Source of the DNA: an uncultured Anaerolineales bacterium | GTDB taxonomy: Bacteria > Chloroflexota > Anaerolineae > Anaerolineales > UBA6663 | DNA: 64,000 nt | Assembly (NCBI GenBank): GCA_937952305.1 | Contig: CALFZO010000004.1 | Span: forward strand, 3,249-67,248 | Direction of reading: 5' to 3' | Part shown: positions 1 to 64,000 of the stretch, piece after piece | Numbering within the stretch: position 1 is the first letter of the stretch | How the letters are laid out: every line of letters starts with the position of its first letter | Translations under genes and position numbers: made by a program | Notes under the pieces: generated by a model | What the model was told of the DNA's origin: nothing | Databases searched by the model: none | Seen by the model: the letters and a program-made list of their open reading frames with translations, nothing else

Positions 1-602
1 ATAAAACCGATAATGGGCTGATTGAAAGGTGTATCGATCCAGCCGGGGCAAATGCAATTGACCCGGATTCCGTCACCACTGACTTCCAGGGCCAGGGCGC
101 GGGAGAAAGCGATAATGGCGCCTTTGGAAGCGGCGTAGGCCACCCCGCCGGCGCCGCCGCGCAGGCCGGCCGTCGAACCGACATTCACAATGGCGGCGCC
201 CTGGCGTTGGCGAAGGTAAGGCACCCCATACTTGGCCATCAGGAAACACGACCGGACGTTGACGGCCATCAGAGCCTCCCAATCGGCATCCGGGAATTCC
301 GTCAGCCGGCCGCAGAGCTGCCTGCCGGCGTTGTTCACCAGGATATCGATGGCGCCCATGTGGCTGGCGGCTGCCGCCAGCAAAGCCTTAACCTGCCCGG
401 CGTCGGAGACATCGGCTTGGACAAACCAGGCCTGGCCACCGGCGTCCCGAATCTGGGCGGCGGCCGCCTCCCCCGCGGCCCGATTCAAATCGGCAATGAT
501 CACCTGTGCCTGTTCTTGGGCAAATAGCAGGGCAGTGGCCTGACCGATCCCGGCGGCGCCGCCGGTAACAATCGCCTTTCGGCCCGCGAGACGAGCTGTC
601 AT
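1..602 (-). CDS. short-chain dehydrogenase/reductase (SDR); 3' end lies beyond the left edge
   Basis: The reverse complement of 540-602 reads MTARLAGRKAIVTGGAAGIGQ (TGxxxGIG Rossmann motif). The same frame further on gives ILVNNAG and YAASKG (YxxxK). It has no stop inside the window, so it is absent from the ORF track. Confidence 0.85.
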   Translation of the reverse strand, partial: MTARLAGRKAIVTGGAAGIGQATALLFAQEQAQVIIADLNRAAGEAAAAQIRDAGGQAWFVQADVSDAGQVKALLAAAASHMGAIDILVNNAGRQLCGRLTEFPDADWEALMAVNVRSCFLMAKYGVPYLRQRQGAAIVNVGSTAGLRGGAGGVAYAASKGAIIAFSRALALEVSGDGIRVNCICPGWIDTPFNQPIIGF

Positions 603-669
603 CGTGTCCTCCATGTTCCCAGGTGGCCGCGCTGTCGAGTTGAGCGCGGCCTGCCTGTTTGGCTGGCGA

Positions 670-1635
670 TCAATGGCCGGCGTGTTGCGCGGCCCAGATG
701 GCGGCGCCCAGCGCGCCGGCATCCGCGCCGAGCAGGGACTGAACAATCCGGATACGCTCAACCGGCGTGGCGCGGCACCGTTCCCGCACGGCGACGCGGA
801 TCGGCTCCAACAGCAGCTCCCCGAGGTTGGCCACACTGCCGCCCAGCACAACACAATCCGGGCTTACCGTCGTCACGATGTTGGCGACGCCGACCCCCAG
901 ATAGGTGGTCACCCGTTGCAGCACCGCCAATGCCACTTCATCGCCTTCCCGGGCCGCGGCCCCCACCAGTTCCGGCGTGACACGGTCTGATGAGCCGCCG
1001 GCCAGATCAAGCAGACGGGAGGGCTGGCCGCTGGCCAACTGCTGAGTTGCCAACGCCTGGATGGCCTTCCCGCTGGCGTAGGTCTCCAAGCAACCCCGGT
1101 TCCCGCAGGTGCAGGCCGGTCCGTCGGGAGCCAAGGTCATATGTCCGAATTCGCCGGCGGTGCCGTCTATCCCCAGAAACAGGCGCCCGGCGAGCGCGAT
1201 CCCGCCGCCGACCCCTGTGCCCAGCGTCAAGCCCACCACGGTGGCGTGGCCCCGCCCCGCGCCCAGCGTGGCTTCCGCAAGAACGAAGGCCCGCGCATCG
1301 TTGATCAGCCAGACAGGGCGACCCAGCTTGGCGGCCAGCCCCGGGCCGGCCGGCACATCGCGCCAGGCGCCCTGTAGGTTGGGAAGAAACTGCGTGTGGC
1401 CGGTTCTGGAATCGAAGACGCCCGGAACGCCCAGCCCAATTCCGTCGAGGGAGGGCAGCGGGATGGCCCCGTCAGCACAGGCGACCCGGACGAGGTCGGC
1501 CATGCGGCCCAGCACCGACTGTGGCCCGGCCTGGGAGTCGGTCGGCCCCTGCGCGCGGGCCAGAACGCGGCCGCTGGCGGTGTCGACGACGGCCACGGCG
1601 ATCTTGGTGCCACCCAGGTCAATCCCGGCGAACAT
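670..1635 (-). CDS. ROK-family sugar kinase (glucokinase-like)
   Basis: N-terminal MFAGIDLGGTKIAVAVVD ATP-binding motif. ROK zinc signature CTCGNRGCLE. The stop lies 10 nt before the start of the upstream gene's neighbour. Confidence 0.9.
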   Translation of the reverse strand: MFAGIDLGGTKIAVAVVDTASGRVLARAQGPTDSQAGPQSVLGRMADLVRVACADGAIPLPSLDGIGLGVPGVFDSRTGHTQFLPNLQGAWRDVPAGPGLAAKLGRPVWLINDARAFVLAEATLGAGRGHATVVGLTLGTGVGGGIALAGRLFLGIDGTAGEFGHMTLAPDGPACTCGNRGCLETYASGKAIQALATQQLASGQPSRLLDLAGGSSDRVTPELVGAAAREGDEVALAVLQRVTTYLGVGVANIVTTVSPDCVVLGGSVANLGELLLEPIRVAVRERCRATPVERIRIVQSLLGADAGALGAAIWAAQHAGH

Positions 1636-1644
1636 AGGCCACCT

Positions 1645-2937
1645 TTAGGACAATGCCGAGAAGAGGGCGCCGTCACGGCGCAGTTGGTGTTGCAGCCCGT
1701 CCACAGGAACAGCCCGGCAGCGGCCCCCCTGCCTGAGCGCCAGGGCCGCGGCGGTGCCGGCCGCCTGTCCCATGGCCATGCATTGCCCCATACTGCGAAC
1801 GGAAGCATGGGCATCGTGGGTAGCCGACAGGCAACGCCCGGCCGTCAGCAGGTTCTCCACCTTCTGGGGGATGAGGCAGCGATAGGGAATATCATAGGTG
1901 GCGCCGGCCGCGAGATATTCCCAGCGGGTATCGTGGCCGGCATGATGGTCTTCAATCGGCGCGCCACATTGGGCAATGGCATCGGCGAATTGGCGGGCGG
2001 ACAGGACGTCCTCGCGGGTCAACCGATAGTCGCCGAACACGCGCCGGGTCTCACGTATGCCGATCTGCGTGCAGAAGTTCAGCAGGAAAGCGTTCTCATA
2101 GCCAGGGATGCGTTCGCGCAGAAACCGGACATACTCAAGCGCTTGGGCCCGCCCGGCCAATTCGGCTTTGGTCAATTCAACGGGGTCGGTGCCATCCACG
2201 TAGGCAACCCGCGTCAGGTTGGTCGCCACCACGCCGCGGACCGGCGTCCGATGGAGGCTGCCCTCCTCACGCGGCAGGTGGTAGTCACCGCTCAGGTTAG
2301 CCTCGCGCATCAGCCGCACCAAATCCGCCCGTTTGACCTGCAGAGCGCGCGCCTCGTCGACGTTGCCGAGGCGGAAGGTGGTGGTCAAGGACTGGGCCGG
2401 CCCATCCTCCCCGGCTGCTTGAAAAGGCACGCCAGCCCGGAAACAGAGATCGGCATCGCCTGAGGCATCCACAAAAACCTGGCCCGTGATCAGGCCGAGC
2501 CCGCTCTTTCCGCTGACCACGATCCCGGTGACGGATTCGCCTTCCCTGACCACATCCACACAGAACGTGTGCAGCCGAATGCGGACAGAGGCCTCTTGCG
2601 CCGTTTGCTCCCAGACGACCTGGAGGGTGGGTGGATCATAGGTGACGGCCTGACCAGCCCCATAACTGCTCGGGCGCTCCAGCACCATCCCCCGGTGCTG
2701 CAGGCGCTCCACGATTTCCCACGGGAGGCCGCCGACGACGCGACGGGCGTCGTTCCCCGGCACGTAGAAGCCATAAAATGTATCCAGCACCATGGTTGAA
2801 GTGCCGCCCAAAAATCCATAACGTTCGACCAACAGGGTATCGGCACCTGTCCGGGCCGCCGCGATTGCCGCGGTGCATCCTGCTGAACCAGCACCCACGA
2901 CGACTACGTCTGCGTGATCAAACACGGGGATTGACAT
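1645..2937 (-). CDS. FAD-dependent oxidoreductase
   Basis: DVVVVGAGSAGCTAAIAAARTGADTLLVE dinucleotide-binding fold close to the N-terminus. The track ORF starts at a TTG (2958). The internal ATG at 2937 (M8, MSIPVFDH...) is preferred, but the start is uncertain. Confidence 0.8.
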   Translation of the reverse strand: MSIPVFDHADVVVVGAGSAGCTAAIAAARTGADTLLVERYGFLGGTSTMVLDTFYGFYVPGNDARRVVGGLPWEIVERLQHRGMVLERPSSYGAGQAVTYDPPTLQVVWEQTAQEASVRIRLHTFCVDVVREGESVTGIVVSGKSGLGLITGQVFVDASGDADLCFRAGVPFQAAGEDGPAQSLTTTFRLGNVDEARALQVKRADLVRLMREANLSGDYHLPREEGSLHRTPVRGVVATNLTRVAYVDGTDPVELTKAELAGRAQALEYVRFLRERIPGYENAFLLNFCTQIGIRETRRVFGDYRLTREDVLSARQFADAIAQCGAPIEDHHAGHDTRWEYLAAGATYDIPYRCLIPQKVENLLTAGRCLSATHDAHASVRSMGQCMAMGQAAGTAAALALRQGGRCRAVPVDGLQHQLRRDGALFSALS

Positions 2938-3067
2938 TGTGTCCAACCGGCTAGTCAAAAGAATTCAAAATACCGAATGCAATGATATCATAAAACCTAA
3001 AAACTTCAACATATTCCACGAAAATATTCATTTCAAGATCGGATAACCACCGATGAGTGCATGATAT

Positions 3068-3090
3068 TGTCAATAATAAACATATTGACA
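3068..3090. promoter_or_regulatory. inverted repeat TGTCAATA-N7-TATTGACA, candidate operator for the adjacent GntR/YhfZ-type regulator
   Basis: Perfect 8-bp arms read directly from the sequence. It sits in the AT-rich divergent intergenic region 2938-3170. The right arm contains the TTGACA -35 of the predicted yhfZ-like promoter. Confidence 0.45.
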
Positions 3091-3113
3091 GGATAATCGC
3101 GACGTGTTAACTT
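3085..3113 (+). promoter_or_regulatory. sigma-70-type promoter candidate (TTGACA-17-TGtTAACTT, extended -10)
   Basis: Consensus -35 at 3085-3090, a TG at 3105-3106 and TAACTT at 3108-3113. This is about 58 nt upstream of the ATG at 3171. Confidence 0.45.
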
Positions 3114-3170
3114 CATATGTCTACAGAAAGTGTTCGCCAGTTTGAATGTTATCTGAGTTAAGCGACCACC

Positions 3171-4133
3171 ATGCCAGAGACCAGCGATAGCCGTCTGCAG
3201 CCCGCTGTCGATCAGGGATTGCTCACAAAACAAGGCCAAATCATCGTCAGCTTGGCCGGCCAACTGGCTTCGGCCAAGCCCGGCGAACGGCTGCTGCCCG
3301 TGCAGGAATACGCCGAGTTGTTTCAGGCGGCCGCCGGCACCCTTCAAAACGCCTTGGACTACCTCCAAGAGATTGGTGCCGCCAAACTAGATGCCCGTGG
3401 CCGGCTGGGTACCTACGTAGTCGGGCTTGATTACGCTCAACTCTGGCAGATCGGCTTCCGCCGCCCCTTGATTGGCGCCGTGCCTCTCCCCTACACCCGC
3501 CATATCGAAGGTTTAGCCACCGCCTTACACGCTCAGTGCGCGGCCGCGCATCTCCCTGCCGCCCTCCGCTTCATGCGGGGCTCGACCGAACGCCTGCAGG
3601 CCTTAGCGGCCAGTACCGTTGACTGGGCCCTGGTGTCCAAGTTTGCGGCCCGAACCGCCCACGCCCATGGTTTCGCCGTGACGGCGGTTCTCGCCCTAGG
3701 CCCCCACAGCTATCTAGACAGCCATGTGCTGTTGATGCGCAGCCACCTGAACGGCCGCCTGCCCGACGGCGCCCGCCTGGGCGTCGATTTCTTGTCCACA
3801 GACCATACCTACGTGTCGCGGGCGATCAGCCGCGGCAAGAAGGTTGAGTTGGTGAAGATCCAGTACGATCAATCGCTGGAATTGCTGGCCGCCGGCGCCA
3901 TCGATGCTGTCGTCTGGACCAACCACGACGTGCCGGTCAGTCTGGCCGACATCACCATCGTGCCCCTGGAAGCCGCCGAGGACCCGGAACTGGCAGAACT
4001 CAGCGAAGCCGTGCTCGTCACGGAGCAGGGCCGAACCGCCGTCGGCCACCTGCTGCCAACCCTCCTGAACATCCCCGACTTGCTCGCCATCCAGCGCGCG
4101 GTCATTGACCGGGTACGCATCCCGAGTTACTGA
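3171..4133 (+). CDS. YhfZ-like transcriptional regulator (GntR-type winged helix N-terminus plus YhfZ C-terminal domain)
   Basis: The N-terminus ...RLLPVQEYAELFQAAAGTLQNALDYLQEIGAAKLDARGRLGTYVV resembles the GntR/YhfZ HTH as I remember it. It is transcribed divergently from the FAD-oxidoreductase operon. Confidence 0.6.
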   Translation: MPETSDSRLQPAVDQGLLTKQGQIIVSLAGQLASAKPGERLLPVQEYAELFQAAAGTLQNALDYLQEIGAAKLDARGRLGTYVVGLDYAQLWQIGFRRPLIGAVPLPYTRHIEGLATALHAQCAAAHLPAALRFMRGSTERLQALAASTVDWALVSKFAARTAHAHGFAVTAVLALGPHSYLDSHVLLMRSHLNGRLPDGARLGVDFLSTDHTYVSRAISRGKKVELVKIQYDQSLELLAAGAIDAVVWTNHDVPVSLADITIVPLEAAEDPELAELSEAVLVTEQGRTAVGHLLPTLLNIPDLLAIQRAVIDRVRIPSY

Positions 4134-4396
4134 TCCAACGGCTGAAGTGGATAGCGGCCGTAGCGGCCGGCCGCCTGGAAGAGCGCGGACATTGGTGGCC
4201 GGCACAGCCGCTCCCCGTGGTCTGACATGATCCGGGCCAGGTTGACGCCTGGTCAAGGCTCCAGGCAGTGGAAAATGTCCACGCCAGTTGATCGCAATCA
4301 GGCGGCGCTCACCCGCATCCAGGCGCCATACTCCGGCGCCGGTTGCGTGGTCGGCGCGCCAGGCACAGCGGCGTTGCAGAACAACGGCGCCTTGGG

Positions 4397-5185
4397 CTAG
4401 TGGGCGGTCCAACCGCCATCGACGGTCAGGACGGCCCCGGTTACAAAGCGCGCTTCGTCAGACAAGAGATACAGGGCCGCCCAGGCGACATCTTGGGGCA
4501 CGCCCAAATCCCCAGTCAATGGTTGCAGCGCCGCCAGCCGCTGCCGAATGCCGGGATCAGACTGAGCACGCTGGCTCATCGGCGTCGCGATCAGGCCGGG
4601 GCAGATCACGTTGACGCGAATCCGATCTTTGGCATAGTAGGCCGCCATGGCGCGGCTCAGCGCAATCAGGCCCCCCTTGCTGGCTGCATACGCATGGGTG
4701 GCAAAGTCACTGTCCCCGCCCACTAGGCCCAGGACCGAGCTCAGGTTGACGATGGCACCGCCCCCGTTCTCCAGCAGTTTGGGGATGCCGTACTTGGACA
4801 CCAAGAATACGCTGCGCAGATTGACCGCCAGCACCTGATCCCAGCCGGCTTCCGTGCAGTCCGCAACCGGGCCATCCCCCCAGCGCCGGCCGCTGATCCC
4901 GGCGCCGTTGAAGATACCGTCGAGCCTGCCGAAAACGGCCGCGGCTTCGTTGACGGCGTCGCGCACAGCTGTCGCCGCCGTCAGATCGACCTCAATGAAG
5001 CGGGCGGATCCCGCCTGGGCCCGGATCTCCGCTGCTGTCTGCTCCCCGCCTTCCCGCTGGCGGTCGAGTATCACGACCTGGGCGCCGGCTGCCGCGCCCA
5101 GGAGCGCGGTTGCCCGCCCAATCCCGGAGGCGCCCCCTGTGACCACGATCGTTTTGCCCGCCAGCCGGCCTGGGCCCTCCATCAC
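4397..5185 (-). CDS. SDR-family oxidoreductase
   Basis: GKTIVVTGGASGIGRATA Rossmann motif, NGAG, and YAASKGG (YxxxK). The start lies 3 nt after the stop of the SIS gene. Confidence 0.9.
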   Translation of the reverse strand: MMEGPGRLAGKTIVVTGGASGIGRATALLGAAAGAQVVILDRQREGGEQTAAEIRAQAGSARFIEVDLTAATAVRDAVNEAAAVFGRLDGIFNGAGISGRRWGDGPVADCTEAGWDQVLAVNLRSVFLVSKYGIPKLLENGGGAIVNLSSVLGLVGGDSDFATHAYAASKGGLIALSRAMAAYYAKDRIRVNVICPGLIATPMSQRAQSDPGIRQRLAALQPLTGDLGVPQDVAWAALYLLSDEARFVTGAVLTVDGGWTAH

Positions 5186-5187
5186 CT

Positions 5188-5970
5188 TCAGATCCCTTCG
5201 CCAAAGGCGCGCCGGGCGCGGGTTCGGTAATCGTCGTAAGCCTGATCAAACACAGCCTGGGACGCTTGCTCGCCGATCAATACAGCGCTGGTCAGCACGG
5301 CCGGCGGCTGGCCGAGCCGCACCAGTTCTTCGGCGATCAGGCACTTTAAGGCGTTGACGATGACGGCATTTCCGATCGTAGACCCCGGGCCGACGGGATA
5401 GCGCAGATCGGGCACGCGCACCAGCGCATCGCCAGCCGGCGTGCCATTGTCGATGGTGACATCCGCCAGATCCGGCAGGCGCTTCCCGGAGGGATGCTTG
5501 GGAGGCGAGGCCAGGCAATGGTCCAGCGAAACTACGGCGATCAGCGGCAGGCCGCGCTCTTTCACCTGGAGGGCCATCTCAACAATCAATTCGTTGACGC
5601 CGCTGTTGGAGAAGAGGATGAAACTGTCCGGCGTGGCCAGGACAAAGTTTCGCAAAATGGGCCGGGCCAAGCCGGCCACGTGCTCGAGGTACATGGCCTG
5701 CCGCTGCCCGTTCGCGCCGACGACCAGGTTGTGAAAAGTCAGCGAGAGTTCCACCAGCGGGTAGAAGCCTGGGTAACTGCCGTGGCGGGGGAACATCTCT
5801 TCGATCGCCATGCGTGAGTGGCCAGTCCCGAACAGGTAAACCAGGCCCCGCTGCGCAATCGTGTTTGAACAGATGCTCGCCGCTCGGCTGAGGTTCTCGG
5901 ACTGGGTCGCGCGGATCCGCGCGACGATAGCCTGCGCGGCCTCAAAGTAATCGAGCCCGGATTGATACAT
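5188..5970 (-). CDS. SIS (sugar isomerase) domain protein, UPF0309-like
   Basis: GLVYLFGTGHSRMAIEEMF phosphosugar-binding type motif. The length and layout are typical of single-SIS proteins. Confidence 0.7.
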   Translation of the reverse strand: MYQSGLDYFEAAQAIVARIRATQSENLSRAASICSNTIAQRGLVYLFGTGHSRMAIEEMFPRHGSYPGFYPLVELSLTFHNLVVGANGQRQAMYLEHVAGLARPILRNFVLATPDSFILFSNSGVNELIVEMALQVKERGLPLIAVVSLDHCLASPPKHPSGKRLPDLADVTIDNGTPAGDALVRVPDLRYPVGPGSTIGNAVIVNALKCLIAEELVRLGQPPAVLTSAVLIGEQASQAVFDQAYDDYRTRARRAFGEGI

Positions 5971-6065
5971 GGCTGGTTCCTATTTTCGTCAGTTAATCCA
6001 CGCCGCGGCCGGCTGTCTAGAGGGCCGATCGCTGTCTACCGCACACCGGGCTATCGGCCGGCCGC

Positions 6066-7634
6066 TCAGGGCTGCAGCGCCATCGCGGCGACGTAATGGT
6101 CGGCGAAGCGCGCATCCTGATCCAGATCGACCGGGATGGCGCGCCGGGCCAGGGTTTCGCCCAGCGCAAAGCCTTCGTCGCTGAGGAACAGCGCTGCGCC
6201 CAGCCCGGCCCCATTGGCCGTCACCTCGACGATGTCGCGCCGGACCGGCGGCAGCAGGCCCAGCCCGAGCGCCGAGTCGACATCGATCTGGCCACCAAAA
6301 GAACCGGTCAGGATCACGCGTTGCAGGTCGGCTGCTGCCAGCCCCAGTTTGCTCATCAGGATGCCGATGGCGGCGCGGATGGCGCCCTTGGCCTTCTGCA
6401 ATTCGCGCACGTCCCACTGATTGAGGCTCAGGCCGCGGTCCCGGTCCAGGATCAGGCGCCGCCCGTCAGCCGGGTCGACGGTGAACTGGTCCGCGAAAGG
6501 CCCCGCTGACGGCGCCAGGCGCCCGCTCGCGGAGATGATGCCGGCCTGGCGAAGTTCGTAGACCAGGCTGAGCAAGCCGGAGCCGGTCAGGCCGATCGGA
6601 GGCTGATGCCCAATCGTCTCGAGGCGCAGGGTGCGGCCGTCTGGGCGGGCGCGAGTGACGGCGCCATCCACAGCGCGCGAGCCGCACGAGATGTTCACGC
6701 CTTCGAAGGCCGGGCCAGCGGCCGTCGAAGTGGTCAGGATGCTCCGGCCATCGGTGACCAGCACCTCGCCATTGGTGCCCAGGTCGACCGCCGCCATCGG
6801 GCCGGGAGCACGGTCAAAGCCAAAGTACGCGAGGCAGGCCAGGGCATCCGAGCCCACAAAGCCGCCAATCAGGGGCGGCAACGAGACCGCGACACCATCG
6901 GCGAAGATGCCCTCCATGAGGTGGCCGGCCTCGCGCACGGAGGCGCGCGTGTGCGGCTCAAAGGGCATGACCGCCAGCGAGTCAATCGGCAGGCGGGCCA
7001 GCAAGTGATGCATGGCCACATTGCCCACAATGGTCGCCCGGCTGATGCGGCTGCGCACTCGGGGAGAGAGCCGCAGGGCGTCCACCGCCTGATTGATAGA
7101 GGCCAGCGCCAGGCGGTGCAGCCGCTCCCGGTTTTCCGGGCTGGCCTGCGCGGCTTTCAGCCGGGAAATGACATCGGCCCCGTAGACCGATTGCTGGTTC
7201 AGGCTGGCGGCCCCGGCGCAGACCTCGCCGGTATCCAGCACCGTCAGGAAGGCCGCCGCCGTGGTCGACCCCAAGTCAATGGCCAGTCCCAGCGGGGAGC
7301 TGGTTTGCTTATAGCGCGCACTGCGCTGAAAGTTCTTGTTGGAATAGACCACGATCGGCGCGAGGACCACCCGCGCGTCGCCTTCCAGGCGCGCGCAGCA
7401 AGCCAGGCGGTTGTCCAGGGCTAATTCGCCGGGGCTCAGGTGGTGTCTTTCGACCGGGTCGGGCGGGGCGATCCCGGCCTCCGCCAGGACCTTGCACTTG
7501 CCGCAGGTGCCGCGCCCGGCGCAGGGCTGCTCCAGGGGCAGCCCGGTCCGGGCGACGACCTCGCCGATCAGGGCGCCGGCCGGCGCCTCAATGATCTCGG
7601 TTTTGTCCCCGTAAATGACGGTCAAGACAGGCAT
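6066..7634 (-). CDS. corrinoid reductive activase (N-terminal 2Fe-2S ferredoxin plus ASKHA ATPase, RACo/DUF4445 type)
   Basis: CAGRGTCGKCKV plant-type 2Fe-2S motif about 40 aa from the N-terminus. The large C-terminal region carries ASKHA-like DLGTNGE/DLGSTT motifs. The ATG at 7634 (M19, MPVLTVIYGD) is preferred over the TTG at 7688, which would overlap the upstream gene. Confidence 0.85.
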   Translation of the reverse strand: MPVLTVIYGDKTEIIEAPAGALIGEVVARTGLPLEQPCAGRGTCGKCKVLAEAGIAPPDPVERHHLSPGELALDNRLACCARLEGDARVVLAPIVVYSNKNFQRSARYKQTSSPLGLAIDLGSTTAAAFLTVLDTGEVCAGAASLNQQSVYGADVISRLKAAQASPENRERLHRLALASINQAVDALRLSPRVRSRISRATIVGNVAMHHLLARLPIDSLAVMPFEPHTRASVREAGHLMEGIFADGVAVSLPPLIGGFVGSDALACLAYFGFDRAPGPMAAVDLGTNGEVLVTDGRSILTTSTAAGPAFEGVNISCGSRAVDGAVTRARPDGRTLRLETIGHQPPIGLTGSGLLSLVYELRQAGIISASGRLAPSAGPFADQFTVDPADGRRLILDRDRGLSLNQWDVRELQKAKGAIRAAIGILMSKLGLAAADLQRVILTGSFGGQIDVDSALGLGLLPPVRRDIVEVTANGAGLGAALFLSDEGFALGETLARRAIPVDLDQDARFADHYVAAMALQP

Positions 7635-7671
7635 GCGTCGCGAAGATTCCAACGAGCGGCCGGCCGCGGCC

Positions 7672-8391
7672 TCAATCGGTCCGGACAAAGAGCGCCTGTT
7701 CGAGCAGGCCCCCCGGCGGGATCAGCAGGAAATCCTCGCCCGGCTGCGCGCCGTCACTCTGGACCAACTCGATCAGGCGCAGCAGGTAGCCGTCCGAGCC
7801 GAGCAGCTCCTCATAGCGCATGTCCCAGCGGGCGCAGTACGCGGCCACCGCCTCAGCCTGAGACCGGTAGCGCTCCAGCTCATCGCCATCGCGCGCCACC
7901 ATGGCCAGCCGCCGGTACTTGTGATACTGGACCTCCATGAGCCAGGCGGCTTTTTCGGCACCATACTTCTCCGCCAGTTTCTGGCTTTCCCGCAGAGGGT
8001 TGGTGCCCGCTTCCAGCCAGCCTTTCGAGAGATAGTAGGTGCCGGGTTCCCGGTCCATCTCGCGCCGATAGGCCTGATACGAGCCCAGCAGGATGGCGAT
8101 GCAGTCATCGGTGCGCGGAATGAGCAAAAAGTGCTGGCCGGCGCGGATGTCGCTCAGCCCATTGCCGCACAGGCCATAGCCCAACACGATCAGGCTGGGC
8201 TGATCCACGCTGTCGATGGCGGCCTGAATGGTCTGCCGCAGGTTCTTGGGTACGGCATGCAGGCCATAGTCAAAGAAGGTTAGGGCCGGCGGCGCGCCGG
8301 CCCAGGCCTGCAGCAGGTTTTCCAGCCAGTGCTGAAAAACACGGCAGGCCAGGATCACCACCGGGCGGCCAGGCGGCGGCAGGGCGTTCAC
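7672..8391 (-). CDS. DUF1638 domain protein (function unknown, typically linked to corrinoid methyltransferases)
   Basis: The PVVILACRVFQHWL... N-terminus and size fit DUF1638 as I recall it. Its GTG start overlaps the upstream stop as GTGA (8388-8391), which implies translational coupling. Confidence 0.65.
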   Translation of the reverse strand: MNALPPPGRPVVILACRVFQHWLENLLQAWAGAPPALTFFDYGLHAVPKNLRQTIQAAIDSVDQPSLIVLGYGLCGNGLSDIRAGQHFLLIPRTDDCIAILLGSYQAYRREMDREPGTYYLSKGWLEAGTNPLRESQKLAEKYGAEKAAWLMEVQYHKYRRLAMVARDGDELERYRSQAEAVAAYCARWDMRYEELLGSDGYLLRLIELVQSDGAQPGEDFLLIPPGGLLEQALFVRTD

Positions 8392-9263
8392 ACGGCCACC
8401 TTGGCCTTCTCCCGTTTGCGGTACGCCTTGATCCAGCGCATGCCATAGTCGTCGCGGCCCATGGCTAGGTCCGCGGCCAGAATGGCGGTGTTGACCTCGG
8501 CCAGCAGCGGATTGGTGATCGGGCAGGTCAGACCGGCGTGGATGGCCATTCCCAGGAAGGTCGCGTTGATGTATTTCCGGTCCGGCAATCCAAACGAAAT
8601 ATTGCTGGCACCCATCGAAATATTAACGCCGAACTCTTTGACGACGAGGGCGATCGTATCCAGAGTGACCCGGCCGGCCCCGCTCTCGGCGCTGAGGGCC
8701 ATGGCCAGCGGATCGATCACCACATCGTCGAGGGCGAGGCCGGCCGCCGCGGCCCGCTCAATGATCGCGGCGGCGACCGCGAACCGCGCCTCCGCTGTCT
8801 TGGGGATGCCGCCCTCGCCCATGCACAGGCCGATCACGGCCGCGCCGTACTCCCTGGCCAGCGGCAGGACGGCGTCCAGGGAGCGTTTTTCGCCGTTGAC
8901 TGAGTTGATCAGCGCCTTGCCCTCGTAGATCGAGAGCGCCGCCCCGAGCGCTTTCGGATTCGCGGTGTCAAAGCACAACGGCACATCCACGACCGCTTGG
9001 ACGTTGCGGATGATCTGCTGCATTAAGGCCGGCTCGTCGGCGTCAGGCACGCCGGCGTTGATATCGAGAACGACGGCGCCGGCCGCGACCTGCTCAACGG
9101 CGTCTTTGCGGACCACTTCAAAATTCCCCGCCTGCAGCGCTTCCAGGACAGCCTTGCGCCCGGTTGGATTGATGCGCTCGCCAATAATGACGGTCGGGCG
9201 ATCCCGCTGGATGGTGACCGTCTGGGATTTGGACCTGAGCACAGTGTTACAGTGTTGAGTCAT
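8388..9263 (-). CDS. methyltetrahydrofolate:corrinoid methyltransferase (pterin-binding DHPS-like barrel, MT-II)
   Basis: TVIIGERINPTGRKAVLEAL...VLDINAGVP and NISFGLP motifs are typical of the MetH pterin-binding / AcsE / MtrH-like fold. Confidence 0.85.
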   Translation of the reverse strand: MTQHCNTVLRSKSQTVTIQRDRPTVIIGERINPTGRKAVLEALQAGNFEVVRKDAVEQVAAGAVVLDINAGVPDADEPALMQQIIRNVQAVVDVPLCFDTANPKALGAALSIYEGKALINSVNGEKRSLDAVLPLAREYGAAVIGLCMGEGGIPKTAEARFAVAAAIIERAAAAGLALDDVVIDPLAMALSAESGAGRVTLDTIALVVKEFGVNISMGASNISFGLPDRKYINATFLGMAIHAGLTCPITNPLLAEVNTAILAADLAMGRDDYGMRWIKAYRKREKAKVAV

Positions 9264-9329
9264 GACATTCGCCTTGCTGGTGGACGCGGAAACACCCGGC
9301 GCCAGGGGCTGGCGGGGTGCGCCCAGCCA

Positions 9330-9956
9330 CTACGCAATCAACTGCCGGACGATCCGCGTGGCGACGGAGGCGTCCGCCGCGTAGGCGTCGGCGCCGATTT
9401 TCCGGGCGTAAGCGTCGGTCACCGGCGCCCCGCCGATCACTACCTTGACGTGCTCGCGCACGCCCGCGGCCCGCAGAGCCTCCATCGTCTTCAGCATGCT
9501 CGCCATGGTCGTCGTCAGCAAGGCCGACATCCCGATGACCTGCGCGCCGTTCTGGACAGCCTGAACGAACTTTTCGGGCGGGACATCCGTCCCCAGGTCC
9601 TCCACCTCGAAGCCGGCGCCTTCCAGCATCATCACCACCAGGTTCTTGCCGATGTCGTGCAGGTCACCTTGGACGGTGCCGATGGCCACCTTTCCCGCCG
9701 ACTGGACGTCCGTGGCCGCCAGAGCCGGCTTGAGCAGCTTCAGGCCGGTCTGCATGGCCCGGGCCGCGAAGAGCATCTCAGGCACGAAGATCTCGCCCTC
9801 CTCGAAGAGGCGGCCGACCTTGGCCATCGCCTGAATGAGGGCCTCATTGAGGATCCGGTCAGCGGGGATCCCCTGTTCGAGGGCCGAGCGAACGCCGGCC
9901 TCAACCGCCGCCATTTCGCCCTCAACTACGTTCTGGAAGATTTGCTCGAGAGTCAT
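9330..9956 (-). CDS. corrinoid (cobalamin)-binding protein
   Basis: B12-binding cap helix bundle followed by GTVQGDLHDIGKNLV (DxHxxG base-off/His-on motif) and MSALLTTT. At 208 aa it is typical of methyltransferase-cognate corrinoid proteins. Confidence 0.92.
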   Translation of the reverse strand: MTLEQIFQNVVEGEMAAVEAGVRSALEQGIPADRILNEALIQAMAKVGRLFEEGEIFVPEMLFAARAMQTGLKLLKPALAATDVQSAGKVAIGTVQGDLHDIGKNLVVMMLEGAGFEVEDLGTDVPPEKFVQAVQNGAQVIGMSALLTTTMASMLKTMEALRAAGVREHVKVVIGGAPVTDAYARKIGADAYAADASVATRIVRQLIA

Positions 9957-9984
9957 GGTGTCACCTTTGCTAGGAGAGTGCGAG

Positions 9985-12738
9985 TCATTGGGTTGGGCGC
10001 TGGGCCGGCAACGCCTTCAGGCCTTCCAGGATGTTGCGCCTGACGTCGGCCGGAATGAGGTGGCGGTCAATCGCCGCAATCTGGTTCAAGGAGTAATCCC
10101 GCAACCAGAAAAGTTTGGAATAATCGGCGACCTGCTGGAGCTCGCGCATCAGCACGGCACGGGACTCCGGCCAGGCCAGCAGGTCTCGTAAGCTCACGTC
10201 CGCATCCAAGCCGGGCGTGAAACTCGACCAGCGCGCGTCGTACGCAGCGGCCAACCGATAGCCGGCCGTGATCCGGAACCGGGCGCGCTGGCGAATGTCC
10301 TGGGCTGAACTGCCAATCTGCACCTCGAACTCGCCTGGCTCGGCGATCCAAGCCTTCTGGCGGGGGTCATAGTAGGCCAGTTCCCGCGGCGAGAGGCTAA
10401 ACCCAACTTCCCGGGCTTCGCCCGGAGCCAGCTGGATTTTCTCGAAACCTTTCAGCTCCTTGGGCGGCCGGACCAGGCTTGACACGCTGTCGTGAACGTA
10501 GAGCTGCACCACGTCGCTCCCAGCCCGGGCACCGGTATTGGTCACCCTCAGGGACACCTGAACGGCCAACGTGTCAGCCAGCTCTTTGACTTCGACCTCA
10601 AGGGTGGAGTAATCGAAGGTGGTATAGGACAGGCCATGGCCAAACGGGAACAGAGGGGCCATCCGCTTCGCGTCGTAGTAGCGGTAGCCGACAAATATCC
10701 CCTCCCCATAGCGAACGGTGCCGTTCTCACCCGGGTAGTTCAGGAAAGCCGGCGTCTCCTGCAAGCTCACGGGGAAGGTGACCGGCAGCTTGCCAGACGG
10801 GTTGACCTGCCCCAGGAGTACATCCACGATGGCGTGGCCTTGTTCCTGGCCGGTATACCAGGCTTGGATAACCGCCCCAACTTGGCCGATCCATCGGCTC
10901 ATATCGACCGGTGCGCCGCTGACGACGACCACCACCGTGTTCCGATTCGCCTGGGCAATCTGCTGGATCAGGGCCTCTTGCTGACCGGTGAGGTTCAGAT
11001 TGGGACGGTCACGCCCCTCAGTCTCACGGCCATCGGCCAGGCCGACACACACCACCGCGACCTCGGCCTCCGCCGCGGCTGCGGCCGCGCTAGCCATCTC
11101 ATCGACCGAACCCGGCAGCCGGCAGCCAACCCTGAAGCTGTAGTTATGCTCACAGTTGCGCTGATAATGGATGCACAAGCGATACGGTGTGCCGGCCGTC
11201 AACTGGATCGCTCCGGTCGCTGCGGCTTCATACTGCGTTGATGGGACCGCCCGGCCGACCCCCTGATCGATCAGCACCTGATCGTCAACCGCCAGCCGGC
11301 CCAGGCCATTGTTCGTCAGGCCAAACACATACTCGCCGGTCGTCGGCGGGACGAAATAACCCGTCCACCGGGCAGAAAAATCCACGTTGGCCAGTTGCCC
11401 CGGGATTGGCGCCCCCTTGCTGAGTCGAATTTCCTGCGGCCGAAAGCAATGGACGGGAGCGCCGCCCAGGGTGGGCTGCCCAAAGTACTCACAGTTGAAA
11501 CCGCGTTCGGTCAGGGCCTCGTCGGCGTAGACGTGCTCTGCCGTCAGGCCGGGCAGCGAACCATCGGCGCTGCAGCCTGGTTGGTAGCGGATAGAAATCC
11601 GGTCACCGCACCGCTCCGTCAGGCTTTGCAGCACGGACACCGCATAGTGCGGGTTGACCCGCGCACTGCCGTGGCCCTGGATCACCGGATCTTTGGCCAG
11701 CGGTCCAATGAGGGCGATCGACCGTATCGCGCTGGCCTCCAGCGGCAACTGCCCGTTGGAGTTTTTCAACAGGACGATGGCCTCACCCGCGGCCAGACGC
11801 GCCAGCTCCGCCTGGCCGCGCTGCGAGAAGTCGGCCGCCGCCGATGCCGCGGAGGGCTGGCGGTCGGAGGCGCGCAGGACCAGCGTCAGGATCCGGCGCG
11901 CCCGTTCATCCAGCGCCTGTTCCGGTACCTCGCCCCGGGTCACCGCCTCAAAGAGCTCCTGGCGGGCGGCGGCCTTGCCGCCCGGCATTTCGAGATCCAG
12001 GCCGACCTGGGCGGAAGCGAGGCGGTCATAGACCGCATACCAATCGGAGATCACGGGGCCGTCGAAGCCCCATTCGGTCTTCAGCACCGCGCTCAGGAAT
12101 TCCTGGCTTTCGGACAGGGAAGTGCCGTTGACCTTGTTATACGAGCACATCAGGCTCCAGGCGCGGGCCTCTGTGACGGCGGATTCAAACGCCGGCAGGT
12201 AGATCTCGCGCAAAGCCCGTTCATCCACTTCCGAATTCAGCGTCAGGCGCTCAAACTCGGAGTTGTTGCAGAGAAAGTGCTTGACACACGCCCCCACGCC
12301 CTGGCTCTGCAAGCCCTCGATGTAGGCGGCCGCCAAACGGGCGGATAACCAGGGGTCTTCCGAGAAGTACTCGAAGTTGCGCCCGCACAGCGGCGAACGC
12401 TGGATGTTCACGGCCGGCCCCAGCAAGACATGGCAGCCCTGGGCCTGCGTCTCGGCGCCTAAAGCCGCCCCGACCTGCCGGATCAACGCCTGGTTCCAGG
12501 TCGCGGCCAGTGCGCTACCGGTCGGGAAAGCGGTGGCCGGCCGGCTGTCGATGGCCCGCAGTTCATTGCCGACGTATCGGACGCCATGCGGCCCATCGAC
12601 CACGCGGATGGCGGGAATCCCATGTTGATCGAACGCCTGCGTGTGCCAAAAATCAGCGCCGATGCAGAGCGCCACCTTCTCCGGCAGGCTCAGCGCGCGC
12701 ACCAACTGGTTGACTTTCTCGCCGACCTCCACAACCAT
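9985..12738 (-). CDS. glycoside hydrolase family 3 beta-glucosidase with PA14 insert; cytoplasmic
   Basis: GH3 N-domain with the ISDWYAV nucleophile region. PA14-like insert (FSARWTGYFVPPTTGEYVFG). C-terminal Fn3-like domain (LKGFEKIQLAPGE). No signal peptide. Confidence 0.9.
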   Translation of the reverse strand: MVVEVGEKVNQLVRALSLPEKVALCIGADFWHTQAFDQHGIPAIRVVDGPHGVRYVGNELRAIDSRPATAFPTGSALAATWNQALIRQVGAALGAETQAQGCHVLLGPAVNIQRSPLCGRNFEYFSEDPWLSARLAAAYIEGLQSQGVGACVKHFLCNNSEFERLTLNSEVDERALREIYLPAFESAVTEARAWSLMCSYNKVNGTSLSESQEFLSAVLKTEWGFDGPVISDWYAVYDRLASAQVGLDLEMPGGKAAARQELFEAVTRGEVPEQALDERARRILTLVLRASDRQPSAASAAADFSQRGQAELARLAAGEAIVLLKNSNGQLPLEASAIRSIALIGPLAKDPVIQGHGSARVNPHYAVSVLQSLTERCGDRISIRYQPGCSADGSLPGLTAEHVYADEALTERGFNCEYFGQPTLGGAPVHCFRPQEIRLSKGAPIPGQLANVDFSARWTGYFVPPTTGEYVFGLTNNGLGRLAVDDQVLIDQGVGRAVPSTQYEAAATGAIQLTAGTPYRLCIHYQRNCEHNYSFRVGCRLPGSVDEMASAAAAAAEAEVAVVCVGLADGRETEGRDRPNLNLTGQQEALIQQIAQANRNTVVVVVSGAPVDMSRWIGQVGAVIQAWYTGQEQGHAIVDVLLGQVNPSGKLPVTFPVSLQETPAFLNYPGENGTVRYGEGIFVGYRYYDAKRMAPLFPFGHGLSYTTFDYSTLEVEVKELADTLAVQVSLRVTNTGARAGSDVVQLYVHDSVSSLVRPPKELKGFEKIQLAPGEAREVGFSLSPRELAYYDPRQKAWIAEPGEFEVQIGSSAQDIRQRARFRITAGYRLAAAYDARWSSFTPGLDADVSLRDLLAWPESRAVLMRELQQVADYSKLFWLRDYSLNQIAAIDRHLIPADVRRNILEGLKALPAQRPTQ

Positions 12739-12838
12739 GTCCCCTCCCGCCCGGTGCCTGCCTGGGAGCCGGATAGTCCGACTCTGGGTTTAGCCAAGTC
12801 TGTGGGCCGCCCACCCCGCTGTGGCGCTGGCTGGCGCC

Positions 12839-13963
12839 TTAATCCGTCAAGACCCACTTTCGCCGTTTGATCCACCCGGGAGCCTTTTGGAGCAGTTCGC
12901 GGGCTTGCTCTTCCGAGTCCGTCGATGTGATCATCAACAGGCCTTCTGGCTCCAGTTCCCGGACCAGGGTTTCGACCTCCCAGTCCTTGCAGTACACCTG
13001 CAGCAACTTGCCGCCGGCCTGGATCCGGCGCAACAACGGCAGCCATTGGCTGGTGGGCGCGGCCCCCTCTCCCTGGATCCATTGGATCCCGGTTAGCCGC
13101 GGCAGGGCCAGCAGCGCGTCCAGGTGGCGGATCGCGCCGGGGCCGTCCAGGTGGTAGATCGTCCGCTCGACCCAGCGGGTCTGCTGCTCAAGAGCCGGCA
13201 AGAAATGCTCGTTGAACATTTTCGGGGAGATCATGATCGAGAAATCGCACTGCAGATCGGTATAGGGGATGTCCGTCCGCAGCTGGATCCAATTGTGATA
13301 GCCCCCGATGTACTGGTGGATGACGCCATGGCAGGCCTGCCAATAGCGGTACCAGGTATCGTTCAGCTCCTCCAGGGCGGCGCGCACGACGCCCGGGTGA
13401 TCCATCAGGTCGAGGGCCAATTCCTGCGAGCCGCGGAGCAGAGCCAAGATCTGGCTCGGCCCGTTCAAATCCGGGATGCCGACATAGAAGCGGTTCTTGG
13501 CGATCCGCGCGCCGGCCTCCAGAAGCTGCCGGGTCAGGCGCCACCAGGGGCTGTCCGGGTCGAATTGGTACGTTGGGCGCTGTTCCCAGTCCGTTAAGAC
13601 CGGGTCCGCCCAGGCCGTCCCGGCCGGCCCCAGCAGGCGGTACGGGCAGCCCAGGTACGCCGCCATGATGGCCACCATCCGTGAAGAGACGGGGAAGACG
13701 ATCGGAAAGGCCTCGCCGCCCCAAAAGAGGGAGTCGACCTGCCGGTTGATGCGCCGCAGGATATGGTCCGGGTTGGTGAACCAATCCGTGATCTCGGCCT
13801 GGGGAACGCCGGCCGGACTGACCACCTGGGCCAGGCTGTCCCAGGTGTGGCCCGCGCGCGGGGCGGTCACCTGAATGACCGGGCGATCGATGACCGCCCC
13901 CTCCCACCAGGCCGCGATCCGCTTTTCGGCTGCCTGCCAATCATCCTTTGTGGTGAGTTCCAT
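12839..13963 (-). CDS. distant UroD-fold (methyltransferase-like TIM barrel) protein, function unknown
   Basis: The size and C-terminal IYHLDGPGAIRHLDALLALPRLTGIQW segment align by eye with the H-x-C region of the neighbouring UroD-family genes, but Cys is replaced by Asp. A GGAG sits upstream of the ATG. Confidence 0.45.
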   Translation of the reverse strand: MELTTKDDWQAAEKRIAAWWEGAVIDRPVIQVTAPRAGHTWDSLAQVVSPAGVPQAEITDWFTNPDHILRRINRQVDSLFWGGEAFPIVFPVSSRMVAIMAAYLGCPYRLLGPAGTAWADPVLTDWEQRPTYQFDPDSPWWRLTRQLLEAGARIAKNRFYVGIPDLNGPSQILALLRGSQELALDLMDHPGVVRAALEELNDTWYRYWQACHGVIHQYIGGYHNWIQLRTDIPYTDLQCDFSIMISPKMFNEHFLPALEQQTRWVERTIYHLDGPGAIRHLDALLALPRLTGIQWIQGEGAAPTSQWLPLLRRIQAGGKLLQVYCKDWEVETLVRELEPEGLLMITSTDSEEQARELLQKAPGWIKRRKWVLTD

Positions 13964-13974
13964 CGCCGGCGCTC

Positions 13975-15072
13975 CTAGACGTAGCCCTGGTACTGCCTGC
14001 CCTCATCCAACATGGCCAGGTAGTTCCTGACCGGGATGTAATTCGCCACGCTGTTGCCCGTCCCCAAGGCCCACCCGCCGCCCGGCGCACAGGCCTCGAT
14101 CACCTTGCGCGTATACGCCCGCACCTCGTCTTCAGTCGAGCGGGTGAGCGTGTCCACATCCAGGCCGCCCAGGATAGCCACCCGCTGTCCCCACCTGGCC
14201 TTGGCCTCGGCCACAGGCAGGATAACGTCCTCGAACGAATGCTTGGCGTCAATGCCCACCCCATCGATCAGTTCGTCCATGATCGTCTGCAGGTTGCCGC
14301 AGGAATGGAGCAGGAACGGCAGGTGGTGGGCGTGGGTGATCTCCACCAGCTTCTTTTGCCAGGGGAAGACGTACTGCCGCAGATACTTCGGAGAAATCAG
14401 AGGACCAGACTTGAAGCCCATGTCATCGCCCAGCCACATCGCCCCGATCCCCGGCCTCTCCGCAACGGCCGACCAAATTCCGACCAGCATCTCGCCCACC
14501 TTGGTCGCCACGGCTTCCACCAGGGCTGGATCTTCGCGCAGGGCAAACGACAGGTTCATCATGCCCATCAGCCACATCATGTTTTCCAGCTGGCCGCCCG
14601 GCCCCATGAAAATGATCTTCATGCCCTCCGGCAGGCGTTTGGCGACGTACTCCAGACTATGAAAGTCAAGGTCCGCCACTGTGGGCCAGCGATAGCGCTC
14701 GAAATCATCCCAGTTCGCGATGACCCCGGTCGCTTCATTCACCCAGGCCCGGTTGCCCTTCGACTGTTCCCCAGCGGTGTCCTTAATCTCCTGGCGGTTC
14801 AAAAGGAACACGAGCTGGCAGGGCACCGTGATGTAGTCATAGCCAGCTTCCAGCCAAAAGCGCAGGATCCGGTCAAAGGCATATTCCTGGGCGGCGTAAT
14901 CGATCGGGACGCCGATCGCGTTGGGGATCACGGGGATAGGCTCGCCAATCACAGCCGCCATAATCGGGTTGTCGGCGAACAGTTCGACAAACGGCAGGCG
15001 GTCCGGCTGGCCTTGGCGCCGGAGCACTTTTTCCAGCCGCGCGAAGTCGGGAGTGGGCGGATTGTGGATCAT
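13975..15072 (-). CDS. uroporphyrinogen decarboxylase-family methyltransferase (MtaA/MtbA-like, candidate MT-I)
   Basis: LLHSCGN (H-x-C) plus a downstream Cys in IEACAPGGG, which matches the zinc motif pattern of MtaA-type enzymes. An AAGGAGA RBS is present. Confidence 0.75.
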   Translation of the reverse strand: MIHNPPTPDFARLEKVLRRQGQPDRLPFVELFADNPIMAAVIGEPIPVIPNAIGVPIDYAAQEYAFDRILRFWLEAGYDYITVPCQLVFLLNRQEIKDTAGEQSKGNRAWVNEATGVIANWDDFERYRWPTVADLDFHSLEYVAKRLPEGMKIIFMGPGGQLENMMWLMGMMNLSFALREDPALVEAVATKVGEMLVGIWSAVAERPGIGAMWLGDDMGFKSGPLISPKYLRQYVFPWQKKLVEITHAHHLPFLLHSCGNLQTIMDELIDGVGIDAKHSFEDVILPVAEAKARWGQRVAILGGLDVDTLTRSTEDEVRAYTRKVIEACAPGGGWALGTGNSVANYIPVRNYLAMLDEGRQYQGYV

Positions 15073-15087
15073 GAAGAAGTGTCTCCT

Positions 15088-15933
15088 TCAGCCTTTGATA
15101 CCGGACAGAGCGGTTCCTTGCACAAAATACCGCTGCAAGACGATGACCAGGATGATCACGGGGATAACCGACATCGCCCCGCCCGCGATCTGCAGGTAGC
15201 GGCTGACGCCCATATACCCCTGCAGCGCCAGCACAGCCAGATTGATCGTCCAATTGGCACGATCGCTGAGCACGATCAGCGGCCAGAGCAGGTCATTCCA
15301 GTGGTACAGAAACGCGAAGGCGCCGAGCGTGGCCAGCGCTGGCCCGCACAGCGGCAGCGCGACCGTGCGGTAGATCATGAACTCCGAGGCCCCGTCCATT
15401 CTGGCCGCATCAATGAGGTCGTCCGGGATGTCCAGCATGAACTGGCGCATCATGAAAACGCCAAAGGCCGTGACGAAATGCGGCGCCATCACGCCCAGCA
15501 GCGTGTTGTTGATATCGATCTGGTTGATCATCCAGAACCACGGGATGATGTTGATAAACAGCGGGATCGTCATGCTGCCCAGCAGCAGCAAAAAGACCAG
15601 GTCCCGGCCGGGAAACCGGTATTTGGCGAAGCCAAAGCCGGCCAGGGAGCTGGTGAACAGCTGCACCAGGGTCACACCACCGGCCACGATCAGGGTGTTG
15701 AGGTAGGGTCGCAGACCCTGAATTCGCCCCCAGGCTACCTGGAAGTTTTGCCACTGGGGAATAGCTGGCAGAAACCGCCCCGGGATAGCGGCCGATTCGG
15801 CCTCCGTCATCAGGGCCATCGAGATCATGTAGAAATACGGGAAAGTGATCACCGTGACCACGACGATCATGATCAGGTAAATCAGGAGCAGATTCGCTTG
15901 CGACTGCAGGCGCGGCCGGTTCAACCTTGTCAT
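15088..15933 (-). CDS. carbohydrate ABC transporter permease (MalG-like)
   Basis: Six-TM pattern with EAA-type loop AARMDGASEFMIYRTVALP. The track ORF (to 16143) overlaps the upstream permease. The internal ATG at 15933 (M71, MTRLNRPRLQ) fits the 19-nt intergenic gap. Confidence 0.88.
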   Translation of the reverse strand: MTRLNRPRLQSQANLLLIYLIMIVVVTVITFPYFYMISMALMTEAESAAIPGRFLPAIPQWQNFQVAWGRIQGLRPYLNTLIVAGGVTLVQLFTSSLAGFGFAKYRFPGRDLVFLLLLGSMTIPLFINIIPWFWMINQIDINNTLLGVMAPHFVTAFGVFMMRQFMLDIPDDLIDAARMDGASEFMIYRTVALPLCGPALATLGAFAFLYHWNDLLWPLIVLSDRANWTINLAVLALQGYMGVSRYLQIAGGAMSVIPVIILVIVLQRYFVQGTALSGIKG

Positions 15934-15952
15934 CGGACACCTCGCAGGGCGT

Positions 15953-16918
15953 TCAAGAGCGCTGTTCGCGCAACAGGCGCAATTGAATGACGGATAGCGC
16001 CATGAGAATGGCGAACAGGATAAAAGCCATGGCGGCTCCCTGGCCAGCCCGCCCATTGACAAACACGGTTTTGTACATCTGCAAAACCACCGTGTTCGTC
16101 GCGTCGGCCGGCCCGCCATCGGTGCTGGAGATAACCAGGTCAAACACCTGCAGGCCGCTGATCGTGCTCATCACCGTCACGAACGCAATCACCGGCGTCA
16201 GCTGGGGCAGCGTGATGTACCAGAACTGCTGCCAGCCGTTGGCGCCATCGATACTGGCCGCTTCCGCGTACTCTTCCGGGATCCCTTGCAGACCCGCCAG
16301 GAAGACGATGGCGTAATAGCCGACAAATTGGTACGTCCCCATGATGATCACGGCGATCAGGGCTGTATCCGGGTTGGTCATCCAGCCCACCGCCGGGAAA
16401 CCCAGGAACCCGGTTATTGTGTTCAGGATCCCGAAGTCTTTGTGAAACATGTTCGCCCACATGTGGCCCAGAACGACGGGCGAGGTGGCCATGGGCAGGA
16501 AGAGGGCGACCCGCCAAAAGCGCAGGCCTTTGAGTTTCGGGTAGTTCATCAGCATGGCCAGCGCCAGGCCGATCACCACATTGCCGATCACCCGGGCCAC
16601 GGCGTAGTATCCAGAATTGATCAGGGACGGGAGAAACCGCTTGTCGAGCGTCAGCAGAAATTCGTAGTTTCGCCAGCCGACCCACTTGGCTTCGGTCAGG
16701 CTGGCCAGAGGATTCCAGCTGTGCAGGCTGATCCAAAAACCAAACAGCAGCGGGCCCAGGATCACGATCAGCAAGAAGAGGGTCACCGGCAGGACAAAGA
16801 GAAAGCCCCACCGCTCGCGCCTCTGCGCGATGGAGATTCTGCGACCGGGCCGTGGTTGGTTTGGGGCGACGGCTTCACGCCCGGCCAGGGGGTTCACGGT
16901 CGTTCCATTTGTTGGCAT
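15953..16918 (-). CDS. carbohydrate ABC transporter permease (MalF-like)
   Basis: EAA-type loop EAASIDGANGWQQFWYITLP and a multi-TM profile. Confidence 0.88.
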   Translation of the reverse strand: MPTNGTTVNPLAGREAVAPNQPRPGRRISIAQRRERWGFLFVLPVTLFLLIVILGPLLFGFWISLHSWNPLASLTEAKWVGWRNYEFLLTLDKRFLPSLINSGYYAVARVIGNVVIGLALAMLMNYPKLKGLRFWRVALFLPMATSPVVLGHMWANMFHKDFGILNTITGFLGFPAVGWMTNPDTALIAVIIMGTYQFVGYYAIVFLAGLQGIPEEYAEAASIDGANGWQQFWYITLPQLTPVIAFVTVMSTISGLQVFDLVISSTDGGPADATNTVVLQMYKTVFVNGRAGQGAAMAFILFAILMALSVIQLRLLREQRS

Positions 16919-17016
16919 GTGTCAACCCCAATCCCCAGACAGGAATCCAACCCGATGCCAGGGCTTGGGCCAAACGGCCCAAGCCCTGATCCTAGTTTAC
17001 CGGCCCGCTAACGCCT

Positions 17017-18378
17017 TCACGGCATCTGCAGCAACGCATCCACTTGTTCGGCGGCGTCGTTGAGCGCCTCTTCTGGTGTTTTCTTGAGGAACCAGGCGTT
17101 CTCTAGTTCGACATTAATGATGTTGACGGCCTCTTCATACTGCGGGAAGGCCAGGGGCGCCCTGGCGTAACTCTGCGCCTCCACAAAAGCCGGGAACACG
17201 TCGGTGGAGAACACGTCCTTCATCGCCTCGAGGTCGCCGAACCGCGCCGGCATCACCGAAGCGATATCGTAGTAGAACTGCGCGCAGCGCGTTGGCTTGC
17301 CTTCGCCCAGGGTTTCCTGGGTAAACCAGCGGATGAAGTCCCAGGCCGCCTCTTTATTGGGCGATTTCTCATTGACGAAGATGAACCAGGAGTACACGAT
17401 CGCCCCGGACTCCTTGCCGTTGCCATGCGGAACAGGCGCCGAGCCGAATGCGGCTGGATCATTGTACGTGGTCAGATAGAACCGCACCCAGTTGGGCAGA
17501 ACCGTAATCGCGACGCGATCGGTGTACCAATCGGTGTAGGTCAACTCCGGATTGAAGGCTCCGGCCTGGACGAGGTCGGTCATCAGGGTGAGCACTTCCA
17601 CGCCTTCAGGGCTGTTGAAGGCCGATTTCGACATATCCTCGGCGAAGATATCCCCCCCGTTCGAATACAGCAGTGACGCAAACGGCAGGTACTCCGAGTT
17701 CAGGTTGCCCACCCACTCCGAATAGCCGTATTGAATGGTGTTGCCCTCGGCATCCTTCTTGGTCAGCTTGAGGGCGTACTCCTTGAGCTCTGCCAGGGTT
17801 TCCGGCGGGCGCGAATAGCCGGCCTCCGCGAGCATCGCTTTGTTGTACAGCATGACGGTCGTGTTGGCGTCCATCGGCACGCCGTGTATCTTGCCATCCC
17901 AGGTCACCGCGTCGATGACGCCCTGCGGGTAGTTCTTCTGCACATCGGCCACGATGTCCGCCGGCACCTCCGACAGGATCCCGCTTTGGGCCAGGTTGCC
18001 CACCCACCAGGCCGGCAGCTGATACAAGTCCGGCGGGTTATCCCCCAACTGATCGGTCGCAACGCGCGCCTGCAAATCCGCGAAGGCTGTCGAAATCTGC
18101 TCGACGGTTACATTCGGGTGCAGTTGGTTGTACTCGGCCAGATACGTTTCCAGGCCGGCATGCCAGGTTTCATTGACCAGGTGGTTGCTGATGCTGAGTT
18201 TGACCGGCGCCGGCGGCTGGGTGGGACCCGCGGCCTGGGTCGGCTCCGGCGCGTTGGTATTGGCCGGCGCGCTGGTGGGGGTGGCTGCCGGCGCGCAACC
18301 GGCGAGCAATAGAGCGGCGACGAGAATCAGCTTCCCCTGGGGGAAGAACATCCGCATCAGGTGGTTTCGCTTCGACAT
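17017..18378 (-). CDS. extracellular solute-binding protein (family 1, sugar/oligosaccharide), lipoprotein
   Basis: Lipobox-like LLLAGCAPA after a hydrophobic N-terminus, then a Thr/Pro/Ala linker. It lies upstream of the two CUT1-type permeases. Confidence 0.88.
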   Translation of the reverse strand: MSKRNHLMRMFFPQGKLILVAALLLAGCAPAATPTSAPANTNAPEPTQAAGPTQPPAPVKLSISNHLVNETWHAGLETYLAEYNQLHPNVTVEQISTAFADLQARVATDQLGDNPPDLYQLPAWWVGNLAQSGILSEVPADIVADVQKNYPQGVIDAVTWDGKIHGVPMDANTTVMLYNKAMLAEAGYSRPPETLAELKEYALKLTKKDAEGNTIQYGYSEWVGNLNSEYLPFASLLYSNGGDIFAEDMSKSAFNSPEGVEVLTLMTDLVQAGAFNPELTYTDWYTDRVAITVLPNWVRFYLTTYNDPAAFGSAPVPHGNGKESGAIVYSWFIFVNEKSPNKEAAWDFIRWFTQETLGEGKPTRCAQFYYDIASVMPARFGDLEAMKDVFSTDVFPAFVEAQSYARAPLAFPQYEEAVNIINVELENAWFLKKTPEEALNDAAEQVDALLQMP

Positions 18379-18771
18379 CTTGCTCCTCCAAGTTTGTCAT
18401 CTGACAGGCAAAGATCGACCGCGTGACGGTGGTGCGCTCCACTTGGTTCAAGGGCGTCTGGTTGTGAGCACCTCCTATTTCGCTTAGGCGGCTGGCTAGG
18501 TGGGTGGACAGGTTGCCGACCTAGCCCGTTCCCGATTGGTTGGCATTCAGGCGCTTCAAGGGCACGACTTCCCCAGGGTGCAGTCAGCGGCTCCTGCGCG
18601 GCCAAACTTGACCTGCCCGCCTCGGAAACATCGCGGGTTACCCCGACAACCAAACGTTCAGGTCAGCCCGCTCTGGCTCCGGCCACAAGGGAGGCCGTCT
18701 CCACTGTTAGCACCATGACCTTGCCGACCCCTCATCTGCGGCCTTCTAGCACAGTCAGGCCACGACTGTAA

Positions 18772-18787
18772 ATTCAAAATTTTGAAT
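18772..18787. promoter_or_regulatory. perfect 16-bp palindrome ATTCAAAATTTTGAAT, candidate operator
   Basis: Read directly from the sequence. It lies just downstream of the predicted -10 of the transporter-operon promoter. The half-site ATTCAAAAT recurs at 18836-18844 and 2963-2971. Confidence 0.5.
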
Positions 18788-18790
18788 ACA

Positions 18791-18818
18791 ATAATAACAA
18801 AAACACAAGAACAGTCAA
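18791..18818 (-). promoter_or_regulatory. promoter candidate for the SBP/permease operon (TTGACT-16-TGtTATTAT)
   Basis: On the minus strand, the -35 TTGACT is at 18818-18813 and the extended -10 TGtTATTAT ends at 18791. It sits in an AT-rich island within a GC-rich genome. Confidence 0.45.
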
Positions 18819-18924
18819 GATATCACCCAATAAATATTCAAAATGCCGTCTCAAAACCGTGTCTTGGCACGCGCTCGTTACCCCAGTCTTCATTCAGGCT
18901 CTGCCCCCTGGCTAATGCGTCCGC

Positions 18925-20085
18925 CTAATAGGCACCTGCGGTCTGGGCCAATTCCATTGCGATCCGGAGGTTCTCGACCGGGGTGCCGCGCGGAGTCGTA
19001 TCGGCGCTCCCCAAAAGCACGCCCGGGTTACCTTTGACAGCTTGGATCAATTTCGCGACTGTGTCCGTGAAGGTCTGTCGATCAGGGTCGATGAAGGTAG
19101 TTGGGTCAATGCCGCCGATCACCACTTTCCCGCTCAACTGGGCAGCGGCTTGATCCAGGGGCATATCGCCTGTCGGTGACGGGGCGATATCCGCCACGCC
19201 GGCGAACCTAGCCCCGCTGATATCCGGCATAAAGACCTTGAGCTTGCCGCACATATGCACGAGGTGGATCTTCCCGGCTTGCGTCAAGATGTCAGCATAC
19301 TCGTTCAAGCATGGCAAGCAGTATTGCCGGAAGACCTTGGGCGACAACAGCGTGCTGGAGGTGTTCTCGTATTGAATGACGACGCGGGCCGGCGAGTTGG
19401 CCAGAACCTGCTCGGTATAGCGCTTCATAGCGGCGTGCAGTTTGGCCAGTATGTCTTCCACCTCGGAACGGTAGTCTGCCAGCAGGTAATAGGTGTTCTG
19501 CAAACCCCACACCATTTCGATCAGATACATGAGGGGAGTATTCATCAAGCTGACTGTGGCCAGGCCATCCTCGCCCAACTCCTGGTTGATTCGGCGATAT
19601 GCGGTTGGGTCGGGTGTGTAGGTGGTGCCGCTCAGGTGGTCAACAGCGAAGTGAAAGACCCGCAACTCATCGCCGTTAGTGACCAGGTGCTTGAGAGGGT
19701 GAGGGATCCAGCCGACTTCACCCGTGAAGCCCCAGGTGCCTACCAGCTTCCCGACCGGCGTGCGGAGGGTTTCGGTCAGAACGCCATCGACGGTTTCCGA
19801 GGTGATCTGCACAGTGGAATCGAACGGCCCGAGATAATCCAGATATGTCGCGCGGCGTTCACGCGGGTCGCTGGCCGGGACATGCCGCAGCAGAATGTCG
19901 CACCCTAAGGCCCGGCTGGCGGCGAGCATGCCAGCGGCATAGGCATAGCCGCTGGATTGCACTGTTTTCGGGATCGAGGCTGGCATGTCCTTGAGCGTAT
20001 AGACATCGATCAGAGGGACGAAAGGGAGACGGTCCACTGGCCTTCTTTCGAGCGCGGCTAGGATCCGCTGCCGGCCGGTCATCAT
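18925..20085 (-). CDS. uroporphyrinogen decarboxylase-family protein (candidate MT-I paralogue)
   Basis: The N-terminus RQRILAALERRPVDRLPFVP is typical of UroD/MtaA-family proteins. It has LVHMCGK (H-x-C), but no Cys follows downstream. A GGGAG RBS is present. Confidence 0.75.
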   Translation of the reverse strand: MMTGRQRILAALERRPVDRLPFVPLIDVYTLKDMPASIPKTVQSSGYAYAAGMLAASRALGCDILLRHVPASDPRERRATYLDYLGPFDSTVQITSETVDGVLTETLRTPVGKLVGTWGFTGEVGWIPHPLKHLVTNGDELRVFHFAVDHLSGTTYTPDPTAYRRINQELGEDGLATVSLMNTPLMYLIEMVWGLQNTYYLLADYRSEVEDILAKLHAAMKRYTEQVLANSPARVVIQYENTSSTLLSPKVFRQYCLPCLNEYADILTQAGKIHLVHMCGKLKVFMPDISGARFAGVADIAPSPTGDMPLDQAAAQLSGKVVIGGIDPTTFIDPDRQTFTDTVAKLIQAVKGNPGVLLGSADTTPRGTPVENLRIAMELAQTAGAY

Positions 20086-20118
20086 GTTTGGATTACTCCC
20101 GGTTCCCGTGGCGGCGGT

Positions 20119-21141
20119 CTAGCCGATCGGCCGCGTCGAAGAGCGGACGATCAACTCAACCGGCAAGATCTTTCGCACCGGCATCTGAGCCTCTTGTGAG
20201 AAGTGCTCCAGCAGCGCTTGCGTGGCCAGTTTGCCTAACTCAGTCACTGGTTGAAAAATGGTGGACAAGGGTGGGGTTGAGGTGCTGGAAAAACTGAGCC
20301 CGTCGAAGCCCATCACGGCCACATCGTCCGGCACCCGGAGCCCTCTCTCCTGGAGGATCTTCAGGACACTCACCGCTCGGTTGTCGTTGAAGGCGAAGAT
20401 GGCCGTGGGTGGCTCGGGCATTGCCAGCAGGCTGCTGATCGCCTCGCGGATGCCGGCGGGATCATCGGAGGTGTGCCGGAGCAGCCGCTCGTCAAAAGCA
20501 ATGCCGCGCTCCGTCAGGGCTTGCTGATAGCCGGCCAACCGGTCAGAGTTCTCGGGGTCGAGCGAGACGCGGCCAATGTAAGCAATGCGGCGATGGCCGG
20601 CGTCCAGCAGGTGCAGGGTGGCCAGGCGGCCGCCGCCAGCATTGTCAGCCGCGACAAAGGAGACCTGGGGATCTTCGACCCGCTGGCTGACCACAACGAA
20701 GGGCATTTCCTGTTGGGTGAGCATGTTGATCTGACCCGTCAGGTCAACGCCGCCAGCCATCAGGATGATGCCATCTACTTCTTTGGATTGGCAAATGCGC
20801 AACAGGCGATCCGGCTGGGCTGCCGAGGCCAGGGTATACAGCACCAAGTTGTAGTCGGCGATCTCTGCCGCATTGGCCGCTCCGCGCAGCTCAGCGAAGT
20901 AGAACTCGCTTTTCTGTTGAGTTTCAGTTCGCGACAGGCAATAGACCACGCCAATTCTGCGCGTTTCTTTGCGCCGCAGGTTTCGCGCTGCGGCATCCGG
21001 AAAATAGCCTAACGCCTTGGCAGCGGCATGAACCTGCTGCTTCGTGCGTTCAGAGATATCCCCGTAATCGTTCAAGGCCTTGGATACCGTAGACACTGAT
21101 AGGCCCAAGTGGTCTGCCAAGTCCTTGATCGTGATCGCCAT
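20119..21141 (-). CDS. LacI-family transcriptional regulator
   Basis: N-terminal HTH ITIKDLADHLGLSVSTVSKALN and a periplasmic-binding-protein-like C-terminal domain. Confidence 0.93.
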   Translation of the reverse strand: MAITIKDLADHLGLSVSTVSKALNDYGDISERTKQQVHAAAKALGYFPDAAARNLRRKETRRIGVVYCLSRTETQQKSEFYFAELRGAANAAEIADYNLVLYTLASAAQPDRLLRICQSKEVDGIILMAGGVDLTGQINMLTQQEMPFVVVSQRVEDPQVSFVAADNAGGGRLATLHLLDAGHRRIAYIGRVSLDPENSDRLAGYQQALTERGIAFDERLLRHTSDDPAGIREAISSLLAMPEPPTAIFAFNDNRAVSVLKILQERGLRVPDDVAVMGFDGLSFSSTSTPPLSTIFQPVTELGKLATQALLEHFSQEAQMPVRKILPVELIVRSSTRPIG

Positions 21142-21151
21142 CGTGGCTTCT

Positions 21152-21179
21152 CTAAAACGTTTTAGCTAAATCGATTTAG
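21152..21179. promoter_or_regulatory. two abutting 14-bp LacI-type palindromic operators (CTAAAACGTTTTAG and CTAAATCGATTTAG)
   Basis: Both are perfect palindromes with a central CG, read directly from the sequence. They lie 11-38 nt upstream of the lacI-family start codon. Confidence 0.7.
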
Positions 21180-21183
21180 TAAG

Positions 21184-21213
21184 AAGTTAGCACGATTCCA
21201 TCCTTCGAGTCAA
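21184..21213 (-). promoter_or_regulatory. promoter candidate for the lacI-headed operon (TTGACT-18-TGcTAACTT)
   Basis: On the minus strand, the -35 is at 21213-21208 and the extended -10 ends at 21184. The predicted TSS falls inside the first operator. Confidence 0.45.
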
Positions 21214-21647
21214 TACATTGCTTGTTATCTGTTGGACGACAAAACTTTATGGAGTACTGCTCGGCCCGTTTTTCGCGAACAGCCGGGCCGAGCAGTTGTG
21301 TTAAACGGGCCGTCACTTACGGGACGCTACGCTTTTCCTACGGTTCTGGTCTTGGTCTCTTTTTTATTCACGCCTTTGAATTATAATACGTCGACTGATT
21401 AGCCCAGGGAGCGACAGCCGCATGGGCGACGGCTTGAGAGAAGTGTGCTGATGCGGGGCATACGCATTTGCCTTGCCCTCCGGCGAGGCGCGCCCTGCCT
21501 GAGCTCGGCAACCCAATCTCACCGCTTCTGCTGGCAAGGCGGCCCGGGCCAGGCCGCACCGTTGGATTGACCCACCTGCGTCACTCGCCCGCTGACGGAC
21601 CGGTTGTCGAAATCAGCCCGAGCCCGGGCGCATAGGTAGAGGCCTCT

Positions 21648-23165
21648 ATGGGAGACGGACCCTACGTGCTTGGCATTGATCAAGGCACCAGTGGCACCCG
21701 CGCCCTGGTTCTGGACCGCGAGGGCCGGGTGCACGGCTATGGCTATCGGCCGCTCGCCCGTCTTTATCCCCGGCCAGACTGGGTTGAGCAGGACCCCGCT
21801 GCTGTCACGCACAGCCTGCGCGAGGCCATGGCCCAGGCCTTGGCCGAGGCCGGCGCCCATCCAGCTGATTTCGCAGCCTGCGGGATTGCCTGTCAGCGCA
21901 ATACCGATTTCGCTTGGGATGCGCAGACGGGCCACCCACTAGCCAACGCCATCACCTGGCAGGATCTACGCACGCTGCACCTCCTCGGCGAGCTGGCCGA
22001 CTGGCCGCTTGCCCTGGAGGCGCGCCATCGACTGGGCCAAGCACCAGGGCCTTTCAGTTCCGCCTTGCATCTCGCGTGGCGGTTTCGCGAAGAGGCGGCC
22101 GTCAAGGCGGCGGCCGCCGCCGGGCGCTTGCGGCTGGGTCTTTCAGCCGCCTGGCTCCTGAGCGCCCTCGGCCGGCCGGCCGCGCACCAGATGGACTACA
22201 CCTTGGTTCAAGCCATGGGCCTCTACGACTTCCGCGCCCGTGACTATTGGGAGGCTTGGCTCCAGTGGTTGGGAGTACCCCGCGCGGCGCTGCCCACGCC
22301 CACACCCACCATTAACGACTTTGGGGTGCTCCGCGTCACCGGCCTTGACGGAGCGGAGGCGGCCGTGCCCGTGCTGGCCATGATCGGCGACCAGCAAGGC
22401 GCGCTGTTCGGCTACGACTGCCGCCGCCCGGGTGACGCCGAGTGCACGCACGGCACCGCCTCGTTCGTAGATGTCTGCCTCGGGGCCAAGGCCCCTGAGC
22501 AAGCCAAGCTCAACGTCTTCTTCGCCTGGGTGCTGGGAACCAAGGCCACGTATTGCCTTGAAGCCGACATGACCGTTACCGGCGCAGCCGTGCGGTGGAT
22601 GTGCGAAAGCGCCCGGCTGCTGGAAGGCGACGAAGAGTTAGGCCTTCTGGCCGCCTCCGTGCCTGACACAGGCGGCGTGTATTTTGTCCCGGCCTTCACC
22701 GGCCTCAACGTACCTGACAACGACTCGGCGGCCCGTGGAACCCTCTTGGGGCTGGCGCTGGGCAGCACCCGCGGCCACATTGCGCGCGCTTTCCTCGAAG
22801 CCATTGGCTACCAGACCCGGGCCGTCCTCGAGGCCATCGCGGCTGAGACCGGCCAGCGTGTGGAACGTCTATCGGTCGGAGGCGGCCTGGCGAGCAACGA
22901 TGAAGCCTGTCAGATCCAGGCGGACTTGGCCGGTGTGCCGGTGGTGCGGCCGGCCTTCAATCAGATGACGGCCCGCGCCGCTGCACTGCTAGCAGGTTTG
23001 GGAGCAGGCCTCTGGCGCAACCTGGATGACCTTCCCGAGCTGCCCGCTGAACACCGCCTTTTTGAGCCGCGGCTCAGCGCTGAGCGCCGCGACGCGGGAT
23101 ACACTGACTGGCAAAGAGCCGTGAGCCTGGCCCGCAGTTGGGGGCGAGCCAAGCAATCAGGCTAG
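21648..23165 (+). CDS. FGGY-family carbohydrate kinase (glycerol-kinase-like)
   Basis: YVLGIDQGTSGTRALVLD N-terminal motif and the FGGY C-domain segment GGGLASNDEACQIQADLAGVPV. Confidence 0.85.
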   Translation: MGDGPYVLGIDQGTSGTRALVLDREGRVHGYGYRPLARLYPRPDWVEQDPAAVTHSLREAMAQALAEAGAHPADFAACGIACQRNTDFAWDAQTGHPLANAITWQDLRTLHLLGELADWPLALEARHRLGQAPGPFSSALHLAWRFREEAAVKAAAAAGRLRLGLSAAWLLSALGRPAAHQMDYTLVQAMGLYDFRARDYWEAWLQWLGVPRAALPTPTPTINDFGVLRVTGLDGAEAAVPVLAMIGDQQGALFGYDCRRPGDAECTHGTASFVDVCLGAKAPEQAKLNVFFAWVLGTKATYCLEADMTVTGAAVRWMCESARLLEGDEELGLLAASVPDTGGVYFVPAFTGLNVPDNDSAARGTLLGLALGSTRGHIARAFLEAIGYQTRAVLEAIAAETGQRVERLSVGGGLASNDEACQIQADLAGVPVVRPAFNQMTARAAALLAGLGAGLWRNLDDLPELPAEHRLFEPRLSAERRDAGYTDWQRAVSLARSWGRAKQSG

Positions 23166-23186
23166 AGCAAGTCCGCTGGCGCTGAC

Positions 23187-23277
23187 GTCACCCCGGCCCC
23201 GGCTCCCCACTGCGCTTCGCTGCGAGGGCCATGTTTCGCCGGAATGACCGAGCGTAAGTCAGATCGGGAACCGCTTT
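23187..23277 (+). repeat. dispersed ~91-nt intergenic repeat, copy A
   Basis: About 89% identical (hand alignment, one 1-nt indel) to 60186-60277 in the same orientation. The 3' half CGCCGGAATGACCGAGCG(T/C)AAGTCA(G/T)ATCGGGAACCGCTTT is nearly invariant. Confidence 0.8.
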
Positions 23278-23337
23278 GGGGCACAAGCCTGGGGCTGGCG
23301 CGGATAGGCGCGCAGTTGGCCGCCGCGCTGAGGCGCG

Positions 23338-24981
23338 TCAAAAACCCAGCGCGCAGCCGTCGGCGCGCGGATCGCTGCCGCCCCACAGCACGCCGTTCGG
23401 GTCACGGCGGATGATCTGACCGCGGCCGAAAGCGGCGCGCGCGTAGCCGCCGATCTCGGCGCGCAGCGGATGGCCGCGCTGGCGCAGGCTGTCTACCAGG
23501 TCCGCCGGCAGGCCGGCCTCCAGCAGTACTGTGCCGCCGGCGCGGCCCTCCTCGATACAGAAGCGCGGCCGGTCCAGCGCCGCCTGCGGGTCCAGGCCGT
23601 CGTCGGCCAGACCCACCACGACCTGCACATGTCCTTGCGGCTGCATGAAGCCGCCCATCACACCGAACGGGCCGTAGAGCGAACCGTCGGCGCGCGTGAG
23701 CAGGCCCGGGATGATGGTGTGGTAGGGGCGCTTGCCGGGCCGCAGTGCGTTGGGATGCCCCGGGTCCAGCGAGAAGTTGTGGCCGCGGTTCTGCAGCGTG
23801 AAGCCCCAGGATTGGCCGGCCTCATCCTCGGGCACGAGGCCGGTGCCGAAGCCCATGTAGTTGCTGTTGATCAGCGAGCAGGCGTTGCCCTGGCCATCCA
23901 CGGCGCACAGGTACACGGTGCCAGACGCCGCCACCGGGGCGCCGCGCTGGATCTCCAGGCTGGCGTGCCCCCGATCGATCAGGCGGCGTCGTTCGGCGGC
24001 ATAGCGCGCGGACAACAGCGCCTCCAGCGGGATATCCGTGAACGCGGGATCGGCCACATACCAACGCGCGTCGGCGAAGGCCGCGCGCAGTGCCTCGATC
24101 AACAGATGCCAGCGTTCCGGGCTGAACGGCGCCAGCGGGGCGAGGTCATAACCGGAAAGGATGTTCAGCGCCAGCAGGGCGGTCACGCCCTGGCCGTTGG
24201 GCGGGCACTCCCACACCCGCAGCCCGCGATAGGCCACGCTCAGCGGCGTTTCCCAGGTGGACGTGTGCGCGGCCAGGTCGGTCTCGCTCAGGCAGCCGCC
24301 GGCCGCCTGCACGCGCCGGGCGATGGCGCGCGCCAGCGCGCCCTGGTAGAACGCGGCGGCGCCGCCCTCGGCCACAGCCCGCAGCGTGCGGGCCAGGCCC
24401 GGGTTGTGGAAGATCTCGCCGGCCCGCGGCGCGCGGCCGTCCACAGTGAGCGCCGCGCCGCCCGGGGTCTGCGCCAGGCGGGCGGCCGAGCGGCCCCAGA
24501 AGTGGCTGGTGAGAGGCGCCACTGGGAAGCCCGCTTCCGCCAGGTGGATGGCGGGAGCCAACACTTCCGCCAGCGGCCGGGTGCCATGCCGGGCGATCAG
24601 GTCGCACCAGGCGGCGCAGGCGCCGGGGATTGTGACTGTGTGGGCGTGGTAGGGGTCGGCGAAATCCCCGCCGGCGGCCAGGCCCTGCCTCTGGATCAGT
24701 TCGATGGATAGGCCGGCCGGCGCCCGGCCGGAGCCATTCAGGGCAGTCACAGCGCCCGTCGCGGCGTCGAAGTACAAGGCGAAACAATCCCCGCCGATGC
24801 CCGTGGAAGTCGGCTCGGTGACGTTCAGGGCGGCGGCCATGGCCACGGCGGCGTCGGCGGCGTTGCCGCCTCGCATGAGCAGGGCGAGGCCGGCCTGGGA
24901 GGCCAGCGGCTGGCTGCTGGCCGTCATCCCGCGGCGGGCGAGGACGGGGGAACGGTAGGAAGCGAAAATCGGTTCGAGCAT
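23338..24981 (-). CDS. ggt: gamma-glutamyltransferase
   Basis: EPTSTGIGGDCFALY, the autoprocessing/nucleophile region ASGTVYLCAVD, and GVMGGFMQPQGH. All are typical of the GGT family. Confidence 0.9.
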   Translation of the reverse strand: MLEPIFASYRSPVLARRGMTASSQPLASQAGLALLMRGGNAADAAVAMAAALNVTEPTSTGIGGDCFALYFDAATGAVTALNGSGRAPAGLSIELIQRQGLAAGGDFADPYHAHTVTIPGACAAWCDLIARHGTRPLAEVLAPAIHLAEAGFPVAPLTSHFWGRSAARLAQTPGGAALTVDGRAPRAGEIFHNPGLARTLRAVAEGGAAAFYQGALARAIARRVQAAGGCLSETDLAAHTSTWETPLSVAYRGLRVWECPPNGQGVTALLALNILSGYDLAPLAPFSPERWHLLIEALRAAFADARWYVADPAFTDIPLEALLSARYAAERRRLIDRGHASLEIQRGAPVAASGTVYLCAVDGQGNACSLINSNYMGFGTGLVPEDEAGQSWGFTLQNRGHNFSLDPGHPNALRPGKRPYHTIIPGLLTRADGSLYGPFGVMGGFMQPQGHVQVVVGLADDGLDPQAALDRPRFCIEEGRAGGTVLLEAGLPADLVDSLRQRGHPLRAEIGGYARAAFGRGQIIRRDPNGVLWGGSDPRADGCALGF

Positions 24982-25287
24982 GGTGATTGAGCCATACCTG
25001 GCGGCTCGCCGGCGACCACAGCCGCCGGGGTGGCGGGACCAGACGGGCCGGCCCCAGTGTACGCGCCCGCCGGGGGGCGGTCAACGGCCCCGGTCGGGGT
25101 ATGGGAATTGGGGGGTTCTGGCCCTTGCCGATTCGCAGGAGTGCGAGGATAATCAGCCCCACTTTTAGCTTTCCCAGCCAACCACAATTTAAGGAGGTGC
25201 TATCGCGGTAGCTCACAGCCGTGCCCGCTCTGAGTTTGTTTCAGCACAACTCATGGATGGACCGACCAATTCTAGGAGAAGAAGATA

Positions 25288-26502
25288 ATGAAACGCACGT
25301 CCTACGTTTTCTCGGCGATCATTATCGCCAGCTTGGTCCTGGCGGCCTGCGCCCCCGCCGCCACGCAGGCGCCCGCCGGCCCGGCGACCGTGAAAGTCTA
25401 CTCCAGCCTGCCGCTGACTGGTTCCAGCGCTGGCCAGACGACCACGATTGTTAACGCCATCAATCTGGCCATTGAGCAGCAGACCGACGGTGGCCTGGTG
25501 TGTGAAGGCAAGATCAAGATCGAGTACGAGTCGCTGGACGACGCCACCGCCGCGGCCGGCCAGTGGGATGCGGCCAAGGAGCAGGAGAACGCCAACAAGG
25601 CTGTGGCTGACCCGACCACCGTGGCCTACATCGGCACGTTCAACTCCGGCGCGGCCCGCGTCTCCATCCCGATCCTGAACCAGGCCGGCATCGTCATGGT
25701 CAGCCCGGCCAACACCGCCGACGACCTGACCGCTGGCGCCGACACGGCCAAGTACTACCCGACCGGCAAGCGCAACTACACGCGCGTGGTCGCTCGCGAC
25801 GCCTTCCAGGGCGCGTTCGCCGCGCGCTGGGCCGCCAAGCTGGGCGCCAAGAACGTCTACATCCTGGACGACACCCAGATCTACGGCAAGGGCGTGGCCG
25901 ACCAGTTCGAGTCCAACACGGCCGCCAACGGCCTGACCGTGGTCGGGCGCGACGGCATCGACGGCAAGGCCGCCGACTATAAGGCCCTGGCCACCAAGAT
26001 CGCCGGCACCAACCCGGACCTGATCTACTACGGCGGCATCACCCAGAACAACGCCGGCCAGCTGCTCAAGGACATCCGCGCCGCCGGCATCACGGCCATG
26101 TTCATGGGCCCGGACGGCATCCTGGAGAGCGCCTTCATCGAAGCCGCCGGCGCCGACGTGGCCGAGGGCGTGTACGGCACGATCGCCGGCAACCCGCGCG
26201 CCAAGCTGCCGCCGGCCGGCCAGAAGTTCTACACGGACTACCAGGCCAAGTTCAACAGCGAGCCGGAAGCCTACGCCATCTATGGGTATGAGGCCGCCAG
26301 CGTGGTGATCAAGGGCATCAGCACCGCCTGCTCCACGGACAAGGCCGCCGTCCTGGATGCGGTCTTCGCCACCAAGAACTTCGCCGGTGTGCTCGGCACC
26401 TGGTCGTTTGACGCCAACGGCGACACCGACCTGGTGGCCATGCTCGGCAATGTGGTCAAGGGCGGCAAGTGGGAAGAGGCTCCGGCCGACATCCTGCCGT
26501 AA
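25288..26502 (+). CDS. branched-chain amino acid ABC transporter substrate-binding lipoprotein (LivJ/K-type)
   Basis: Lipobox LVLAACAPA and a type-1 PBP with an ANF-receptor-like profile. It heads the livHMGF-like genes. An AGGAGAAG RBS is present. Confidence 0.88.
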   Translation: MKRTSYVFSAIIIASLVLAACAPAATQAPAGPATVKVYSSLPLTGSSAGQTTTIVNAINLAIEQQTDGGLVCEGKIKIEYESLDDATAAAGQWDAAKEQENANKAVADPTTVAYIGTFNSGAARVSIPILNQAGIVMVSPANTADDLTAGADTAKYYPTGKRNYTRVVARDAFQGAFAARWAAKLGAKNVYILDDTQIYGKGVADQFESNTAANGLTVVGRDGIDGKAADYKALATKIAGTNPDLIYYGGITQNNAGQLLKDIRAAGITAMFMGPDGILESAFIEAAGADVAEGVYGTIAGNPRAKLPPAGQKFYTDYQAKFNSEPEAYAIYGYEAASVVIKGISTACSTDKAAVLDAVFATKNFAGVLGTWSFDANGDTDLVAMLGNVVKGGKWEEAPADILP

Positions 26503-26634
26503 CGACCAAGTTGTCTAGCCCGCGATGCTGCCTTTCTGGTAGCCAAGCCTAGGTGAGAAAGAAGAGGGAGTGAAGTGATCCCACTTTGCTCCCTCTTCGT
26601 CTATCCGCCGGTCGGCCGTGTCCTTCGGTGAGTT

Positions 26635-27750
26635 ATGCCACAATTCTCCCCTGCTACCCAACGTCTGCTGAGAACGCTGCTCGGGGTCGCCGTCATCTAC
26701 CTGGCTTTGATCCTGGGCCAGCCGGCCGGCCTGGATCTGGTGCGCATTGTCGATGATATCCGCACCACCCCCACGAATATCGTCCAGCAACTGATCATCG
26801 GCCTGTCTAACGGCGCCATCATCGTCATCATCGCCTTGGGCTACACTTTGGTGTACGGCATTATCGAGCTTGTGAATTTTGCCCACGGCGAAGTCTTCAT
26901 GTTGGGCGCCTTCACGGCGCTGCTGGCGCTCTCGCTCTTCACCAGCACCACGGCCGCCGGCGGCCTGACCGCGCCGCTGTGGGCGGCTCTGCTGGGCTTC
27001 ATCCCGGCCATGCTGGTGTGCGGCCTGCTGAATGCCGGCATCGAGCGCCTGGCCTATCGTCGGCTGCGCAACTCGCCCAAGCTGGCGGTGCTGATCAGCG
27101 CCATCGGCATGTCCTTCATCTTGCAGAACGTCGGTCTGCAGCTGGGCGCCTTCGGCAAGCTCACCCAGGTGGGGCCGCAGTTTGAGTTCCTGCGCGTGCT
27201 CGGCTCCAACAACGCCGCCCCCAAGAGCTTTCCGGTCGTGCTCAGCACCGAAAACCTGCTGGGCGACTTTATCATCCGCGTCACCGCCGCCGACCTGCTG
27301 GTGATGGGCACGGCCCTGGTGCTGATGCTGGCCCTCAACTGGTTCGTGCAGAACACGCGCCTGGGCAAGGCCATGCGCGCCACCGCCCAGAACCGGGATG
27401 CGGCGGCCATGATGGGCATCAACGTAGACCAGATCATCGCCCTGACCTTCCTGATCGGCGGCGCCCTGGCCGGCGCGGCCGGCATGATGTTCGGCCTGTA
27501 CAACGGCACGGCCGTCTTCACCATGGGCTTCACGGCCGGGCTGCGCTCGTTCACGGCCGCCGTGCTGGGCGGCATCGGCAACATCCGCGGCGCCGCCCTG
27601 GGCGGGGTGCTGATCGGCCTGCTGGCCGCCTTCAGCGACCAGTATCTGGCCGTGCGCTGGACCAACGCCTGGGTGTTCCTGATCCTGGTGCTGGTGCTGC
27701 TCTTCCGGCCCACCGGCCTGCTGGGGCAGGAGTCTGGAGACAAAGCCTGA
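26635..27750 (+). CDS. livH: branched-chain amino acid ABC transporter permease
   Basis: LivH-type motifs GYTLVYGIIELVNFAHGEVFMLGAF and GGIGNIRGAALGG. Confidence 0.88.
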   Translation: MPQFSPATQRLLRTLLGVAVIYLALILGQPAGLDLVRIVDDIRTTPTNIVQQLIIGLSNGAIIVIIALGYTLVYGIIELVNFAHGEVFMLGAFTALLALSLFTSTTAAGGLTAPLWAALLGFIPAMLVCGLLNAGIERLAYRRLRNSPKLAVLISAIGMSFILQNVGLQLGAFGKLTQVGPQFEFLRVLGSNNAAPKSFPVVLSTENLLGDFIIRVTAADLLVMGTALVLMLALNWFVQNTRLGKAMRATAQNRDAAAMMGINVDQIIALTFLIGGALAGAAGMMFGLYNGTAVFTMGFTAGLRSFTAAVLGGIGNIRGAALGGVLIGLLAAFSDQYLAVRWTNAWVFLILVLVLLFRPTGLLGQESGDKA

Positions 27751-29240
27751 TGAAGCAGAAACTGCTCACCAACGCCGAAATCATCGGCATCCTGCTCATG
27801 GGTTTTGTGGCCCTGATCACGGGCGGCTGGTCCGTGGTCATCCTGGTGGTGCTGCTGGGCGCCCTGGTCGGCGTCAACGTGCCGGCTCAGCCCGGAGCCT
27901 GGCGGCGGGCGGTGCTGCCGGGCCTGATCAGCGCCCTGGCCGTGGTGCTGGTGACCGTCTTCCACAACACCGTCATCGCCGGCTTGCCTAAGCAGGAGCA
28001 CATCCCGCCGGCGTCCACCTCGTTCCTGGTCTACCTCGGGTCACTGGGGCTGGGCACGGCCGTGGCGGTGGGGGTGGCCGCCCTGCGCTCGGCCCCCGAT
28101 CCGCGCGTGCGCCGCTTCGGCCTGCTCGGCCTGCTGCTGGTCTGCGCCGTGGCCTTCCCGTTCTTCGAGCAATACGCCCAGCTCTTCTGGGCGAACGCCA
28201 TCATCGTGGCCATGATCTTCGCCCTGCAGGCGCTGGGCCTGAACATCGTGGCCGGCTACGCCGGCATGCTGGATCTGGGCTACGTCGCCTTCTTCGCCAT
28301 CGGCGGTTACACCATCGCCATGTTGAACTCGCCGCAGTTCAACCTGCAGATCAGCTTCTGGCTGGTGATCTGGATCGCGGCGGCGGCGGCGGCGCTGTTC
28401 GGCCTGCTGCTGGGCGCGCCCGTCATCCCGCTGCGCGGCGACTACCTGGCCATCGTCACCCTGGGCTTCGGCGAGATCGTGCCGATCGTCTTCCGCAACC
28501 TGAACGCCGTTAAGATCGCCGAGCCGCTGAGCGAGCTGGCGGCGCTGGTCTTCGGCCGGCCGGAGCTGGCGCTCTGCCTGGCCGGCTGCGTGGAGCCGCT
28601 CAACATCACCAATGGCACCGACGGCATCAACCCGATCGGCCGGCCGGTCCTGCCGGGCGTGGCCTTCGTCACCGGCCAGTACATCCCCTGGTATTTCCTG
28701 ATCCTGACGCTGCTGGCGGTCTCGGTCTTTTTCATCTCGCGCCTGCGCCGCAGCCGCATGGGCCGGGCCTGGGTGGCCATCCGCGAGGATGAGCTGGCCG
28801 CCAACTCCATGGGCATCGACCTGGTGCGCACCAAGCTGGCGGCCTTCATGCTCGGCGCCATGTTCAGCGGCTTCGCCGGCGCCTTCTACGGCTCGTATGT
28901 CTCGTTCGTCTCGCCGGACGCCTTTGACTTCAGCATTTCGGTCATCGTGCTGTGCATGGTCATCCTGGGCGGCACCGGCAGCATCGTGGGCGTGCTGCTG
29001 GGCGGCTTTATCATCAAAGTGGCCGACCTGCTGCTGCTGGACAAGCTCCAGGTGGTGTTGGGCGGCGTGCTGCAGGCGACGATCTTCCAAGGCATCCAGA
29101 ACCAGGGCATGCAGAACTTCCTGGAGAGCCTGTTCAACGCCAGCCAGTACAAGCTGCTGCTGTTCGGCATCATCCTGGTCACCATGATGCAGTTCCGGCC
29201 GCAAGGTCTGGTGCCGAGCACCACCGAAAGGGGGCACTGA
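27750..29240 (+). CDS. livM: branched-chain amino acid ABC transporter permease (long N-terminal TM extension)
   Basis: LivM-type core GYAGMLDLGYVAFFAIGGY. Its start overlaps the livH stop (TGATG). Confidence 0.88.
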   Translation: MKQKLLTNAEIIGILLMGFVALITGGWSVVILVVLLGALVGVNVPAQPGAWRRAVLPGLISALAVVLVTVFHNTVIAGLPKQEHIPPASTSFLVYLGSLGLGTAVAVGVAALRSAPDPRVRRFGLLGLLLVCAVAFPFFEQYAQLFWANAIIVAMIFALQALGLNIVAGYAGMLDLGYVAFFAIGGYTIAMLNSPQFNLQISFWLVIWIAAAAAALFGLLLGAPVIPLRGDYLAIVTLGFGEIVPIVFRNLNAVKIAEPLSELAALVFGRPELALCLAGCVEPLNITNGTDGINPIGRPVLPGVAFVTGQYIPWYFLILTLLAVSVFFISRLRRSRMGRAWVAIREDELAANSMGIDLVRTKLAAFMLGAMFSGFAGAFYGSYVSFVSPDAFDFSISVIVLCMVILGGTGSIVGVLLGGFIIKVADLLLLDKLQVVLGGVLQATIFQGIQNQGMQNFLESLFNASQYKLLLFGIILVTMMQFRPQGLVPSTTERGH

Positions 29241-29241
29241 C

Positions 29242-30027
29242 ATGGCCCCGCTGCTGGACGTCCGCACCGTCTCCAAGATCTTCGGCGGCCTGGTGGCCGT
29301 CAACGCCGTGGATTTCCACATCGAGTCCGGCATGATCGCGGGCCTGATCGGCCCGAACGGCGCCGGCAAGACCACGCTCTTTAATAACATCACCGGCCTG
29401 TATACGCCCACCAAGGGCGAGATCGTTTTCGCCGGCCAGCGCGTCAGCGGCCTCAAGCCGCACGAGGTGCAGGCCCGCGGCATCGCCCGCACTTTCCAGA
29501 ACATCCGCCTGTTTGGCCAGATGTCGGCGCTGGAAAATATCCTGGTGGGCATGCACAGCCGGCTGAAGGGCAACGTCTTCGAGGCGTTCTTCCGCCCGCC
29601 GCGCGTCCGCCACGAGGAACAGGCGGCCGTGGACAAAGCCCTGGACCTGCTGGACTTCGTGGGGCTGGGCCGCCAGTACGCGGATTGGCCGGCCCGCAAC
29701 CTGCCCTACGGCCTGCAGCGCCGGCTGGAGATCGCCCGCGCCCTGGCCTCCGATCCCAAACTGCTGCTGCTGGATGAGCCCACCGCCGGCATGAACCCGG
29801 CCGAAACGGCCGACCTGACCCAGTTCATCCACCGCCTGCGCAAAGAGCGCGGCCTGACCATCCTGCTGATCGAGCACGACATGCGCGTGGTCATGGGCAT
29901 CTCCGACCGGGTCTCGGTGCTGGACCACGGCGAAAAGATCGCCGAAGGCTCTCCGGGCGAGGTCCAGCGCGACCCGCGGGTGATCGAGGCCTACCTGGGT
30001 AAAGGCACTGCCAGCCAGGGGAAGTAA
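29242..30027 (+). CDS. livG: branched-chain amino acid ABC transporter ATP-binding protein
   Basis: Walker A GPNGAGKTT, signature LPYGLQRRLEIARAL, Walker B LLLLDEP. Confidence 0.92.
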   Translation: MAPLLDVRTVSKIFGGLVAVNAVDFHIESGMIAGLIGPNGAGKTTLFNNITGLYTPTKGEIVFAGQRVSGLKPHEVQARGIARTFQNIRLFGQMSALENILVGMHSRLKGNVFEAFFRPPRVRHEEQAAVDKALDLLDFVGLGRQYADWPARNLPYGLQRRLEIARALASDPKLLLLDEPTAGMNPAETADLTQFIHRLRKERGLTILLIEHDMRVVMGISDRVSVLDHGEKIAEGSPGEVQRDPRVIEAYLGKGTASQGK

Positions 30028-30032
30028 CCACC

Positions 30033-30746
30033 ATGCCGATGCTTGAACTTCAGGACATCCACGCCTACTACGGCAACATCCACGCCCTTAAGGGCATCTC
30101 GCTGACCATCGAGAAGGGCGAGATCGTCACCCTGATCGGCGCCAACGGGGCCGGCAAGACCACCACCCTGCGCACCATTCAAGGCCTGATCCGCCCGCGC
30201 GGCGGTTCGATCAAGCTGGAGGGCGAGGAGTTGACCAAGCTGCCCGCCCACGAGGTCAACCGGCGCGGCATCTGCCAGAGCCCGGAAGGCCGCCTGATCT
30301 TCCCGCGGATGTCGGTCCAGGAGAACCTGGAGATGGGGGCGTTCACGCGCACGGACAAGGACGGCATCGCCCGTGACCTGGAACGTGTCTTCAGCCTGTT
30401 TCCGCGCCTCAAGGAGCGCGTCCGCCAGAAAGGCGGCACCCTTTCCGGCGGCGAGCAGCAGATGCTGGCGATGGCCCGGGCGATGATGGGGAGCCCGCGC
30501 GTCCTGCTGCTGGATGAACCGTCGATGGGTTTGGCGCCGCTGCTGGTGGAGTCGATCTTCGACACGATCCAGGCGCTCAACCAGCAAGGGATCACCATCC
30601 TGTTGGTGGAGCAGAACGCGCGCATGGCCCTGGGCATCGCCCATCGCGGCTATGTGCTGCAGACCGGCGAAATCCGCCTGCAGGGCGATGCCGCCAAACT
30701 GCGCGACGACGAGGAAGTGCGCAAGACCTACCTGGGCGAGGGCTGA
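30033..30746 (+). CDS. livF: branched-chain amino acid ABC transporter ATP-binding protein
   Basis: Walker A GANGAGKTT, signature LSGGEQQMLAMARA, Walker B VLLLDEP. Confidence 0.92.
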   Translation: MPMLELQDIHAYYGNIHALKGISLTIEKGEIVTLIGANGAGKTTTLRTIQGLIRPRGGSIKLEGEELTKLPAHEVNRRGICQSPEGRLIFPRMSVQENLEMGAFTRTDKDGIARDLERVFSLFPRLKERVRQKGGTLSGGEQQMLAMARAMMGSPRVLLLDEPSMGLAPLLVESIFDTIQALNQQGITILLVEQNARMALGIAHRGYVLQTGEIRLQGDAAKLRDDEEVRKTYLGEG

Positions 30747-30860
30747 CGCTGGGCCGCCCTGCGCCGGCAGCGCCGATTACGTCCGGAAAGTCGTCACCCA
30801 CCAGGTTATACGCTATACTAGGTAGTACCCGGACGTGAATTTGGGACCGTCTGGGGCGAG

Positions 30861-31430
30861 GTGTACCAGCGGGGGACTCGGACCCTTATGAACGCGGACA
30901 CGCTGTACGACCGGGCGACTCTCGCCATTCGCACACGCCAACTGGACGAGGCGCGCCGTCTGCTGTTTGAGGCGGTGCGTCTCGACGCGCAGCATGAGCG
31001 CGCCTGGCTGGCGCTGGCGTCCGTGTTAACCGACATGGAGCAGGCCATCGACTGCCTGCGGCGCGTCCTGGCCATCAACCCGGACAACCGCACCGCCCGC
31101 GAATGGCTGGCCCTGGCCCTGCAAGAGCGGGCCCGGCAGGAGGCCGTGGCCGAGCACAACGCCGACCCGGCGCTGGCCGAAATCCCCATTGACGAGCCCG
31201 GCGACGAAGACCGGCCGGTGCCGCGCCTGGGCAAGTATCTCCTGGACTACAAGTTCATCACCGCCGACCAGCTCAAGACCGCCTTGCTGGCCCAGCGCCG
31301 CGACGTGGACGCCGGCCAGGCCCGGCGCCTGGGCGATATCCTCCTCGAGCAGGGTTCCATCACCCGCGACCGCCTGGACTTCGCGCTCCGCGAACAAAAC
31401 CGCAACTTCTACAGCCTGATCGACGAGTGA
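30861..31430 (+). CDS. TPR-repeat protein with C-terminal tandem MshEN/T2SSE_N-like motif (candidate c-di-GMP receptor)
   Basis: The N-terminal TPR reads ...HERAWLALASVL...AINPDNRTAREWL. The C-terminus carries RLGKYLLDYKFITADQLKTALLAQ and RLGDILLEQGSITRDRLDFALREQ. The track start is a GTG, and an alternative ATG lies at 30888. Confidence 0.6.
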   Translation: MYQRGTRTLMNADTLYDRATLAIRTRQLDEARRLLFEAVRLDAQHERAWLALASVLTDMEQAIDCLRRVLAINPDNRTAREWLALALQERARQEAVAEHNADPALAEIPIDEPGDEDRPVPRLGKYLLDYKFITADQLKTALLAQRRDVDAGQARRLGDILLEQGSITRDRLDFALREQNRNFYSLIDE

Positions 31431-31499
31431 TCCGGCGATCCTGCCCGGCGCTGCAACCTACCGGCTCCGTTTACGTAGACCCATTACGGAGGTGCTGCC

Positions 31500-31907
31500 A
31501 TGGCTGACTCGCAGGAAAAACGCAATCTCCTCGGCCCGTATATCCCGCAGGGCAACGTCGTGCGCGAGGTCGTCCAGCAGATCAAGCTGGCCTACAACCT
31601 GATGCTGGACGGACGCGTGCATCCCGTCACCAAGCTCATCCCGGTGGCGGCGGTGCTCTACTTGTTCATGCCCCTGGATGTGCTGCCGGATGTGGTCCTG
31701 GGCCTGGGCCAGCTCGACGACCTGGCCATCGTCACGCTCGGTCTGCGGACGTTCTTTGAGTTCGCGCCGCCCGAGGTGGTGCACGAACACCTCAAGCGCC
31801 TGGCCGAGGGCGTCCGCTGGAATGTCACCGATACGCCGCCGACGGCCCCCGCCAAACCCAAGGACGACGGCGACGTGGTCGAGGGCCAGTATCGCGCCGA
31901 CGAGTAA
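31500..31907 (+). CDS. DUF1232 (YkvA-family) membrane protein
   Basis: The LIPVAAVLYLFMPLDVLPDVVLGLGQLDDLAIV core is typical of DUF1232. Confidence 0.75.
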   Translation: MADSQEKRNLLGPYIPQGNVVREVVQQIKLAYNLMLDGRVHPVTKLIPVAAVLYLFMPLDVLPDVVLGLGQLDDLAIVTLGLRTFFEFAPPEVVHEHLKRLAEGVRWNVTDTPPTAPAKPKDDGDVVEGQYRADE

Positions 31908-31940
31908 ACGGGCCGGGCCTGGATCAAACGCAACGCCGAC

Positions 31941-31968
31941 AGCGGGTCTCCGGACCCGCTTTTTGTTT
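31941..31968 (+). terminator. intrinsic terminator
   Basis: AGCGGGTC-TCCG-GACCCGCT followed by TTTTTGTTT. Confidence 0.8.
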
Positions 31969-32023
31969 GGGGCGCGGCGGCGTGCTACAATTAGATATCC
32001 TAACTATTCGGGGATGGAACTAA

Positions 32024-32470
32024 ATGCCGCAATCGGCCCAAGCCTGCGCCCGCGCCGTGCTGGAGGGCGTGCCCGAAGTGACCCGGGTGATCCGCGCCCA
32101 GATGCGGCAGCACCGGGGGACGGCGCTGAGCGTGCCGCAGTTCCGGACGCTGGTGCTGCTGGAGGCTGAGCCCGGCGCGGCGTTGTCGCGCGTGGCCGAG
32201 CACGTCGGCCTGACCCGGCCGTCCGCGTCGACGCTGGTGGACGGGCTGGTCCAGCGCGCGCTGGTGGCCCGCCAGCCACACCCCACGGACCGCCGCCGGA
32301 TCGCGCTGGCGCTCACCGCGCATGGGCGGACCGTGGTCACGTCCGCGCGCCGGCAGACGCAGGCTTTCCTGGCTGAACACCTGACGGCGCTGTCCGACGG
32401 GCAGCGCGCCACGATCGTCGAGGCCATGCGCCTGCTGAGCCAGGCCTTTGCGTCCACCCCCGCCGCCTGA
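32024..32470 (+). CDS. MarR-family transcriptional regulator
   Basis: Winged-helix pattern [53 protein letters not shown]. Confidence 0.9.
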
Positions 32471-32477
32471 CTCCGCC

Positions 32478-33752
32478 ATGGAACGTGAAACCGACCGCGC
32501 TCAGAACCCGGCCTCCGCCGCGCCGGACCGCGCCGCCTTCGGCGCCCCGAAGACGTTTGCGGCTTTGCGGCATGCCAACTACCGCCTGTATTTCGGCGGC
32601 CAACTGGTGTCGGTGGCCGGCACCTGGATGCAGATCGTGGCCCAGGGCTGGCTGGTGTACGAACTGAGCCGGTCCGAGCTGACGCTGGGTCTGGTGGGCT
32701 TCGCCTCGGCCGTGCCGGCGCTGCTGGTGTCGCCGTGGGGCGGGGTGGTGGTGGACCGCGTGCCCAAGCGCGCCCTGCTGGTGGCCACGCAGGCGGCGGC
32801 CATGCTGCTGGCCTTCATCCTGGCCGCCCTGACCTTCACCGGCCTGGTCCAGGTCTGGCACATCCTGGCGCTCTCGGCGGCCCTGGGCGTGGTGAACGCC
32901 TTCGACGGTCCCGGACGCCAGGCCTTCGTCGTCGAGATGGTCGGCCGCGAGGACCTCACCAACGCCATCGCCCTGAACTCGATGATGTTCAACGGCGCGC
33001 GCGTCATCGGCCCGGCCGTGGCCGGCGTGCTGCTGGCCGCCTTCGGCGCCCCGTGGTGCTTCCTGCTGAACGGCCTGTCGTTCCTGGCCGTCATCGCCGG
33101 CCTGCTGGCCATGCGCCTGACGCCGGCCCCCCGCGCCGGGCACGGCGAGCCCCCCTGGCGCCAGCTGCAGGCCGGCCTGGGCTATGTCTATCGCAACGCC
33201 GAGATCTTTGCGCTGCTGCTGCTGGCCCTGATCTTCAGCGTCTTCGGGATCTCCTACGGCGCCATCCTGCCGGCCTTTGTGGACCGCGTCTTGGGCAGCG
33301 GGCCGACGGTGTACGGCACCCTCAACGCCGCCACCGGGCTGGGCGCGGTCTGCGGCGCCTTCGTGGTGGCGCGCTACGGAGACCGCGGCCGGCGCGGGCG
33401 CTGGCTGGCCTGGGCCAACCTGGCCTTTCCGGTGGTGCTGCTGCTGTTCGCCTACACGGCCTATGTGCCGCTGGCGCTGTTCCTGGCCTTCTGGCTCGGC
33501 GTCGGCTTCATGCTGCAGTTCACGCTGATCAACACCCTCCTGCAGACCCGCGTCGCCGACGCTATGCGCGGCCGGGTGCTCAGCCTGTACACGCTGACCT
33601 TCTTCGGGTTCGCGCCGTTCGGCAACCTGGCCATTGGCATCCTGGCCGAGGCTTGGGGCCTGAGCCTGACCATGGGGCTCAGCGCCGGCATCGCCCTACT
33701 GCTGGCCTGCGCCGTGCTGGTGATTGTGCCGCGGCTGCGTCAGCTTCCCTAA
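32478..33752 (+). CDS. MFS transporter (MFS_3/EntS-like efflux type)
   Basis: Twelve-TM profile with [18 protein letters not shown] and [11 protein letters not shown] motifs. The ATG at 32478 (M11 of the track ORF) follows the MarR stop by 7 nt. Confidence 0.85.
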
Positions 33753-33786
33753 CGCGGCCACTGGCCGGCCGCGCCCCCAAAACGAA

Positions 33787-33814
33787 GCCGCCCGTCCAGA
33801 CCTGGACGGGCGGC
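33787..33814. terminator. bidirectional hairpin terminator between convergent MFS and rimO genes
   Basis: GCCGCCCGTCCA-GACC-TGGACGGGCGGC. The minus-strand side is followed by TTCGTTTTG. Confidence 0.65.
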
Positions 33815-33847
33815 GTTGATTCCTGCCAAAGGCCGACGCGGGTGCGC

Positions 33848-35245
33848 TCAGCCCGCCACGGTGACGTTGGGCGCGCGCGGGGCGCTCACCACCTGGGCCG
33901 GCGTGGTGTCCACGGTGCCCGAGACGTCGTAGGCCATCGCGCCGGAGACGCGCACCGGCACCATTTCACCCACCGGCACCTCGCCGTCCACGATCACCAG
34001 CCCGTCGATCTCCGGCGCGTCGCGGTAGCTGCGGCCCACGCTCAGCCCGTCGCCGTGGCCCTCGATCAGGACCTTGAGCGTCTGGCCGATGAGGGCCTGG
34101 TTCTTCTCCAGGGCGATGCGCTGCTGGAGCGCCATCAACTGGTCGCGGCGCGCCTGCTTCACGGCCTCGGGCACCGGGTCACCCAGGGCGGCCGAAGTGG
34201 TGCCGGGCTCGTACGAGAACGTGAAGGCGCCGATCCGGTCGAAGCGCAGGGCCTGGACGAAGTCGAGCAGGGCCTGGAACTCAGCGTCGGTCTCGCCCGG
34301 GTAGCCGACGATGAACGTGGACCGGATCGCCAGGTCCGGCATGGCCGCGCGCATCTTGGCCAGCGTGCGATGCACCCAGTCCAGGTTGGACGGCCGGCGC
34401 ATGCGGTAGAGCGTGTCTGGGTGGCCGTGCTGGAGCGGGATGTCCAGGTAGTGGGCGATCTGCGGGTGGGCCGCCATCGTCTCGATCAGGCGGTCGGTGA
34501 CGTAGCCCGGGAACGCGTACATCACCCGCAGCCAGTCGATGTCCGGCACGGCGCGCACCAACTCATCCAGCAGCTGGGCCAGCCCGTCTTTCATCCCCAG
34601 GTCGTGGCCGTAGTCGGTGGTGTCCTGGGCGATCAGCAATATCTCGCGCACGCCCCGGTCGCGCAGCGCGCGGGCCTCGTCCAGGATCGCGGCCACTGGG
34701 CGTGAGACGGCCGTGCCCTTGATGAGCGGAATGGCGCAGAACGCGCACGGGCGGCGGCAGCCGTCGGCGATCTTGAGGTAGGCGCTAGCGCCCTGGATGG
34801 CGACGCGGGCCGCGCCGTGTTCGTCTGAGCCGACCACGGCCGCGTTCTCGGGCAGGTGGTAGAGCGGCTCCGGCTGGCCGCGCTCGCGCAGGCGCTGCAC
34901 GAAATCGACGATGTCCATCCAGCGGCGCGTGCCGATCAGGCCGTCCAGCCCCGGCACCCACTTGAGCAGCTCGCCGCCGTAGCGCTGGGACAGGCAGCCG
35001 GCCGCGATCAGCAGCTGGCCGCGCCGTTTGCCGGCGGCCAGCTGGTTGAGAACGTCCACCGACTCCTGTTTAGCCGGGCCGATAAAGCCGCAGGTGTTGA
35101 CGATGAGGACCTCGGCCCGGTCGGGGTCGGGCGTGGCCGCGTAACCGGATTGGCCCAGAAGTTGGGCCATGCTCTCCGAGTCTACCGTATTTTTCGAGCA
35201 GCCCAGGCTGACCAGGTGGAAGTGCTTTGCCTTGATTTTCGCCAT
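33848..35245 (-). CDS. rimO: ribosomal protein S12 methylthiotransferase
   Basis: UPF0004 N-domain LVSLGCSKNTVDSE...VNTCGFI. Radical-SAM CRRPCAFC (Cx3Cx2C). C-terminal TRAM-like domain. Confidence 0.9.
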   Translation of the reverse strand: MAKIKAKHFHLVSLGCSKNTVDSESMAQLLGQSGYAATPDPDRAEVLIVNTCGFIGPAKQESVDVLNQLAAGKRRGQLLIAAGCLSQRYGGELLKWVPGLDGLIGTRRWMDIVDFVQRLRERGQPEPLYHLPENAAVVGSDEHGAARVAIQGASAYLKIADGCRRPCAFCAIPLIKGTAVSRPVAAILDEARALRDRGVREILLIAQDTTDYGHDLGMKDGLAQLLDELVRAVPDIDWLRVMYAFPGYVTDRLIETMAAHPQIAHYLDIPLQHGHPDTLYRMRRPSNLDWVHRTLAKMRAAMPDLAIRSTFIVGYPGETDAEFQALLDFVQALRFDRIGAFTFSYEPGTTSAALGDPVPEAVKQARRDQLMALQQRIALEKNQALIGQTLKVLIEGHGDGLSVGRSYRDAPEIDGLVIVDGEVPVGEMVPVRVSGAMAYDVSGTVDTTPAQVVSAPRAPNVTVAG

Positions 35246-35277
35246 CGTCTGATACCGCGTTTCTACCTATGAATTGA

Positions 35278-36105
35278 TCACGGAGTCGCCGTGGCCGTCG
35301 GCGTGGGCGTGACGGCGCCAGCCAGCGTCCACAGCCGGATGACCACTTCGCCTAAAACGCCCAGCGTGCCCTGGTCCTGGCCGTTGAAGACCACGCGCGT
35401 GCCGCGGCCGTTGCCGGTCCACAGCTCGACGACCGTGTTGCCGACGAACTCGCGCGTCTCACCCGGCGCCATCTGGCCGACGAAAGTCTCGGCTCCGTCC
35501 ACCAGCGCGCGCAGCCACAGCCGCTGCTCGGCGCGGACCACCACGTTGACGCCGACGTAGTTGGGCCGCGGCGTCGGCAGCGCGGCGGTGGGGCTGGCGG
35601 CCACGGTCGGCGTCGCGCTGGGCAGAGCCGTCGCCGGCGTCCCCGCCACGCTGACGGCCGCGCGGGTGGCGGTGGGTGTGGCGGGGGCGGCCAGGGAGGC
35701 CCAGAGTTGCAGGGCGCCCCAGATCAGCACCACTGCCACCAGGGCCGTTACCAGCACCCCGACAACCAGGTCGCGCGTGAAGATGCGGCGCCAGCCGCCG
35801 CGGACGGGCGGCCGGCCGTTCTGGGCGGCGGCCGGCCGCGGCGCGGCCCGCCCATTGCCCACCGGACGGGCGCGGCTGCGCGACGGCGTGAGGCCGGCCA
35901 GAAGCGCGTCCGCGTCCAGGTCCAGGTATTCGGCGTAGTTGCGCAGGAAGCCGCGGGCCTGGGTCAAGGACGCGAAGGCCGCGAAATCCTCGGCCTCCAG
36001 CGCGGCCAAGAGCTTGGCCCGGATGCGCGTCTGGCGCTCGGCGTCTTCCAGAGTGACGCCGCGCGCTTCGCGCGCCCCCCGCAGTTGCTCCCCGATGCTG
36101 TCCAT
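35278..36105 (-). CDS. RodZ-like cytoskeleton/HTH protein (XRE HTH plus TM plus DUF4115-like C-terminus)
   Basis: IGEQLRGAREARGVTLEDAERQTRIRAKLLAALE..., GFLRNYAEYLDLD, one TM segment, and a beta-rich C-terminus. Confidence 0.75.
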   Translation of the reverse strand: MDSIGEQLRGAREARGVTLEDAERQTRIRAKLLAALEAEDFAAFASLTQARGFLRNYAEYLDLDADALLAGLTPSRSRARPVGNGRAAPRPAAAQNGRPPVRGGWRRIFTRDLVVGVLVTALVAVVLIWGALQLWASLAAPATPTATRAAVSVAGTPATALPSATPTVAASPTAALPTPRPNYVGVNVVVRAEQRLWLRALVDGAETFVGQMAPGETREFVGNTVVELWTGNGRGTRVVFNGQDQGTLGVLGEVVIRLWTLAGAVTPTPTATATP

Positions 36106-36124
36106 GCGGGCCTACGAGTGCTCA

Positions 36125-36167
36125 GACAACAAAGCCATCGGCTTGGCGCAAGGCAGGCCGATGGCTT
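36125..36167 (-). terminator. hairpin terminator downstream of rplI
   Basis: The minus strand reads AAGCCATCGGC-N14-GCCGATGGCTT followed by TGTTGTCTG. The U-tract is modest. Confidence 0.5.
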
Positions 36168-36202
36168 CGCGTTGGTCTGGGCGGGATGTCTGGGTGGCGG
36201 GA

Positions 36203-36748
36203 TCAGGCGGCGGGCGTCTCCGCCGGGGCAGCGGCGGCCTCGGCCGGCTCGGCCGCCGTTTCAGCCGGGGCTGGGGCCGGGGCGGCCGCCGTCTTGATCG
36301 CCTCGCCTTCGCGGTAGATGATCACCTTAACGGACGGGATCAGGTCGGTGGTCAGGCGCACCGGCACCTGGTGCTCGCCCAGCTCGCGCAGCGGCTGATG
36401 GCCGACATTGCGCCGGTCGATCTCCAGGCCGGAGACTTCCTTGATCTTGGCCGCCACCTGGGCGGACGTGATGGAGCCGTACAGCTTGCCGGTCTCACCG
36501 GCCTTGGCCGGGAAGGTCAGCGTCAGGGCCTTGAGGGCGTCGGCCACGCCCTGCATCTCGGCGTTGAGTTTGGCGCGCGAGATCGTGGCGTTCTGGCGCA
36601 GCGTTTCGGCCTGCTTCAGCGCCGACGGCGTGGCCAGCACGGCCAGCCGCTGTGGGAGCAGGAAATTGCGGCCATAGCCGTCGGCAACCTTCTTCACTTC
36701 GCCGGCGTGGCCGAGCTTATACACGTCTTTGATCAGCAATACACGCAT
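36203..36748 (-). CDS. rplI: 50S ribosomal protein L9 with Ala/Pro/Glu-rich C-terminal tail
   Basis: MRVLLIKDVYKLGHAGEVKKVADGYGRNFLLPQRLA is a canonical L9 N-domain. The C-terminal ~35 aa are low complexity (AAAPAPAPAETAAEPAEAAAAPAETPAA). Confidence 0.93.
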   Translation of the reverse strand: MRVLLIKDVYKLGHAGEVKKVADGYGRNFLLPQRLAVLATPSALKQAETLRQNATISRAKLNAEMQGVADALKALTLTFPAKAGETGKLYGSITSAQVAAKIKEVSGLEIDRRNVGHQPLRELGEHQVPVRLTTDLIPSVKVIIYREGEAIKTAAAPAPAPAETAAEPAEAAAAPAETPAA

Positions 36749-36864
36749 GGAGTCAAGCCCTGTCCTTTCTTTGGCGGGACGGCCCGTCTGGCCGCCCGGG
36801 GTGGGGCGAAGGGTACAACGCCCCGATGCAGTTGGCGCGCGGCTGCGGGAGGGCAGGCCGGCGT

Positions 36865-36888
36865 GAAAACTCCCGCTGGCTGCGGGAG
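36865..36888 (-). terminator. hairpin plus U-tract after the GNAT gene, in the rplI leader
   Basis: The minus strand reads CTCCCGC-AGCCA-GCGGGAG-TTTTCAC. It is preceded by an extended -10-like TGTTAGAAT (36904-36896). Confidence 0.5.
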
Positions 36889-36931
36889 AGTTGAGATTCT
36901 AACAAAGAGCGGCGGTTACGGCAAGAGCCGG

Positions 36932-37408
36932 TCAGGCGCGGCGCTTCTCCATCACCACGCCGTCTTCGCCGCCGGAGTAATAGCGCGCGATCTGGCTCAC
37001 CGGCCGGTACCCGAACTCGCGGTAGAGCGCCTGGGCGGGCATGTTGGACACGCGCACGGTCAGCTTGAGCACGGGCTGGGCCAGGCGCGCCTCGACGGCG
37101 GCCAGCAGGCGGCGCCCGATGCCCTGGCGCTGGAATTGGGGGTGGACGCCGATGGTGGCGATCCAGCCCTCCTGCTCCGCCGGGCGCGTCTCGCCGATGG
37201 CGAAGCCGACCAGGCGCTCGGCGGTCCGGCCGGGCGCGGCCGGGTTGGCGGCTACCACCTTGAGCCGGATGCTCGGGCTGAGCAGCGCGAACGAGAGTTC
37301 AAGCAGGCCCCAGGCGTCCGCGCCGAAACAGGCCCGTTCCAGCTCCCGCACGGCGAACAGGTCCCGCCAGGTGGCCGGGCAGATGTCGATCTGGGGAAGC
37401 GCATTCAT
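36932..37408 (-). CDS. GNAT-family N-acetyltransferase (RimI-like)
   Basis: Acetyl-CoA motif VHPQFQRQGIGRRLL at ~158 aa. The RimI assignment is by resemblance only. Confidence 0.8.
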   Translation of the reverse strand: MNALPQIDICPATWRDLFAVRELERACFGADAWGLLELSFALLSPSIRLKVVAANPAAPGRTAERLVGFAIGETRPAEQEGWIATIGVHPQFQRQGIGRRLLAAVEARLAQPVLKLTVRVSNMPAQALYREFGYRPVSQIARYYSGGEDGVVMEKRRA

Positions 37409-37515
37409 GCCGGGTGGCTGATCCTCCGCCGGCGTCCACGCGTCCGCGGGTTAAAGCCGGAGGCCGCCCCCGGGCGGGGCGGCCTCGGCATCAAGCGCGG
37501 CCGGCGCCGGCCGGG

Positions 37516-38424
37516 TTAGTCCTTCTTGGGGCCCACGAAGTTGCTCAAAAGTGACGTGAACTCCATCGGGAAGATGTACTTGGTGGCTGGGCTCATACCC
37601 ATGGCCTTGAGCGTCTCGAAGTACTGCAGCGTCATCGTCTTCTGGTCGATGGTGCTGGCGGCGTTGTAGATCGTCTGCAGCGCGGCCGCAAAGCCCTCTG
37701 CTCGCAGCAGCTGGGCCTGCTTCTCGCCCTCCGCCCGCAGGATGTTGGACTGGCGTTCGCCCTCGGCCTGCAGGATGTTGGCCTGCTTGGTGCCCTCGGC
37801 GCGGTTGATGGCCGCCTCTTTGTCGCCGGTGGATTCGGTCACCAGCGCGCGGCGCGTGCGCTCAGCCGACATCTGCCGGTTCATGGCGTCCTGCACGTCG
37901 CGCGGCGGGATGATCTCGCGGATTTCGACGTTGGTGACCTTGACGCCCCAGCGCTCGGTGACCTCGTCTAGCTTGACGCGCAGAGTCTGGTTGATGTGCT
38001 CGCGCTGGGAGAGCACGTCGTCCAGCAGGATGCCGCCGATGACCGAGCGCAGCGTGGTGGTGGCGATACCGGCCGCCGCCATCTCGAAGTTGCCCACGCC
38101 CACCACGGTCAGCGTCGCGTCGACGACCTTGTAGTACCACAGGAAGTCAATCGAGATCGGCGCGTTGTCCTTGGTGATGGAGGTCTGGTGCGGCACCTCG
38201 CGCACCTGCTCGCGCAGATCCACCGTGCGGGCCTGGTCGATGACGGGCAGGAGCAGCACGATGCCCGGCCCCTTCTGGCCGATGACGCGGCCCAGGCGCA
38301 GCACCACCAGGCGCTGATACTCCGGCACGATGCGGATCGAGGTGGCCAGGACCCCCAGCACCACCAGCACCACCACGCCGACCACGCACAGCAAGACCGA
38401 GCCACTTAGAAAAGCTGCATCCAT
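37516..38424 (-). CDS. SPFH/band-7 (stomatin/slipin-like) membrane protein
   Basis: N-terminal TM, then IRIVPEYQRLVVLRLGR and a coiled-coil EAxxxRAEGExQ repeat. The internal ATG at 38424 (M94 of the track ORF) has an AAGGA RBS. The upstream 93 aa of the track ORF are Arg/Gly/Pro junk. Confidence 0.88.
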   Translation of the reverse strand: MDAAFLSGSVLLCVVGVVVLVVLGVLATSIRIVPEYQRLVVLRLGRVIGQKGPGIVLLLPVIDQARTVDLREQVREVPHQTSITKDNAPISIDFLWYYKVVDATLTVVGVGNFEMAAAGIATTTLRSVIGGILLDDVLSQREHINQTLRVKLDEVTERWGVKVTNVEIREIIPPRDVQDAMNRQMSAERTRRALVTESTGDKEAAINRAEGTKQANILQAEGERQSNILRAEGEKQAQLLRAEGFAAALQTIYNAASTIDQKTMTLQYFETLKAMGMSPATKYIFPMEFTSLLSNFVGPKKD

Positions 38425-38477
38425 AGACTTTCGTCCTTTCCCGTCTTCGGCTACCCCGCGCGCGCGCGGGGCTGTCG

Positions 38478-39686
38478 CTACGGCTTCCCGCTCTGGCTGC
38501 GCTCCGCCTGTTGGCGAACCAGGGCGATGATCTCCGGCAGATCGGGGTCGCGCGGCGCGCGCCGGGCGGCCTCCTCCAGGGTGCGCAGGCTGCGGGCGTA
38601 GCGCTGGATGCGCGCATACCCCAGCCCCAGATGCTTGTAGTAAGCGGCCTCCTTGGGGGCCAGCCCCACGGCCCGGCGCCACTGCGCCACCGCCAGCGCC
38701 CACATCCCGGCGCGGCTGTAATCGTGGCCGAGCTTGTGGAAGGCGGCGGCGCTGTGCGCGCGCGGGTCTGGCTGGGTGAGCAGCCGCTCCCAGGTCACCG
38801 TGAATTCCTGATAAGACGCGCCTATCAGGTAGAGCAGGGCCAGCCCCAGCCCCAGGTTGAGCACGGCCGCCACCGGCCCCAGCAGGCCGCTGAAGAGCAG
38901 ATAGATATTGGCCAGCACGTCCAGGACCAGCGCGCCCAGGGCCAGATAGTACGCCCAGCCCCAGCGCTGGCTGAGGGTCAGCAGCAGCAGGCCAAGGCCG
39001 GCCACCCGCAGCCCCAGGCCGGTGGCCAGGGCGCCGGCCACCGGGGCCGAGAAGTCGGCGAAGTGGCTGAACAGGTAGGTGACGCCGGGGAAGGTCTGCA
39101 CCAACTGCAGGCTGCCCAAGGTCGGCGCGCCGGTGCTGGCCGCGTTCACGGTCAGCAGCGGGAAGGCCAACTCCACGATGCCGGCGCCGACGTTGATGAC
39201 GAGCAGGAGCAGGCCCAGGCGCAGGAAGGCCGAGTCATGCGAAGGCTGCACCGGCATCGTCAGGGCCTGGCCGCAGTGCGGGCATTTGCGGTCGGCGGCC
39301 TGCGTCGGGCGCCCGCAGTACACGCACTGGAGCGGATCGTCGAGGCCGTCGTCGGGTTCGGGCGGGGCGCCGGCCAGCAGGCCCTGCCACGGGTCGGCGG
39401 CCGGTGGGGCGGCTGGCGCGCTCACGGCCGGGCGGGCCCGCAGTTGGTCCAGCCGGGCCCGGGCCTCGGCGTTGGCGGGGTTGAGGGTCAGGACGTTTTC
39501 CAGCGCCACCTCGGCGTCGGCCGGGTCGTCCATGGCCTGGCTGAGCCACAGCCAAGCCTGCTCATGGTGCTCGTCGCGCTCGATCACCTGCAGCAGCAGC
39601 GCGCGGCCACGCTCGCGCTCTCCGCGCTGGAGCGCGGCGATGCCGGCTTGGAGCAGCGATTGGAGCTCGGAGGAGGCGGAAGCCAT
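38478..39686 (-). CDS. TPR / zinc-ribbon / multi-TM / TPR membrane protein, function unknown
   Basis: N-terminal TPR (HEQAWLWLSQAM...LTLNPANAEA), CVYCGRPTQAADRKCPHCG zinc ribbon, about 5 hydrophobic helices, and a C-terminal TPR. The ATG at 39686 (M43) avoids overlap with the divergent gene. Confidence 0.6.
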   Translation of the reverse strand: MASASSELQSLLQAGIAALQRGERERGRALLLQVIERDEHHEQAWLWLSQAMDDPADAEVALENVLTLNPANAEARARLDQLRARPAVSAPAAPPAADPWQGLLAGAPPEPDDGLDDPLQCVYCGRPTQAADRKCPHCGQALTMPVQPSHDSAFLRLGLLLLVINVGAGIVELAFPLLTVNAASTGAPTLGSLQLVQTFPGVTYLFSHFADFSAPVAGALATGLGLRVAGLGLLLLTLSQRWGWAYYLALGALVLDVLANIYLLFSGLLGPVAAVLNLGLGLALLYLIGASYQEFTVTWERLLTQPDPRAHSAAAFHKLGHDYSRAGMWALAVAQWRRAVGLAPKEAAYYKHLGLGYARIQRYARSLRTLEEAARRAPRDPDLPEIIALVRQQAERSQSGKP

Positions 39687-39768
39687 GGGATCGCAATGTC
39701 TCTGAGTGGGCCCTCTGATTATACCGTCTCGGGCCGGACGCCTCCAAGTGGCGCCGCGCCCGGGCCGA

Positions 39769-39797
39769 TTGTCATTTTGCGCGGTTGACTCTAAAAT
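39769..39797 (+). promoter_or_regulatory. promoter candidate TTGTCA-17-TAAAAT, probably giving a leaderless or near-leaderless mRNA
   Basis: Hexamers read directly from the sequence. The -10 ends 8 nt before the ATG at 39806. A GANTC site (GACTC, 39787-39791) abuts the -10. Confidence 0.45.
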
Positions 39798-39805
39798 CCT
39801 GGCCG

Positions 39806-40309
39806 ATGCCAACCTGGGCTTTGGCGCTCGCTTACGGCTTCCACCTGATCGCCACGGTGATCTGGGTGGGCGGCCTGGCGCTGATGGCGCTGGTGGTCTG
39901 GCCTGGGGCGCGCGCCCGGCTGGGGCCTGGCCCGGCGCTCGGCCAGCTCCTGAGCGAGCTGCAGCGCCGTTTCAACCCGCTCGCCTGGACCAGCCTGGCG
40001 GTGCTGGTCGGCACCGGCCTGATGCAGATGACGGCCGACCCCAATTACGGCGGCTTCCTGGTGATCGACAACGCCTGGGCGGTGGCGATCCTGGTCAAGC
40101 ACCTGGCCGTGCTGGGGATGGTCGCGGCCGGCGCCGCCATGCAGGGCTGGCTCCAGCCGGAGCTGGCGCGGCTGGCCCTGCTGGAGGCCCATGGCCGGCC
40201 GGCGCCGGAGTTGGCCGCGCTGCGCCGCCGCGAGGCCGTCTTGCTGTGGCTCAACCTGGCCTGCGCCCTGGTGACGCTGGCCTGCACGGCCGTGGCCACG
40301 GCGGTGTGA
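39806..40309 (+). CDS. CopD-like integral membrane protein
   Basis: Four to five TM helices. FHLIATVIWVGGLALMALV is reminiscent of the CopD/YcnJ C-terminal family. The track ORF starts at a TTG (39785), but the ATG at 39806 is preferred. Confidence 0.5.
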   Translation: MPTWALALAYGFHLIATVIWVGGLALMALVVWPGARARLGPGPALGQLLSELQRRFNPLAWTSLAVLVGTGLMQMTADPNYGGFLVIDNAWAVAILVKHLAVLGMVAAGAAMQGWLQPELARLALLEAHGRPAPELAALRRREAVLLWLNLACALVTLACTAVATAV

Positions 40310-40313
40310 CGGT

Positions 40314-40694
40314 ATGCGGACGACGCGCCACGTCACTCTGGCCTGCGAGCGCTGCGGGCGGGCGGCGGCCGAAATCACGCTGATCCCGGCCGAGGTGGCC
40401 AGCGCCGCGCCTTGGTCCCAGGGCGACCGCCTGGAGCGCACTGATTTTCTCGGCCCGGTCACCCAGTTCGGCCCGTACGAGGTGCTGCTGCCGCTCTTCG
40501 AGCAGGTGGCCCGCCGGGACTTCGACGCCGCGCGCGAGCGGGACGCCGACCTGGTGAGCTTCTTCTGCTGGCGCTGCCGGCGCGTGTACTGTGACCAGTG
40601 CTGGACCGGGCATCGCATGACATTCGACGACGGCTTCTACGACTGTATGTACGCCACCTGCCCGGAAGGGCATGAGCAGATGATCGATGACTGA
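40314..40694 (+). CDS. hypothetical Cys-rich (putative zinc-binding) protein
   Basis: CERCG...CWRCRRVYCDQCW...DCMYATCPEGH cysteine/histidine clusters. It is tightly packed, 4 nt after the upstream stop and 9 nt before the methylase start. The composition looks coding. I recognise no family. Confidence 0.5.
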   Translation: MRTTRHVTLACERCGRAAAEITLIPAEVASAAPWSQGDRLERTDFLGPVTQFGPYEVLLPLFEQVARRDFDAARERDADLVSFFCWRCRRVYCDQCWTGHRMTFDDGFYDCMYATCPEGHEQMIDD

Positions 40695-40700
40695 CGGTGA

Positions 40701-41816
<1,116 letters not shown>

Positions 41817-41834
41817 CGCGCCACGGAGAGCCCT

Positions 41835-42365
41835 ATGCAATCGCGCGGCGCGCTCCTCACCGGCGTGCTGATGATCCTGATCGGCGGCTGGCTCCTGGCG
41901 CAGAACTTCGGCGCGGCGCTGCCGGGCCTGGAGCAGCTCTGGCCGGCCTTTCCTTTGCTGGGCGGGCTGGCGTTCCTGGTCCAGTATTTTGCCAACGGCC
42001 GGCGCGACGACGGGCTGGTCTTTGTCGGCGTGGCCGCCGCCCTGGTGGGCGGCTTCTTCTTCGCGTTCACCCTCGGACCGCTGCGCTTCGACGAGGGCGA
42101 TATGCGCCGCTGGTGGCCGGTCTTCGTCCTGATCGGAGCGGCCGCGTCCCTGGCGCAGTGGCTGGCCCAGCCGCGTGAATGGGGCCGGTTGGCGTTCGCC
42201 AGCCTGGCCGCCCTGGTGGGGACGGTGGCCCTGGCCGCCACGCTGGGCTACCTCGACCGCGGCCAACTGGCCCAGCTGGCGCGCTGGTGGCCGGTGCTGC
42301 TGATCGTGGCCGGGCTGATGGCGCTGGCCAGTGCTCTGGCCGGCCGCGGCCGGGGCCGTTCCTGA
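41835..42365 (+). CDS. small multi-TM membrane protein (LiaF-TM/DUF5668-like)
   Basis: Repeated hydrophobic helices, GVLMILIGGWLLAQNFG and WWPVLLIVAGLMAL. Confidence 0.5.
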   Translation: MQSRGALLTGVLMILIGGWLLAQNFGAALPGLEQLWPAFPLLGGLAFLVQYFANGRRDDGLVFVGVAAALVGGFFFAFTLGPLRFDEGDMRRWWPVFVLIGAAASLAQWLAQPREWGRLAFASLAALVGTVALAATLGYLDRGQLAQLARWWPVLLIVAGLMALASALAGRGRGRS

Positions 42366-42387
42366 CCCGGCGCCCGGGTCAGCGACC

Positions 42388-43500
42388 ATGCACGTCGGCA
42401 TCGACGCCAGCCGCGCGACTGTCGCGCGGCGCACCGGCACCGAGAGCTACGCGCTCCACCTCCTGCGGGCTATGCTGGCCCGCCCTCCCGCCGAAACCGT
42501 CAGCCTGTACTTTCGAGACGAGCCCGCGCCGGGGCTGTTCCCGGACTCGGCCGGCGTCACGCCCCGCGTCATCCCGTTTCCGCGCCTGTGGACGCACCTG
42601 CGCCTGGCCGCCGACCTGGCCGTGCGCCGGCCGCGCCCGGACGTGCTGTTTGTGCCCGCCCACGTCGTGCCCGTGGTCTGTCCGGTCCCGGCCGTGGTCA
42701 CCGTCCACGACCTCGGCTATCGGCACTTCCCGGACGCGCACCCGCTGGCGCAGCGCCTCTACCTGGAAGCCTCCACATACTATTCGGCCCACGCCGCCGC
42801 CCACGTCATCGCCGACTCCGAGGCCACACGCCGCGACCTGCGGACGTTCTATGGCGTGCCGGCGGAGCGCGTGGCCGTGGTGTACCCCGGCCGGGACGAG
42901 AGCCTGCGGCCCGTGGACCCGGCCGCGGTCCGCGCCAAGTACGGGCTGCCGGAGCGCTACCTGCTGCACGTCGGCACGCTTCAGCCGCGCAAGAACCTGG
43001 TGCGGCTGATGGAGGCGGCGCGGACGGTGGCGCAGACCGAGCTCGCCGACATCAGCCTGGTGCTGGCCGGCCGGCCCGGCTGGCTCGCGGCCCCCATCCT
43101 GCAAGCGGCGCGTGAGTGCGGGCCGCTGGTGCGCGTGCTCGAATACGTCCCGGACGAGGACCTGCCCGGTCTGTATTCCGGCGCCGCGGTCTTCGCCTTC
43201 CCGTCGCTGTTTGAAGGCTTCGGCTTTCCGGTGCTGGAGGCGATGGCGTGCGGCACGCCCGTCGTCTGCGCCAACACGTCATCGTTGCCGGAAGTGGCCG
43301 GGACGGCGGCGTTGTTGGTGGATCCGCTGGACGTGGCGGCGTTGGCGACCGCGCTGACGCGCGCGTTGACTGACCCGGCTGTGCGCGCCGAACTGGTGGC
43401 GCGGGGCTTCCGGCAGGTGCAGCGGTTTACGTGGGCGCGGGCGGCCGATGAGGTCTGGGCGGTGCTGGCCGGCGCGGCCTCCGGAGCTCGTCGACGATGA
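42388..43500 (+). CDS. glycosyltransferase family 4 (GT-B)
   Basis: FAFPSLFEGFGFPVLEAMACGTPVV (E-x7-E region). The ATG at 42388 is M20 of the track ORF. Confidence 0.88.
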   Translation: MHVGIDASRATVARRTGTESYALHLLRAMLARPPAETVSLYFRDEPAPGLFPDSAGVTPRVIPFPRLWTHLRLAADLAVRRPRPDVLFVPAHVVPVVCPVPAVVTVHDLGYRHFPDAHPLAQRLYLEASTYYSAHAAAHVIADSEATRRDLRTFYGVPAERVAVVYPGRDESLRPVDPAAVRAKYGLPERYLLHVGTLQPRKNLVRLMEAARTVAQTELADISLVLAGRPGWLAAPILQAARECGPLVRVLEYVPDEDLPGLYSGAAVFAFPSLFEGFGFPVLEAMACGTPVVCANTSSLPEVAGTAALLVDPLDVAALATALTRALTDPAVRAELVARGFRQVQRFTWARAADEVWAVLAGAASGARRR

Positions 43501-44246
43501 CGCCCACGCCGGCCGCCGTCGTCATCCTGGGCGTGCGCGTGCACGCCGTCACCATGCCGGCCGTGCTGGATTGGATCGCCGCCGCCATCGCTCGGCGCGA
43601 GCCGCGCCAGTTGTGCACGTCCAACCCCGAGTTCCTCATGGCGGCTCAAGCCGACCGCGAGTTCCGGGATCTGCTCAACGCCGCCGACCTCGTGGTGCCG
43701 GACGGTATCGGCCTGTTGCTGGCGGCGCGTTGGCTGAGGGAGCCTCTGCCGGAGCGCGTGGCCGGCTCGGACCTGGTGGTCCAGATCGCCGAGCGGGCGG
43801 CGCGCGAGGGCTGGCGCCTGTTCTGTCTCGGCGCGGCCGAAGGGGTGGCGCAGCGCGCGGCGGCGGTCCTGCAGGCGCGCTATCCGGGCCTGGTCATCGC
43901 CGGCACCTACGCCGGCAGCCCGCGCCCGGAGGCCGAGGCCGAGATCGTGGCGCGGGTCCGCGCCGCCGCGCCGGATGTCTTGTTCGTGGCCTATGGCGCG
44001 CCCGCGCAAGACAAGTGGATCGCGCGCAACCGCGCCCGCCTGGCCGTGCCGCTCTGTCTGGGGGTGGGCGGCTCGTTCGACTTCCTGGCGGGGGCGGCCC
44101 GGCGCGCGCCGCGCTGGGTGCAGCGCCTGGGGCTGGAGTGGCTGCACCGGCTCTATCGCCAGCCGTGGCGGGCCCGCCGCATCTTCACGGCGACCGTCCT
44201 GTTTTCACTGGCCGTGCTGCGCCACGGCCGGTCCCCATCCCGTTAA
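43497..44246 (+). CDS. WecB/TagA/CpsF-family glycosyltransferase
   Basis: ILGVRVHAVTMPAVLDWI..., VVPDGIGLLLAAR and GVGGSFDF motifs. Its start overlaps the GT4 stop (ATGA). Confidence 0.88.
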   Translation: MTPTPAAVVILGVRVHAVTMPAVLDWIAAAIARREPRQLCTSNPEFLMAAQADREFRDLLNAADLVVPDGIGLLLAARWLREPLPERVAGSDLVVQIAERAAREGWRLFCLGAAEGVAQRAAAVLQARYPGLVIAGTYAGSPRPEAEAEIVARVRAAAPDVLFVAYGAPAQDKWIARNRARLAVPLCLGVGGSFDFLAGAARRAPRWVQRLGLEWLHRLYRQPWRARRIFTATVLFSLAVLRHGRSPSR

Positions 44247-44319
44247 GTCTTCCCCCCAAACCTATCTATCGACGCTCCGTAGAATAGTGTAGCTTAGGGC
44301 AAGCAGCGGCTTGCCCGCC

Positions 44320-44430
44320 GCGCTCGCTCGTTCGAGAAGGGCAAACCCGGTGAAAACCGGGGACGCAAAGCCATGGGTCTGTAGCCCGGGAGAAATCCGG
44401 GCCATGATCGCCAGGCTACCGAAGACGAGG
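44320..44430 (+). promoter_or_regulatory. cyclic-di-GMP-I (GEMM-I) riboswitch aptamer
   Basis: AAGGGCAAACCCGGUGAAAACCGGGGACGCAAAGCCAUGG...CCAUGAUCGCCAGGCUACCGAAG matches the Vc2 aptamer core (GGGCAAACC-stem/GAAA loop-GGGACGCAAAGCC...GGUUACC). Downstream, CGUCCU (44454-44459) can pair with AGGACG (44469-44474) and occlude the SD just before AUG 44475. Confidence 0.85.
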
Positions 44431-44474
44431 CTCCGCTCCCCGCACTGGGTCGGCGTCCTCGCAGGATAAGGACG

Positions 44475-45143
44475 ATGGTCCGCCGACTCCTCGCTTGCGC
44501 GCTTTTCCTGTCCGTCCAATTCGTGATCGCGTCCACGCCCGTGCAGGCCGACTCCGGCCAGGGCGCGGTCGAGTACAGCGTCTATCTGCCGCTCCTGACG
44601 CGCGAGGCCACCGCGGCCATGGCGCTGCCAGCCGAGCCCGGCTTCCCGTCGCTGCTGGACTTCACGGCGACGGTGGCGGGCGGCCCGGCCGACACCGTGA
44701 CCGGCGTGTATGTGTCCGAGGTCCTGGCCCTGCCGGTCATCCAGCAGCCGGCCGACAACTACGGCTACGTCTCTGAGCAGGTGGGGGTGGTCACGCAGTT
44801 CCGGCTGGCGGCCAGCTACGGCGTCACCGGTCTGCTGGCGCACAACTTTGCCTCCGGAGCCCTGTTCTTTGAGCTGGCGCCGGGGCAGCGCGTGCACGTC
44901 ATCCTGGGCGACGGCTCGGCGAAGGAGTACCAGGTGAGCGAGATCCTGCGTTATCAGGCCTTGCAGCCGTTCAGCACGGCCAGTGATTTTGTGGACCTGG
45001 CGACCGGCGAGCAACTCACGGCCGGCCAGGTGTTTGCGCGCGCGTACATGGGCGGCGACCAAGTGACGTTTCAGACTTGTATTGCGAGCGGCGGTATTGG
45101 GAGTTGGGGGCGGTTATTTGTGATCGCGACGCCGGTGGAGTGA
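44475..45143 (+). CDS. secreted sortase-like transpeptidase-fold protein
   Basis: Signal peptide MVRRLLACALFLSVQFVIASTPVQA. A His (LLAHNF), Cys (VTFQTCI, 79 aa later) and Arg (WGRLFVIA, 11 aa later) are spaced like the sortase catalytic triad. Confidence 0.55.
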   Translation: MVRRLLACALFLSVQFVIASTPVQADSGQGAVEYSVYLPLLTREATAAMALPAEPGFPSLLDFTATVAGGPADTVTGVYVSEVLALPVIQQPADNYGYVSEQVGVVTQFRLAASYGVTGLLAHNFASGALFFELAPGQRVHVILGDGSAKEYQVSEILRYQALQPFSTASDFVDLATGEQLTAGQVFARAYMGGDQVTFQTCIASGGIGSWGRLFVIATPVE

Positions 45144-45159
45144 GCGCCGCCCGGCGCAG

Positions 45160-45191
45160 GCGGGAGCCGAGTTGGCTCCCGCTTTTCATTT
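45160..45191 (+). terminator. intrinsic terminator
   Basis: GCGGGAGCC-GAGTT-GGCTCCCGC followed by TTTTCATTT. Confidence 0.8.
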
Positions 45192-45206
45192 AACCGAGCG
45201 GCGCCA

Positions 45207-45623
45207 TCAGGCCAACTGATCAGGCGCTGAGCGGTCAGCCAGGCGCCGCGCCTGGCTGCTGAGGTCGAGCATCCAGCCGCCAAGGGTGCAAGACAAGAGG
45301 ATGAGCACGCTGGGGGCAAACCACAGCCGGGCGAGGCCGGGGATTTCGGCGGGCAGGAACCGGATCAGGCTGAGCGCCCACAGGCCGGAAGCCAACCCCA
45401 CCCACAGGTGCGCGCGGCGCGCCAGCCAGGCGCTGGCCGCGCCAATCAGCACAGGCGGCGCCGCCAACAGGATGGCCGTCAGCGCCACTTTGGCCAGCTG
45501 CCAGGCAACACTGTCATCGGCGGCGCCGGCCGGCCAGAGCCCCGGAATGACCAGCCAGGCCGCGCGCCAGGCGCCGTAGCCGATCCCATTGCCGAGCAGG
45601 ATGGCCAGGAGGATGCGCGGCAT
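45207..45623 (-). CDS. hypothetical 4-TM membrane protein
   Basis: The hydrophobic helix pattern is the only evidence. It lies 30 nt downstream of mutS2 on the same strand. Confidence 0.45.
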   Translation of the reverse strand: MPRILLAILLGNGIGYGAWRAAWLVIPGLWPAGAADDSVAWQLAKVALTAILLAAPPVLIGAASAWLARRAHLWVGLASGLWALSLIRFLPAEIPGLARLWFAPSVLILLSCTLGGWMLDLSSQARRLADRSAPDQLA

Positions 45624-45653
45624 GGCTGAGCGTCTCCCGGCGCCGGCGGGTCG

Positions 45654-48062
45654 TCAGCCGCCGAGCGCCAGCTTTACGACGGTGACGCCGTCGCCGCCCT
45701 CGTTGTCGGCGCCGGTGGCCTGGCTCTTCACCACTGGGTTGGCGCGCAGGAAGTCACGCACAGCCTGACGCAGCTTGCCCGTGCCCTTGCCGTGGATGAT
45801 CCGCACCCAGGGCAGTTCGGCCAAGTAGGCGGCGTCCAGGTATTGCTCCACTTCCGGCAGCGCCTCCTCCACGGTCTTGCCGCGGATATCGAACTCCAGG
45901 CCGGGCGATTCGGCTTTCGGCGCGCGGCTGGCCTTGGGGCTTTCCGCGGCTGGCGCCGGCTCCGGTTCGTCGTGGGCGGCCGCGCCGCGGAGTTCGACTT
46001 CATCCAGCTTGGTGCGCACGCGCAGGCGCCCGACCTTGACCTCGGCCTCGGTGGCCGTCAGGGCTGTGACCACGCCGATGCTGTTCAGCGCTTTCAGCTT
46101 GACGGTGTCGCCCAGGCGGATGGCGCGCCGCGGGCCGGCGGCCAATTGCGTCTGCGGCAGCGGCGCGGCCGGCACCCGCGCTTTCTCCTCGGCCTGGTCC
46201 AGCGCGCCCTCCACGTCCGCCACCGGCTCCAGCGATTGGCCGGCCCGCGCCAGCTTGGCCTTCAGCCGGCTGACTTCGTCGCGCAGGGCCTCCAGCTCCT
46301 GGGCGGCCTGCTGGCGCGCCTGTTCGATGATCTGGCGTCGCTCGGCCTCGATGCGCTCCAGGCGCCGCGCCAGCTCCCGCTCGCGCAGCTCCGTTTCCGC
46401 GCGCGTCGTCGCCATGCGCTCGCGCTCACCGCGCACCGCCTCGCGCTGGCGGTAGATCTCGTCCAGCAGCTGCTCGGTCTCCAGATTGGCCTGCGCCACC
46501 ATCGTCTTGGCCTCGTCGATGATGGTCTGGTTCAGGCCGAGGCGCGCGGCGATGGCGAAGGCGTTGGAGCGTCCCGGCAGGCCGATGGTCAGATGGTAGG
46601 TGGGCAGCAGCGTGTCTGGGTCGAATTCCATGCTGGCGTTTTTGACGCCGGGCTTGGTGTGGGCGTAGCCCTTGAGCTCCGGGTAGTGCGTGGCCACGAG
46701 GGCCGTAGCGCCCATGTCCAGCAGGAACGACAAGACGGCGCGCGCCAGCGCCGAGCCTTCGGCCGGGTCGGTGCCGGCGCCGAGTTCATCCAGGATCACG
46801 AGGGCGTGCTCGTCCACCTGGTCCAGGATGCGCACGATGTTGGTGAAGTGCGCCGAGAACGTGGACAGCGACTGCTCGATGGACTGCTCGTCGCCGATAT
46901 CGGCGAAGATGTTCTGGAAGAGCGCCAACTCGGACCCGGACTGGGCCGGCAGATGCAGGCCGGATTGCGCCATGAGCACCAGCAGGCCGACGGTTTTGAG
47001 GGTGACGGTCTTGCCGCCGGTGTTGGGGCCGGTGATGACCAGCGCGCGCGTGTCGCCCGCGATCTCGACGTCGATGGCGACGACGGTCTCCGGGTTGAGC
47101 AGCGGATGGCGCGCGGCGAACAGGCGCAAGATAGCGGGCGCCGGCTGGCCGTCTGACGGTTTGCGGCTGGCGGCCTCGGCCGTCAGGATCGGCTCGCTGG
47201 CGCGGAGCGCGTCCGCGTACTTGGCGCGCGCGAAGATGCAGTCGAGCTCGGCCAGCGCCTCCACCGTGCGCGTGATCGGCTCGGCTTGCGCGCCGATCAG
47301 GGCGGACAGCTCCGCCAGGATGCGCCGGATCTCGTCCTGTTCGGCCAGCTGCAGCTCGCGCAGGGCGTTGTTCAGCTCCACGGTCGCCAGCGGTTCGATG
47401 AAGATGGTGGCGCCCGAGGCGGACTGGTCGTGGACGACGCCGCGGATGCGGCCTTTGAAGTCGGCTTTGAGCGGGATCACGTAGCGCCCGTCGCGCTGGG
47501 TGACGATGGCCTCCTGCAGGTAGGGGCCGTTGCGCGGATCGCCGATGATGCGCTCCAGCTTGGTCAGCAGGCGGCCGTGCGCAACCTTGAGGTCACGCCG
47601 GATCTGAGCCAGCTTCTCCGAGGCCGAGTCCAGCACTTCGCCGCGCTCGTCGATGGTGTTGCCGATGGCCTCCACCAGGCCGGGCGTCTCCTCCAGCCCG
47701 TTGGCGACGAAGGCCAGACGCGGGAACTGGTCGCCCAGCCGGCTGAGGATGCGGCGCAGCGTCCGGGCGGCGATGAGCGTGTTCTTGATGTCGAGCAGGG
47801 CGGCCGTGTCCAGCACGCCGCCGCGCGCGGCCAACTGCGCCGGCCCGCGCACGTCACGCGCCCCGCCCAGCGTCACGTCGGTCTTCACGGCCAGCAGCTT
47901 GCGGGCTTCGCTGGTTTCTTGCTGGCGGCGCCGCGCTTCGGTCAGGTCGGTCGTGGGCGCCAAAGCCAGGACCTGGCCGGCGCCGGCCGAGAACGACGCA
48001 TACCGGGCGGCCCGCTCGAGGATTTTGTGCAGTTCAAGGACTTGCAGCGATTTGGCGTCCAT
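45654..48062 (-). CDS. mutS2: endonuclease MutS2
   Basis: Walker A ITGPNTGGKTVTLKT, MutS domain V DELGAGTDP, long coiled coil, and C-terminal Smr domain DIRGKTVEEAL...IIHGKGTGKLRQAV. Confidence 0.93.
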   Translation of the reverse strand: MDAKSLQVLELHKILERAARYASFSAGAGQVLALAPTTDLTEARRRQQETSEARKLLAVKTDVTLGGARDVRGPAQLAARGGVLDTAALLDIKNTLIAARTLRRILSRLGDQFPRLAFVANGLEETPGLVEAIGNTIDERGEVLDSASEKLAQIRRDLKVAHGRLLTKLERIIGDPRNGPYLQEAIVTQRDGRYVIPLKADFKGRIRGVVHDQSASGATIFIEPLATVELNNALRELQLAEQDEIRRILAELSALIGAQAEPITRTVEALAELDCIFARAKYADALRASEPILTAEAASRKPSDGQPAPAILRLFAARHPLLNPETVVAIDVEIAGDTRALVITGPNTGGKTVTLKTVGLLVLMAQSGLHLPAQSGSELALFQNIFADIGDEQSIEQSLSTFSAHFTNIVRILDQVDEHALVILDELGAGTDPAEGSALARAVLSFLLDMGATALVATHYPELKGYAHTKPGVKNASMEFDPDTLLPTYHLTIGLPGRSNAFAIAARLGLNQTIIDEAKTMVAQANLETEQLLDEIYRQREAVRGERERMATTRAETELRERELARRLERIEAERRQIIEQARQQAAQELEALRDEVSRLKAKLARAGQSLEPVADVEGALDQAEEKARVPAAPLPQTQLAAGPRRAIRLGDTVKLKALNSIGVVTALTATEAEVKVGRLRVRTKLDEVELRGAAAHDEPEPAPAAESPKASRAPKAESPGLEFDIRGKTVEEALPEVEQYLDAAYLAELPWVRIIHGKGTGKLRQAVRDFLRANPVVKSQATGADNEGGDGVTVVKLALGG

Positions 48063-48274
48063 ACCTAATCAGAAAGCCGGCCCACTGGCCGGCCGCGCCT
48101 GGGCCGCCGCGCGGCGGTCCGGTCGTGAATGACAGTTGCGGCGATTCTAACCGAAAAACGGGGGCGGGGAGCGGGCGGCTAGCACCCCGTCCGCCGGCTT
48201 AGGCTGGAGGGGCGCCAGCTCAGCGCCGTTTGAGCTAGACAGCGCCTATCCAGTTCTTTCAGGTGGACGGGGCG

Positions 48275-51200
48275 CTAGCGGGTGGCCTCGGCCAGCCGCG
48301 CGCACAAGACGCGCATCACGGCCAGGCTGACGTCCGGGCGCTCGCGCAGCAGGCCTTCAAAACTCTTGCGGTCCAGGCTCAGGGCGCGCACATCGCCGGC
48401 AGCGATGAGCGAGGCCATGCGCGGCTCCTGGCTGATGATGGCCATCTCGCCGACCACGTCACCGGACTTGCGCCGCGCGACTTCGGCGCCGTCCACGCTC
48501 ACGCGCACCTCGCCCGAGACGAGCACGTACAGCTCGTCGCCGGCCTCGCCCTGGGCCACGAGAGTTTCACCGTCCGGGAAGACCTGCTCGGACGCGAGCA
48601 CGGCCACCTGTTTCAAGTCGGCCGGGGCCAGGTCCACGAAGAGCGGCACGCGGCGCAGGAACAGGATGCGGTCCATGACGGACAGGGTCGGTAAGGTGTT
48701 CATGGTAGTTCCTAGGGCGGACAGGGCCGTGGAGCGGACCAGTTCATCCGGATCGGACACGGCCCGGCGCGCCAGGGCCGCGCGCACGTCCGGGTCGGAG
48801 GAGCCAGCCGCGGCCAGGGCGGCGCCGGCCCGGATCCAGGCCTCCGGTTCGGCCTCCAGCAGGTCGGCCAGATGTTGGTCCAGCGGAACGACGGCGCGCT
48901 GGGCGTCGGCCGGCTCCCAGGGCCGCAGCAGCGGCCGCAGCCGGCTCAGCGTGGGCAGGGTCTCCAGTGCCTCCAGGGCGTTGGCCACCTGCGCCGGAGT
49001 GCGGCTCTGCAGGTTTTCCGCGGCCAACCGGACGGCCTCGCGCTCCTCCAGCAGGCCCAGCGCGCGCAGGGCGTTCAGGGCCTGCTGGCGGGCTGAGTCG
49101 CGCAGCGAGTCGGCTAGCAGCCGGATGCGCTCATCGCGGGCCTGCGGAGCGACGTCGCGCCAGAGCAGGTCATAATGCACGGTGGCGGTCAGGCGCCGGT
49201 CGACATACTGGCGCAGCGCGTCGGCGGCCCGCCAGGCCGGCAGGCCCTGCAGCGTCAACAGGGCGGCCGCCTCCCGTGTCGGATCGTTGAGTGCGGCGAC
49301 GACGGGCGGCAGCGCCGGCGCGCCCAGGTGGATCAGGGCGTCCACCGCCGCCTCGCGCACGCCGTTGTCACGGTCGCCCAGGGCCTGGGCCAGCGGCGGG
49401 ATCGCGGCGGCGCCGCCAGCGGCTAAAGCGCGGGCCGCAGCGCGGCGCACGGCCGCGGGGGCGTAAGCGTCGGCGAGTTCGGCTTCGATCAGGGCGTAGG
49501 CCTCGGCATCCCCCCAATCGGCCAGCGCGTTGAGCGCGTGGACGCGTTCGTCGAGTTGGCCCAGCACTGCCATCTGGCGCAGTTGGTCACGCGCCTGCGC
49601 GTGCGGCCCCAGCGCCAACAGGGCCACGGCCGCGCGCGCGCGCACCGCGGCCTCCGGGTCAGCCAGCAGCGGCTGCAGCAGGTCCGCCAGGCCCTGCGGG
49701 TAGCCGGCCAGTGAGCGCAAGGTCTCCACCGCCTGCAGGCGCACCTCGGGCTCCGGGTCGCGCAGACGCGCGGCGACGGCCAGTAGGGCCGAGGCGGCGT
49801 TGGCGCGCGACAGCGCACACAGCACCGCGCGGCGCACCTCGCCCACCGGATCGTCCAGCGCGGCCACCAGCGCCGCCGTGACCTGGGCCGCGGCCGGGTG
49901 GCCGCGCTTCTGCAGGTGGCCCAGGATCTCGGCGGACACCCGCCGCACGGCCGCGTTGGCGTCCGTCAGGCCGCGCTGGGCCACCGCCACGGCGGCCGCG
50001 TCGCGGCGGAAACCGCCGAACGGTTCTTCCTCGCTGAAGAACAGGCTCGGCTGACCGGCGCGCAGCGCCTCCAGCAACGCGCCGCGATAAGCGCGGCTGG
50101 CGCGCCACAGGCTGAAAGCAGTGACGGCGGCGGCGGCCAGCCCCACCAGGTAGAGCTGCGCGGGCGCGAAGGCCTGCTCGCCGACCCACAGCACCACGCC
50201 GGCGATGAGGGTGCCGGCCTGCTCAGGCCCGCCGCTGATGAAGGCGCGCACTTGATCGCGGCGCTCGGCCGGGACGGCGTTGAACAAGGCTTGGTAGGCG
50301 GCGTCGGCCAGGCCGGCCAGCCACACCATTTGCGCGAAGCGGAAAGCCACGATGGCCGGGAAGCTGGCGGCCAGGGCCAGCCAGGCGAAGCCGGCCAGGT
50401 AGAGGATGGGGAAGGCCAGCAGCATCACCATCAGCCCGAAGCGCGCGTACAGCCGGTTGGCCAGGATGAGCGAGGCCAGGAAGGCGGCCGCCGTGCTCAG
50501 CCCGTTGAACAGGCCCAGGAAGCCGGCCAACTCGGCTTCGTCCGGGAATTGCGCCGCCATGGTTTTGGCGAAGGGCAGGGCGATGGAGAAGTACAGGATC
50601 GAGAAAAGGACGGCGGCGACCGCGATCCAGCCCATGAGCGGCGAGCGCCGCACGAACTGGAAGCCGCGCTGCATCTCCACCGCCAGACTGGCCGGACGCG
50701 GCTGGCGGCGCGGCGCGGCCAGGGCGACGGCTGGCGCGCCCAGCAAGGCCCGCGTAAGGCCGAAGGCAGCCAGCAGCGCGCCGGCCCAGAGCAGCAGCAG
50801 GTTCTCGGTGCCCAGCACGGCCACCAGCGGGCCGGTGCCGAAGCCGCCCAGGACGGCGCCCAGAATGCGGCCGGCGCCGAAGAGCGGGAAGAGGCGCTTA
50901 GCCTGGCGCGTGTCACAGACCGCGCCGGCCACGCCCCAACAGAACAGGCCCATGAGCGCATTGAGGACTTCTTTGCCCAGCCACAGGCCGGGGTAAGCGC
51001 CGGGCAGGTCGAGGAGCAAGAGCGCGCGCGCGGCCACCAGGACCACGGCCATGGCCACCGGCAGCGCCAGGTACAGGCGCGTGCGCGGCAGCCGCCCGAG
51101 CATGGCCGTGATGGCCAGCGAGGTCAGGCCGGTGAGGACCGCCAGGCCCATGTACAGGAAGGGCAGATATTGGACGCCGAAACGCGCGAAGAACAGGGCC

Positions 51201-51319
51201 TCGACACCGGTGCTGCCCAGGCTGAAGCCAGCCGAGGTGAGCACCATCAGGCCGATTACCAGGGAAGCCATCCGGCCTTCGCCTGGACGAATCTTGAGGA
51301 GGTCCGCCCAGCGGCTCAT
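48275..51319 (-). CDS. fusion protein: ~12-TM MFS / ATP:ADP-antiporter-like transporter, HEAT repeats, and a C-terminal cyclic-nucleotide-binding domain
   Basis: The N-terminal ~430 aa are polytopic. The middle has PBS-lyase/HEAT-like repeats (DDPVGEVRRAV, RDPEPEVRLQAV, ADPEAAVRARAA, GDRDNGVREAAV). The C-terminal CNB domain carries the phosphate-binding cassette GEMAIISQEPRMASLIA. Confidence 0.8.
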   Translation of the reverse strand: MSRWADLLKIRPGEGRMASLVIGLMVLTSAGFSLGSTGVEALFFARFGVQYLPFLYMGLAVLTGLTSLAITAMLGRLPRTRLYLALPVAMAVVLVAARALLLLDLPGAYPGLWLGKEVLNALMGLFCWGVAGAVCDTRQAKRLFPLFGAGRILGAVLGGFGTGPLVAVLGTENLLLLWAGALLAAFGLTRALLGAPAVALAAPRRQPRPASLAVEMQRGFQFVRRSPLMGWIAVAAVLFSILYFSIALPFAKTMAAQFPDEAELAGFLGLFNGLSTAAAFLASLILANRLYARFGLMVMLLAFPILYLAGFAWLALAASFPAIVAFRFAQMVWLAGLADAAYQALFNAVPAERRDQVRAFISGGPEQAGTLIAGVVLWVGEQAFAPAQLYLVGLAAAAVTAFSLWRASRAYRGALLEALRAGQPSLFFSEEEPFGGFRRDAAAVAVAQRGLTDANAAVRRVSAEILGHLQKRGHPAAAQVTAALVAALDDPVGEVRRAVLCALSRANAASALLAVAARLRDPEPEVRLQAVETLRSLAGYPQGLADLLQPLLADPEAAVRARAAVALLALGPHAQARDQLRQMAVLGQLDERVHALNALADWGDAEAYALIEAELADAYAPAAVRRAAARALAAGGAAAIPPLAQALGDRDNGVREAAVDALIHLGAPALPPVVAALNDPTREAAALLTLQGLPAWRAADALRQYVDRRLTATVHYDLLWRDVAPQARDERIRLLADSLRDSARQQALNALRALGLLEEREAVRLAAENLQSRTPAQVANALEALETLPTLSRLRPLLRPWEPADAQRAVVPLDQHLADLLEAEPEAWIRAGAALAAAGSSDPDVRAALARRAVSDPDELVRSTALSALGTTMNTLPTLSVMDRILFLRRVPLFVDLAPADLKQVAVLASEQVFPDGETLVAQGEAGDELYVLVSGEVRVSVDGAEVARRKSGDVVGEMAIISQEPRMASLIAAGDVRALSLDRKSFEGLLRERPDVSLAVMRVLCARLAEATR

Positions 51320-51390
51320 GTTTGGGTAAGCCCATTATGCCATTGTCGCGCGGGATGTGCGCGGTCGGAGGGGAGCGCGGCCAGCGCGCG

Positions 51391-52485
51391 TCAGGCCGCT
51401 GGCGCTGCGACGGCCTGAAGGCGCTGGGCCAGGTTGCGGAGCAGTTGAGCAGACGGGTAAATCCGGGTGAACAAGAAGCGCAGGATCAGGCGATCCAGGG
51501 CCGTGCTGCCCGTCACGCGGCCGCGTTCGCAGACGTGCAGGTGCGTGCCGCCGTCCGGGGTCGGAGTGAGGTAGAACGTCGCCAGGCATTCGACGGGCGA
51601 GAAACTCTGACGCACGGTGAAATACTCGAAGGGCCGCCAATCCAGCACCGTCTCGACCATGGCCAGCTTCCGACCATGCAGGCAATGGGTCTGGGCGCCG
51701 ACCCCGGTCCGGCCGCCCGGCCGGGCCACGGCCTGGAAGACCAGGCCGGCTTCAAAGGCATACTCCGGCCGCTTGGCGGGATCATTCAGCCATTCCCAGA
51801 CGATGGCCGGCGGCGCGGCGCAACTCTGGTCTGTCACCACGTAGGCGTCCGCGTCCGTCACGGCCACGCGGCGCGCCTCGACCAGGGCCTGGTAGCGCGG
51901 CCGCAGGTCATAGCTCAACGTGGCCACGCTGCCCAGGTGCTCATAGGTCTCGGTCAGGCGCTGAAGGTCATCCAGCTCCAGGCCCAGATGCTCGCGCACG
52001 CGTTCGGTGAAGAGCAGGTAGGCGCGCCAGCCAGTGGCCTCGGCGACGTGGTTCTTCAGCAGGCGGTGGGCCAGGTTTACATCGGATCCCACCAGCTCCC
52101 GGATGCCGGCGACGTTCTGGACGATGTAGTCGCCGTGGTGCAGGATGAACTTGAGATCGAGCTCGGGGAGGGCGCGGCAGGCGCGGCAGGTGCAGGTGGT
52201 GCGCCGCTGCGCGGCGGCGCGCCGGTCGCAGAAGCGGGTGTAGGCGGTTTCCAGCAGATCCAGCAGCGTCTCGCCGCGCGGCACGCGCGCCTCCGCCGCG
52301 TAGGCGAACACCGCATCGCCTTCCAGCTTGGCCAGCGTGAACAAACCCGTCAGGCTGGCGACGATCACGGCCAAGAGGTCGCTCAGGATCTCGTGGGCGT
52401 GATCCAGCTCGACCTGGGCCAGGTACGCCGTGTAGCCGGAGATATCGGCCAGGACCAGGTAACCGTGCTGGGTCTTATTATCCAT
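51391..52485 (-). CDS. DUF2652-like (class III nucleotidyl-cyclase-like) domain fused to an SRPBCC/START-like domain
   Basis: GYLVLADISGYTAYL ... KLEGDAVFAYA. The two Asp residues are 43 aa apart, as in the cyclase-homology-domain metal site. The C-terminal half has SRPBCC-like pattern AAPPAIVWEWLNDP...WRPFEYFTV. The ATG at 52485 is M11 of the track ORF, which starts at a TTG. Confidence 0.6.
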   Translation of the reverse strand: MDNKTQHGYLVLADISGYTAYLAQVELDHAHEILSDLLAVIVASLTGLFTLAKLEGDAVFAYAAEARVPRGETLLDLLETAYTRFCDRRAAAQRRTTCTCRACRALPELDLKFILHHGDYIVQNVAGIRELVGSDVNLAHRLLKNHVAEATGWRAYLLFTERVREHLGLELDDLQRLTETYEHLGSVATLSYDLRPRYQALVEARRVAVTDADAYVVTDQSCAAPPAIVWEWLNDPAKRPEYAFEAGLVFQAVARPGGRTGVGAQTHCLHGRKLAMVETVLDWRPFEYFTVRQSFSPVECLATFYLTPTPDGGTHLHVCERGRVTGSTALDRLILRFLFTRIYPSAQLLRNLAQRLQAVAAPAA

Positions 52486-52589
52486 GGCGGGAGGTCCAGT
52501 CCCTGCGCTGAACAAAAACGGGAGTAGGCCACACTCAGCCTACTCCCGTCGGGCGCGCGGCTCCAGACCACGCCTTGCTCAATGGGTGC

Positions 52590-55055
52590 TCACTTTTGCA
52601 GCCGCTTTTGCAGCTCGTCCCAGCGATCCGGCGTCTCCGGCTGGGGGCGCGGGCGGCGCAGCAGCGGCTGCCCATCAAGGCTCAACCAGCGCCGGGTCCA
52701 GCGGTGGACGGCCCGCTGGAGGCCCTGGCTCCAGACCAGGTTGCGCAACCCCTGCCAGGCGCCGAGCGCCAGTCGGCCGTTGGCGATCTCCGGGTAGGGG
52801 CTGTACTGCTCGGCCACGTACTGGGCCGTGATCGTGTCGACGGCTGGGCGCGCCTCGGGCAGGGCGCTCGTCAATTCCTGGGCGCGCTCGTGGGGCGTCA
52901 GGTGATCGGGCAGCCGCAGGCCCAGCCAGTGGGCGGCCCTTTCCAATTCCAGGTAGGCCTGCGTCACCGCCGACGGCACGGCGCGGCGCAGCCAGCGCAG
53001 GATCTGGCGGCCCGGCCGGCCGAGGCTTTCCAGGCCGAGCAGGTTCGCGCGCACCAGCAGGCCCAGAGTGACGCCGCCGGCGACGGCCAGCACACCCAAG
53101 CCGGTCAGCAGAGTCCGGGCCCAGCGCCCGACTTCGGTCAGGTCGATGGTGAGGCTGGGAGCGGCCTCGGCCGGGCCTTCGTCGGGCGGCGGCGTTGGTT
53201 CGTCGTCGAGCGCGGGCGTGGGCGGCGCCACGGGCGTCAGGGACTCAAACTCGACACTGGTGGGCGTCGGCCGGTCCGGACGCACCAGCGGCGGCTCGGA
53301 CGTGGTCGGCTCAAACTCGATCCAGCCGTAGCCCGGGAAGAAGACCTCCGGCCAGGCGTGGGCGTTGCGCTCGCGCACCAGGTAGGCGCGCGTGGTGGTA
53401 TCCAGCTCGCCTTGCGCGAAGCCGACGGCCAGGCGCGCCGGCGTGCCCAGCGAGCGCAGCAGGATCACCATCGCGGAGGCGTAGTAGTTGCAGTAGCCGC
53501 GGCGCGACTCAAACAGGAAGTAATCCAACGGCTCCGCGCCCTGCGGCGGGGCCGCGATCCCGAGATCGTAGGTGATGTTGTCGCGCAGCCAATCGGTGAT
53601 TGCCTGGGCCTGGTCGAAGGGCGTGGTGGCGCCGGCGGACTCCACGATTTGCCGGGCCAGCGCGCGGGTGCGGGGTGTGATGGTGTCCGGCACCTGCAGG
53701 AAATACGCGCTGACCCAGTCTGGGTAATCCTGACCGGCGCCGCGCAGGCTCTCTTTGTCCGCCACCGAGACCGAGGCCACGATGCGGTAGCGGCGGTCGT
53801 CGCCGGTGAGCATCGTCTGTGCGCGGACGGCCACCGGATCCACCGTGCCGTCGGCGCTGAGATAGGTTTCGAAGGAAACCGCCCGGTCCACCAGACGCGG
53901 CTGCGGCAGGACGTACAGGCGGCTGGTGGCGTTGAGATAAGACGTGAACGTGGCGCTGACGTCCTCGCGCAGCCGATACGGCGGCAGGCGCAGCGCGCCG
54001 CGCGTGGGCGTCTGCTCGCGGATCTCCAGGCCATCGCCGAGCTCCCAGCGTCCGGCGACGTACTCCTGATAGGCGTAGGCGCGCCAGTAGTAGCGCGGGA
54101 CGTCCGGCAGGAGCAAGTCTTCGGGCGGAAGTTCAGCGCTGGGGCCGGTCTCGCGCGGCGGCACGATCGGGTCCAGGACCACCGTCAGGATTTCCCGGTT
54201 GGTCAGCGACGTGGCGCCGCCCAAGGCCAGCGAATTGCCATAGAAGTCCTCGGCCACCAGTCCCGGATTGCGCACCGAGTTGAACAGGCGCTCGAAGTTC
54301 TCGCGCACCGTCGCCCAGGCGCCGTTGACCTGGCTCCAGGCGGTGGCGGCCTGGGGTGACGCCGACGCCACCGTCACGCGCTGGCCCAGCCAGGCGAAGG
54401 CGACGATGGCCACCGCGGCCACCAGGCCGGCGCGCAGGAACTCAAAGCGCGTGTCCGGCGTGTAGGCCACCCGCGCGCCGCGCCACTCGTGTTCCTGATC
54501 CAGCAGGTTCATGCGCGCCAGCAGCAGCAGCGCCAGCACCAGGTAGGCGCCCAGGTACAGCTCCAGCTCCTGGCCGATGTAGTAATAGCTGTTGATGAGG
54601 AGGACAATGCCGCCCGGCAGGATGGCCGGCCAGACGGTGCCGCGCCGGAACACGGCCCAGGCGGCGGCGACGCCGATATACCAGAACACCAGGCCCACGA
54701 AGACTGGGAAGGGCAGGATATCGCGCGAGGTCCCGCCATTGAGGGCGTAGTAGATAAAGTTGTTGAGGCGGATCAACAGTTCGAGGGTGCGCAGGTGCCA
54801 GTCCCCTTGCAGTTCGCTGTTGCAGATGAGGAAGCCAACCCAGAAAGCGCCGTAGACGGTGGCGAACAACGTGGCGACGAAACCTGTGAAGCGGCTCTTG
54901 CTCAGGGCTAACCCGGCCAGCACGCCGATCAGGCCGGCCACGCTGGCCGTCCAGAGGCCAGGCGCCCAGCCCGGCGCTTCCACTCCCCAGGCCGATACCA
55001 CGACCAGGCTGGCCACCAATCCGACCGTCGCCCAGCCTTCATCCAGTTTGAGCAT
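52590..55055 (-). CDS. transglutaminase-like membrane protein (TgpA/DUF3488-type)
   Basis: N-terminal multi-TM region. Transglutaminase core RRGYCNYYASAMVILLRSLGTPARL...NAHAWPEVFFPGYGWIEFEPT (Cys-His-Asp/Glu). C-terminal TM plus DUF4129-like tail. Confidence 0.88.
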   Translation of the reverse strand: MLKLDEGWATVGLVASLVVVSAWGVEAPGWAPGLWTASVAGLIGVLAGLALSKSRFTGFVATLFATVYGAFWVGFLICNSELQGDWHLRTLELLIRLNNFIYYALNGGTSRDILPFPVFVGLVFWYIGVAAAWAVFRRGTVWPAILPGGIVLLINSYYYIGQELELYLGAYLVLALLLLARMNLLDQEHEWRGARVAYTPDTRFEFLRAGLVAAVAIVAFAWLGQRVTVASASPQAATAWSQVNGAWATVRENFERLFNSVRNPGLVAEDFYGNSLALGGATSLTNREILTVVLDPIVPPRETGPSAELPPEDLLLPDVPRYYWRAYAYQEYVAGRWELGDGLEIREQTPTRGALRLPPYRLREDVSATFTSYLNATSRLYVLPQPRLVDRAVSFETYLSADGTVDPVAVRAQTMLTGDDRRYRIVASVSVADKESLRGAGQDYPDWVSAYFLQVPDTITPRTRALARQIVESAGATTPFDQAQAITDWLRDNITYDLGIAAPPQGAEPLDYFLFESRRGYCNYYASAMVILLRSLGTPARLAVGFAQGELDTTTRAYLVRERNAHAWPEVFFPGYGWIEFEPTTSEPPLVRPDRPTPTSVEFESLTPVAPPTPALDDEPTPPPDEGPAEAAPSLTIDLTEVGRWARTLLTGLGVLAVAGGVTLGLLVRANLLGLESLGRPGRQILRWLRRAVPSAVTQAYLELERAAHWLGLRLPDHLTPHERAQELTSALPEARPAVDTITAQYVAEQYSPYPEIANGRLALGAWQGLRNLVWSQGLQRAVHRWTRRWLSLDGQPLLRRPRPQPETPDRWDELQKRLQK

Positions 55056-55473
55056 CTGCTTGGCTCCTCGCTGCGCGCATATTCTACCCGCCTGCCCCCG
55101 TCCGGGTTCACTTGCTCACCATCCGCTCATTTGAGCGATTCCGTCGACTCGCGCGGCCCAGGCGCCACCGCCGCGAAGCGCAGTGGAGGCCAGGGCCGGG
55201 ACGATAGTGGGAGGGGGAGGTCCTGGACGCGGCGGCGTGGAGAGCGGGCGCCACCCTGACACCCGGACCTCTGGGCGAGTCGCGCGGATTCGCGCCCGTG
55301 CTAAAATCAAATCGGTGTGATCTGGTAGCCTTCAAACAGTCTCTTAACGGAATGTTGGCTCCCGGATCGGCCGAACATCCTTAAAATTGTGGGTAAGTCG
55401 CCGACCTGGCCCGGTTCGGGGCCAGCCGGCCGTGGGTGCCGTTCCAGCAGTTCGGTGAGACAGGGCGAAAGCC

Positions 55474-56892
55474 GTGCCTATTTTCAACATCGACGGTCAG
55501 CAAATCCACGCCGTCCAGCAAGGCCAGCCCAACCGGCAGGTGGCGCTGCTGATCCACGGCTGGTCGAGCTCGTGGTATGCCCTGTCGCCGCTGATCCCGC
55601 TGCTCTCCCAGCGTTTCAACTGCATCGCCGTCGACCTGCCCGGCTATGGCCAGTCGCCGCCCATGAAGGAGCGGGTCACCATCGCCGCCTACGCCGACCT
55701 GCTGGCGCGCCTGATCGAGGAGGTCAGCAACGGGCCGGTGGTGCTGGTGGGCCATTCCATGGGCGGCATGATCAGCGCGATGCTGGCCATGCGCCACCCG
55801 GTGCTGGTGGAGCGCATGGTCCTGGTCTGCCCCACGATCAGCGGCAACCTGTCCACCATGATCAACCTGACGATCTCGCCGATCACGATCATGGAGCGCT
55901 TCGGCCTGGGCAGCTTCCTGGTCACCACCTTTGAGAACCTGATCGTCGGCATCACCGACCGCCTGATGCGGCCGGTGTCGTTCTCGGTGCGCACCGGCAT
56001 CTCGGCCGAGGACTACACCCGGCTGCGCGCCGACGCCCGCCGCCCCGGCCAGGGCCGCACGCGCTATGAGTGCTTCTACGCCATGCGCGAAAGCAACCTG
56101 GGGGGCAAGCTGACCGGCGTCGAGCCGCCCACGCTCGTCATCTGGGGCGCCGAGGACAACACGGTGCCGCTGCGGGATTCGGCCATCGTGGCCGACGAGT
56201 GGGCCCAGGCCGACCTGCGCATCCTGCCCAAGGCCGGCCACTGGCCGCAGTTTGAGACGCCCGATATCACGCGCCGGCAGATCGCGTCTTTCCTGGGCCT
56301 GCCGCTCACCCCGCAGCAGAAGCCGGTCGGCGACGACGAGCTGGCGGCGGCCCGCGAGATCGCCCAGTTTTTGGGCAACTCCGATGTCGGCAACAACCTC
56401 AACTCGCCGCAGTTGATCCGGCTGGCCGCCCAGTTCCGCCAGCGCCGCTACAACTCCGGCGACGTCATCGCCCGCATCCAGGACGGCGGCACGGAGATGT
56501 TCATCGTGCGCGAGGGCACGGTGGAGGTCTGGAACGACCCAGACAACATCGGGGCCGGCGCCAACGTGCAGCGCCTGCGCCACGTGGCTTCGCTCAACCC
56601 CGGCCAGATCACGGGCGAGCTGGCCATGCTGGATGGCGGCCTGCGCAGCGCCGACCTGCGCGCCGGGCCGGACGGCGCCACCATGCTGGTCCTGGAGCGC
56701 GAGCAGCTGCTGGCGCTGGTGGACGAAGACGCCGAGCTGGGCACGCGTGTCCTGTGGAACATCGCCCGCGCCATGGCGCTGCGGGTGCGCTTCATCCTCT
56801 GGCAGCTGCAGCGCGCGCTGCAGAAGTCTGGCGCGCCGGCCAAGCCGGCCGCCCCCACCGACAGCGAATTCCAGCGCGAGAAGGCCAACTGA
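55474..56892 (+). CDS. alpha/beta-hydrolase fused to a cyclic-nucleotide-binding domain
   Basis: HGWSSS, nucleophile elbow GHSMGG and C-terminal His (KAGHWPQFE), followed by a CNB domain with GELAMLDGGLRSADLRA. GTG start. Confidence 0.85.
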   Translation: MPIFNIDGQQIHAVQQGQPNRQVALLIHGWSSSWYALSPLIPLLSQRFNCIAVDLPGYGQSPPMKERVTIAAYADLLARLIEEVSNGPVVLVGHSMGGMISAMLAMRHPVLVERMVLVCPTISGNLSTMINLTISPITIMERFGLGSFLVTTFENLIVGITDRLMRPVSFSVRTGISAEDYTRLRADARRPGQGRTRYECFYAMRESNLGGKLTGVEPPTLVIWGAEDNTVPLRDSAIVADEWAQADLRILPKAGHWPQFETPDITRRQIASFLGLPLTPQQKPVGDDELAAAREIAQFLGNSDVGNNLNSPQLIRLAAQFRQRRYNSGDVIARIQDGGTEMFIVREGTVEVWNDPDNIGAGANVQRLRHVASLNPGQITGELAMLDGGLRSADLRAGPDGATMLVLEREQLLALVDEDAELGTRVLWNIARAMALRVRFILWQLQRALQKSGAPAKPAAPTDSEFQREKAN

Positions 56893-57022
56893 CCGCCGCC
56901 GCCCCAGGGCGAGCGTGAGGCTGGGCTCACCGGATTACCCGGATGTCCTACTGTCCCCGCGCCCCGGATCGTCCTACAATTAGCCCCGATTTACGACCGC
57001 GTTCACTCACAGGAGGTCTCCC

Positions 57023-58006
57023 TTGAAAGTGCTCGTCACCGGCGGCGCCGGCTATATCGGCAGCATTACCTCGGCCGAGTTGCTGAAGGCCGGCCACGAC
57101 GTCGTCGTCTTCGACAACCTCTACCAGGGCCACCGCGAGGCCGTGCCGGACGGCGCCGCCTTCATGGAGGGCGACCTGCGCGACGAGGCCGCCGTCGCCC
57201 GCCTGTTCCAGGAGCACCGCGGCTTCGACGGCATCCTGCACTTCGCCTCGTTCACGCTGGTGGGCGAGAGCATGCAGCTGCCGCTCAAGTACCTGCGCGA
57301 TAACCTGGTGGCCGGCGCCAACCTGCTGGAGCAGGCCGTCCAGCACGGCGTCGGGCGCTTCATCCTGTCTTCCACGGCCAACCTGTTCGACGCGCCCGAG
57401 CGCATCCCGATCGAGCCGGACGAACGCATCGTGCCGGGCTCGCCCTACGGCGAATCTAAGTTCTTCCTCGAACGCACGCTGCACTGGTTCGAGCGCATTC
57501 ACGGGCTGAAGTACGCGTGCCTGCGCTATTTCAACGCCGCCGGCGACACGCCCGACCGCGGCGAAGATCACGAGCCGGAGCTGCACCTGATCCCGCGCGT
57601 CTTGAGCGTGGCCCAGGGCAAGTTGGACAAGATCGTGATCTTCGGCGGCGACTATCCCACCAAGGACGGCACCTGCGTCCGTGATTACATCCACATCGTC
57701 GATCTGGCGCAGGCGCACATCCTGGCGCTCGGCGCGCTGGACCGCCTGGGCAGCCGCAAGTACAACCTCGGCAATGGCAACGGCTTCACCAACCTGGAAG
57801 TCGTGGAGACCGCGCGCCGCATCACCGGCCACCCGATCCCGCACGAGATCGGCCCGCGCCGCGCCGGCGATCCGGCCGTGTTGATCGCGTCGTCGGAGAA
57901 GATCCGGAGCGAGCTCGGCTGGAAGCCGCGCTTTGACACGCTCGACTCGATCGTCGGCAGCGCCTGGGAGTGGCACAGCCGCCATCCCAAGGGCTATCAC
58001 GCCTGA
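57023..58006 (+). CDS. galE: UDP-glucose 4-epimerase
   Basis: [21 protein letters not shown] (YxxxK), and NAAGD...[13 protein letters not shown] start in the track, with a GTG 6 nt downstream as an alternative. Confidence 0.9.
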
Positions 58007-58044
58007 GGCGCTGACCAACCCGGTCCCTCAGTCTTTAGTCGGAG

Positions 58045-58077
58045 GCCCTCCGCCCAACGGCGGAGGGCTTTCTTGTT
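58045..58077 (+). terminator. intrinsic terminator after galE
   Basis: GCCCTCCGCC-CAAC-GGCGGAGGGC followed by TTTCTTGTT. Confidence 0.8.
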
Positions 58078-58232
58078 GAAGCGCAGCGGCACGGCGCGTG
58101 TCAGGCCGGCGTCAGCGCCGCGCCACACGCGGGCCGCCGGGGCGGGAACTGGGCCGGAGAGCGGGGCGTCTACTCGGGAGACACGGTATTGCAGCCGGCC
58201 CGCCTAAAGGCGCGGCCGCTGAGGAGGTTGCG

Positions 58233-58877
58233 ATGTTTGCCCAGAAGATTGCCCGCCCGGTTAGCCGCTATGCGCTCATCCGCGTCGCCGTGGCCGCCGC
58301 CCTGTTGCTGCCGCTCTTCGGCGCCCTGGCTTTCGCGGCGGCGCCGGCCTCGGCCGCCGACTGCCGCCTGTATCACACCGTCCAGCGCGGTGAGACGCTC
58401 TACAAGATCGGGCGCAAGTACGACCTGTTGTGGACTACGATCGCGCAGGCCAACAACCTGAAGGACGGCAACAAGATCTACGCCGGCCAGGTGTTGTGCA
58501 TCCCGGCCGCCGCCGGCGCCACGGTGACGCCCACGGCCACGCCCAAGCCGACCAGCACGCCGGCGCCGGAGCGCATCAGCTTCGCGCGCGGCGCGGTCTC
58601 CGGCACGGCCCAGGGCACCGTCACGGCGCCCGACCGCAAGACCTATGTCCTGCGCGCCCTGAAGGGCCAGCAGATGACGGTCGAGGTCATCTCCAAGGAC
58701 AGCAAGGTCAACTTTGCCGTCCAGGGCGTCTCCGATGGCCAGCCCCTCAAGCGCCTGGAGAACGAGTCCCGCAAGTGGACGGGCAGCCTGCCGGCCGATC
58801 AGGATTACTTGATCACGGTGGCGGTGCCCAGCGGCAGCTTGGCCTACACACTCGTGGTGACGATCGTCACGCCATAG
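58233..58877 (+). CDS. secreted LysM-domain protein
   Basis: GAGGAGG RBS 6 nt upstream of the ATG at 58233 (M46 of the track ORF). Signal peptide ...AAPASAADC. LysM segment YHTVQRGETLYKIGRKYDLLWTTIAQANNLKDGNKIYAGQVLCIP. Thr/Pro linker and a beta-rich C-terminal domain. Confidence 0.85.
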   Translation: MFAQKIARPVSRYALIRVAVAAALLLPLFGALAFAAAPASAADCRLYHTVQRGETLYKIGRKYDLLWTTIAQANNLKDGNKIYAGQVLCIPAAAGATVTPTATPKPTSTPAPERISFARGAVSGTAQGTVTAPDRKTYVLRALKGQQMTVEVISKDSKVNFAVQGVSDGQPLKRLENESRKWTGSLPADQDYLITVAVPSGSLAYTLVVTIVTP

Positions 58878-58901
58878 CGCCCTCGGCCGAGCACAGACAA
58901 A

Positions 58902-58935
58902 AACGGGCCGGCCTCCTGGAAGAGGCCGGCCCGTT
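58902..58935. terminator. bidirectional intrinsic terminator between LysM gene and chrA
   Basis: Perfect 14-bp arms AACGGGCCGGCCTC-CTGGAA-GAGGCCGGCCCGTT. An A-tract lies on the plus side, which gives UUUUUG after the hairpin on the minus (chrA) transcript. Confidence 0.85.
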
Positions 58936-58955
58936 GCATTAAGAAGCGGCCGCGC

Positions 58956-60152
58956 TCAACCGAACAGCCCGCCGCGCGCCAGCAGGCCGAGCGCGGCGCC
59001 GCCCAGCACCAGCCAGGTGGCGTTGACGTGAAAACGGAACAGGAGCAGCGCGGAGGCCAGGGCGAGCGCCACGGTCAGCGGGTCCACCAACGCGCTAAAG
59101 GCAAGCTGCCCGGTGACGGCCGCCATCAGCGCCAGCGACGCCACGTTGACGCCGTCGAGCAGGGCGCTGGCCGTGGTCGAGCCGCGCACGCGCGCCAACA
59201 GCGGCACGCTCAGCGCCACGAAGACGAAGGCCGGCAGAAAGATGCCGAGCGTTGCCAGCAGCGCGCCCGGCCAGCCGCCCAGCACGTAGCCGATAAACGT
59301 GGCCGTGGTGAACACCGGCCCCGGCGTCACCTGGCCGATGGCGATGGCGTCCAGCAGCTGCCGGTCGGTCAGCCAGCCCAGACCGACGACGAAGTCGGCG
59401 CGCAGGAACGCCAGCAGGACGTAGCCGCTGCCGTACAGCACGGACCCGATCTTCAGGAAGATCAGGAACAACTGGCCGAGATCCACCGGCGCCGCGGACA
59501 GGGCCGGCCAAGCGGATGGCGCCCACGGCAGCCAGGGCAGGGCGCCCGCCGCCGATTGCGCCACCGGCCGCGCGCCCCAGCGCCGGATCGCCCAGACCAG
59601 CAGGGCGCCGGCGGCCAGCAGCGGCAGTTCGCTGAGGCCCAGCACGTAGCAGCCCAGCGCGGCTGCGCCGACCAGGGCCGTCAGCCGATCCTTGATGGCC
59701 TTGCGGCCCAGCTCCCACAGCGCCTGGGCGACGATGGCGATGATGACGGGCTGCACGCCGTACAGCAGCGCCGTCGCCTGCGGCGTGCTCCCAAAGCGCC
59801 TGTAGGCCCAGGCCAGGCCCAGCACGATGAGCATCGCCGGCAGGATGAAGCCCAGGCCGCCAGCCACCAGCCCCGGCCAGCCGGCGCGCAGGTAGCCCAG
59901 GTGGATGGTCATCTCGGTGGAGTTGGGGCCCGGGATCAGGTTGGTGGCGCCCAGCAGATCCAGGAATTGCTGATCGTCCAGCCAGCGCCGGCGCTTGACT
60001 AGCTCCTGGCGCATCATGGCGATGTGGGCGGCCGGGCCGCCAAAGGCCGTGAAGCCGAGCAGCAGGAAGTAGGCGGCGACTTCGCGCAGGCGGGTGGATT
60101 GTTCCGAGGCCGGTGACGCGGGCATGCCGGCATTATCACACAAAGAAATCAA
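58956..60152 (-). CDS. chrA: chromate efflux transporter
   Basis: LLGFTAFGGPAAHIAMMRQELV...IPGPNSTEM, with a second CHR repeat (QVTPGPVFTTATFIGY). TTG start with an AAGG upstream. An alternative ATG lies at 60125. Confidence 0.88.
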   Translation of the reverse strand: MISLCDNAGMPASPASEQSTRLREVAAYFLLLGFTAFGGPAAHIAMMRQELVKRRRWLDDQQFLDLLGATNLIPGPNSTEMTIHLGYLRAGWPGLVAGGLGFILPAMLIVLGLAWAYRRFGSTPQATALLYGVQPVIIAIVAQALWELGRKAIKDRLTALVGAAALGCYVLGLSELPLLAAGALLVWAIRRWGARPVAQSAAGALPWLPWAPSAWPALSAAPVDLGQLFLIFLKIGSVLYGSGYVLLAFLRADFVVGLGWLTDRQLLDAIAIGQVTPGPVFTTATFIGYVLGGWPGALLATLGIFLPAFVFVALSVPLLARVRGSTTASALLDGVNVASLALMAAVTGQLAFSALVDPLTVALALASALLLFRFHVNATWLVLGGAALGLLARGGLFG

Positions 60153-60185
60153 GCCGCCTTAATTGCGATTTCCGTATGGGTTGGC

Positions 60186-60277
60186 GTCACCCCGGCCCCG
60201 GCCCCCCACTTCGCTCCGCTGCGGGGGGCCAGGGTGCGCCGGAATGACCGAGCGCAAGTCATATCGGGAACCGCTTT
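60186..60277 (+). repeat. dispersed ~92-nt intergenic repeat, copy B
   Basis: See copy A at 23187-23277. Same orientation, about 89% identity. Confidence 0.8.
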
Positions 60278-60550
60278 AAGCAGGACTTCTTGGTCCCACG
60301 GCGGCCGCCCTGGCGCAGCCAGTCAGCGCGCCGCGCCTGGTGCCGGTGCGGTGGGGTGACCTCATCGACGCCGGCGCGCGGGCGCCGCGCCTGGCCGCGC
60401 GATCCGCGCGCCGGGCCGGTCAACGGCTGACCCGCCCGGCGTGATTGGAGGTCGTGGAGGAAAGACAGCGGAAAGCGCCAGCCTGGATGTTATTCAAGCG
60501 TGCGCCGGGCAGCGCCCTCCCGACCGGGCGTCACGCGGCGCTGCTGAGCT

Positions 60551-62941
60551 TCACTCTGCGCGCGGGCGCCGGAACGCCAGCAAGCTCAGGCCGTTAAGCG
60601 AGACCAGCACCGTGCCGCCCTCGTGCCCGACCACGGCCAGTGGCAGCGGCAAGTTGACCGCGAAGATGGTGGCCAGCATGAGCGCGATCATGAGGAGCGC
60701 GAAGCCCAGGTTGGCGATCAGCGTCCGGCGCGTGGCCCGGCTGAGCGCGACGACGTAGGGCACGTTGTGCAAGTCGTCGGCCATCAGCACGACATCGGCG
60801 GTTTCGAGGGCCACGTCCGTGCCGGCGGCGCCCATGGCGATGCCGAGCGTGGCCGCGGCCAGGGCCGGCGCATCGTTGACGCCGTCGCCGACCATGGCGA
60901 CGACGCGGTGCTCCGCGCGCAAGTGTTGGATGAGGCGCAGCTTGTCCTCCGGCAGCAGGTCCGCGAAAACCTCGTCCACGCCCGCCTGCTTGCCGATGGC
61001 GTGGGCCACCGGGGCGTTGTCGCCGGTGAGCATGACCACGCGCGCGACGCCCAGCGCCTTCAGGTCGCGCACCACGGCGGCCGCGTCGCGGCGCAGCACG
61101 TCGGCCACGGCGATCACGCCGAGCACCTGATCCGGCGCGTTGTCCGCCAGGCGCACTACCAGCATCGCGGTCTTGCCCTCCGCCTGCAGGCGCGCGACGG
61201 CGGCGTGGGCCGGCGTGCTCGCGGCCAGGTCGTTCGCCGCAAAGTAGCGCGGCCCGCCCACGCCGATCAGCTGCCCGGCGACCTGGGCGCGCACGCCCTT
61301 GCCGCTCTCAGACTGGAAGGCGGCGGCCTCGGCCACGTTCAGGCCGCGCGCCTGGGCGGCGGCGCTGATGGCGCGCGCCAGCGGATGCTCGGATTTGGCC
61401 TCGACAGCGGCCGCCAGCGCCAGCACACCGGCCTCGTCCAGGTCGGGCGTCAGCGCGATCACGTCGGTGACCTGGGGCTTGCCCTCGGTCAGCGTGCCGG
61501 TCTTGTCGAAGGCCACCACCTGAATGCCGGCGGCCTGCTCCAGGTGGATGCCGCCCTTGAAGAGCACACCGCGCCGCGCGCCGTTGCCGATGGCCGAGAG
61601 GATGGCGGCCGGCGTGCTGATCACCAGCGCACACGGTGAGGCCGCCACCATCACCGTCATCGCCCGGTAGAAGGCGCTGTCGAAGCTTTCGCCCAGCGCC
61701 AGCCACGGGATGAGCGTCACGGCCACGGTCAGGACGATCACGCCCCAGGCGTAGACCTGCTCGAACTGGTCGATCCAGCGCTGGGTCTTGGCCTTCTCGC
61801 TGTGGGCCTCCTCCACCAGCTTGATCATGCGCGCGATGGTGGAATCCTGCGCCAGCTTGGTGACGCGCACCTCCAGGCCGCCGGTGGTGTTGATGGTGCC
61901 GGCCAGGACATGGTCGCCGCTGCGCTTGTCCACGGGCAGGGATTCGCCCGTGATCGGCGCTTGGTCCACAGCGCTCTCGCCCTCCACCACCACGCCGTCC
62001 ACAGGCAGGCGCTCGCCCGGCCGGACGATGACGATGTCGTTCAGCACCAGCCGCTCGATGGGCAGCAAGGCGGTGCGGCCGCCGCGCCGCACCAGGGCCT
62101 CCTTGGGCCGCAGATGCATCAGCGCGCGGATGGCGTTGCGCGTGCGGTCCATGGCGAAGGCCTGCAGCACGTTGGAGAGCGAGAACAGGAACAACAGCAT
62201 GGCGCCCTCGAACGGCGCGCCCACGATCCAGGCGCCCAGGGCGGCCAGCACCATCAGCAGGTCGACGTCCACCGTGCGCTGGGCCAGCGACTCCAGGCCG
62301 CCCTTGACGCCGAAGACGCCGCCGGCCAGGTAGGCCACGGCGTACCAGGCCGTGACGACGCCCACGGCCGCGCCGGTCCGCTCCGCCGTCAGCCCGCCGA
62401 TCATGGCCACCAACGTGACCGCGGTCAGGGCCGCCTCCAGGCGGTCAGCGGTGACGGCGGCTTTAAGCTTGGCCAGCCGGCGCGCCCACGGGCCAGCCGG
62501 GGCGGCCGGTTCGGGCTCGGCCGGCGCGGTCCGCACCCCGAGCTCGCGCACGTATTGGGCGATGGCCGGCGGCGAGACGCGCGTCTGGTCATAGGTGACG
62601 CTGAGCACGCCGCCCAGGTAGCTGGCCGAGGCGCGGCGCACACCGGCCAGGCCGCGCACCCGTTCTTCCAGCAGCAGCGCGCACGACTCGCAGGCGCGCC
62701 CGCCGTGGGCTTCCAGCCGCAGGGTGCAGGTCTCGAACTGCTTCTGGAACTTGGGGGCCAGGTGGTGCGCCATCGCCGCGACCTCGGCCTCGGACAGCGC
62801 CTGGGTGTCGTAGGCAAAGGACAGGCGTGCGTTCTCGGGGTCGGCGTCTACCTGCACGATGCCGGGCTGGGCGTCGACGGCGTCATGCAGGAGGGTCAGA
62901 CAAGGCTCGTGTTCGTTGGGGGGAGTGACGGGTGAAGACAT
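60551..62941 (-). CDS. heavy-metal P1B-type ATPase, P1B-4-like (SPC / HEGGT signature; Co/Fe/Zn-type exporter)
   Basis: DKTGTLT, TGES (PITGESLP), GDGVNDAPAL, TM4 AASPCALV (SPC), and last TM VVGHEGGTVLVSLNGLSLL. The N-terminal ~150 aa has one CxxC (ACESCA) in an HMA-like segment. Confidence 0.88.
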   Translation of the reverse strand: MSSPVTPPNEHEPCLTLLHDAVDAQPGIVQVDADPENARLSFAYDTQALSEAEVAAMAHHLAPKFQKQFETCTLRLEAHGGRACESCALLLEERVRGLAGVRRASASYLGGVLSVTYDQTRVSPPAIAQYVRELGVRTAPAEPEPAAPAGPWARRLAKLKAAVTADRLEAALTAVTLVAMIGGLTAERTGAAVGVVTAWYAVAYLAGGVFGVKGGLESLAQRTVDVDLLMVLAALGAWIVGAPFEGAMLLFLFSLSNVLQAFAMDRTRNAIRALMHLRPKEALVRRGGRTALLPIERLVLNDIVIVRPGERLPVDGVVVEGESAVDQAPITGESLPVDKRSGDHVLAGTINTTGGLEVRVTKLAQDSTIARMIKLVEEAHSEKAKTQRWIDQFEQVYAWGVIVLTVAVTLIPWLALGESFDSAFYRAMTVMVAASPCALVISTPAAILSAIGNGARRGVLFKGGIHLEQAAGIQVVAFDKTGTLTEGKPQVTDVIALTPDLDEAGVLALAAAVEAKSEHPLARAISAAAQARGLNVAEAAAFQSESGKGVRAQVAGQLIGVGGPRYFAANDLAASTPAHAAVARLQAEGKTAMLVVRLADNAPDQVLGVIAVADVLRRDAAAVVRDLKALGVARVVMLTGDNAPVAHAIGKQAGVDEVFADLLPEDKLRLIQHLRAEHRVVAMVGDGVNDAPALAAATLGIAMGAAGTDVALETADVVLMADDLHNVPYVVALSRATRRTLIANLGFALLMIALMLATIFAVNLPLPLAVVGHEGGTVLVSLNGLSLLAFRRPRAE

Positions 62942-63023
62942 GCGCGGGATTACCTTCGACTAGACCTCACGGTCAAACAGGGTAGTTCGGCGGGCGGGCG
63001 TCGGAGATTGTGACGCTTTGCGC

Positions 63024-63482
63024 TTACTGGGCGCGCTGGCACTCTGGGCACAGGCCGTAGTAGGCGATGCGCGCGCCGCGCAGCTGGTAGCCGGAGCGCC
63101 CGGCCACTTGCTCGGCCACCTGGTCCAGCGCGGTCGTCGGCAGATCGTCCACGCGGTGGCAGCGCAGACAGATCAGGTTGACGTGCGGCTCGACGTCGGC
63201 GTCGTAATGGACGGCGCCATCGCCGGCCTCGCCGAGGTCGTGGATCAGGCCGCCGGCCACCAGCGTCTGCAGCGTGTTGTAGACCGTGGCCCGGCTCAGT
63301 CCGGCCACTTCGCCGGCGAGTTGATTGTAAAGGACCTGGGCGGTGGGGTGAGTGCGGCTGGTGACCAGGGCGCGGCAAATGGCGGCGCGCTGCGGGGTGA
63401 CGCGCAGGCCGGCCGCGCGCAGCGCCGTAAGCATGGCGTCGACGCGGGCGTTCGTGGTGGTTGGATTGATGGGCGAAGACAT
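63024..63482 (-). CDS. Fur-family metalloregulator (Fur/PerR/Zur type undetermined)
   Basis: LRVTPQRAAICRAL winged helix and two CxxC pairs (CLRCHRV, CPEC). The stop lies 82 nt upstream of the ATPase start on the same strand. Confidence 0.88.
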   Translation of the reverse strand: MSSPINPTTTNARVDAMLTALRAAGLRVTPQRAAICRALVTSRTHPTAQVLYNQLAGEVAGLSRATVYNTLQTLVAGGLIHDLGEAGDGAVHYDADVEPHVNLICLRCHRVDDLPTTALDQVAEQVAGRSGYQLRGARIAYYGLCPECQRAQ

Positions 63483-63522
63483 AATTTAGATCAATTCTTT
63501 ATTTAGAATTAATCTAAATTAT
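63481..63522. promoter_or_regulatory. 42-bp AT-rich near-perfect palindrome (Fur-box-like operator) abutting the Fur-family start codon
   Basis: ATAATTTAGAT-CAATTCT-TTATTT-AGAATTA-ATCTAAATTAT. The outer 11-bp arms are perfect and the inner 6-bp arms AATTCT/AGAATT are perfect. Its first two bases are the AT of the start codon complement. Confidence 0.6.
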
Positions 63523-63552
63523 AGCCGCAGGGACACCGACTGTCAAGAGGCG

Positions 63553-64000
63553 TCAGGCGCGGCGCAGCGCGGCCAGGATCTCGCGCACGGACAGGCGTTT
63601 GCCGTACATCAGCAGGCTGGTGCGGAAGACCTTGGAGCCGGCCCACATGACGGCCGGCACGCTCAGCGCCAGGACGGCCAGGCTGCCGACGATGTCGATG
63701 ACCGGCACGGTGCCATAGGGCAGGCGCAGCATCATCATCATCGGCGCCGTGAGCGGAAACCAGCTCAGCCCGCGGGCCAGCAGCATGTTGGGATTAGCGA
63801 TCAGGAAGCCGTTGATCATCCATGGCACGGCGGCCCCGAACGAGAACAGGCCGCCGATCTGCTGGCTCTCGCGCATGCTGGTGCCCAGCGAGCCGGCCGT
63901 CGCCATCAGGATGCCGTAGAGCAGGTAGCCCAGCACGAAGTAGACGAGCGCCAGGAGCAGCGTGCCGACGTTAAGCGCGGCCAGCACGCCCACGGCCAGC
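63553..64000 (-). CDS. ABC-2-type transporter permease, C-terminal part (5' end beyond the right edge)
   Basis: Hydrophobic ABC-2/NatB-like C-terminal helices (LLYGILMATAGSLGTSMRESQQIGGLF). The frame stays open to the window edge, and the track M at 63993 is a GTG that is probably internal. Confidence 0.7.
   Translation of the reverse strand, partial: LAVGVLAALNVGTLLLALVYFVLGYLLYGILMATAGSLGTSMRESQQIGGLFSFGAAVPWMINGFLIANPNMLLARGLSWFPLTAPMMMMLRLPYGTVPVIDIVGSLAVLALSVPAVMWAGSKVFRTSLLMYGKRLSVREILAALRRA

Follow-up and report, generated by a model that had tools for sequence, protein, structure and literature searches.

A corrinoid methyl-transfer gene set within a putative glycoside import and hydrolysis locus of a probable Chloroflexota bacterium

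Introduction

What could a set of genes for corrinoid-dependent methyl transfer do among the genes of a sugar importer and an intracellular beta-glucosidase? The question is raised by a block of about 17 kb within a 64-kb stretch of DNA, hereafter the window, which was analysed as a whole. An earlier note on this DNA had described a four-part corrinoid set built into a LacI-controlled import and hydrolysis operon, and its author knew of no characterised case in which such a set accompanies a sugar importer and an intracellular glycosidase. We likewise found no published equivalent of the locus in the open-access literature. If the reading favoured here is true, the locus suggests an undescribed oxygen-free route for removing methyl groups from methylated glycosides.

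Results

The block contains 14 genes, all on the minus strand, and the gene order, strand and family calls of the earlier note stood for all 14 in Pfam and NCBIfam searches, with the UroD-fold protein U3 assigned by AlphaFold2 and Foldseek only. Its account of the spacing was correct for the two long gaps of 100 nt and about 545 nt (546 nt here) but not in stating that all others were below 35 nt, as we found 119 nt between the solute-binding protein and permease genes, 95 nt between the activase and SIS genes, 66 nt between the corrinoid protein and THF methyltransferase genes, and one more gap of 37 nt. Spacing is tight from permease to U2 to U3 (15 and 11 nt). The identical contig recurs in the ENA, JGI, NCBI and Logan collections of one bioreactor-sludge metagenome, and the block is therefore unlikely to be a single-assembler artefact. 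GC3 falls from 0.88-0.95 in the flanks to 0.74-0.88 within the block, which may be a mosaic put together recently.

The corrinoid set proved complete, with intact motifs and physically embedded in the import and hydrolysis locus, as had been claimed. The corrinoid protein (9330..9956, minus strand) combines a B12-binding_2 cap with a B12-binding domain carrying the DxHxxG motif (D98-L-H-D-I-G103); its best NCBIfam match is MtgC-like at 211 bits, below the MtgC cut-off of 370. The pterin-binding methyl-THF:corrinoid methyltransferase (MT-II; 8388..9263, minus) exceeds the cut-off of NF005719 (305.8 against 259 bits). The ATP-dependent reductive activase of the RACo/RamA type (6066..7634, minus; Fer2, RACo_middle and RACo_C_ter), whose ORF might start as far upstream as 7688, has a [2Fe-2S] domain (C56, C62, C65, C97) and an ASKHA domain. 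It is accompanied by a DUF1638 protein (7672..8391, minus; family match), a genetically linked partner of RamA-like activases that mutant fitness data and phylogenetic co-occurrence tie to corrinoid reactivation (PMC12478193; Price et al., bioRxiv 10.1101/192971). The window shows no downstream C1 genes.

Within the block, only the three UroD-fold proteins U1-U3 are candidates for a substrate methyltransferase. Family searches of the block found neither another enzyme of this role nor a homocysteine-binding domain, and no MtaB homologue (PF12176) there or among the called genes elsewhere in the window. The earlier note had taken all three for UroD-type MT-I enzymes; the fold stood, but the class was not supported: U1 and U2 score only 44-54 bits, far short of the curated MtaA/CmuA cut-offs of 235, and U3 forms a separate family, possibly of MT-II type. 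HemE identity, which the earlier note had weighed, was ruled out for U1-U3, as TIGR01464 either stayed at 23 bits, where its cut-off is 303, or did not match.

U1 (18925..20085, minus) and U2 (13975..15072, minus) both belong to the URO-D family and are candidate substrate:corrinoid methyltransferases. Each has the conserved HxC metal motif, in U1 as H277-M-C279-G, invariant in its family, and in U2 as H256-S-C258-G, aligning with the zinc motif of MtaA. Neither has the third MtaA cysteine at the aligned position; in U2 this residue is N340, and C328 is invariant. Fusions to SCP2 are seen in many U1 homologues. One homologue with 59% identity has a pterin-binding MT-II close by, two genes upstream with an IS200-like ORF between. 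The contexts of U1, namely SCP2 fusions, CoA-transferases and thiolases, appear to suggest a methoxy group of hydrophobic or aromatic kind.

U3 (12839..13963, minus) had no match in Pfam or NCBIfam, even at E = 10. Its AlphaFold2 model (pLDDT 90.4, pTM 0.88) matched HemE (6w2o) and MtaA (4ay7/4ay8) in Foldseek at E of about 1e-8, with TM scores of 0.61-0.67 and 10-13% identity, and the predicted fold is of the UroD/MtaA type. In the U3 family P87, D240, H271 and D273 are invariant and H280 nearly so, HxD replaces HxC at the zinc-motif position, and no cysteine is conserved. Some U3 homologues are annotated as methionine synthase by JGI. U3 is a candidate for a corrinoid-dependent methyltransferase of the MT-I or of an MtaA-like kind. 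Archaeal U3 homologues occupy the place expected for MtaA in the order mtaB-activase-U3, and U3 may therefore be not an MT-I but an additional MT-II, acting as an MtaA-like methyl-Co(III):acceptor transferase.

The earlier note had proposed to examine the conservation of the neighbourhood. Among more than 90 related loci, the complete arrangement was found on this contig only, in no other sampled genome or contig, whereas parts of it recur. One recurring part is corrinoid protein (54% identity)-U3 (60%)-GH1-carboxylesterase, and a Chloroflexota MAG has UroD-GHMP kinase-corrinoid protein (55%)-AXE1-GH38-U2 (63%) with a GH30 nearby. The order LacI-SBP5-Opp ABC-U3-UroD is kept between two Chloroflexota sources, and U3 homologues also occur as ABC-U3-GH31, as ABC-GH4-GFO-U3 and, in a Bathyarchaeon, between a GH-like gene and GH20. 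U3 and MtaB occur together in five loci. U3 accompanies MtaB and a corrinoid protein in a Neomarinimicrobiota MAG, the three lie inside a GH13/GH2 locus, and four archaeal MAGs carry mtaB-activase-U3 with an adjoining mtaC-like corrinoid protein. Most U3 homologues have unrelated neighbours: sugar-related genes were seen in 28 of the 80 species loci, and corrinoid genes within 10 kb in only 5 of the 80. At least eight independent loci, spread over distant phyla, place homologues of U1, U2 or U3 beside a corrinoid protein, MtaB, an activase or MT-II. The independent loci in which homologues of this corrinoid protein, of U2 and of U3 stand beside glycoside hydrolases, esterases and sugar-type ABC importers back a putative connection between carbohydrate and corrinoid methyl transfer, and the contexts of U2 and U3 seem to point to carbohydrate.

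The importer consists of a CUT1-type solute-binding lipoprotein (17017..18378, minus; SBP_bac_1, LAGC lipobox), whose nearest solved relatives bind trehalose/maltose and maltodextrin, and two BPD_transp_1 permeases (15953..16897 and 15088..15933, both minus). As noted earlier, the locus has no sugar-importer-type ABC ATPase; those within the window belong to Liv-type, DrrA-type and other unrelated systems. The GH3 beta-glucosidase (9985..12738, minus) has the SDW nucleophile motif and a PA14 insert (residues 449-527), resembles the beta-glucosidases 8j9f, 7ms2 and 3abz most closely among solved structures, and is predicted to be cytoplasmic as it carries no signal peptide. A SIS_2/UPF0309 phosphosugar-binding protein (5188..5970, minus) of the same family as NagS (SCO4393) precedes the final gene, a short-chain dehydrogenase/reductase (SDR; 4397..5185, minus; family match). 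No esterase is encoded in the block. An FGGY sugar kinase (21648..23165, plus; family match), divergent from lacI, possibly belongs to the same regulon.

The view of the locus as one LacI-controlled operon was not supported. The LacI-family regulator (20119..21141, minus; LacI HTH domain and Peripla_BP_1/3) is preceded by two tandem perfect 14-bp LacI-type palindromes, CTAAAACGTTTTAG and CTAAATCGATTTAG (21152..21179), 11 nt upstream of its start codon. They are probable LacI operators, with binding inferred; the 64-kb window has no further perfect match, and none lies before the solute-binding protein gene. The 546-nt intergenic region between U1 and that gene (18379..18924, minus) instead contains the locus's best match to a sigma70-like promoter (TTGACT-16-TATTAT, 18818 to 18791), together with a perfect 16-bp palindrome, ATTCAAAATTTTGAAT (18772-18787), unrelated to the LacI-type ones. 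The leader of about 400 nt that follows has no Rfam match and no unusual folding (z = -0.36). A copy of the 16-bp palindrome with three mismatches lies at 2963-2978, upstream of a YhfZ-type regulator (3171..4133, plus; family match) that is convergent with the SDR gene. The locus would thus have two promoters or more, and possibly a second regulator.

Discussion

We give about even chances to the reading that the locus lets the cell take up a methylated glycoside and break it down in the cytoplasm, coupled to O2-independent, corrinoid-dependent demethylation to THF, with the activase and DUF1638 repairing the cofactor. Which way the methyl groups move, what the substrate is, that the genes are co-transcribed and what each UroD-fold protein does are all inferred, as follows. 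The lipoprotein and two permeases would import a di- or oligosaccharide-like glycoside with a shared ATPase encoded elsewhere, and the GH3 enzyme, lacking a signal peptide, would cut a beta-glucosidic bond inside the cell. The UroD-fold proteins would transfer the substrate methyl to the Co(I) corrinoid protein, from which MT-II would pass it to THF, and the [2Fe-2S]/ASKHA activase and DUF1638 would jointly re-reduce oxidised cofactor at the cost of ATP. For attack by Co(I) on an aliphatic methyl-oxygen bond, the zinc-dependent methanol:corrinoid methyltransferase MtaB is a precedent, as the anaerobic O-demethylases are for attack on aryl methyl ethers. The released sugar would be processed by the SIS protein, the SDR and probably the divergent FGGY kinase. 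LacI would repress lacI-U1 through the two operators, and the block from the solute-binding protein to the SDR would have its own promoter and possibly another regulator. In favour of this reading stand the complete module, the predicted fold of U3, the recurrence of parts of the arrangement and the link of DUF1638 to corrinoid reactivation. Against it weigh the confinement of the full arrangement to this contig, the unrelated neighbours of most U3 homologues, the low MtaA/CmuA scores of U1 and U2 and their missing third cysteine, the lack of a conserved cysteine in U3, the absence of LacI operators before the solute-binding protein gene, the lower GC3 and the lack of downstream C1 genes in the window.

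The block could also be two unrelated modules side by side, in which the UroD-fold proteins are corrinoid-independent sugar-modifying TIM-barrel enzymes, such as decarboxylases or hydrolases of the ABC/GH3 pathway, and the corrinoid set serves another purpose, for example as a split methionine-synthase or cofactor-repair hub. The absence of corrinoid genes near most U3 and U2 homologues, the existence of LacI-ABC-U3-UroD operons without them, and the mosaic origin suggested by GC3 agree with this, and the corrinoid protein, MT-II, DUF1638 and RamA make up precisely the hub known from split MetH and from the demethylation of glycine betaine. We nevertheless consider it unlikely, as the block offers the corrinoid module no further substrate methyltransferase or homocysteine-binding domain, the module lies on the same strand between GH3 and SIS/SDR, and corrinoid proteins, MtaB, activases or MT-II stand beside U1, U2 or U3 homologues in the independent loci described above. 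Methyl groups might instead flow in reverse, from methyl-THF through MT-II to the corrinoid protein, and by an MtaA/MetH-like action of the UroD-fold proteins, U3 especially, to an acceptor such as a thiol, a cofactor or a compound derived from sugar. The first genetic link of the DUF1638/RamA pair was to methionine synthase (Price et al., bioRxiv 10.1101/192971), the label that some U3 homologues carry. U3 stands in the place of MtaA with MtaB and a corrinoid protein in the archaeal MAGs (with the activase) and in the Neomarinimicrobiota MAG, and Brockarchaeota are reported to lack MtaA. However, the thiol-alkylating zinc sites of MtaA, MetE and MetH are cysteine-rich and U3 has no conserved cysteine, the context of import, GH3, kinase, SIS and SDR is catabolic, and it is not evident why a biosynthetic methylation should require an importer and a glycosidase; we regard reverse flow as quite improbable. 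That the corrinoid system merely scavenges methanol released, for example, from a methyl glycoside or methyl ester would fit the co-occurrence of U3 and MtaB and the esterases flanking homologous loci, but is very improbable, given that the block encodes no esterase and neither it nor the other called genes of the window include MtaB.

Among known systems, the anaerobic aryl O-demethylases (Acetobacterium dehalogenans Odm, Moorella Mtv, Desulfitobacterium, and MtoABCD of Methermicoccus and Archaeoglobus) share the UroD-superfamily MT-I, DxHxxG corrinoid protein, methyl-THF-forming MT-II and ATP-dependent activase (PMC8630106, PMC8359953), and also keep methyl groups as methyl-THF, as is proposed here. 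The present set differs in standing among genes for a CUT1 importer, a GH3 beta-glucosidase, SIS and SDR, and in having three very divergent UroD-fold proteins, one invisible to Pfam, and a DUF1638 gene; its host is probably a member of Chloroflexota rather than an acetogen or methanogen. The MtgBCD glycine-betaine and split methionine-synthase hub has a similar MtgC-like corrinoid protein, pterin MT-II and RamA-like activase with DUF1638 (PMC12478193; bioRxiv 10.1101/192971), but our block lacks an MttB-superfamily MtgB and a homocysteine methyltransferase domain, and its corrinoid protein stays under the MtgC cut-off (211 against 370 bits).

In type 1 mlp clusters, too, several MtaA-like UroD proteins occur with a corrinoid protein and an activase of bacterial type (Kountz and Balskus, PMC10418091). 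They characteristically lack a THF methyltransferase, are 73% from Firmicutes and have a proposed role in methyl-sulfur or methyl-selenium metabolism (PMC10418091), whereas here a THF MT-II is present and the context is one of carbohydrate. With the MtaABC methanol system the locus shares the fold of MtaA (4ay7) in U3, and archaeal U3 homologues adjoin mtaB, an mtaC-like corrinoid protein and an activase; yet U3 and MtaA are only 10-13% identical, U3 has HxD instead of HxC and no conserved cysteine, and the window encodes no MtaB. Cytochrome P450 sugar O-demethylases, which act on 6-O-methyl-D-galactose in marine polysaccharide-utilisation loci, similarly place a demethylating enzyme inside a glycan-utilisation locus, as proposed here, because methyl groups block further sugar catabolism (PMC6292453). 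Their O-demethylation is oxidative, depends on O2 and releases formaldehyde (PMC6292453), whereas the present system, from an unrelated enzyme family, would need no O2 and would keep the methyl group as methyl-THF.

The corrinoid genes and their sugar-related neighbours

The block at 4397-21213 comprises 14 genes, all on the minus strand, in the order LacI regulator, U1 (18925-20085), SBP_bac_1 solute-binding lipoprotein (SBP; 17017-18378), two permeases, U2 (13975-15072), U3 (12839-13963; 374 aa), GH3 enzyme with a PA14 domain, corrinoid protein, pterin-binding methyl-THF:corrinoid methyltransferase (MT-II; 8388-9263), DUF1638 protein, activase of the RACo/RamA type (6066-7634), SIS_2 protein, and SDR. 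The ORF listing and the Pfam and NCBIfam scans bore out the gene order and strand proposed in the earlier note, and the scans confirmed the families except for U3, which had no match at all. Consecutive genes are spaced by 33, 546, 119, 19, 15, 11, 100, 28, 66, -4, 37, 95, and 2 nt. Most of these gaps are short, but the block is somewhat looser than had been described, with the gaps of 119, 66, 37, and 95 nt in addition.

Judged by sequence, the corrinoid protein, MT-II, and the activase carry the defining features of a modular corrinoid kit. The corrinoid protein (PF02607 and PF02310) has the B12-binding cap, the Rossmann domain, and the DxHxxG motif (D98-L-H-D-I-G103). MT-II contains PF00809 and reached 305.8 bits with NF005719, above the curated cut-off of 259. 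In the activase, the Fer2, RACo_middle, and RACo_C_ter domains were found together with cysteines 56, 62, 65, and 97, consistent with an Fe-S cluster and an ASKHA domain. Mutant fitness data and phylogenetic co-occurrence link DUF1638 to RamA-like reactivation, and a DUF1638 protein was co-induced with RamA during growth on methylated osmolytes (PMC12478193; bioRxiv 10.1101/192971).

The block also encodes a CUT1 importer consisting of the SBP_bac_1 binding protein and two BPD_transp_1 permeases. Among solved structures, the SBP is nearest to proteins that bind trehalose, maltose, or maltodextrins. As the earlier note had stated for the locus, we found no sugar-importer-type ABC ATPase, either there or among the genes called across the window, where the other ABC ATPases are parts of unrelated systems. 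The GH3 enzyme has the GH3 N- and C-terminal domains, an Fn3-like domain, and the SDW nucleophile motif expected of a beta-glucosidase. All its NCBIfam equivalog scores lie under their cut-offs, and it is closest to intracellular beta-glucosidases, among them the Kluyveromyces enzyme, which also bears a PA14 domain. UPF0309, the family of the SIS protein, also contains the GlcNAc-6-phosphate dehydratase NagS. Together with the SDR and a divergent FGGY kinase, the SIS protein suggests that the released sugar is processed as a phosphosugar.

The window belongs to an 87-kb contig of a bioreactor-sludge metagenome (ENA ERZ936873, run SRR1506987), and its proteins have identical entries in the NCBI, JGI, ENA, and Logan collections. 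Anaerolineae/Chloroflexota MAGs supply the best homologues of the cluster proteins, and it is by the names of these homologues that the organism is placed in that group. Since the nearest relatives are only 60-71% identical, the organism has no close sequenced relative. GC is 0.63 at 600-23200 vs 0.70 at 23200-64000, and GC3 is 0.74-0.88 for the genes at 0.6-23 kb vs 0.88-0.95 for housekeeping genes in the rest of the window. The sugar-related region may thus be a compositional island, and its lower GC and GC3 suggest horizontal acquisition or a mosaic origin. Beyond a YhfZ-type regulator gene (3171-4133, plus strand), a ROK-family protein and a PF12831 FAD-dependent oxidoreductase (670-2958, minus strand) extend the sugar-related island.

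Regulatory sites in the locus

Two tandem perfect 14-bp palindromes, CTAAAACGTTTTAG and CTAAATCGATTTAG (21152-21179), lie directly upstream of lacI and have the classical LacI-operator shape. No LacI-type palindrome precedes the SBP gene, even allowing up to 3 mismatches. The best sigma70-like match in the locus (TTGACT-16-TATTAT) falls within the 546-nt gap before that gene and is immediately followed by a perfect 16-bp palindrome, ATTCAAAATTTTGAAT (18772-18787). A 3-mismatch copy of ATTCAAAATTTTGAAT is located at 2963-2978, upstream of the YhfZ-type regulator gene, which is convergent with the block. The palindrome may be an operator for a second regulator.

Operators at lacI-U1 only and a separate promoter-like site before the SBP gene imply at least two promoters in the block. 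The description of the whole as a LacI-controlled operon is thus supported by the predicted operators before lacI-U1, with none around the SBP gene. Terminator-like sites were absent from every intergenic gap of the block, so transcription may read through from lacI-U1 into the genes from SBP to SDR. A riboswitch in the 546-nt gap was rejected, because neither a cobalamin nor any other Rfam family matched even at E = 1 and the leader of about 400 nt shows no unusual structure, its folding being no better than that of shuffled sequence. The sole Rfam match within the window is a c-di-GMP-I-GGC riboswitch aptamer (RF03167) at 44331-44424 on the plus strand, with 70.8 bits vs a gathering score of 59.

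Family assignment of U1 and U2

U1 and U2 scored above the PF01208 (URO-D) gathering score. The earlier note had regarded a grouping of the UroD proteins with true HemE as fatal to its reading; no such grouping was found, U1 scoring 23 bits against a HemE (TIGR01464) cut-off of 303 bits and U2 and U3 having no match. With the MtaA/CmuA model (TIGR01463, cut-off 235 bits), U2 reached 54 bits and U1 44 bits, and U3 again had no match. By these scores, U1 and U2 are members of neither HemE nor the curated MtaA family.

The His-x-Cys-Gly of U1 (H277/C279) and U2 (H256/C258) aligns with the zinc ligands of MtaA and is invariant within both families. In U2, HSCG is aligned to the HICG of MtaA, and the position of the third MtaA cysteine is occupied by N340; U1 has HMCG with no downstream cysteine. 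None of U1, U2, and U3 therefore carries the MtaA-type zinc site, His-x-Cys plus a downstream cysteine. As candidates for MT-I, the substrate:corrinoid methyltransferase, U1 and U2 pass PF01208 and retain the His-x-Cys, U3 has the predicted fold only, and the association with corrinoid genes is recurrent, not general.

Two genes upstream of a U1 homologue of 59% identity lies a pterin-binding MT-II gene, separated from it by an IS200-like ORF; CoA-transferase genes follow the homologue. Among the U1 homologues sampled (P0255-P0316, L099, and L100), many at 55-58% identity carry a fused C-terminal SCP2 lipid-binding domain, giving a total of 519-546 aa, and one of these fusions has thiolase, ChsH2, MaoC, and HpaB-like genes and a GH94 around it. 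These contexts hint at a hydrophobic or aromatic substrate. For U2, a homologue of 63% identity in a Chloroflexota MAG lies in the order UroD, GHMP kinase, corrinoid protein (55%), AXE1, GH38, U2, BadF/G ATPase, GH30.

Predicted fold and family of U3

U3 gave no Pfam or NCBIfam match even at E = 10. BLASTP detected only a common 'ISPxxFxxxxLP' patch with U1 and U2, a comparison with the U2 family by hhalign returned a mere 9% probability, and a profile search against PDB sequences yielded no meaningful match. The AlphaFold2 model, built with 23 homologues, has a pLDDT of 90.4, and its significant fold matches in the PDB are exclusively uroporphyrinogen decarboxylases and Methanosarcina MtaA (E ~1e-8, TM 0.6-0.67). 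The fold search alone links U3 to known families; searches at the sequence level gave no such link. The term UroD-fold used in the earlier note thus agrees with the predicted resemblance to HemE and MtaA, but finds no support at the level of sequence families.

Clustered at 50% identity, the family (E <= 1e-10) amounts to about 2,000 clusters, and its members were found in at least 584 GTDB species genomes from many mostly uncultured phyla, including Chloroflexota, Spirochaetota, Planctomycetota, Armatimonadota, and Bathyarchaeia. Nearly all members are annotated as 'hypothetical'. Where U1 and U2 have His-x-Cys-Gly, U3 has His-Leu-Asp-Gly (HLDG), and no cysteine is conserved in the family. 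The invariance of H271, D273, Q294, and W295 in 80 genome loci is partly circular, since the retrieval patterns spanned these motifs. Independent support for the conservation comes from a homologue set obtained by word index and from residues outside the patterns, of which P87 and D240 show no variation and W118 and H280 almost none. Thiol-alkylating zinc sites are cysteine-rich; by analogy, the lack of a conserved cysteine would argue against a thiol acceptor for U3. One homologue, P0396 (1025 aa), has the U3 domain fused to a C-terminal region of 660 aa, which matched nothing in Pfam or among PDB sequences and provided no linking information. An identity of U3 with the Bathyarchaeia O-demethylase 'MtgB' was rejected, as the latter has about 300 aa and is restricted to Bathyarchaeia (PMC10989822).

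Gene neighbourhoods of the homologues

Among the loci and genomes sampled, the complete arrangement was found on this contig only. Parts of it recur independently elsewhere. The closest U3 homologue (60% identity) is found in the order corrinoid protein (54% to that of the window), U3, GH1, carboxylesterase, and a LacI gene is close by. A second homologue (59%) belongs to UroD-UroD-SBP5-Opp ABC-UroD-U3-AP_endonuc_2, syntenic with LacI-SBP5-Opp ABC-U3-UroD of a Chloroflexia MAG. The latter order, with two permeases and two ATPases in the Opp-type ABC, is kept between the Chloroflexia MAG and a JGI metagenome contig (L009 2488-12272; L088 1-12338), whose permeases are 59-64% identical and one ATPase 77%; corrinoid genes are absent within 10 kb of these operons. 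Further contexts are ROK-GH4-U3-MttB fragment, ABC-GH4-GFO-U3, ABC-U3-GH31 in Bipolaricaulota, GH-like-U3-GH20 in a Bathyarchaeon, GH38-GH2-U3-U2 in an Oscillospiraceae MAG, and a glycan locus of a Neomarinimicrobiota MAG with GH13-U3-epimerase-GH2-MtaB-corrinoid protein-SBP.

We took a census of 80 species-level U3 loci by seed-based BLAST, so that its counts are lower bounds. Sugar-type ABC importers were found in at least 14 of the 80 loci, PF01208 paralogues in at least 15, glycoside hydrolases and corrinoid-system genes in at least five each, and any sugar-related gene in at least 28. The 125 immediate neighbours in 80 species genomes were heterogeneous by Pfam, URO-D being the commonest family (4/125) and RACo accounting for 2/125, and this census revealed no simple conserved U3 operon. 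It covers the 25 commonest families, a cut below which glycoside hydrolase families with one occurrence each fall. A metagenome scan with a single U3 protein gave at least three loci, and tight same-strand partners were otherwise heterogeneous. The association of the homologues with carbohydrate and corrinoid genes recurs across phyla without being universal. In three Anaerolineae MAGs (L011 7258-9744, L013 4811-7246, L026 980-3403), a conserved partner, a membrane protein of about 810 aa with DUF2298, comes within 9-12 nt after U3. In a Chloroflexia MAG (L003 7341-9541), a CarH-like MerR/B12-binding regulator and a lycopene cyclase domain protein precede U3, probably reflecting unrelated light-regulated carotenoid control.

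Four archaeal MAGs, which carry the labels Brockarchaeota, Thermoproteota, Nitrososphaerota, and 'Thaumarchaeota', have U3 divergently beside the gene for a RACo activase, itself placed after mtaB (PF12176, E ~1e-170), and two of the four also encode an MtaC-like corrinoid protein 2-5 kb away. Counting the Neomarinimicrobiota locus, the loci in which U3 lies with mtaB are L071, L079, and L080 (U3 at about 10.0-11.1 kb), L069 (4007-5122), and L070. The archaeal arrangement makes a stronger case for corrinoid dependence of the U3 family. Brockarchaeota were reported to be without MtaA (PMC8065059), which makes U3, located beside mtaB and the activase, a candidate for the missing methyltransferase. 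Given this context, U3 might act as a second methyltransferase of the MtaA kind instead of as an MT-I.

Possible function and comparison with known systems

O-methyl groups stand in the way of ordinary sugar and glycoside catabolism; they occur, for example, on the 4-O-methyl-glucuronate of xylan, on methylated sugars in the glycans of algae, cyanobacteria, and mycobacteria, and on methoxylated glucosides of plants. We propose that a methylated glycoside would be imported and cleaved by GH3, that the UroD-fold proteins would move its methyl group or groups onto the Co(I) corrinoid protein, that MT-II would hand the methyl on to THF, and that the activase with DUF1638 would repair the oxidised cofactor. 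We hold this scheme as a whole with evenly balanced confidence. Regarding the methyl-bearing moiety, the contexts of U1 suggest a hydrophobic or aromatic methoxy compound and those of U2 and U3 a carbohydrate. Precedents exist for both, the aryl O-demethylases for aromatic methoxy chemistry and the zinc-dependent MtaB for carbohydrate-type chemistry.

The same genes could have come together by chance, as a sugar pathway with UroD-like proteins that are not methyltransferases beside a general corrinoid hub, which we consider unlikely. The finding is solid as anatomy and is backed by independent genomic recurrences; from it, we infer function and substrate. Methyl groups might also flow in reverse, to an unknown acceptor, a reading that appears distinctly improbable to us. 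That the locus scavenges methanol has very little probability, because MtaB homologues are missing both from the block and from the genes called elsewhere in the window. Beyond the demethylation of an imported glycoside by this locus, anaerobic bacteria and archaea might remove O-methyl groups from carbohydrates or glycosides through corrinoids to methyl-THF, with U3 representing an unrecognised, Pfam-invisible family of UroD-fold corrinoid methyltransferases that includes the 'missing MtaA' of Brockarchaeota. We put this joint proposal forward tentatively and doubt that it will hold in full.

We know of no description of O-methyl removal from sugars or glycosides in anoxic sludge, sediments, or guts, and literature searches were likewise empty. 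Full-text searches of the open-access literature found no report of corrinoid-dependent sugar demethylation, nor of a locus for glycoside import and hydrolysis that contains a corrinoid methyltransferase set, consistent with the earlier note, which knew of no characterised case. The locus makes the hypothesis of anaerobic methyl-group salvage directly testable. It ties UroD-like 'hypothetical' genes beside sugar-type ABC importers, as seen in at least 14 of the 80 loci sampled from Chloroflexota, Spirochaetota, and others, to a complete corrinoid kit, and it exposes U3 as a large unannotated enzyme family.

In type 1 mlp clusters, a corrinoid protein and an activase accompany Mlp2 and Mlp3, and a THF methyltransferase is characteristically missing (PMC10418091). 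This identity was rejected for the block, which has a THF MT-II. The glycine betaine demethylase MtgBCD was also dismissed, as none of the 14 genes matched PF06253 (MttB-superfamily MtgB). In its proposed function, the locus resembles the anaerobic O-demethylase and methylotrophic methyltransferase systems. Sugar demethylases have been characterised only among O2-dependent P450s (PMC6292453), and the corrinoid route, if true, would be their oxygen-free counterpart, feeding methyl-THF.

What the first reader, a model, noticed from the sequence alone, without database searches (positions are those of the whole stretch)
44320..45143. c-di-GMP-I riboswitch directly controlling a secreted sortase-like protein
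The aptamer core is an excellent match to the Vc2 GEMM-I sequence: GGGCAAACC, a stem with GAAA-type loop, GGGACGCAAAGCC, and then GGCUACC. Downstream, a CGUCCU/AGGACG hairpin would bury the SD 1-6 nt before the AUG, which points to translational control. The regulated ORF has a signal peptide and a His...Cys...Arg arrangement (LLAHNF, TFQTCI, WGRLF) with sortase-like spacing. c-di-GMP riboswitches are known to control adhesins, pili and, in Clostridioides difficile, a sortase substrate and its protease. Direct riboswitch control of the transpeptidase itself would be a different wiring. The element sits immediately after a wall-polymer operon (GT4, TagA).
Basis: partly seen in the sequence, partly recalled or inferred. 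Interest (0 to 1): 0.68.

Follow-up and report, generated by a model that had tools for sequence, protein, structure and literature searches.

The report
c-di-GMP riboswitch controlling a novel sortase
A standard c-di-GMP-sensing RNA switch sits directly in front of a gene for an uncharacterised secreted sortase-type enzyme, and this pairing recurs in about nine of ten related Anaerolineae (Chloroflexota) genomes, so the second messenger appears to control the surface-protein-anchoring enzyme itself.

Summary

- **Aptamer.** Window 44325-44428 (+) is a real c-di-GMP-I (GEMM-I) aptamer. Rfam gives 70.8 bits against a gathering score of 59. The best label is the variant RF03167, but the three ligand-contact nucleotides are canonical (G44340, A44367, C44419).
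- **ORF.** The ORF 44475-45143 belongs to the curated NCBIfam family NF053836 'sortase_YLP' (220.7 bits, cutoff 125). It models confidently as a sortase fold, and His123, Cys202 and Arg213 are invariant.
- **Conserved link.** 69 of 80 species-level Anaerolineae loci carry the aptamer upstream of a homologue. All 127 aptamers found in 637 kb precede a sortase-family gene on the same strand.
- **Architecture.** Most loci have two units. The distal one has a classic terminator/antiterminator OFF design. The proximal one, the only one in the window, has a covarying helix that encloses the SD and the AUG.
- **Direction.** I infer that c-di-GMP represses translation. This is not proven.
- **Substrates.** Likely substrates, ending in IPxTG...YLPLVxR, lie next to the sortase in three related loci. 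None is in the window.
- **WecG/GT4 neighbourhood.** It is lineage-specific gene order.

Verdict: a known riboswitch class with a new, conserved target. Moderate interest.

The parts
44297..44316 (+). 5' leader hairpin GGGCAAGC-AGCG-GCUUGCCC just upstream of the extended P1. Role unknown.
   Evidence: fold of 44247-44326: -24.8 kcal/mol, z -1.98. A hairpin at the same place but with a different sequence is present in the closest relative L088.
44325..44428 (+). c-di-GMP-I (GEMM-I) aptamer. Extended P1 is 44327-44334 with 44420-44429. P2 has a GAAA tetraloop at 44352-44355. Ligand-contact equivalents are G20=44340, A47=44367 and C92=44419.
   Evidence: Rfam 44331-44424, 70.8 bits against GA 59. 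Own covariance model 101.6 bits. Family-wide covariation: 96.6% of cells paired and 18 of 22 pairs with compensatory changes. Contact positions read from alignments A3/A4.
44425..44430 (+). Distal 3' strand of P1 (ACGAGG). It can pair either with the 5' P1 strand (CUCGU, 44326-44330) or with the pyrimidine tract at 44457-44462.
   Evidence: Invariant ACGAG in the six closest leaders. G:C to A:U covariation with the pyrimidine tract (ACGAGG/CCUCG in four sequences, ACGAGA/UCUCGU in two).
44447..44455 (+). 5' arm of the helix that encloses the SD and AUG (core GUCGGCG, 44449-44455).
   Evidence: Duplex with 44481-44489 is -17.4 kcal/mol and is present in all constrained folds. The equivalent helix covaries across 66 leaders. 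Same-locus against cross-locus energies: -11.85 against -8.10 kcal/mol, 0 of 5000 permutations.
44457..44462 (+). Pyrimidine tract CCUCGC. It acts as an anti-SD (UCCU pairs with AGGA) and mimics the 5' P1 strand.
   Evidence: In most other loci the equivalent tract (GCCUUUAUCGAA) is complementary to the aptamer's 5' strand: duplex at or below -12 kcal/mol in 45 of 65 loci, ending 11-13 nt before the AUG.
44463..44466 (+). Probable Shine-Dalgarno AGGA, 8 nt before the start codon.
   Evidence: Sequence. Predicted unpaired probability 0.05-0.27 in all folding states.
44475..45143 (+). Sortase_YLP ORF, 222 aa. Signal peptide or anchor at about aa 1-25. Disordered linker with a YLP box at aa 34-43 (nt 44574-44603). 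Catalytic domain aa 55-222, with His123 (44841-44843), Cys202 (45078-45080) and Arg213 (45111-45113).
   Evidence: NCBIfam NF053836, 220.7 bits against cutoff 125. AF2 model. Foldseek top 50 all sortases. Invariant residues. The identical protein occurs in four independent assemblies with the same gene order.
44481..44489 (+). 3' arm of the enclosing helix (core CGCCGAC, 44481-44487). It lies in codons 3-5 of the ORF.
   Evidence: In other loci this arm is codons 2-4, which explains the unusually conserved M-T/A-L-K/N N-terminus.
45158..45193 (+). Intrinsic-terminator-like hairpin plus T-run after the ORF. This makes riboswitch plus sortase a single-gene unit.
   Evidence: 12-bp stem, 8 G-C pairs, followed by TTCATTT.

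Best explanation
A canonical c-di-GMP-I riboswitch in the 5' leader controls translation initiation of a single-gene mRNA. The mRNA encodes a secreted or membrane-tethered cysteine transpeptidase of the 'sortase_YLP' family, which is specific to Anaerolineae.

**Proposed mechanism (inferred).**
- When c-di-GMP binds, the extended P1 helix (44327-44334 with 44420-44429) is locked.
- The pyrimidine tract at 44457-44462 is then free to pair with the SD (44463-44466).
- The helix 44447-44455:44481-44489 closes around the SD and AUG, so translation is OFF.
- Without ligand, the distal 3' strand of P1 (ACGAGG, 44425-44430) pairs with the pyrimidine tract. This releases the SD, so translation is ON.

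**Proposed enzyme function (inferred).** The enzyme processes surface proteins that end in an LPXTG-like IPxTG followed by a terminal YLPLVxR box. c-di-GMP would therefore set how much anchoring or processing enzyme is made.

**Shown:** aptamer identity, sortase fold and catalytic triad, the conserved riboswitch-sortase link, and covariation of the enclosing helix.

**Inferred:** the ligand, the sign of the switch, the substrates and the chemistry.
For: **Aptamer.** Rfam 70.8 bits. Canonical G20/A47/C92 (contacts defined in PMC4744006 and PMC6140456). Strong covariation.

**Protein.** NF053836 at 220.7 bits, and all 36 homologues hit it. AF2 core pLDDT above 90. Foldseek top 50 are all sortases at probability 1.0. 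H123, C202 and R213 are invariant.

**Link.** 127 of 127 aptamers in 637 kb precede a sortase-family ORF on the same strand. 69 of 80 loci and 73 of 107 sortase ORFs carry one. Rfam's curated thresholds confirm this on 39 loci. All five closest relatives have it.

**Platform.** The enclosing helix covaries. Complementarity between a P1 strand and the pyrimidine tract is specific to the same locus (-12.65 against -10.91 kcal/mol, 0 of 5000; shuffled -5.74) and covaries in the window's subgroup. The window leader has no terminator, and there is a terminator after the ORF.

**Sign.** In 52 of 54 tandem loci the distal unit has a terminator. Its 5' arm plus the adjacent upstream segment is the reverse complement of the aptamer's 3' strand (-20.7 against -11.9 kcal/mol for shuffled spacers). 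That is the textbook OFF layout. All seven functional class I switches in C. difficile are OFF (PMC6366702).

**Substrates.** Convergent neighbour genes in L086, L090 and L033 end in IPxTG...YLPL(V/I)xR. They have a signal peptide and either a Pro/Thr-rich stalk or adhesin-like domains.
Against: - Nested thermodynamic folding shows the SD buried whether or not the aptamer is enforced. It shows no ligand-dependent change in 69 leaders, so the switching step is not demonstrated computationally.
- The P1-strand/pyrimidine helix and the enclosing helix cross each other (pseudoknot topology). They might coexist, which could invert the logic.
- The window is one of 13 of 65 leaders that lack the strong pairing between the aptamer's 5' strand and the platform (-7.8 kcal/mol). 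Its proposed alternative pairing is only 5-6 bp, supported by one covariation among six sequences.
- Pfam's Sortase model is below threshold (16.4 against 26.6 bits). PDB sequence searches find no sortase.
- No substrate gene lies in the 64 kb window.
- YLP-box model scores are at or below their cutoffs.
- The promoter was not located.
Confidence: 0.62

Rival explanations
1. Same riboswitch and same gene, but an ON switch. In the apo state the P1-strand/pyrimidine helix and the enclosing helix stack into a pseudoknot that traps the SD and AUG. Ligand binding dissolves one stem and opens the site, so high c-di-GMP induces the sortase. That would fit the usual 'high c-di-GMP means more surface anchoring' picture.
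For: The two helices are adjacent (0-1 nt apart) and topologically crossing. An H-type pseudoknot is sterically possible. Nested folding cannot evaluate it. Class I riboswitches can be ON switches, for example Bc2 in B. thuringiensis (PMC6366702). Inducing an anchoring enzyme in the sessile state is biologically intuitive.
Against: The distal units of the tandem loci have an unambiguous OFF terminator/antiterminator layout, and opposite signs in one leader would be unusual. The pyrimidine tract is complementary both to an aptamer strand and to the SD, which is the classic anti-SD competition of OFF switches.
Confidence: 0.22
2. The aptamer senses a different or additional cyclic dinucleotide, as the RF03167 'GGC variant' label or cGAMP-type GEMM-Ib would imply, and not c-di-GMP.
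For: The best Rfam family is the variant RF03167. In related loci 16 of 54 distal aptamers have A at position 20, the signature of cGAMP or bispecific GEMM-Ib aptamers (PMC6140456).
Against: The window aptamer has G20, A47 and C92. The RF03167 consensus has G at position 47, and the window mismatches it there (alignment). All 127 family aptamers have A47 and C92. RF01051 and RF03167 labels alternate among near-identical sequences, which indicates competition between the models and not a distinct class.
Confidence: 0.06
3. The ORF has a sortase fold but acts mainly as a hydrolase or releasing peptidase, or on itself through its own N-terminal YLP box, and not as a wall-anchoring transpeptidase. 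Under an OFF switch it would shed surface proteins at low c-di-GMP, like LapG or ZmpI.
For: The sortase's own linker carries a YLP box that scores like the substrate tails (13.3 against 12.4-13.6 bits). At least 64 of 120 homologues have a YLP or IPxSG motif there. The OFF logic matches the ZmpI precedent (PMC6366702). The sorting tail is 'ultrashort', with no membrane-spanning segment.
Against: The catalytic triad and fold are those of transpeptidases. The linker is predicted disordered and is not docked in the active site (pLDDT below 50). There is no biochemical evidence either way.
Confidence: 0.25
4. The aptamer belongs functionally to the upstream GT4-WecG wall-polymer operon, as a 3' or internal attenuator of a longer transcript, and only incidentally precedes the sortase.
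For: Only 85 nt separate the WecG stop codon from the aptamer, and no sigma-70-like promoter was detected. The WecG-sortase order is kept in L086, L088, L089 and L090.
Against: None of the 80 species-level loci has WecG or GT4 nearby, yet 69 have the aptamer. The aptamer always tracks the sortase gene. The expression platform is physically built into the sortase SD and first codons.
Confidence: 0.05

Closest known systems
c-di-GMP-I (GEMM-I) riboswitch, Rfam RF01051 (for example V. cholerae Vc2, C. difficile Cd1)
   Same: Same aptamer architecture: P1, P2 with a GNRA tetraloop, and P3. Same ligand-contact nucleotides G20/A47/C92. It passes the Rfam clan threshold, its helices covary, and it sits in a 5' leader and controls an envelope-related gene.
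   Different: The target gene (a sortase-family enzyme) has not been reported. The platform is a translational design with a helix formed between the leader and codons 3-5. In relatives it is usually the second unit of a terminator-plus-translation tandem.
c-di-GMP-I-GGC variant, Rfam RF03167
   Same: It is the highest-scoring Rfam family for the window aptamer (70.8 bits), and overall sequence similarity is high.
   Different: The variant's diagnostic G at position 47 is absent. The window and all 127 relatives have A. The label therefore reflects model competition and not altered specificity.
C. difficile c-di-GMP control of sortase substrates (CD2831 and CD3246, class II ON) and of the releasing protease ZmpI (class I OFF)
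   Same: c-di-GMP riboswitches govern how surface proteins are displayed. A class I, probably OFF, switch controls an extracytoplasmic processing enzyme.
   Different: There the substrates and a metalloprotease are regulated, and the sortase is not. Here the sortase-family enzyme itself is regulated, and the candidate substrates seen in related loci have no aptamer.
Sortases of classes A-F (Pfam PF04203); NCBIfam NF053836 'sortase_YLP'
   Same: Sortase beta-barrel fold, a His...TxxTC...Arg triad with comparable spacing, and an N-terminal signal or anchor. Candidate substrates have an LPXTG-like IPxTG near the C-terminus.
   Different: Only 11-19% identical to solved sortases and below Pfam's threshold. 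The sorting signal ends in a short YLPLVxR box, not a membrane helix plus a basic tail. The enzyme carries a copy of that box in its own linker. No member has been characterised.
Tandem c-di-GMP riboswitches (for example the triple-tandem Bc3-5 of B. thuringiensis, PMC4759541 as cited in PMC12452182)
   Same: In relatives, two complete riboswitch units lie in series before one gene.
   Different: The window has a single unit. In relatives the two units use different platforms (terminator, then SD/AUG sequestration), and in 16 of 54 pairs they differ at ligand position 20 (A, then G).

Membership tests
c-di-GMP-I riboswitch (Rfam clan CL00126 / RF01051) | Covariance-model score at or above the curated gathering score | tested here: met
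   70.8 bits against GA 59 for RF03167. One further same-clan family also reached its GA, but its score is hidden by the tool. Near-identical relatives score 73-88 bits on RF01051, GA 35.
c-di-GMP-I riboswitch (Rfam clan CL00126 / RF01051) | Ligand-contact nucleotides G20, A47 and C92 (Vc2 numbering) | tested here: met
   G44340, A44367 and C44419. Contacts as stated in PMC4744006 and PMC6140456. Mapping the numbering onto the window rests on the invariant GCAAAC, GACGCAAAGC and ACCG blocks and on my recollection of the Vc2 sequence.
c-di-GMP-I riboswitch (Rfam clan CL00126 / RF01051) | P2 and P3 helices supported by covariation; GNRA tetraloop on P2 | tested here: met
   96.6% of cells paired against 25-44% when slid, and 18 of 22 pairs with compensatory changes. 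GAAA loop at 44352-44355. The tetraloop receptor was not examined.
c-di-GMP-I riboswitch (Rfam clan CL00126 / RF01051) | Binds c-di-GMP and changes gene expression | not testable with these tools
   Needs in-line probing or ITC, and reporter assays.
c-di-GMP-I-GGC variant (RF03167) | G in place of A at position 47 of the binding pocket | tested here: not met
   The window has A44367. The alignment shows a mismatch to the consensus G. 127 of 127 relatives have A. That 'GGC' names positions 20/47/92 is my reading of the model consensus and my memory of Weinberg et al. 2017, which was not retrievable.
GEMM-Ib cGAMP riboswitch | A at position 20 | tested here: not met
   The window has G44340. A20 does occur in 16 of 54 distal aptamers and 3 of 19 single aptamers of related loci.
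Sortase superfamily (PF04203) | Sortase beta-barrel fold | tested here: met
   AF2 mean pLDDT 84, above 90 over aa 60-222. Foldseek against PDB: all top 50 matches are sortases A, C, D or E, probability 1.00, E 3e-7 to 8e-6, TM 0.40-0.64 normalised by target.
Sortase superfamily (PF04203) | Catalytic His, Cys (TLxTC-type motif) and Arg | tested here: met
   H123 (LLAHN), C202 (TFQTC) and R213 (GRLF) are invariant in 36 homologues. Spacing is 79 and 11 residues, against 64 and 13 in S. aureus SrtA (own knowledge). The residue-level structural superposition was not inspected.
Sortase superfamily (PF04203) | Pfam model at or above the gathering score | tested here: not met
   16.4 bits against 26.6. 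PDB sequence and profile searches find no sortase. Membership rests on fold and motifs, that is, a remote relationship.
Sortase superfamily (PF04203) | Cognate substrates with a C-terminal sorting signal | tested here: inconclusive
   Candidates ending in IPxTG...YLPL(V/I)xR lie next to the sortase in L086, L090 and L033. None is in the window. NCBIfam motif scores are at or below their cutoffs.
Sortase superfamily (PF04203) | Transpeptidase activity dependent on the Cys | not testable with these tools
   Requires biochemistry.
NCBIfam NF053836 sortase_YLP | Whole-protein HMM score at or above the curated cutoff | tested here: met
   220.7 bits against 125. 36 of 36 aligned homologues hit it.

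The most novel reading that the evidence does not exclude
In Anaerolineae, cyclic-dinucleotide signalling is wired mainly through a dedicated two-tier RNA device. A terminator-type unit, often with A20 and so possibly responsive to cGAMP or bispecific, is followed by a translational G20 c-di-GMP unit. The device's sole target is a new class of sortase that recognises an 'ultrashort' C-terminal signal (IPxTG...YLPLVxR) and carries a pseudo-substrate copy of that signal in its own linker. The messenger would thus switch filament surface-protein anchoring or release on and off by controlling the enzyme and not the cargo.
Probability: 0.2. Interest if true: 0.75.

Novelty: new member of a known kind. 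Interest (0 to 1): 0.52.

Why it matters
c-di-GMP riboswitches are known to control adhesins, pili, flagella and, in C. difficile, sortase substrates and the protease that sheds them. Here the regulated gene is the sortase-type enzyme itself. The link is close to a rule across Anaerolineae, the filamentous Chloroflexota that are abundant in activated sludge and anaerobic digesters.

This gives the uncharacterised 'sortase_YLP' family its first functional context: cell-surface remodelling tied to c-di-GMP. It points to candidate substrates and an unusual short sorting signal. It also offers a compact system for studying two-tier riboswitch control (transcription, then translation), with a cultivated host available (Leptolinea sp. 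HRD-7, locus L018). If the OFF sign is right, it extends the 'low c-di-GMP means process or release surface proteins' logic of LapG and ZmpI to a third enzyme class.

Tried and rejected
1. **Two-state thermodynamic folding.** I folded the window leader with the aptamer enforced, unconstrained, and with P1 blocked. I also compared 69 leaders as platform alone against the full leader. SD accessibility did not depend on aptamer state (mean 0.51 against 0.54). This is inconclusive, because nested folding always keeps the aptamer and cannot represent the crossing helices.
2. **Aptamer 5' strand to platform pairing in the window.** It is strong in 45 of 65 loci but weak in the window (-7.8 kcal/mol). 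I replaced it with the pairing between the distal 3' strand of P1 and the pyrimidine tract seen in the window's subgroup.
3. **Functional link to the GT4/WecG operon.** Rejected: 0 of 80 loci share it.
4. **YLP-box substrates in the window or flanking the 80 loci.** For N-terminal boxes only the sortases themselves were found. C-terminal boxes were found only in L086, L090 and L033.
5. **PDB sequence and profile searches.** No sortase was hit, only chance matches to Fur and the ATP-synthase delta chain.
6. **Weinberg et al. 2017.** The paper on the RF03167 variant could not be retrieved.
7. **First search for related loci attempt.** It failed with the 36-sequence alignment and was redone with 12 sequences.
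8. **Promoter scan.** No sigma-70-like promoter was found upstream of the aptamer.
9. **The RF01051 score for the window.** It could not be displayed because the tool hides lower-scoring clan members.
Full report
**1. What is in the sequence**

Rfam's cmscan at gathering thresholds finds exactly one RNA family hit in the whole 64 kb window. It lies at 44331-44424 on the + strand, scores 70.8 bits with E 9.6e-15, and covers the full model. The named family is RF03167 (c-di-GMP-I-GGC), not RF01051. A second family of the same clan also passed its threshold, but the tool hides its score.

The RF03167 consensus reads GGACGC**G**AAGCC, while the window reads GGACGC**A**AAGCC and mismatches at that position (alignment). 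The three nucleotides that contact c-di-GMP in Vc2 are G20, A47 and C92 (PMC4744006, PMC6140456). They correspond to G44340, A44367 and C44419, so the pocket is canonical.

In related loci, RF01051 and RF03167 labels alternate between near-identical aptamers. All 127 relatives have A47 and C92. I therefore treat the variant label as competition between the two models.

**2. The gene**

The ORF at 44475-45143 encodes 222 aa.

- Pfam's Sortase model matches only weakly, at 16.4 bits against a threshold of 26.6.
- NCBIfam places it firmly in NF053836 'sortase_YLP, putative sortase', at 220.7 bits against a cutoff of 125. All 36 aligned homologues hit the same model.
- More than 1,000 homologues exist. 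Nearly all are unnamed or called hypothetical, and the few that carry an organism name are Anaerolineae.
- In 36 homologues of 43-62% identity, His123 (LLAHN), Cys202 (TFQTC) and Arg213 (GRLF) are invariant.
- An AlphaFold2 model built on this alignment has pLDDT above 90 over aa 60-222. It shows an N-terminal helix (aa 3-18) and a disordered linker at aa 24-50.
- Foldseek against the PDB returns only sortases of classes A, C, D and E among the top 50. Probability is 1.00, E is 3e-7 to 8e-6, and identity is 11-19%.
- Sequence-only searches of the PDB find no sortase, so the relationship is remote.

A strong terminator-like hairpin follows the ORF at 45158-45184 plus a T-run. The unit is therefore riboswitch, one gene, terminator. 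The identical protein and gene order occur in four independent sludge and bioreactor assemblies.

**3. The link is conserved**

I fetched 80 loci encoding relatives from one genome per species. All are Chloroflexota, and nearly all are labelled Anaerolineae or Anaerolineales.

- Rfam at curated thresholds finds c-di-GMP-I-clan aptamers upstream of the homologue in most of the 39 loci scanned.
- A covariance model built from 40 of them finds 127 aptamers in 637 kb. All are on the sortase strand.
- With a profile of the protein family, every one of the 127 aptamers is followed within about 700 nt by a sortase-family ORF. None occurs anywhere else.
- 69 of 80 loci have at least one aptamer, and two of the other 11 lack upstream sequence. 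73 of 107 sortase-family ORFs are preceded by one.
- Many loci hold two paralogues, and in those the upstream paralogue lacks a riboswitch.
- The five closest relatives of the window protein all have the aptamer. L088 has a single copy like the window, and the others have tandems.
- The aptamer helices covary strongly: 96.6% of cells are paired, 18 of 22 pairs show compensatory changes, and slid controls give 25-44%.

**4. Architecture and probable logic**

*Distal unit.* 54 aptamer pairs are tandem. In 52 of 54 spacers the distal aptamer is followed by a conserved hairpin GCGAGCCUGG...CCAGGCUCG plus a U-run. The segment UCUUCG-CG-AGCCUGG, which leads into and includes the terminator's 5' arm, is almost the reverse complement of the aptamer's 3' strand CCAGGCU-GC-CGAAGA. 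The duplex energy is -20.7 kcal/mol, against -11.9 for shuffled spacers. This is the textbook antiterminator layout of an OFF switch: a folded, ligand-bound aptamer leaves the terminator free to form.

*Proximal unit.* This is the only unit in the window, and it has a different platform. A helix forms between an arm about 25 nt upstream of the AUG and codons 2-5, and it encloses the SD and AUG.
- Same-locus duplex energies beat cross-locus ones (-11.85 against -8.10 kcal/mol, 0 of 5000 permutations).
- On a 66-leader alignment the 8 pairs are 72% paired, against 34-46% when slid. There are 67 double-sided changes against 31 expected (0 of 500 shuffles).
- This helix also explains the oddly conserved M-T/A-L-K/N N-terminus of the proteins.
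- In the window the helix is 44447-44455 with 44481-44489, at -17.4 kcal/mol.

*The switching element.* Immediately 3' of the upstream arm lies a pyrimidine tract that abuts the SD.
- In 45 of 65 leaders the tract (GCCUUUAUCGAA) is complementary to the aptamer's 5' strand UUCGAUAAAGGC, at or below -12 kcal/mol. Same-locus pairing beats cross-locus pairing at 0 of 5000 permutations, and shuffled platforms give -5.74.
- In the window's subgroup the tract (YCUCGY; window 44457-44462) is instead complementary to the distal 3' strand of P1 (ACGAGR; window 44425-44430). There is one G:C to A:U covariation among six leaders. The tract also mimics the 5' P1 strand.
- In both versions a P1 strand competes with the purine-rich SD for the pyrimidine tract.

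I therefore infer that ligand-locked P1 leaves the tract free to pair with the SD, inside the enclosing helix, so translation is OFF.

*Limits of this inference.* Nested folding shows the SD buried in all states, and no state-dependent change appears in 69 leaders. The two helices cross, so a pseudoknot with the opposite logic cannot be excluded. The more probable SD is AGGA at 44463-44466.

**5. What the enzyme may do**

NCBIfam also holds two tiny models for a 'YLP-box putative sorting motif': NF050076 and NF053834 'ultrashort_CTERM'.

Scanning all ORFs in the loci for such a box at the C-terminus found three genes convergent with and immediately downstream of the sortase:
- L086: ...FIPITGGFSLYLPLVVRSP*
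- L090: ...FIPVSGVYRLYLPLVIR*
- L033: ...GIPVTGGTVLYLPIIFN*

The first two have a signal peptide, a globular domain and a long Pro/Thr-rich stalk. The third is a 1,299-aa protein with beta-helix and cadherin-like domains. Their tails match the YLP-box models at or just below the cutoffs. The layout of signal peptide, domain, stalk and an LPXTG-like IPxTG is that of wall-anchored surface proteins, except that the tail is a short YLPLVxR box and not a membrane helix.

No aptamer precedes these genes, and no such gene lies in the window.

The sortase's own disordered linker carries the same box (aa 34-43, YSVYLPLLTR, 13.3 bits). Other subfamilies carry IPVSG or IPITG at the same place. Whether this is a pseudo-substrate, a self-processing site or a targeting motif is unknown. 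AF2 does not dock it in the active site.

**6. Context**

The GT4-WecG/TagA neighbourhood is shared only with the window's close lineage (L086, L088-L090; WecG 68-91% identical). It is absent from all 80 species loci, so it looks like inherited gene order and not a functional coupling.

**7. Comparison with what is known**

The RNA is an ordinary member of the c-di-GMP-I class.

The closest biological precedent is C. difficile. There, class II ON switches drive sortase substrates, and a class I OFF switch controls the shedding protease ZmpI. All seven functional class I switches there are OFF (PMC6366702).

I found no paper that reports a c-di-GMP riboswitch on a sortase gene, or any c-di-GMP riboswitch in Anaerolineae. 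The library is limited to open-access texts.

The protein family and the motif are already curated in NCBIfam as 'putative'.

**8. Verdict**

The finding is a new, conserved target for a known riboswitch class. It comes with a two-tier tandem design in relatives and a lead on an uncharacterised sortase system. It is not a new kind of mechanism.

Interest is moderate (0.52). The sign of regulation, the ligand and the enzyme chemistry remain to be tested.

Noticed in passing
Related loci, e.g. L005:3593-3694, L010:3592-3693, L017:1780-1881, L023:3592-3693, L036:3642-3739: In 16 of 54 tandem pairs the promoter-distal aptamer has A at ligand position 20 while the proximal one has G. T/G, C/G and G/A combinations each occur once. 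A20 is the signature of cGAMP-selective or bispecific GEMM-Ib aptamers (PMC6140456), so these tandems might read two different dinucleotides or two affinity ranges.
   Followed up: partly
L086:3373-4584 (-), L090:3280-4482 (-), L033:4777-8676 (-): Genes convergent with the sortase encode surface-protein-like products that end in IPxTG followed by a terminal YLPL(V/I)xR box. They are likely substrates that define an 'ultrashort' sorting signal. None has an aptamer.
   Followed up: partly
window 44574-44603 (ORF aa 34-43): The sortase's own disordered N-terminal linker contains a YLP box (YSVYLPLLTR) that scores like the substrate tails. Other subfamilies have IPVSG or IPITG at the same alignment position. 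It may be a pseudo-substrate or a self-processing site.
   Followed up: partly
Related loci, e.g. L006:2685-3395, L007:2768-3490, L026:2834-3469, L052:2841-3524: Many genomes have two sortase_YLP paralogues in tandem: an upstream copy with no riboswitch, then the tandem riboswitches and a second copy. This suggests one constitutive and one c-di-GMP-regulated enzyme.
   Followed up: partly
window 44247-44326: The short spacer between the WecG stop codon and the aptamer contains a block conserved with L088, including TAGTGTA at 44284-44291, which may be a -10 element. It also contains a stable hairpin at 44297-44316 whose structure, but not its sequence, recurs in L088. No consensus promoter was detected.
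   Followed up: partly
window 45207-45623 (-): A 138-aa hydrophobic ORF with no family match lies between the sortase and MutS2. It is conserved at 55-61% identity in the same position in L088 and L089.
   Followed up: no
L085:3368-5314 (-) and L085:776-1951 (-): In one close relative the riboswitch-sortase unit is flanked by a PAS-GAF-HD(HD_5) protein, possibly an HD-GYP-type c-di-GMP phosphodiesterase, and by a histidine kinase.
   Followed up: no
window 40704-41816 (+): An N6/N4 DNA methyltransferase with a C-terminal RAMA domain lies upstream of the LiaF-TM/GT4/WecG genes. It is unrelated to the finding.
   Followed up: no
L002, L004, L019, L030, L032, L034, L040, L058, L080: Nine loci have a sortase_YLP gene but no aptamer, even with search filters off for L002 and L004. 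L004 is a fairly close relative of the window organism (MutS2 75% identical), so the riboswitch has been lost or was never gained in some lineages.
   Followed up: partly

Follow-up and report, generated by a model that had tools for sequence, protein, structure and literature searches.

A conserved gene pair links a predicted class III cyclase-like DUF2652-SRPBCC protein to an NTT-HEAT transporter-like protein with a cyclic-nucleotide-binding domain

The DUF2652-SRPBCC gene of the window (the whole 64 kb stretch of DNA that was analysed) forms a conserved pair with the gene for an NTT/MFS-HEAT protein that ends in a cyclic-nucleotide-binding (CNB) domain. Comparison of genome and metagenome loci supports a linkage of the two far beyond chance. 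The functional unit is probably (rough probability 0.6) this two-gene, minus-strand pair of producer and receptor, working by the mechanism proposed below, and not an island of four genes. In this way two orphan families come together as a signalling pair that can be put to the test. The initial annotation had read the region as a self-contained second-messenger module with one producer and two effectors. Its four genes and their domains agree with the open reading frames and Pfam matches (Table 1), both phosphate-binding cassettes read as canonical (GEMA...RMAS in the transporter-like protein, GELA...RSAD in the hydrolase-CNB protein), and the two metal-binding aspartates of the DUF2652 protein are located in LADISGYT and KLEGDAVF. 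Following the public-contig gene calls, this protein most likely begins at the ATG of position 52485 (364 aa; 51391-52485).

Table 1. Coordinates of the genes, domains and intergenic elements within the window.
Feature	Position	Strand	Basis
NTT/MFS-HEAT-cNMP-binding protein gene	48275-51319	minus	1014 aa; TLC/MFS-like membrane, HEAT_2 and cNMP_binding domains (Pfam)
C-terminal CNB domain of transporter	48275-48658	minus	residues ~888-1014 plus stop; cNMP_binding E 1e-19
HEAT-repeat linker domain	48680-50002	minus	residues ~440-880; HEAT_2 E 3e-26, four to five stretches
Transporter membrane domain, NTT/TLC-like within MFS	50030-51319	minus	residues ~1-430 of 1014-aa protein
DUF2652-SRPBCC protein ORF	51391-52515	minus	DUF2652 E 9e-27 and Polyketide_cyc2/SRPBCC E 2e-7
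SRPBCC (Bet v1/AHSA1/START-like) domain	51391-51870	minus	residues 206-364 plus stop; Polyketide_cyc2 E 2e-7, AHSA1 (Pfam)
Cyclase-like (DUF2652) domain	51871-52485	minus	residues 1-205 of 364-aa protein; Pfam DUF2652 E 9e-27
Terminator-like hairpin between transglutaminase and DUF2652 genes	52517-52550	minus	14-15 bp stem then U-run; terminator scan
TgpA-like membrane transglutaminase gene	52590-55055	minus	821 aa; Transglut_core and DUF4129 (Pfam)
TGCTAAAAT, -10-like element upstream of hydrolase-CNB gene	55299-55307	plus	read from sequence
Alpha/beta-hydrolase-CNB fusion gene	55474-56892	plus	472 aa; Abhydrolase_1 E 2e-33, cNMP_binding E 6e-12

The DUF2652-SRPBCC gene is followed by an adjacent NTT/MFS-HEAT-cNMP-binding gene, on the same strand and in the same order, in 29 of 72 evaluable DUF2652 genome loci, and it lies directly upstream of the transporter in 23 of 63 evaluable metagenome loci; the DUF2652-paired transporters are essentially one clade, so that many pairs trace to few origins and these counts are not independent. 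A further 18 of the 63 transporter loci carry a canonical PF00211 class III cyclase instead of DUF2652. This cyclase, a fusion with a STAND NTPase and TPR repeats, is encoded no more than about 4 kb from the transporter, upstream or downstream and on the same or the opposite strand, and mostly within 500 bp of it. A cyclase gene of one type or the other therefore adjoins the transporter or lies near it in 41 of the 63 evaluable loci, and two different cyclase types flank one receptor family. The DUF2652-transporter pair is retained across at least 10 distinct flanking contexts, against a low background: the DUF2652 loci, 1.16 Mb in total, hold only three CNB domains outside such transporters. 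An adjacent transporter is missing from about 60% of DUF2652-SRPBCC loci, and an adjacent cyclase from roughly one in three of the evaluable transporter loci. A literature search found no report of operonic coupling between the DUF2652 and NTT-HEAT-cNBD families, nor biochemical work on a member of either.

The cyclase-like reading of DUF2652 is supported by a predicted class III cyclase fold and a complete catalytic residue set. In an AlphaFold2 model (pLDDT 89), the best Foldseek matches are class III cyclases, namely OaPAC (E 3e-11), bPAC, Synechocystis Cya2, Spirulina CyaC, Pseudomonas aeruginosa CyaB and Mycobacterium tuberculosis Rv1900c, with E values from 3e-11 to 1e-7 and target TM-scores up to 0.75. 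The metal-binding aspartates (D14, D57), the first specificity lysine (K53) and the transition-state residues (N137, R141) occupy the same motifs as in these enzymes, and the catalytic residues align in register with the PF00211 motifs FTDIEGST, EGD, GLHTG and VNxAAR. D14, D57 and R141 are invariant among 42 and 134 homologues, while K53, E130 and N137 are retained in at least 92% of the 134 further homologues. An HMM of PF00211-type cyclases picks up DUF2652 proteins at the third round of search, matching the window protein at E 2e-4; in a direct profile-profile comparison with such cyclases, hhalign gives a weak score (E 0.007, probability 5%).

The window protein also departs from canonical class III cyclases in several ways. 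It has no Pfam Guanylate_cyc match and is classed as DUF2652, and its second base-specifying position (E130) holds Glu, not Asp or Thr. An insertion ahead of strand 4, C98-x-C100-x-x-C103, is invariant in the same 42 and 134 homologues; no published account of this insertion was found in a literature search. Like many bacterial class III cyclases, the protein joins its cyclase domain to a sensor; here an SRPBCC domain at the C-terminus takes that place, in a combination that the literature search did not return. This domain, presumed to be a ligand sensor, is modelled with pLDDT 90, matches AHSA1-family proteins, CalU16/DynU16, PYR/PYL and Bet v 1 in Foldseek, and carries a motif, H267-C268-x-H270, that is invariant in homologue alignments.

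The initial annotation overstated the novelty of this assignment, since Ramakrishnan et al. (2016, PMC4886424) had already proposed, as a prediction, that DUF2652 proteins are class III cyclase-like. Their set comprised 53 proteins, none from Chloroflexota, and included one Bradyrhizobium DUF2652-polyketide-cyclase fusion; loose cNMP-binding neighbours were noted in mycobacteria (PMC4886424). The window protein belongs to the 'K,E / D,D / R' type of that family, and retains the transition-state Asn where mycobacterial members have Ile. In contrast to the 2016 set, the two-domain form is dominant here among the closest cluster representatives; clusters at 50% identity number 879 (E<=1e-30). The Cys motif, the tandem arrays of DUF2652 paralogues (up to five copies, with cyclase gene copy number differing among relatives) and the NTT-HEAT-cNBD pairing are not described in that paper.

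The partner protein has the domain order of the NTT-HEAT-cNBD fusions reported by Major, Embley and Williams (2017, PMC5381601): an NTT/TLC-like transporter, HEAT repeats and a C-terminal cNMP-binding domain. Its membrane domain has about 11-12 hydrophobic segments and matches Pfam TLC at 25 bits, just over the cut-off of 21, as well as MFS_1; among 20 family members, 16 match TLC and 19 match MFS_1. It also matches TIGR00769 (NTP/NDP exchange transporter) at E 1e-5, and one relative is named 'Npt1/Npt2 family nucleotide transporter' by NCBI. The HEAT linker profile matches alphaRep/HEAT structures. The CNB profile matches PKA/PKG regulatory domains (E 1e-37 to 1e-30), and its phosphate-binding cassette (G957-E958...R967-x-A969) follows a pattern, G..GE...R.A, that is invariant across 20 transporter homologues. 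The 2017 study included just two Chloroflexi sequences and speculated that transport might be tuned by cAMP from an adenylate cyclase; neighbouring cyclase genes, present here at most transporter loci, were outside its scope (PMC5381601). Sperm SLC9C1 (PMC6052114) offers a precedent, in that a CNBD fused to the C-terminus of this secondary transporter sets its activity. Its fold, a Na+/H+ exchanger with a voltage sensor, is unrelated, and carriers of this type are eukaryotic and are not known to have a HEAT arm or a linked cyclase gene.

Under the producer-receptor reading, the DUF2652 domain would act as a divergent class III nucleotidyl cyclase, probably a homodimer, yielding a 3',5'-cyclic NMP. 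The best guess for this product, from the Lys/Glu pair at the base-specifying positions, is cAMP; the Glu at the second of these, where canonical cyclases have Asp, makes the substrate assignment tentative. Cyclase activity would be set by the fused SRPBCC domain, whose Bet v1-type pocket would take up a small hydrophobic molecule, and the invariant Cys/His motifs may contribute metal or redox sensing. The nucleotide would then bind the CNB domain of the transporter-like protein, whose gene comes next, and the signal, passed along the HEAT-repeat arm, would turn the NTT-like transporter domain on or off.

That all four genes instead form one self-contained island, with a DUF2652 producer, two dedicated CNB effectors and a shared divergent control region, is unlikely. 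The window holds just two CNB-domain open reading frames and just one cyclase-like one, all within 8.6 kb, and both CNB domains have canonical cassettes. The closest relative, L170, keeps the order hydrolase-CNB, transglutaminase, DUF2652, with a hydrolase-CNB protein 90% identical to that of the window. However, apart from L170, none of the related loci (84 with DUF2652 and 80 with the transporter, 164 in all) has the hydrolase-CNB gene; the original claim of one producer and two effectors is partly supported. The hydrolase-CNB protein, with its nucleophile elbow GHSMG, is an independent CNB protein from its own family, conserved in Anaerolineae at 65-90% identity. Homologues with 71-80% identity occur beside a transglutaminase gene without DUF2652 (L167) or in unrelated neighbourhoods (L168, L169, L171), while L005 shows transglutaminase-DUF2652 synteny without a hydrolase-CNB gene. 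It may still read the same cellular nucleotide pool, though it is not genetically tied to the pair. The transglutaminase gene is likewise a neighbour outside the pair, syntenic in close relatives only: it adjoins DUF2652 in L005, L008, L010, L028 and L170 and is set off by a terminator-like hairpin in a 104-nt spacer (-52 kcal/mol, z -3.5). The hairpin that had been noted in the control region (55349-55380) is not conserved, and falls within an insertion specific to the window relative to L170. A parallel with the island comes from M. tuberculosis, where the DUF2652 gene Rv2561/Rv2562 lies a few genes from Rv2564 and Rv2565, which are cNMP-binding and transporter-like or lipase-like (PMC4886424 Table 2). 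The mycobacterial DUF2652 protein has no SRPBCC domain and is frameshifted in H37Rv, and the DUF2652 and CNB genes are not directly adjacent, unlike the window pair. Rv2564 and Rv2565 are cNMP-binding proteins fused to transport-related (ABC ATPase) and lipid-hydrolase-type (patatin-like) domains; the partner families here are NTT-HEAT and alpha/beta hydrolase.

A real pairing that serves homeostasis or export, in which the NTT-like domain moves the cNMP or its NTP precursor and the CNB domain senses the cytoplasmic level to tune efflux or supply, is possible but somewhat unlikely; the cyclic nucleotide would then not govern the movement of some unrelated substrate. This reading fits the placement of the membrane domain in the nucleotide-transporter (TLC/Npt) branch of MFS, a transporter gene that directly follows a gene for either cyclase type, and the cAMP tuning of NTT-mediated ATP uptake proposed by Major et al. 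2017 (PMC5381601). The TLC similarity of the window protein is marginal, however, no NTT-HEAT protein has a reported substrate in the literature, and sequence does not discriminate this from the gating of another substrate. Decidedly unlikely is that DUF2652 makes some other (linear or oligomeric) nucleotide, or is a non-catalytic ligand, metal or redox sensor with an indirect link to the CNB-transporter. The CxCxxC and HCxH motifs lack counterparts in canonical cyclases, Glu stands in for Asp, and tandem paralogue arrays are unusual among cyclases; moreover, the searchable literature contains no DUF2652 biochemistry and, as the initial annotation remarked, no DUF2652 protein shown to make a nucleotide. 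Yet six of six catalytic positions are under strong constraint, the GGDEF motif is absent (PMC4886424), the same receptor family is flanked by canonical PF00211 cyclases, and the receptor carries a cNMP-binding domain of the canonical kind. A Pycsar-like anti-phage system, in which infection would induce a cyclic pyrimidine and a CNB-fused membrane effector would kill or arrest the cell, is highly improbable. As in Pycsar, a class III-type cyclase adjoins a CNB-bearing membrane protein, whose CNB domain matches the PADLOC PycTIR and PycC CNB regions (E 3e-20 and 8e-15), and the variable cyclase copy number would also fit. These matches are limited to the generic CNB domain and score no higher than Pfam cNMP_binding, however, and the DUF2652 protein matches no PADLOC model, PycC included. 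Unlike the 2-4 helix or TIR effectors of Pycsar, the effector is one of a family of transporters (1000 aa, 12 helices) with vertical conservation in cyanobacteria, chlamydiae and oomycetes, and the flanks are housekeeping (MutS2, MurJ), with no mobile-element genes seen there.

The divergent control region upstream of the hydrolase-CNB gene (55056-55473) measures 418 nt, as first described. Its regulatory elements are less well supported than the genes and domains. Folding of the 5' leader is no stronger than expected from shuffled sequence (z -1.9), the leader has no Rfam match, and a promoter scan found no two-hexamer sigma-70-type site. The extended -10 element proposed for this region is present as TGCTAAAAT; its TG is not kept in L170, but its TAAAAT is.

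The four long open reading frames of the region, with the Pfam domains assigned to them in the initial annotation, are listed in the table below. The motifs read there in the translations were likewise found, namely the two Asp motifs of the DUF2652-SRPBCC protein and the cassettes GEMA...RMAS and GELA...RSAD, as were the 418-nt divergent spacer and the TGCTAAAAT element within it. The reading frames for the transporter and the hydrolase are the only two in the 64-kb window that encode cNMP-binding (CNB) domains, and the DUF2652 reading frame is the only cyclase-like one. For the DUF2652 gene, the ATG at 52485 is the most probable start (364 aa), being the one called on identical public contigs from a bioreactor-sludge metagenome. 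Its relatives are nearly all from Chloroflexota, chiefly Anaerolineales MAGs. The transglutaminase (Transglut_core 100.8 bits, DUF4129 28 bits; a Cys-His-Asp/Glu motif as YCNYYA, NAHAW, and EFEPT in the translation) fits a TgpA-like polytopic membrane protein, and a relative at locus L005 matches TgpA_N too. NCBIfam has no model for either this protein or the DUF2652 protein.

Features of the DUF2652/transporter region and its flanks (window coordinates)
Feature	Position	Strand	Details
c-di-GMP-I-GGC riboswitch aptamer	44331-44424	+	RF03167, 70.8 bits, E 1e-14
222-aa ORF	44475-45143	+	no Pfam match
MutS2	45654-48062	-	MutS_V + Smr; directly downstream of transporter gene
Transporter (NTT-HEAT-CNB), 1014 aa	48275-51319	-	polytopic membrane domain, then HEAT_2 (E 3e-26), cNMP_binding (E 1e-19)
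DUF2652-SRPBCC ORF	51391-52515	-	DUF2652 E 9e-27, Polyketide_cyc2/SRPBCC E 2e-7
HCxH motif	51676-51687	-	codons 267-270
CxCxxC motif	52177-52194	-	codons 98-103
Terminator-like hairpin	52517-52550		14-15 bp + U-run
Transglutaminase, 821 aa	52590-55055	-	Transglut_core + DUF4129
Conserved block	55105-55140		just upstream of transglutaminase start
Proposed extended -10	55299-55307		
Hydrolase-CNB, 472 aa	55474-56892	+	Abhydrolase_1 E 2e-33, cNMP_binding E 6e-12

The DUF2652 domain (PF10851; 93.9 bits, gathering cut-off 22.1) carries a complete set of class III cyclase catalytic residues and is predicted to be a dimeric enzyme that makes a 3',5'-cNMP from an NTP. Conservation was scored on an alignment of 42 sequences and on 134 further homologues from the fetched loci (176 in all). 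The metal-binding residues D14 (LADISGYT) and D57 (KLEGDAVF) are invariant in both sets. For the transition-state pair in DVNLAHRL, N137 is present in 126 of the 134 homologues and R141 in all of them, the latter being invariant overall. The base-specifying positions are occupied by Lys and Glu (K53 in 125/134; E130 in 123/134, with Asp in seven more). Canonical base-specifying pairs are Lys/Asp for ATP and Glu/Cys-type for GTP, and the Lys/Glu pair is neither of these.

The relationship to canonical cyclases is distant. There is no match to PF00211 (Guanylate_cyc) in the DUF2652 protein at E<=0.01, and a plain sequence search against PDB chains returned nothing meaningful. Since sequence and profile searches of the PDB were uninformative, fold comparison was required. 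An AlphaFold (AF2) model of the domain built from 42 homologues (pLDDT 89, pTM 0.86) was compared with the PDB using Foldseek, and the top 50 matches are all class III cyclases (E 3e-11 to 3e-7; target TM-score up to 0.75). Apart from this fold comparison, the link to PF00211 is seen only via iterated HMMs and a weak hhalign score: an HMM seeded on canonical PF00211 cyclases alone picked up 145 DUF2652 ORFs in its third round, and the weakly scoring profile-profile alignment to PF00211-type cyclases from related loci (E 0.007) sets the DUF2652 catalytic residues in register with the FTDIEGST, EGD, GLHTG, and VNxAAR motifs. The relationship itself is not new, as Ramakrishnan et al. 2016 (PMC4886424) already predicted DUF2652 to be class III cyclase-like, listing the same ‘K,E’ type, which they labelled ‘AC/GC’, and one DUF2652-polyketide-cyclase fusion. 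The JGI pipeline labels homologues ‘class 3 adenylate cyclase / YndB with AHSA1/START domain’. A literature search found no biochemical assay of any DUF2652 protein.

Two further motifs stand out in this protein. C98, C100, and C103 (CxCxxC) form an insertion relative to canonical cyclases that is invariant in 176/176 sequences and retained even by short paralogues without an SRPBCC domain, and H267-C268-x-H270 does not vary among the proteins that have an SRPBCC domain. Together, this conservation suggests one or two metal or redox sites. Neither set of residues is mentioned in the 2016 DUF2652 paper (PMC4886424). H116 was considered as a fourth zinc ligand and rejected: it aligns with the generic GxHxG His of all class III cyclases and is thus no evidence for a Cys3His site.

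The SRPBCC domain (Polyketide_cyc2 31.7 bits, cut-off 27.4) gave only matches at E>0.03 when its profile was searched against the PDB. Modelled alone (pLDDT 90), it adopts a helix-grip fold, with Foldseek matches to AHSA1-family proteins, CalU16/DynU16, PYR/PYL receptors, and Bet v 1 (E 5e-8 to 3e-5). All of these are hydrophobic-ligand pockets, and the domain is a putative ligand sensor. There are 4073 clusters of 50% identity at E<=1e-3, and 879 at E<=1e-30; the two-domain form prevails in the nearest representatives, and of the best 150 almost every one is full-length. DUF2652 paralogues occur in tandem, three to five per array, at L003 6079-14565, L005 6091-11576, L017 2726-12499, and L008 384-3858, and all of these paralogues retain the catalytic residues. 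The first gene of the array in L003, L005, and L017 is short (~290 aa), has no SRPBCC domain, and carries Ile at the position of the transition-state Asn. The transporter gene sits inside the array in L003 and L017.

In the transporter, HEAT_2 (92 bits) and cNMP_binding (70 bits) follow one another in a single polypeptide, as they do in 20/20 relatives. The membrane domain of the window protein matches Pfam TLC by a small margin (25 bits, cut-off 21) and also MFS_1; among the relatives, 16/20 match TLC (best E 2e-12) and 19/20 match MFS_1. A relative bears the NCBI name ‘Npt1/Npt2 family nucleotide transporter’. The phosphate-binding cassette G..GE...R.A (G957, E958, R967, A969) is invariant in 20 sequences, and the CNB profile matches PKA/PKG regulatory domains (E 1e-37 to 1e-30). 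The corresponding cassette of the hydrolase is GELAMLDGGLRSAD. Both CNB copies keep a canonical cassette and are predicted to bind nucleotide. The NTT-HEAT-cNBD architecture is known from cyanobacteria, chlamydiae, and oomycetes through Major et al. 2017 (PMC5381601), who speculate that cAMP tunes ATP uptake by these proteins and did not consider neighbouring cyclase genes. We found nothing further on NTT-HEAT-cNBD proteins in the later literature.

Linkage of the two genes was examined from both sides. Eighty genome and four metagenome loci of DUF2652 relatives were collected, and their ORFs were searched with the domains of the window. Downstream DNA was long enough in 72 loci, and in 29 of these a transporter gene directly follows DUF2652-SRPBCC on the same strand (in tandem arrays, the last DUF2652 gene was taken), mostly with less than 400 nt between the domain matches. 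Just three CNB domains lie outside such transporters in the 1.16 Mb that these loci comprise. Anchoring on the transporter instead (80 metagenome loci, relatives at 35-68% identity) placed DUF2652-SRPBCC directly upstream in 23 loci. In the remainder, the commonest upstream family is a canonical PF00211 cyclase that carries a fused STAND NTPase and TPR repeats. Such a cyclase occurs in 18 loci at up to ~4 kb from the transporter, upstream or downstream of it and in either orientation, mostly within 500 bp. Neither cyclase type was found in 22 loci, and 17 had too little upstream DNA. A class III-type cyclase of one kind or the other is therefore next to or near the transporter in 41/63 evaluable loci. 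DUF2652-paired proteins form essentially one clade in a neighbour-joining tree of 99 transporter domains, so the pairing arose only a few times and these counts are not independent; the other clades are paired with PF00211 cyclases or with nothing. Within the paired clade, the pair is kept in at least 10 different flanking contexts. A further protein search for transporter relatives outside Chloroflexota led instead to another Anaerolineales lineage.

Individual loci show variations on this arrangement. In L022 6553-14073 (Anaerolineales), one DUF2652-SRPBCC gene lies between two paralogous NTT-HEAT-CNB genes, whose products are 36% and 52% identical to that of the window; further upstream there is a gene for a PF00211-type cyclase. 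L087 holds the closest transporter relative (68% identity) with transglutaminase and MutS2 syntenic; between transglutaminase and transporter, ~3.7 kb (410-4120) with ORFs without a Pfam match takes the place of DUF2652. Three loci (L117 3439-4857; L121 1-1410; L143 56-1480) carry a cNMP_binding-HATPase_c (histidine-kinase-like) gene ~1-1.2 kb upstream of the NTT-HEAT-CNB gene, another type of CNB effector linked to this family. In one sub-clade (L073 7778-15988; L063, L066, L040, L047, L057, L081), the pair is flanked by cell-envelope and lipid genes: a divergent MurJ upstream (19 loci), a divergent PAP2 gene nearby, and, directly downstream on the same strand, a two-domain PLD-like gene (13 loci) and then a gene for a PIG-L deacetylase (9 loci).

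The initial annotation had proposed a self-contained island of four genes, with one producer of a cyclic nucleotide and two effectors. Its connection between the predicted DUF2652 cyclase and the CNB domain of the transporter agrees with the linkage data, and the hydrolase-CNB gene falls outside the conserved unit. The latter encodes a strongly conserved Anaerolineae family (65-90% identity over full length), was found in 0/84 DUF2652-anchored loci, and sits in unrelated contexts in L171 (80%), L168 (71%), and L169 (67%). The order hydrolase-CNB, transglutaminase, DUF2652 is retained in L170, where the hydrolase-CNB is 90% identical, while in L167 (80%) the hydrolase-CNB and a transglutaminase gene face each other and no DUF2652 gene follows the latter. 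Transglutaminase occurs in 4/84 DUF2652 loci, in the order transglutaminase, DUF2652 array, MutS2, with one to five DUF2652 genes in between and with or without a transporter; the content of this slot thus varies among relatives. From these contexts, the island appears to consist of two units adjoining at the transglutaminase gene. A terminator-like hairpin (fold z -3.5) lies in the gap that separates the end of the transglutaminase gene from the start of DUF2652.

Within the divergent spacer, the TAAAAT of the proposed extended -10 is kept in L170 and the TG is not, and the control-region hairpin described with it lies in an insertion specific to the window relative to L170. A two-hexamer promoter scan over 47500-57500 found none. 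A riboswitch or structured leader in the spacer was dropped as a candidate, given its unremarkable fold and an Rfam scan that gave only a sub-threshold sRNA match (17 bits, threshold 35). The block GGTTCA...CTCA...CCGCTCATTTGAGC is conserved with L170 and may be a promoter or leader of the transglutaminase gene.

The reading that we favour, with a probability of about 0.6, is a two-protein signalling unit. The SRPBCC domain would act as the sensor of a ligand or of the redox/metal state, perhaps together with the Cys/His sites, and would thereby control a homodimeric DUF2652 cyclase. Its cNMP product, with cAMP as the best guess, would bind the CNB domain of the NTT-HEAT-CNB protein made from the same transcript and alter the activity of this putative nucleotide transporter. 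The analyses show the domains, the fold, the conserved residues, and the linked genes; catalysis and its product, the sensing of a ligand, and the gating and substrate of the transporter are inferred. We also considered that the transporter moves the nucleotide itself, or that DUF2652 has a non-cNMP or non-catalytic role; the linkage of one transporter family to two types of cyclase is the strongest argument for DUF2652 as a cyclase and the transporter CNB as its receiver.

A Pycsar-like defence system, likewise considered, would also unite a cyclase with CNB domains. In a PADLOC scan, the CNB domains match the PycTIR and PycC models only in their CNB part, and the DUF2652 protein matches no model; a Pycsar system would have a PycC-matching cyclase and a small CNB-TM or CNB-TIR effector, and this assignment was rejected. 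A bolder proposal, which we regard as improbable, is that DUF2652-SRPBCC represents a distinct, metal/redox-dependent class III branch whose CxCxxC and HCxH motifs bind Zn or Fe-S, and whose product is a nucleotide other than cAMP or cGMP, such as a cyclic pyrimidine. If so, its NTT-HEAT-cNBD partner would be a nucleotide transporter, the first to be gated by that messenger or to carry it, and a function would be assigned to a transporter family also found in cyanobacteria, Chlamydia, and oomycetes.

Pairs of a cyclase and a CNB effector are standard logic in cNMP signalling. The predicted cyclase/transporter pair follows this logic and is consequently not a new kind of system, but both of its families are uncharacterised. 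Both are widespread, and each has carried a bioinformatic prediction for about a decade: DUF2652 as a cyclase, and NTT-HEAT-cNBD, with relatives in Chlamydia trachomatis, cyanobacteria, and oomycete pathogens, as a cNMP-tuned nucleotide transporter. The conserved operon, together with canonical cyclases beside the same transporter family, joins the two predictions in a minimal two-protein system, in which the nucleotide made, its binding by the CNB domain, and the transported substrate can be addressed together. Bacterial cNMP signalling, to our knowledge poorly explored in Chloroflexota, also gains a new combination of putative sensor (SRPBCC) and cyclase, as well as an invariant Cys motif. 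Apparently none of the following has been reported before: the coupling of DUF2652 with NTT-HEAT-cNBD, the PF00211 cyclases beside the same transporters, the putative SRPBCC sensor, or the Cys motif.

A second nucleotide-messenger element, the c-di-GMP-I-GGC riboswitch aptamer, lies ~4 kb from the cyclase/transporter pair, upstream of the 222-aa ORF.
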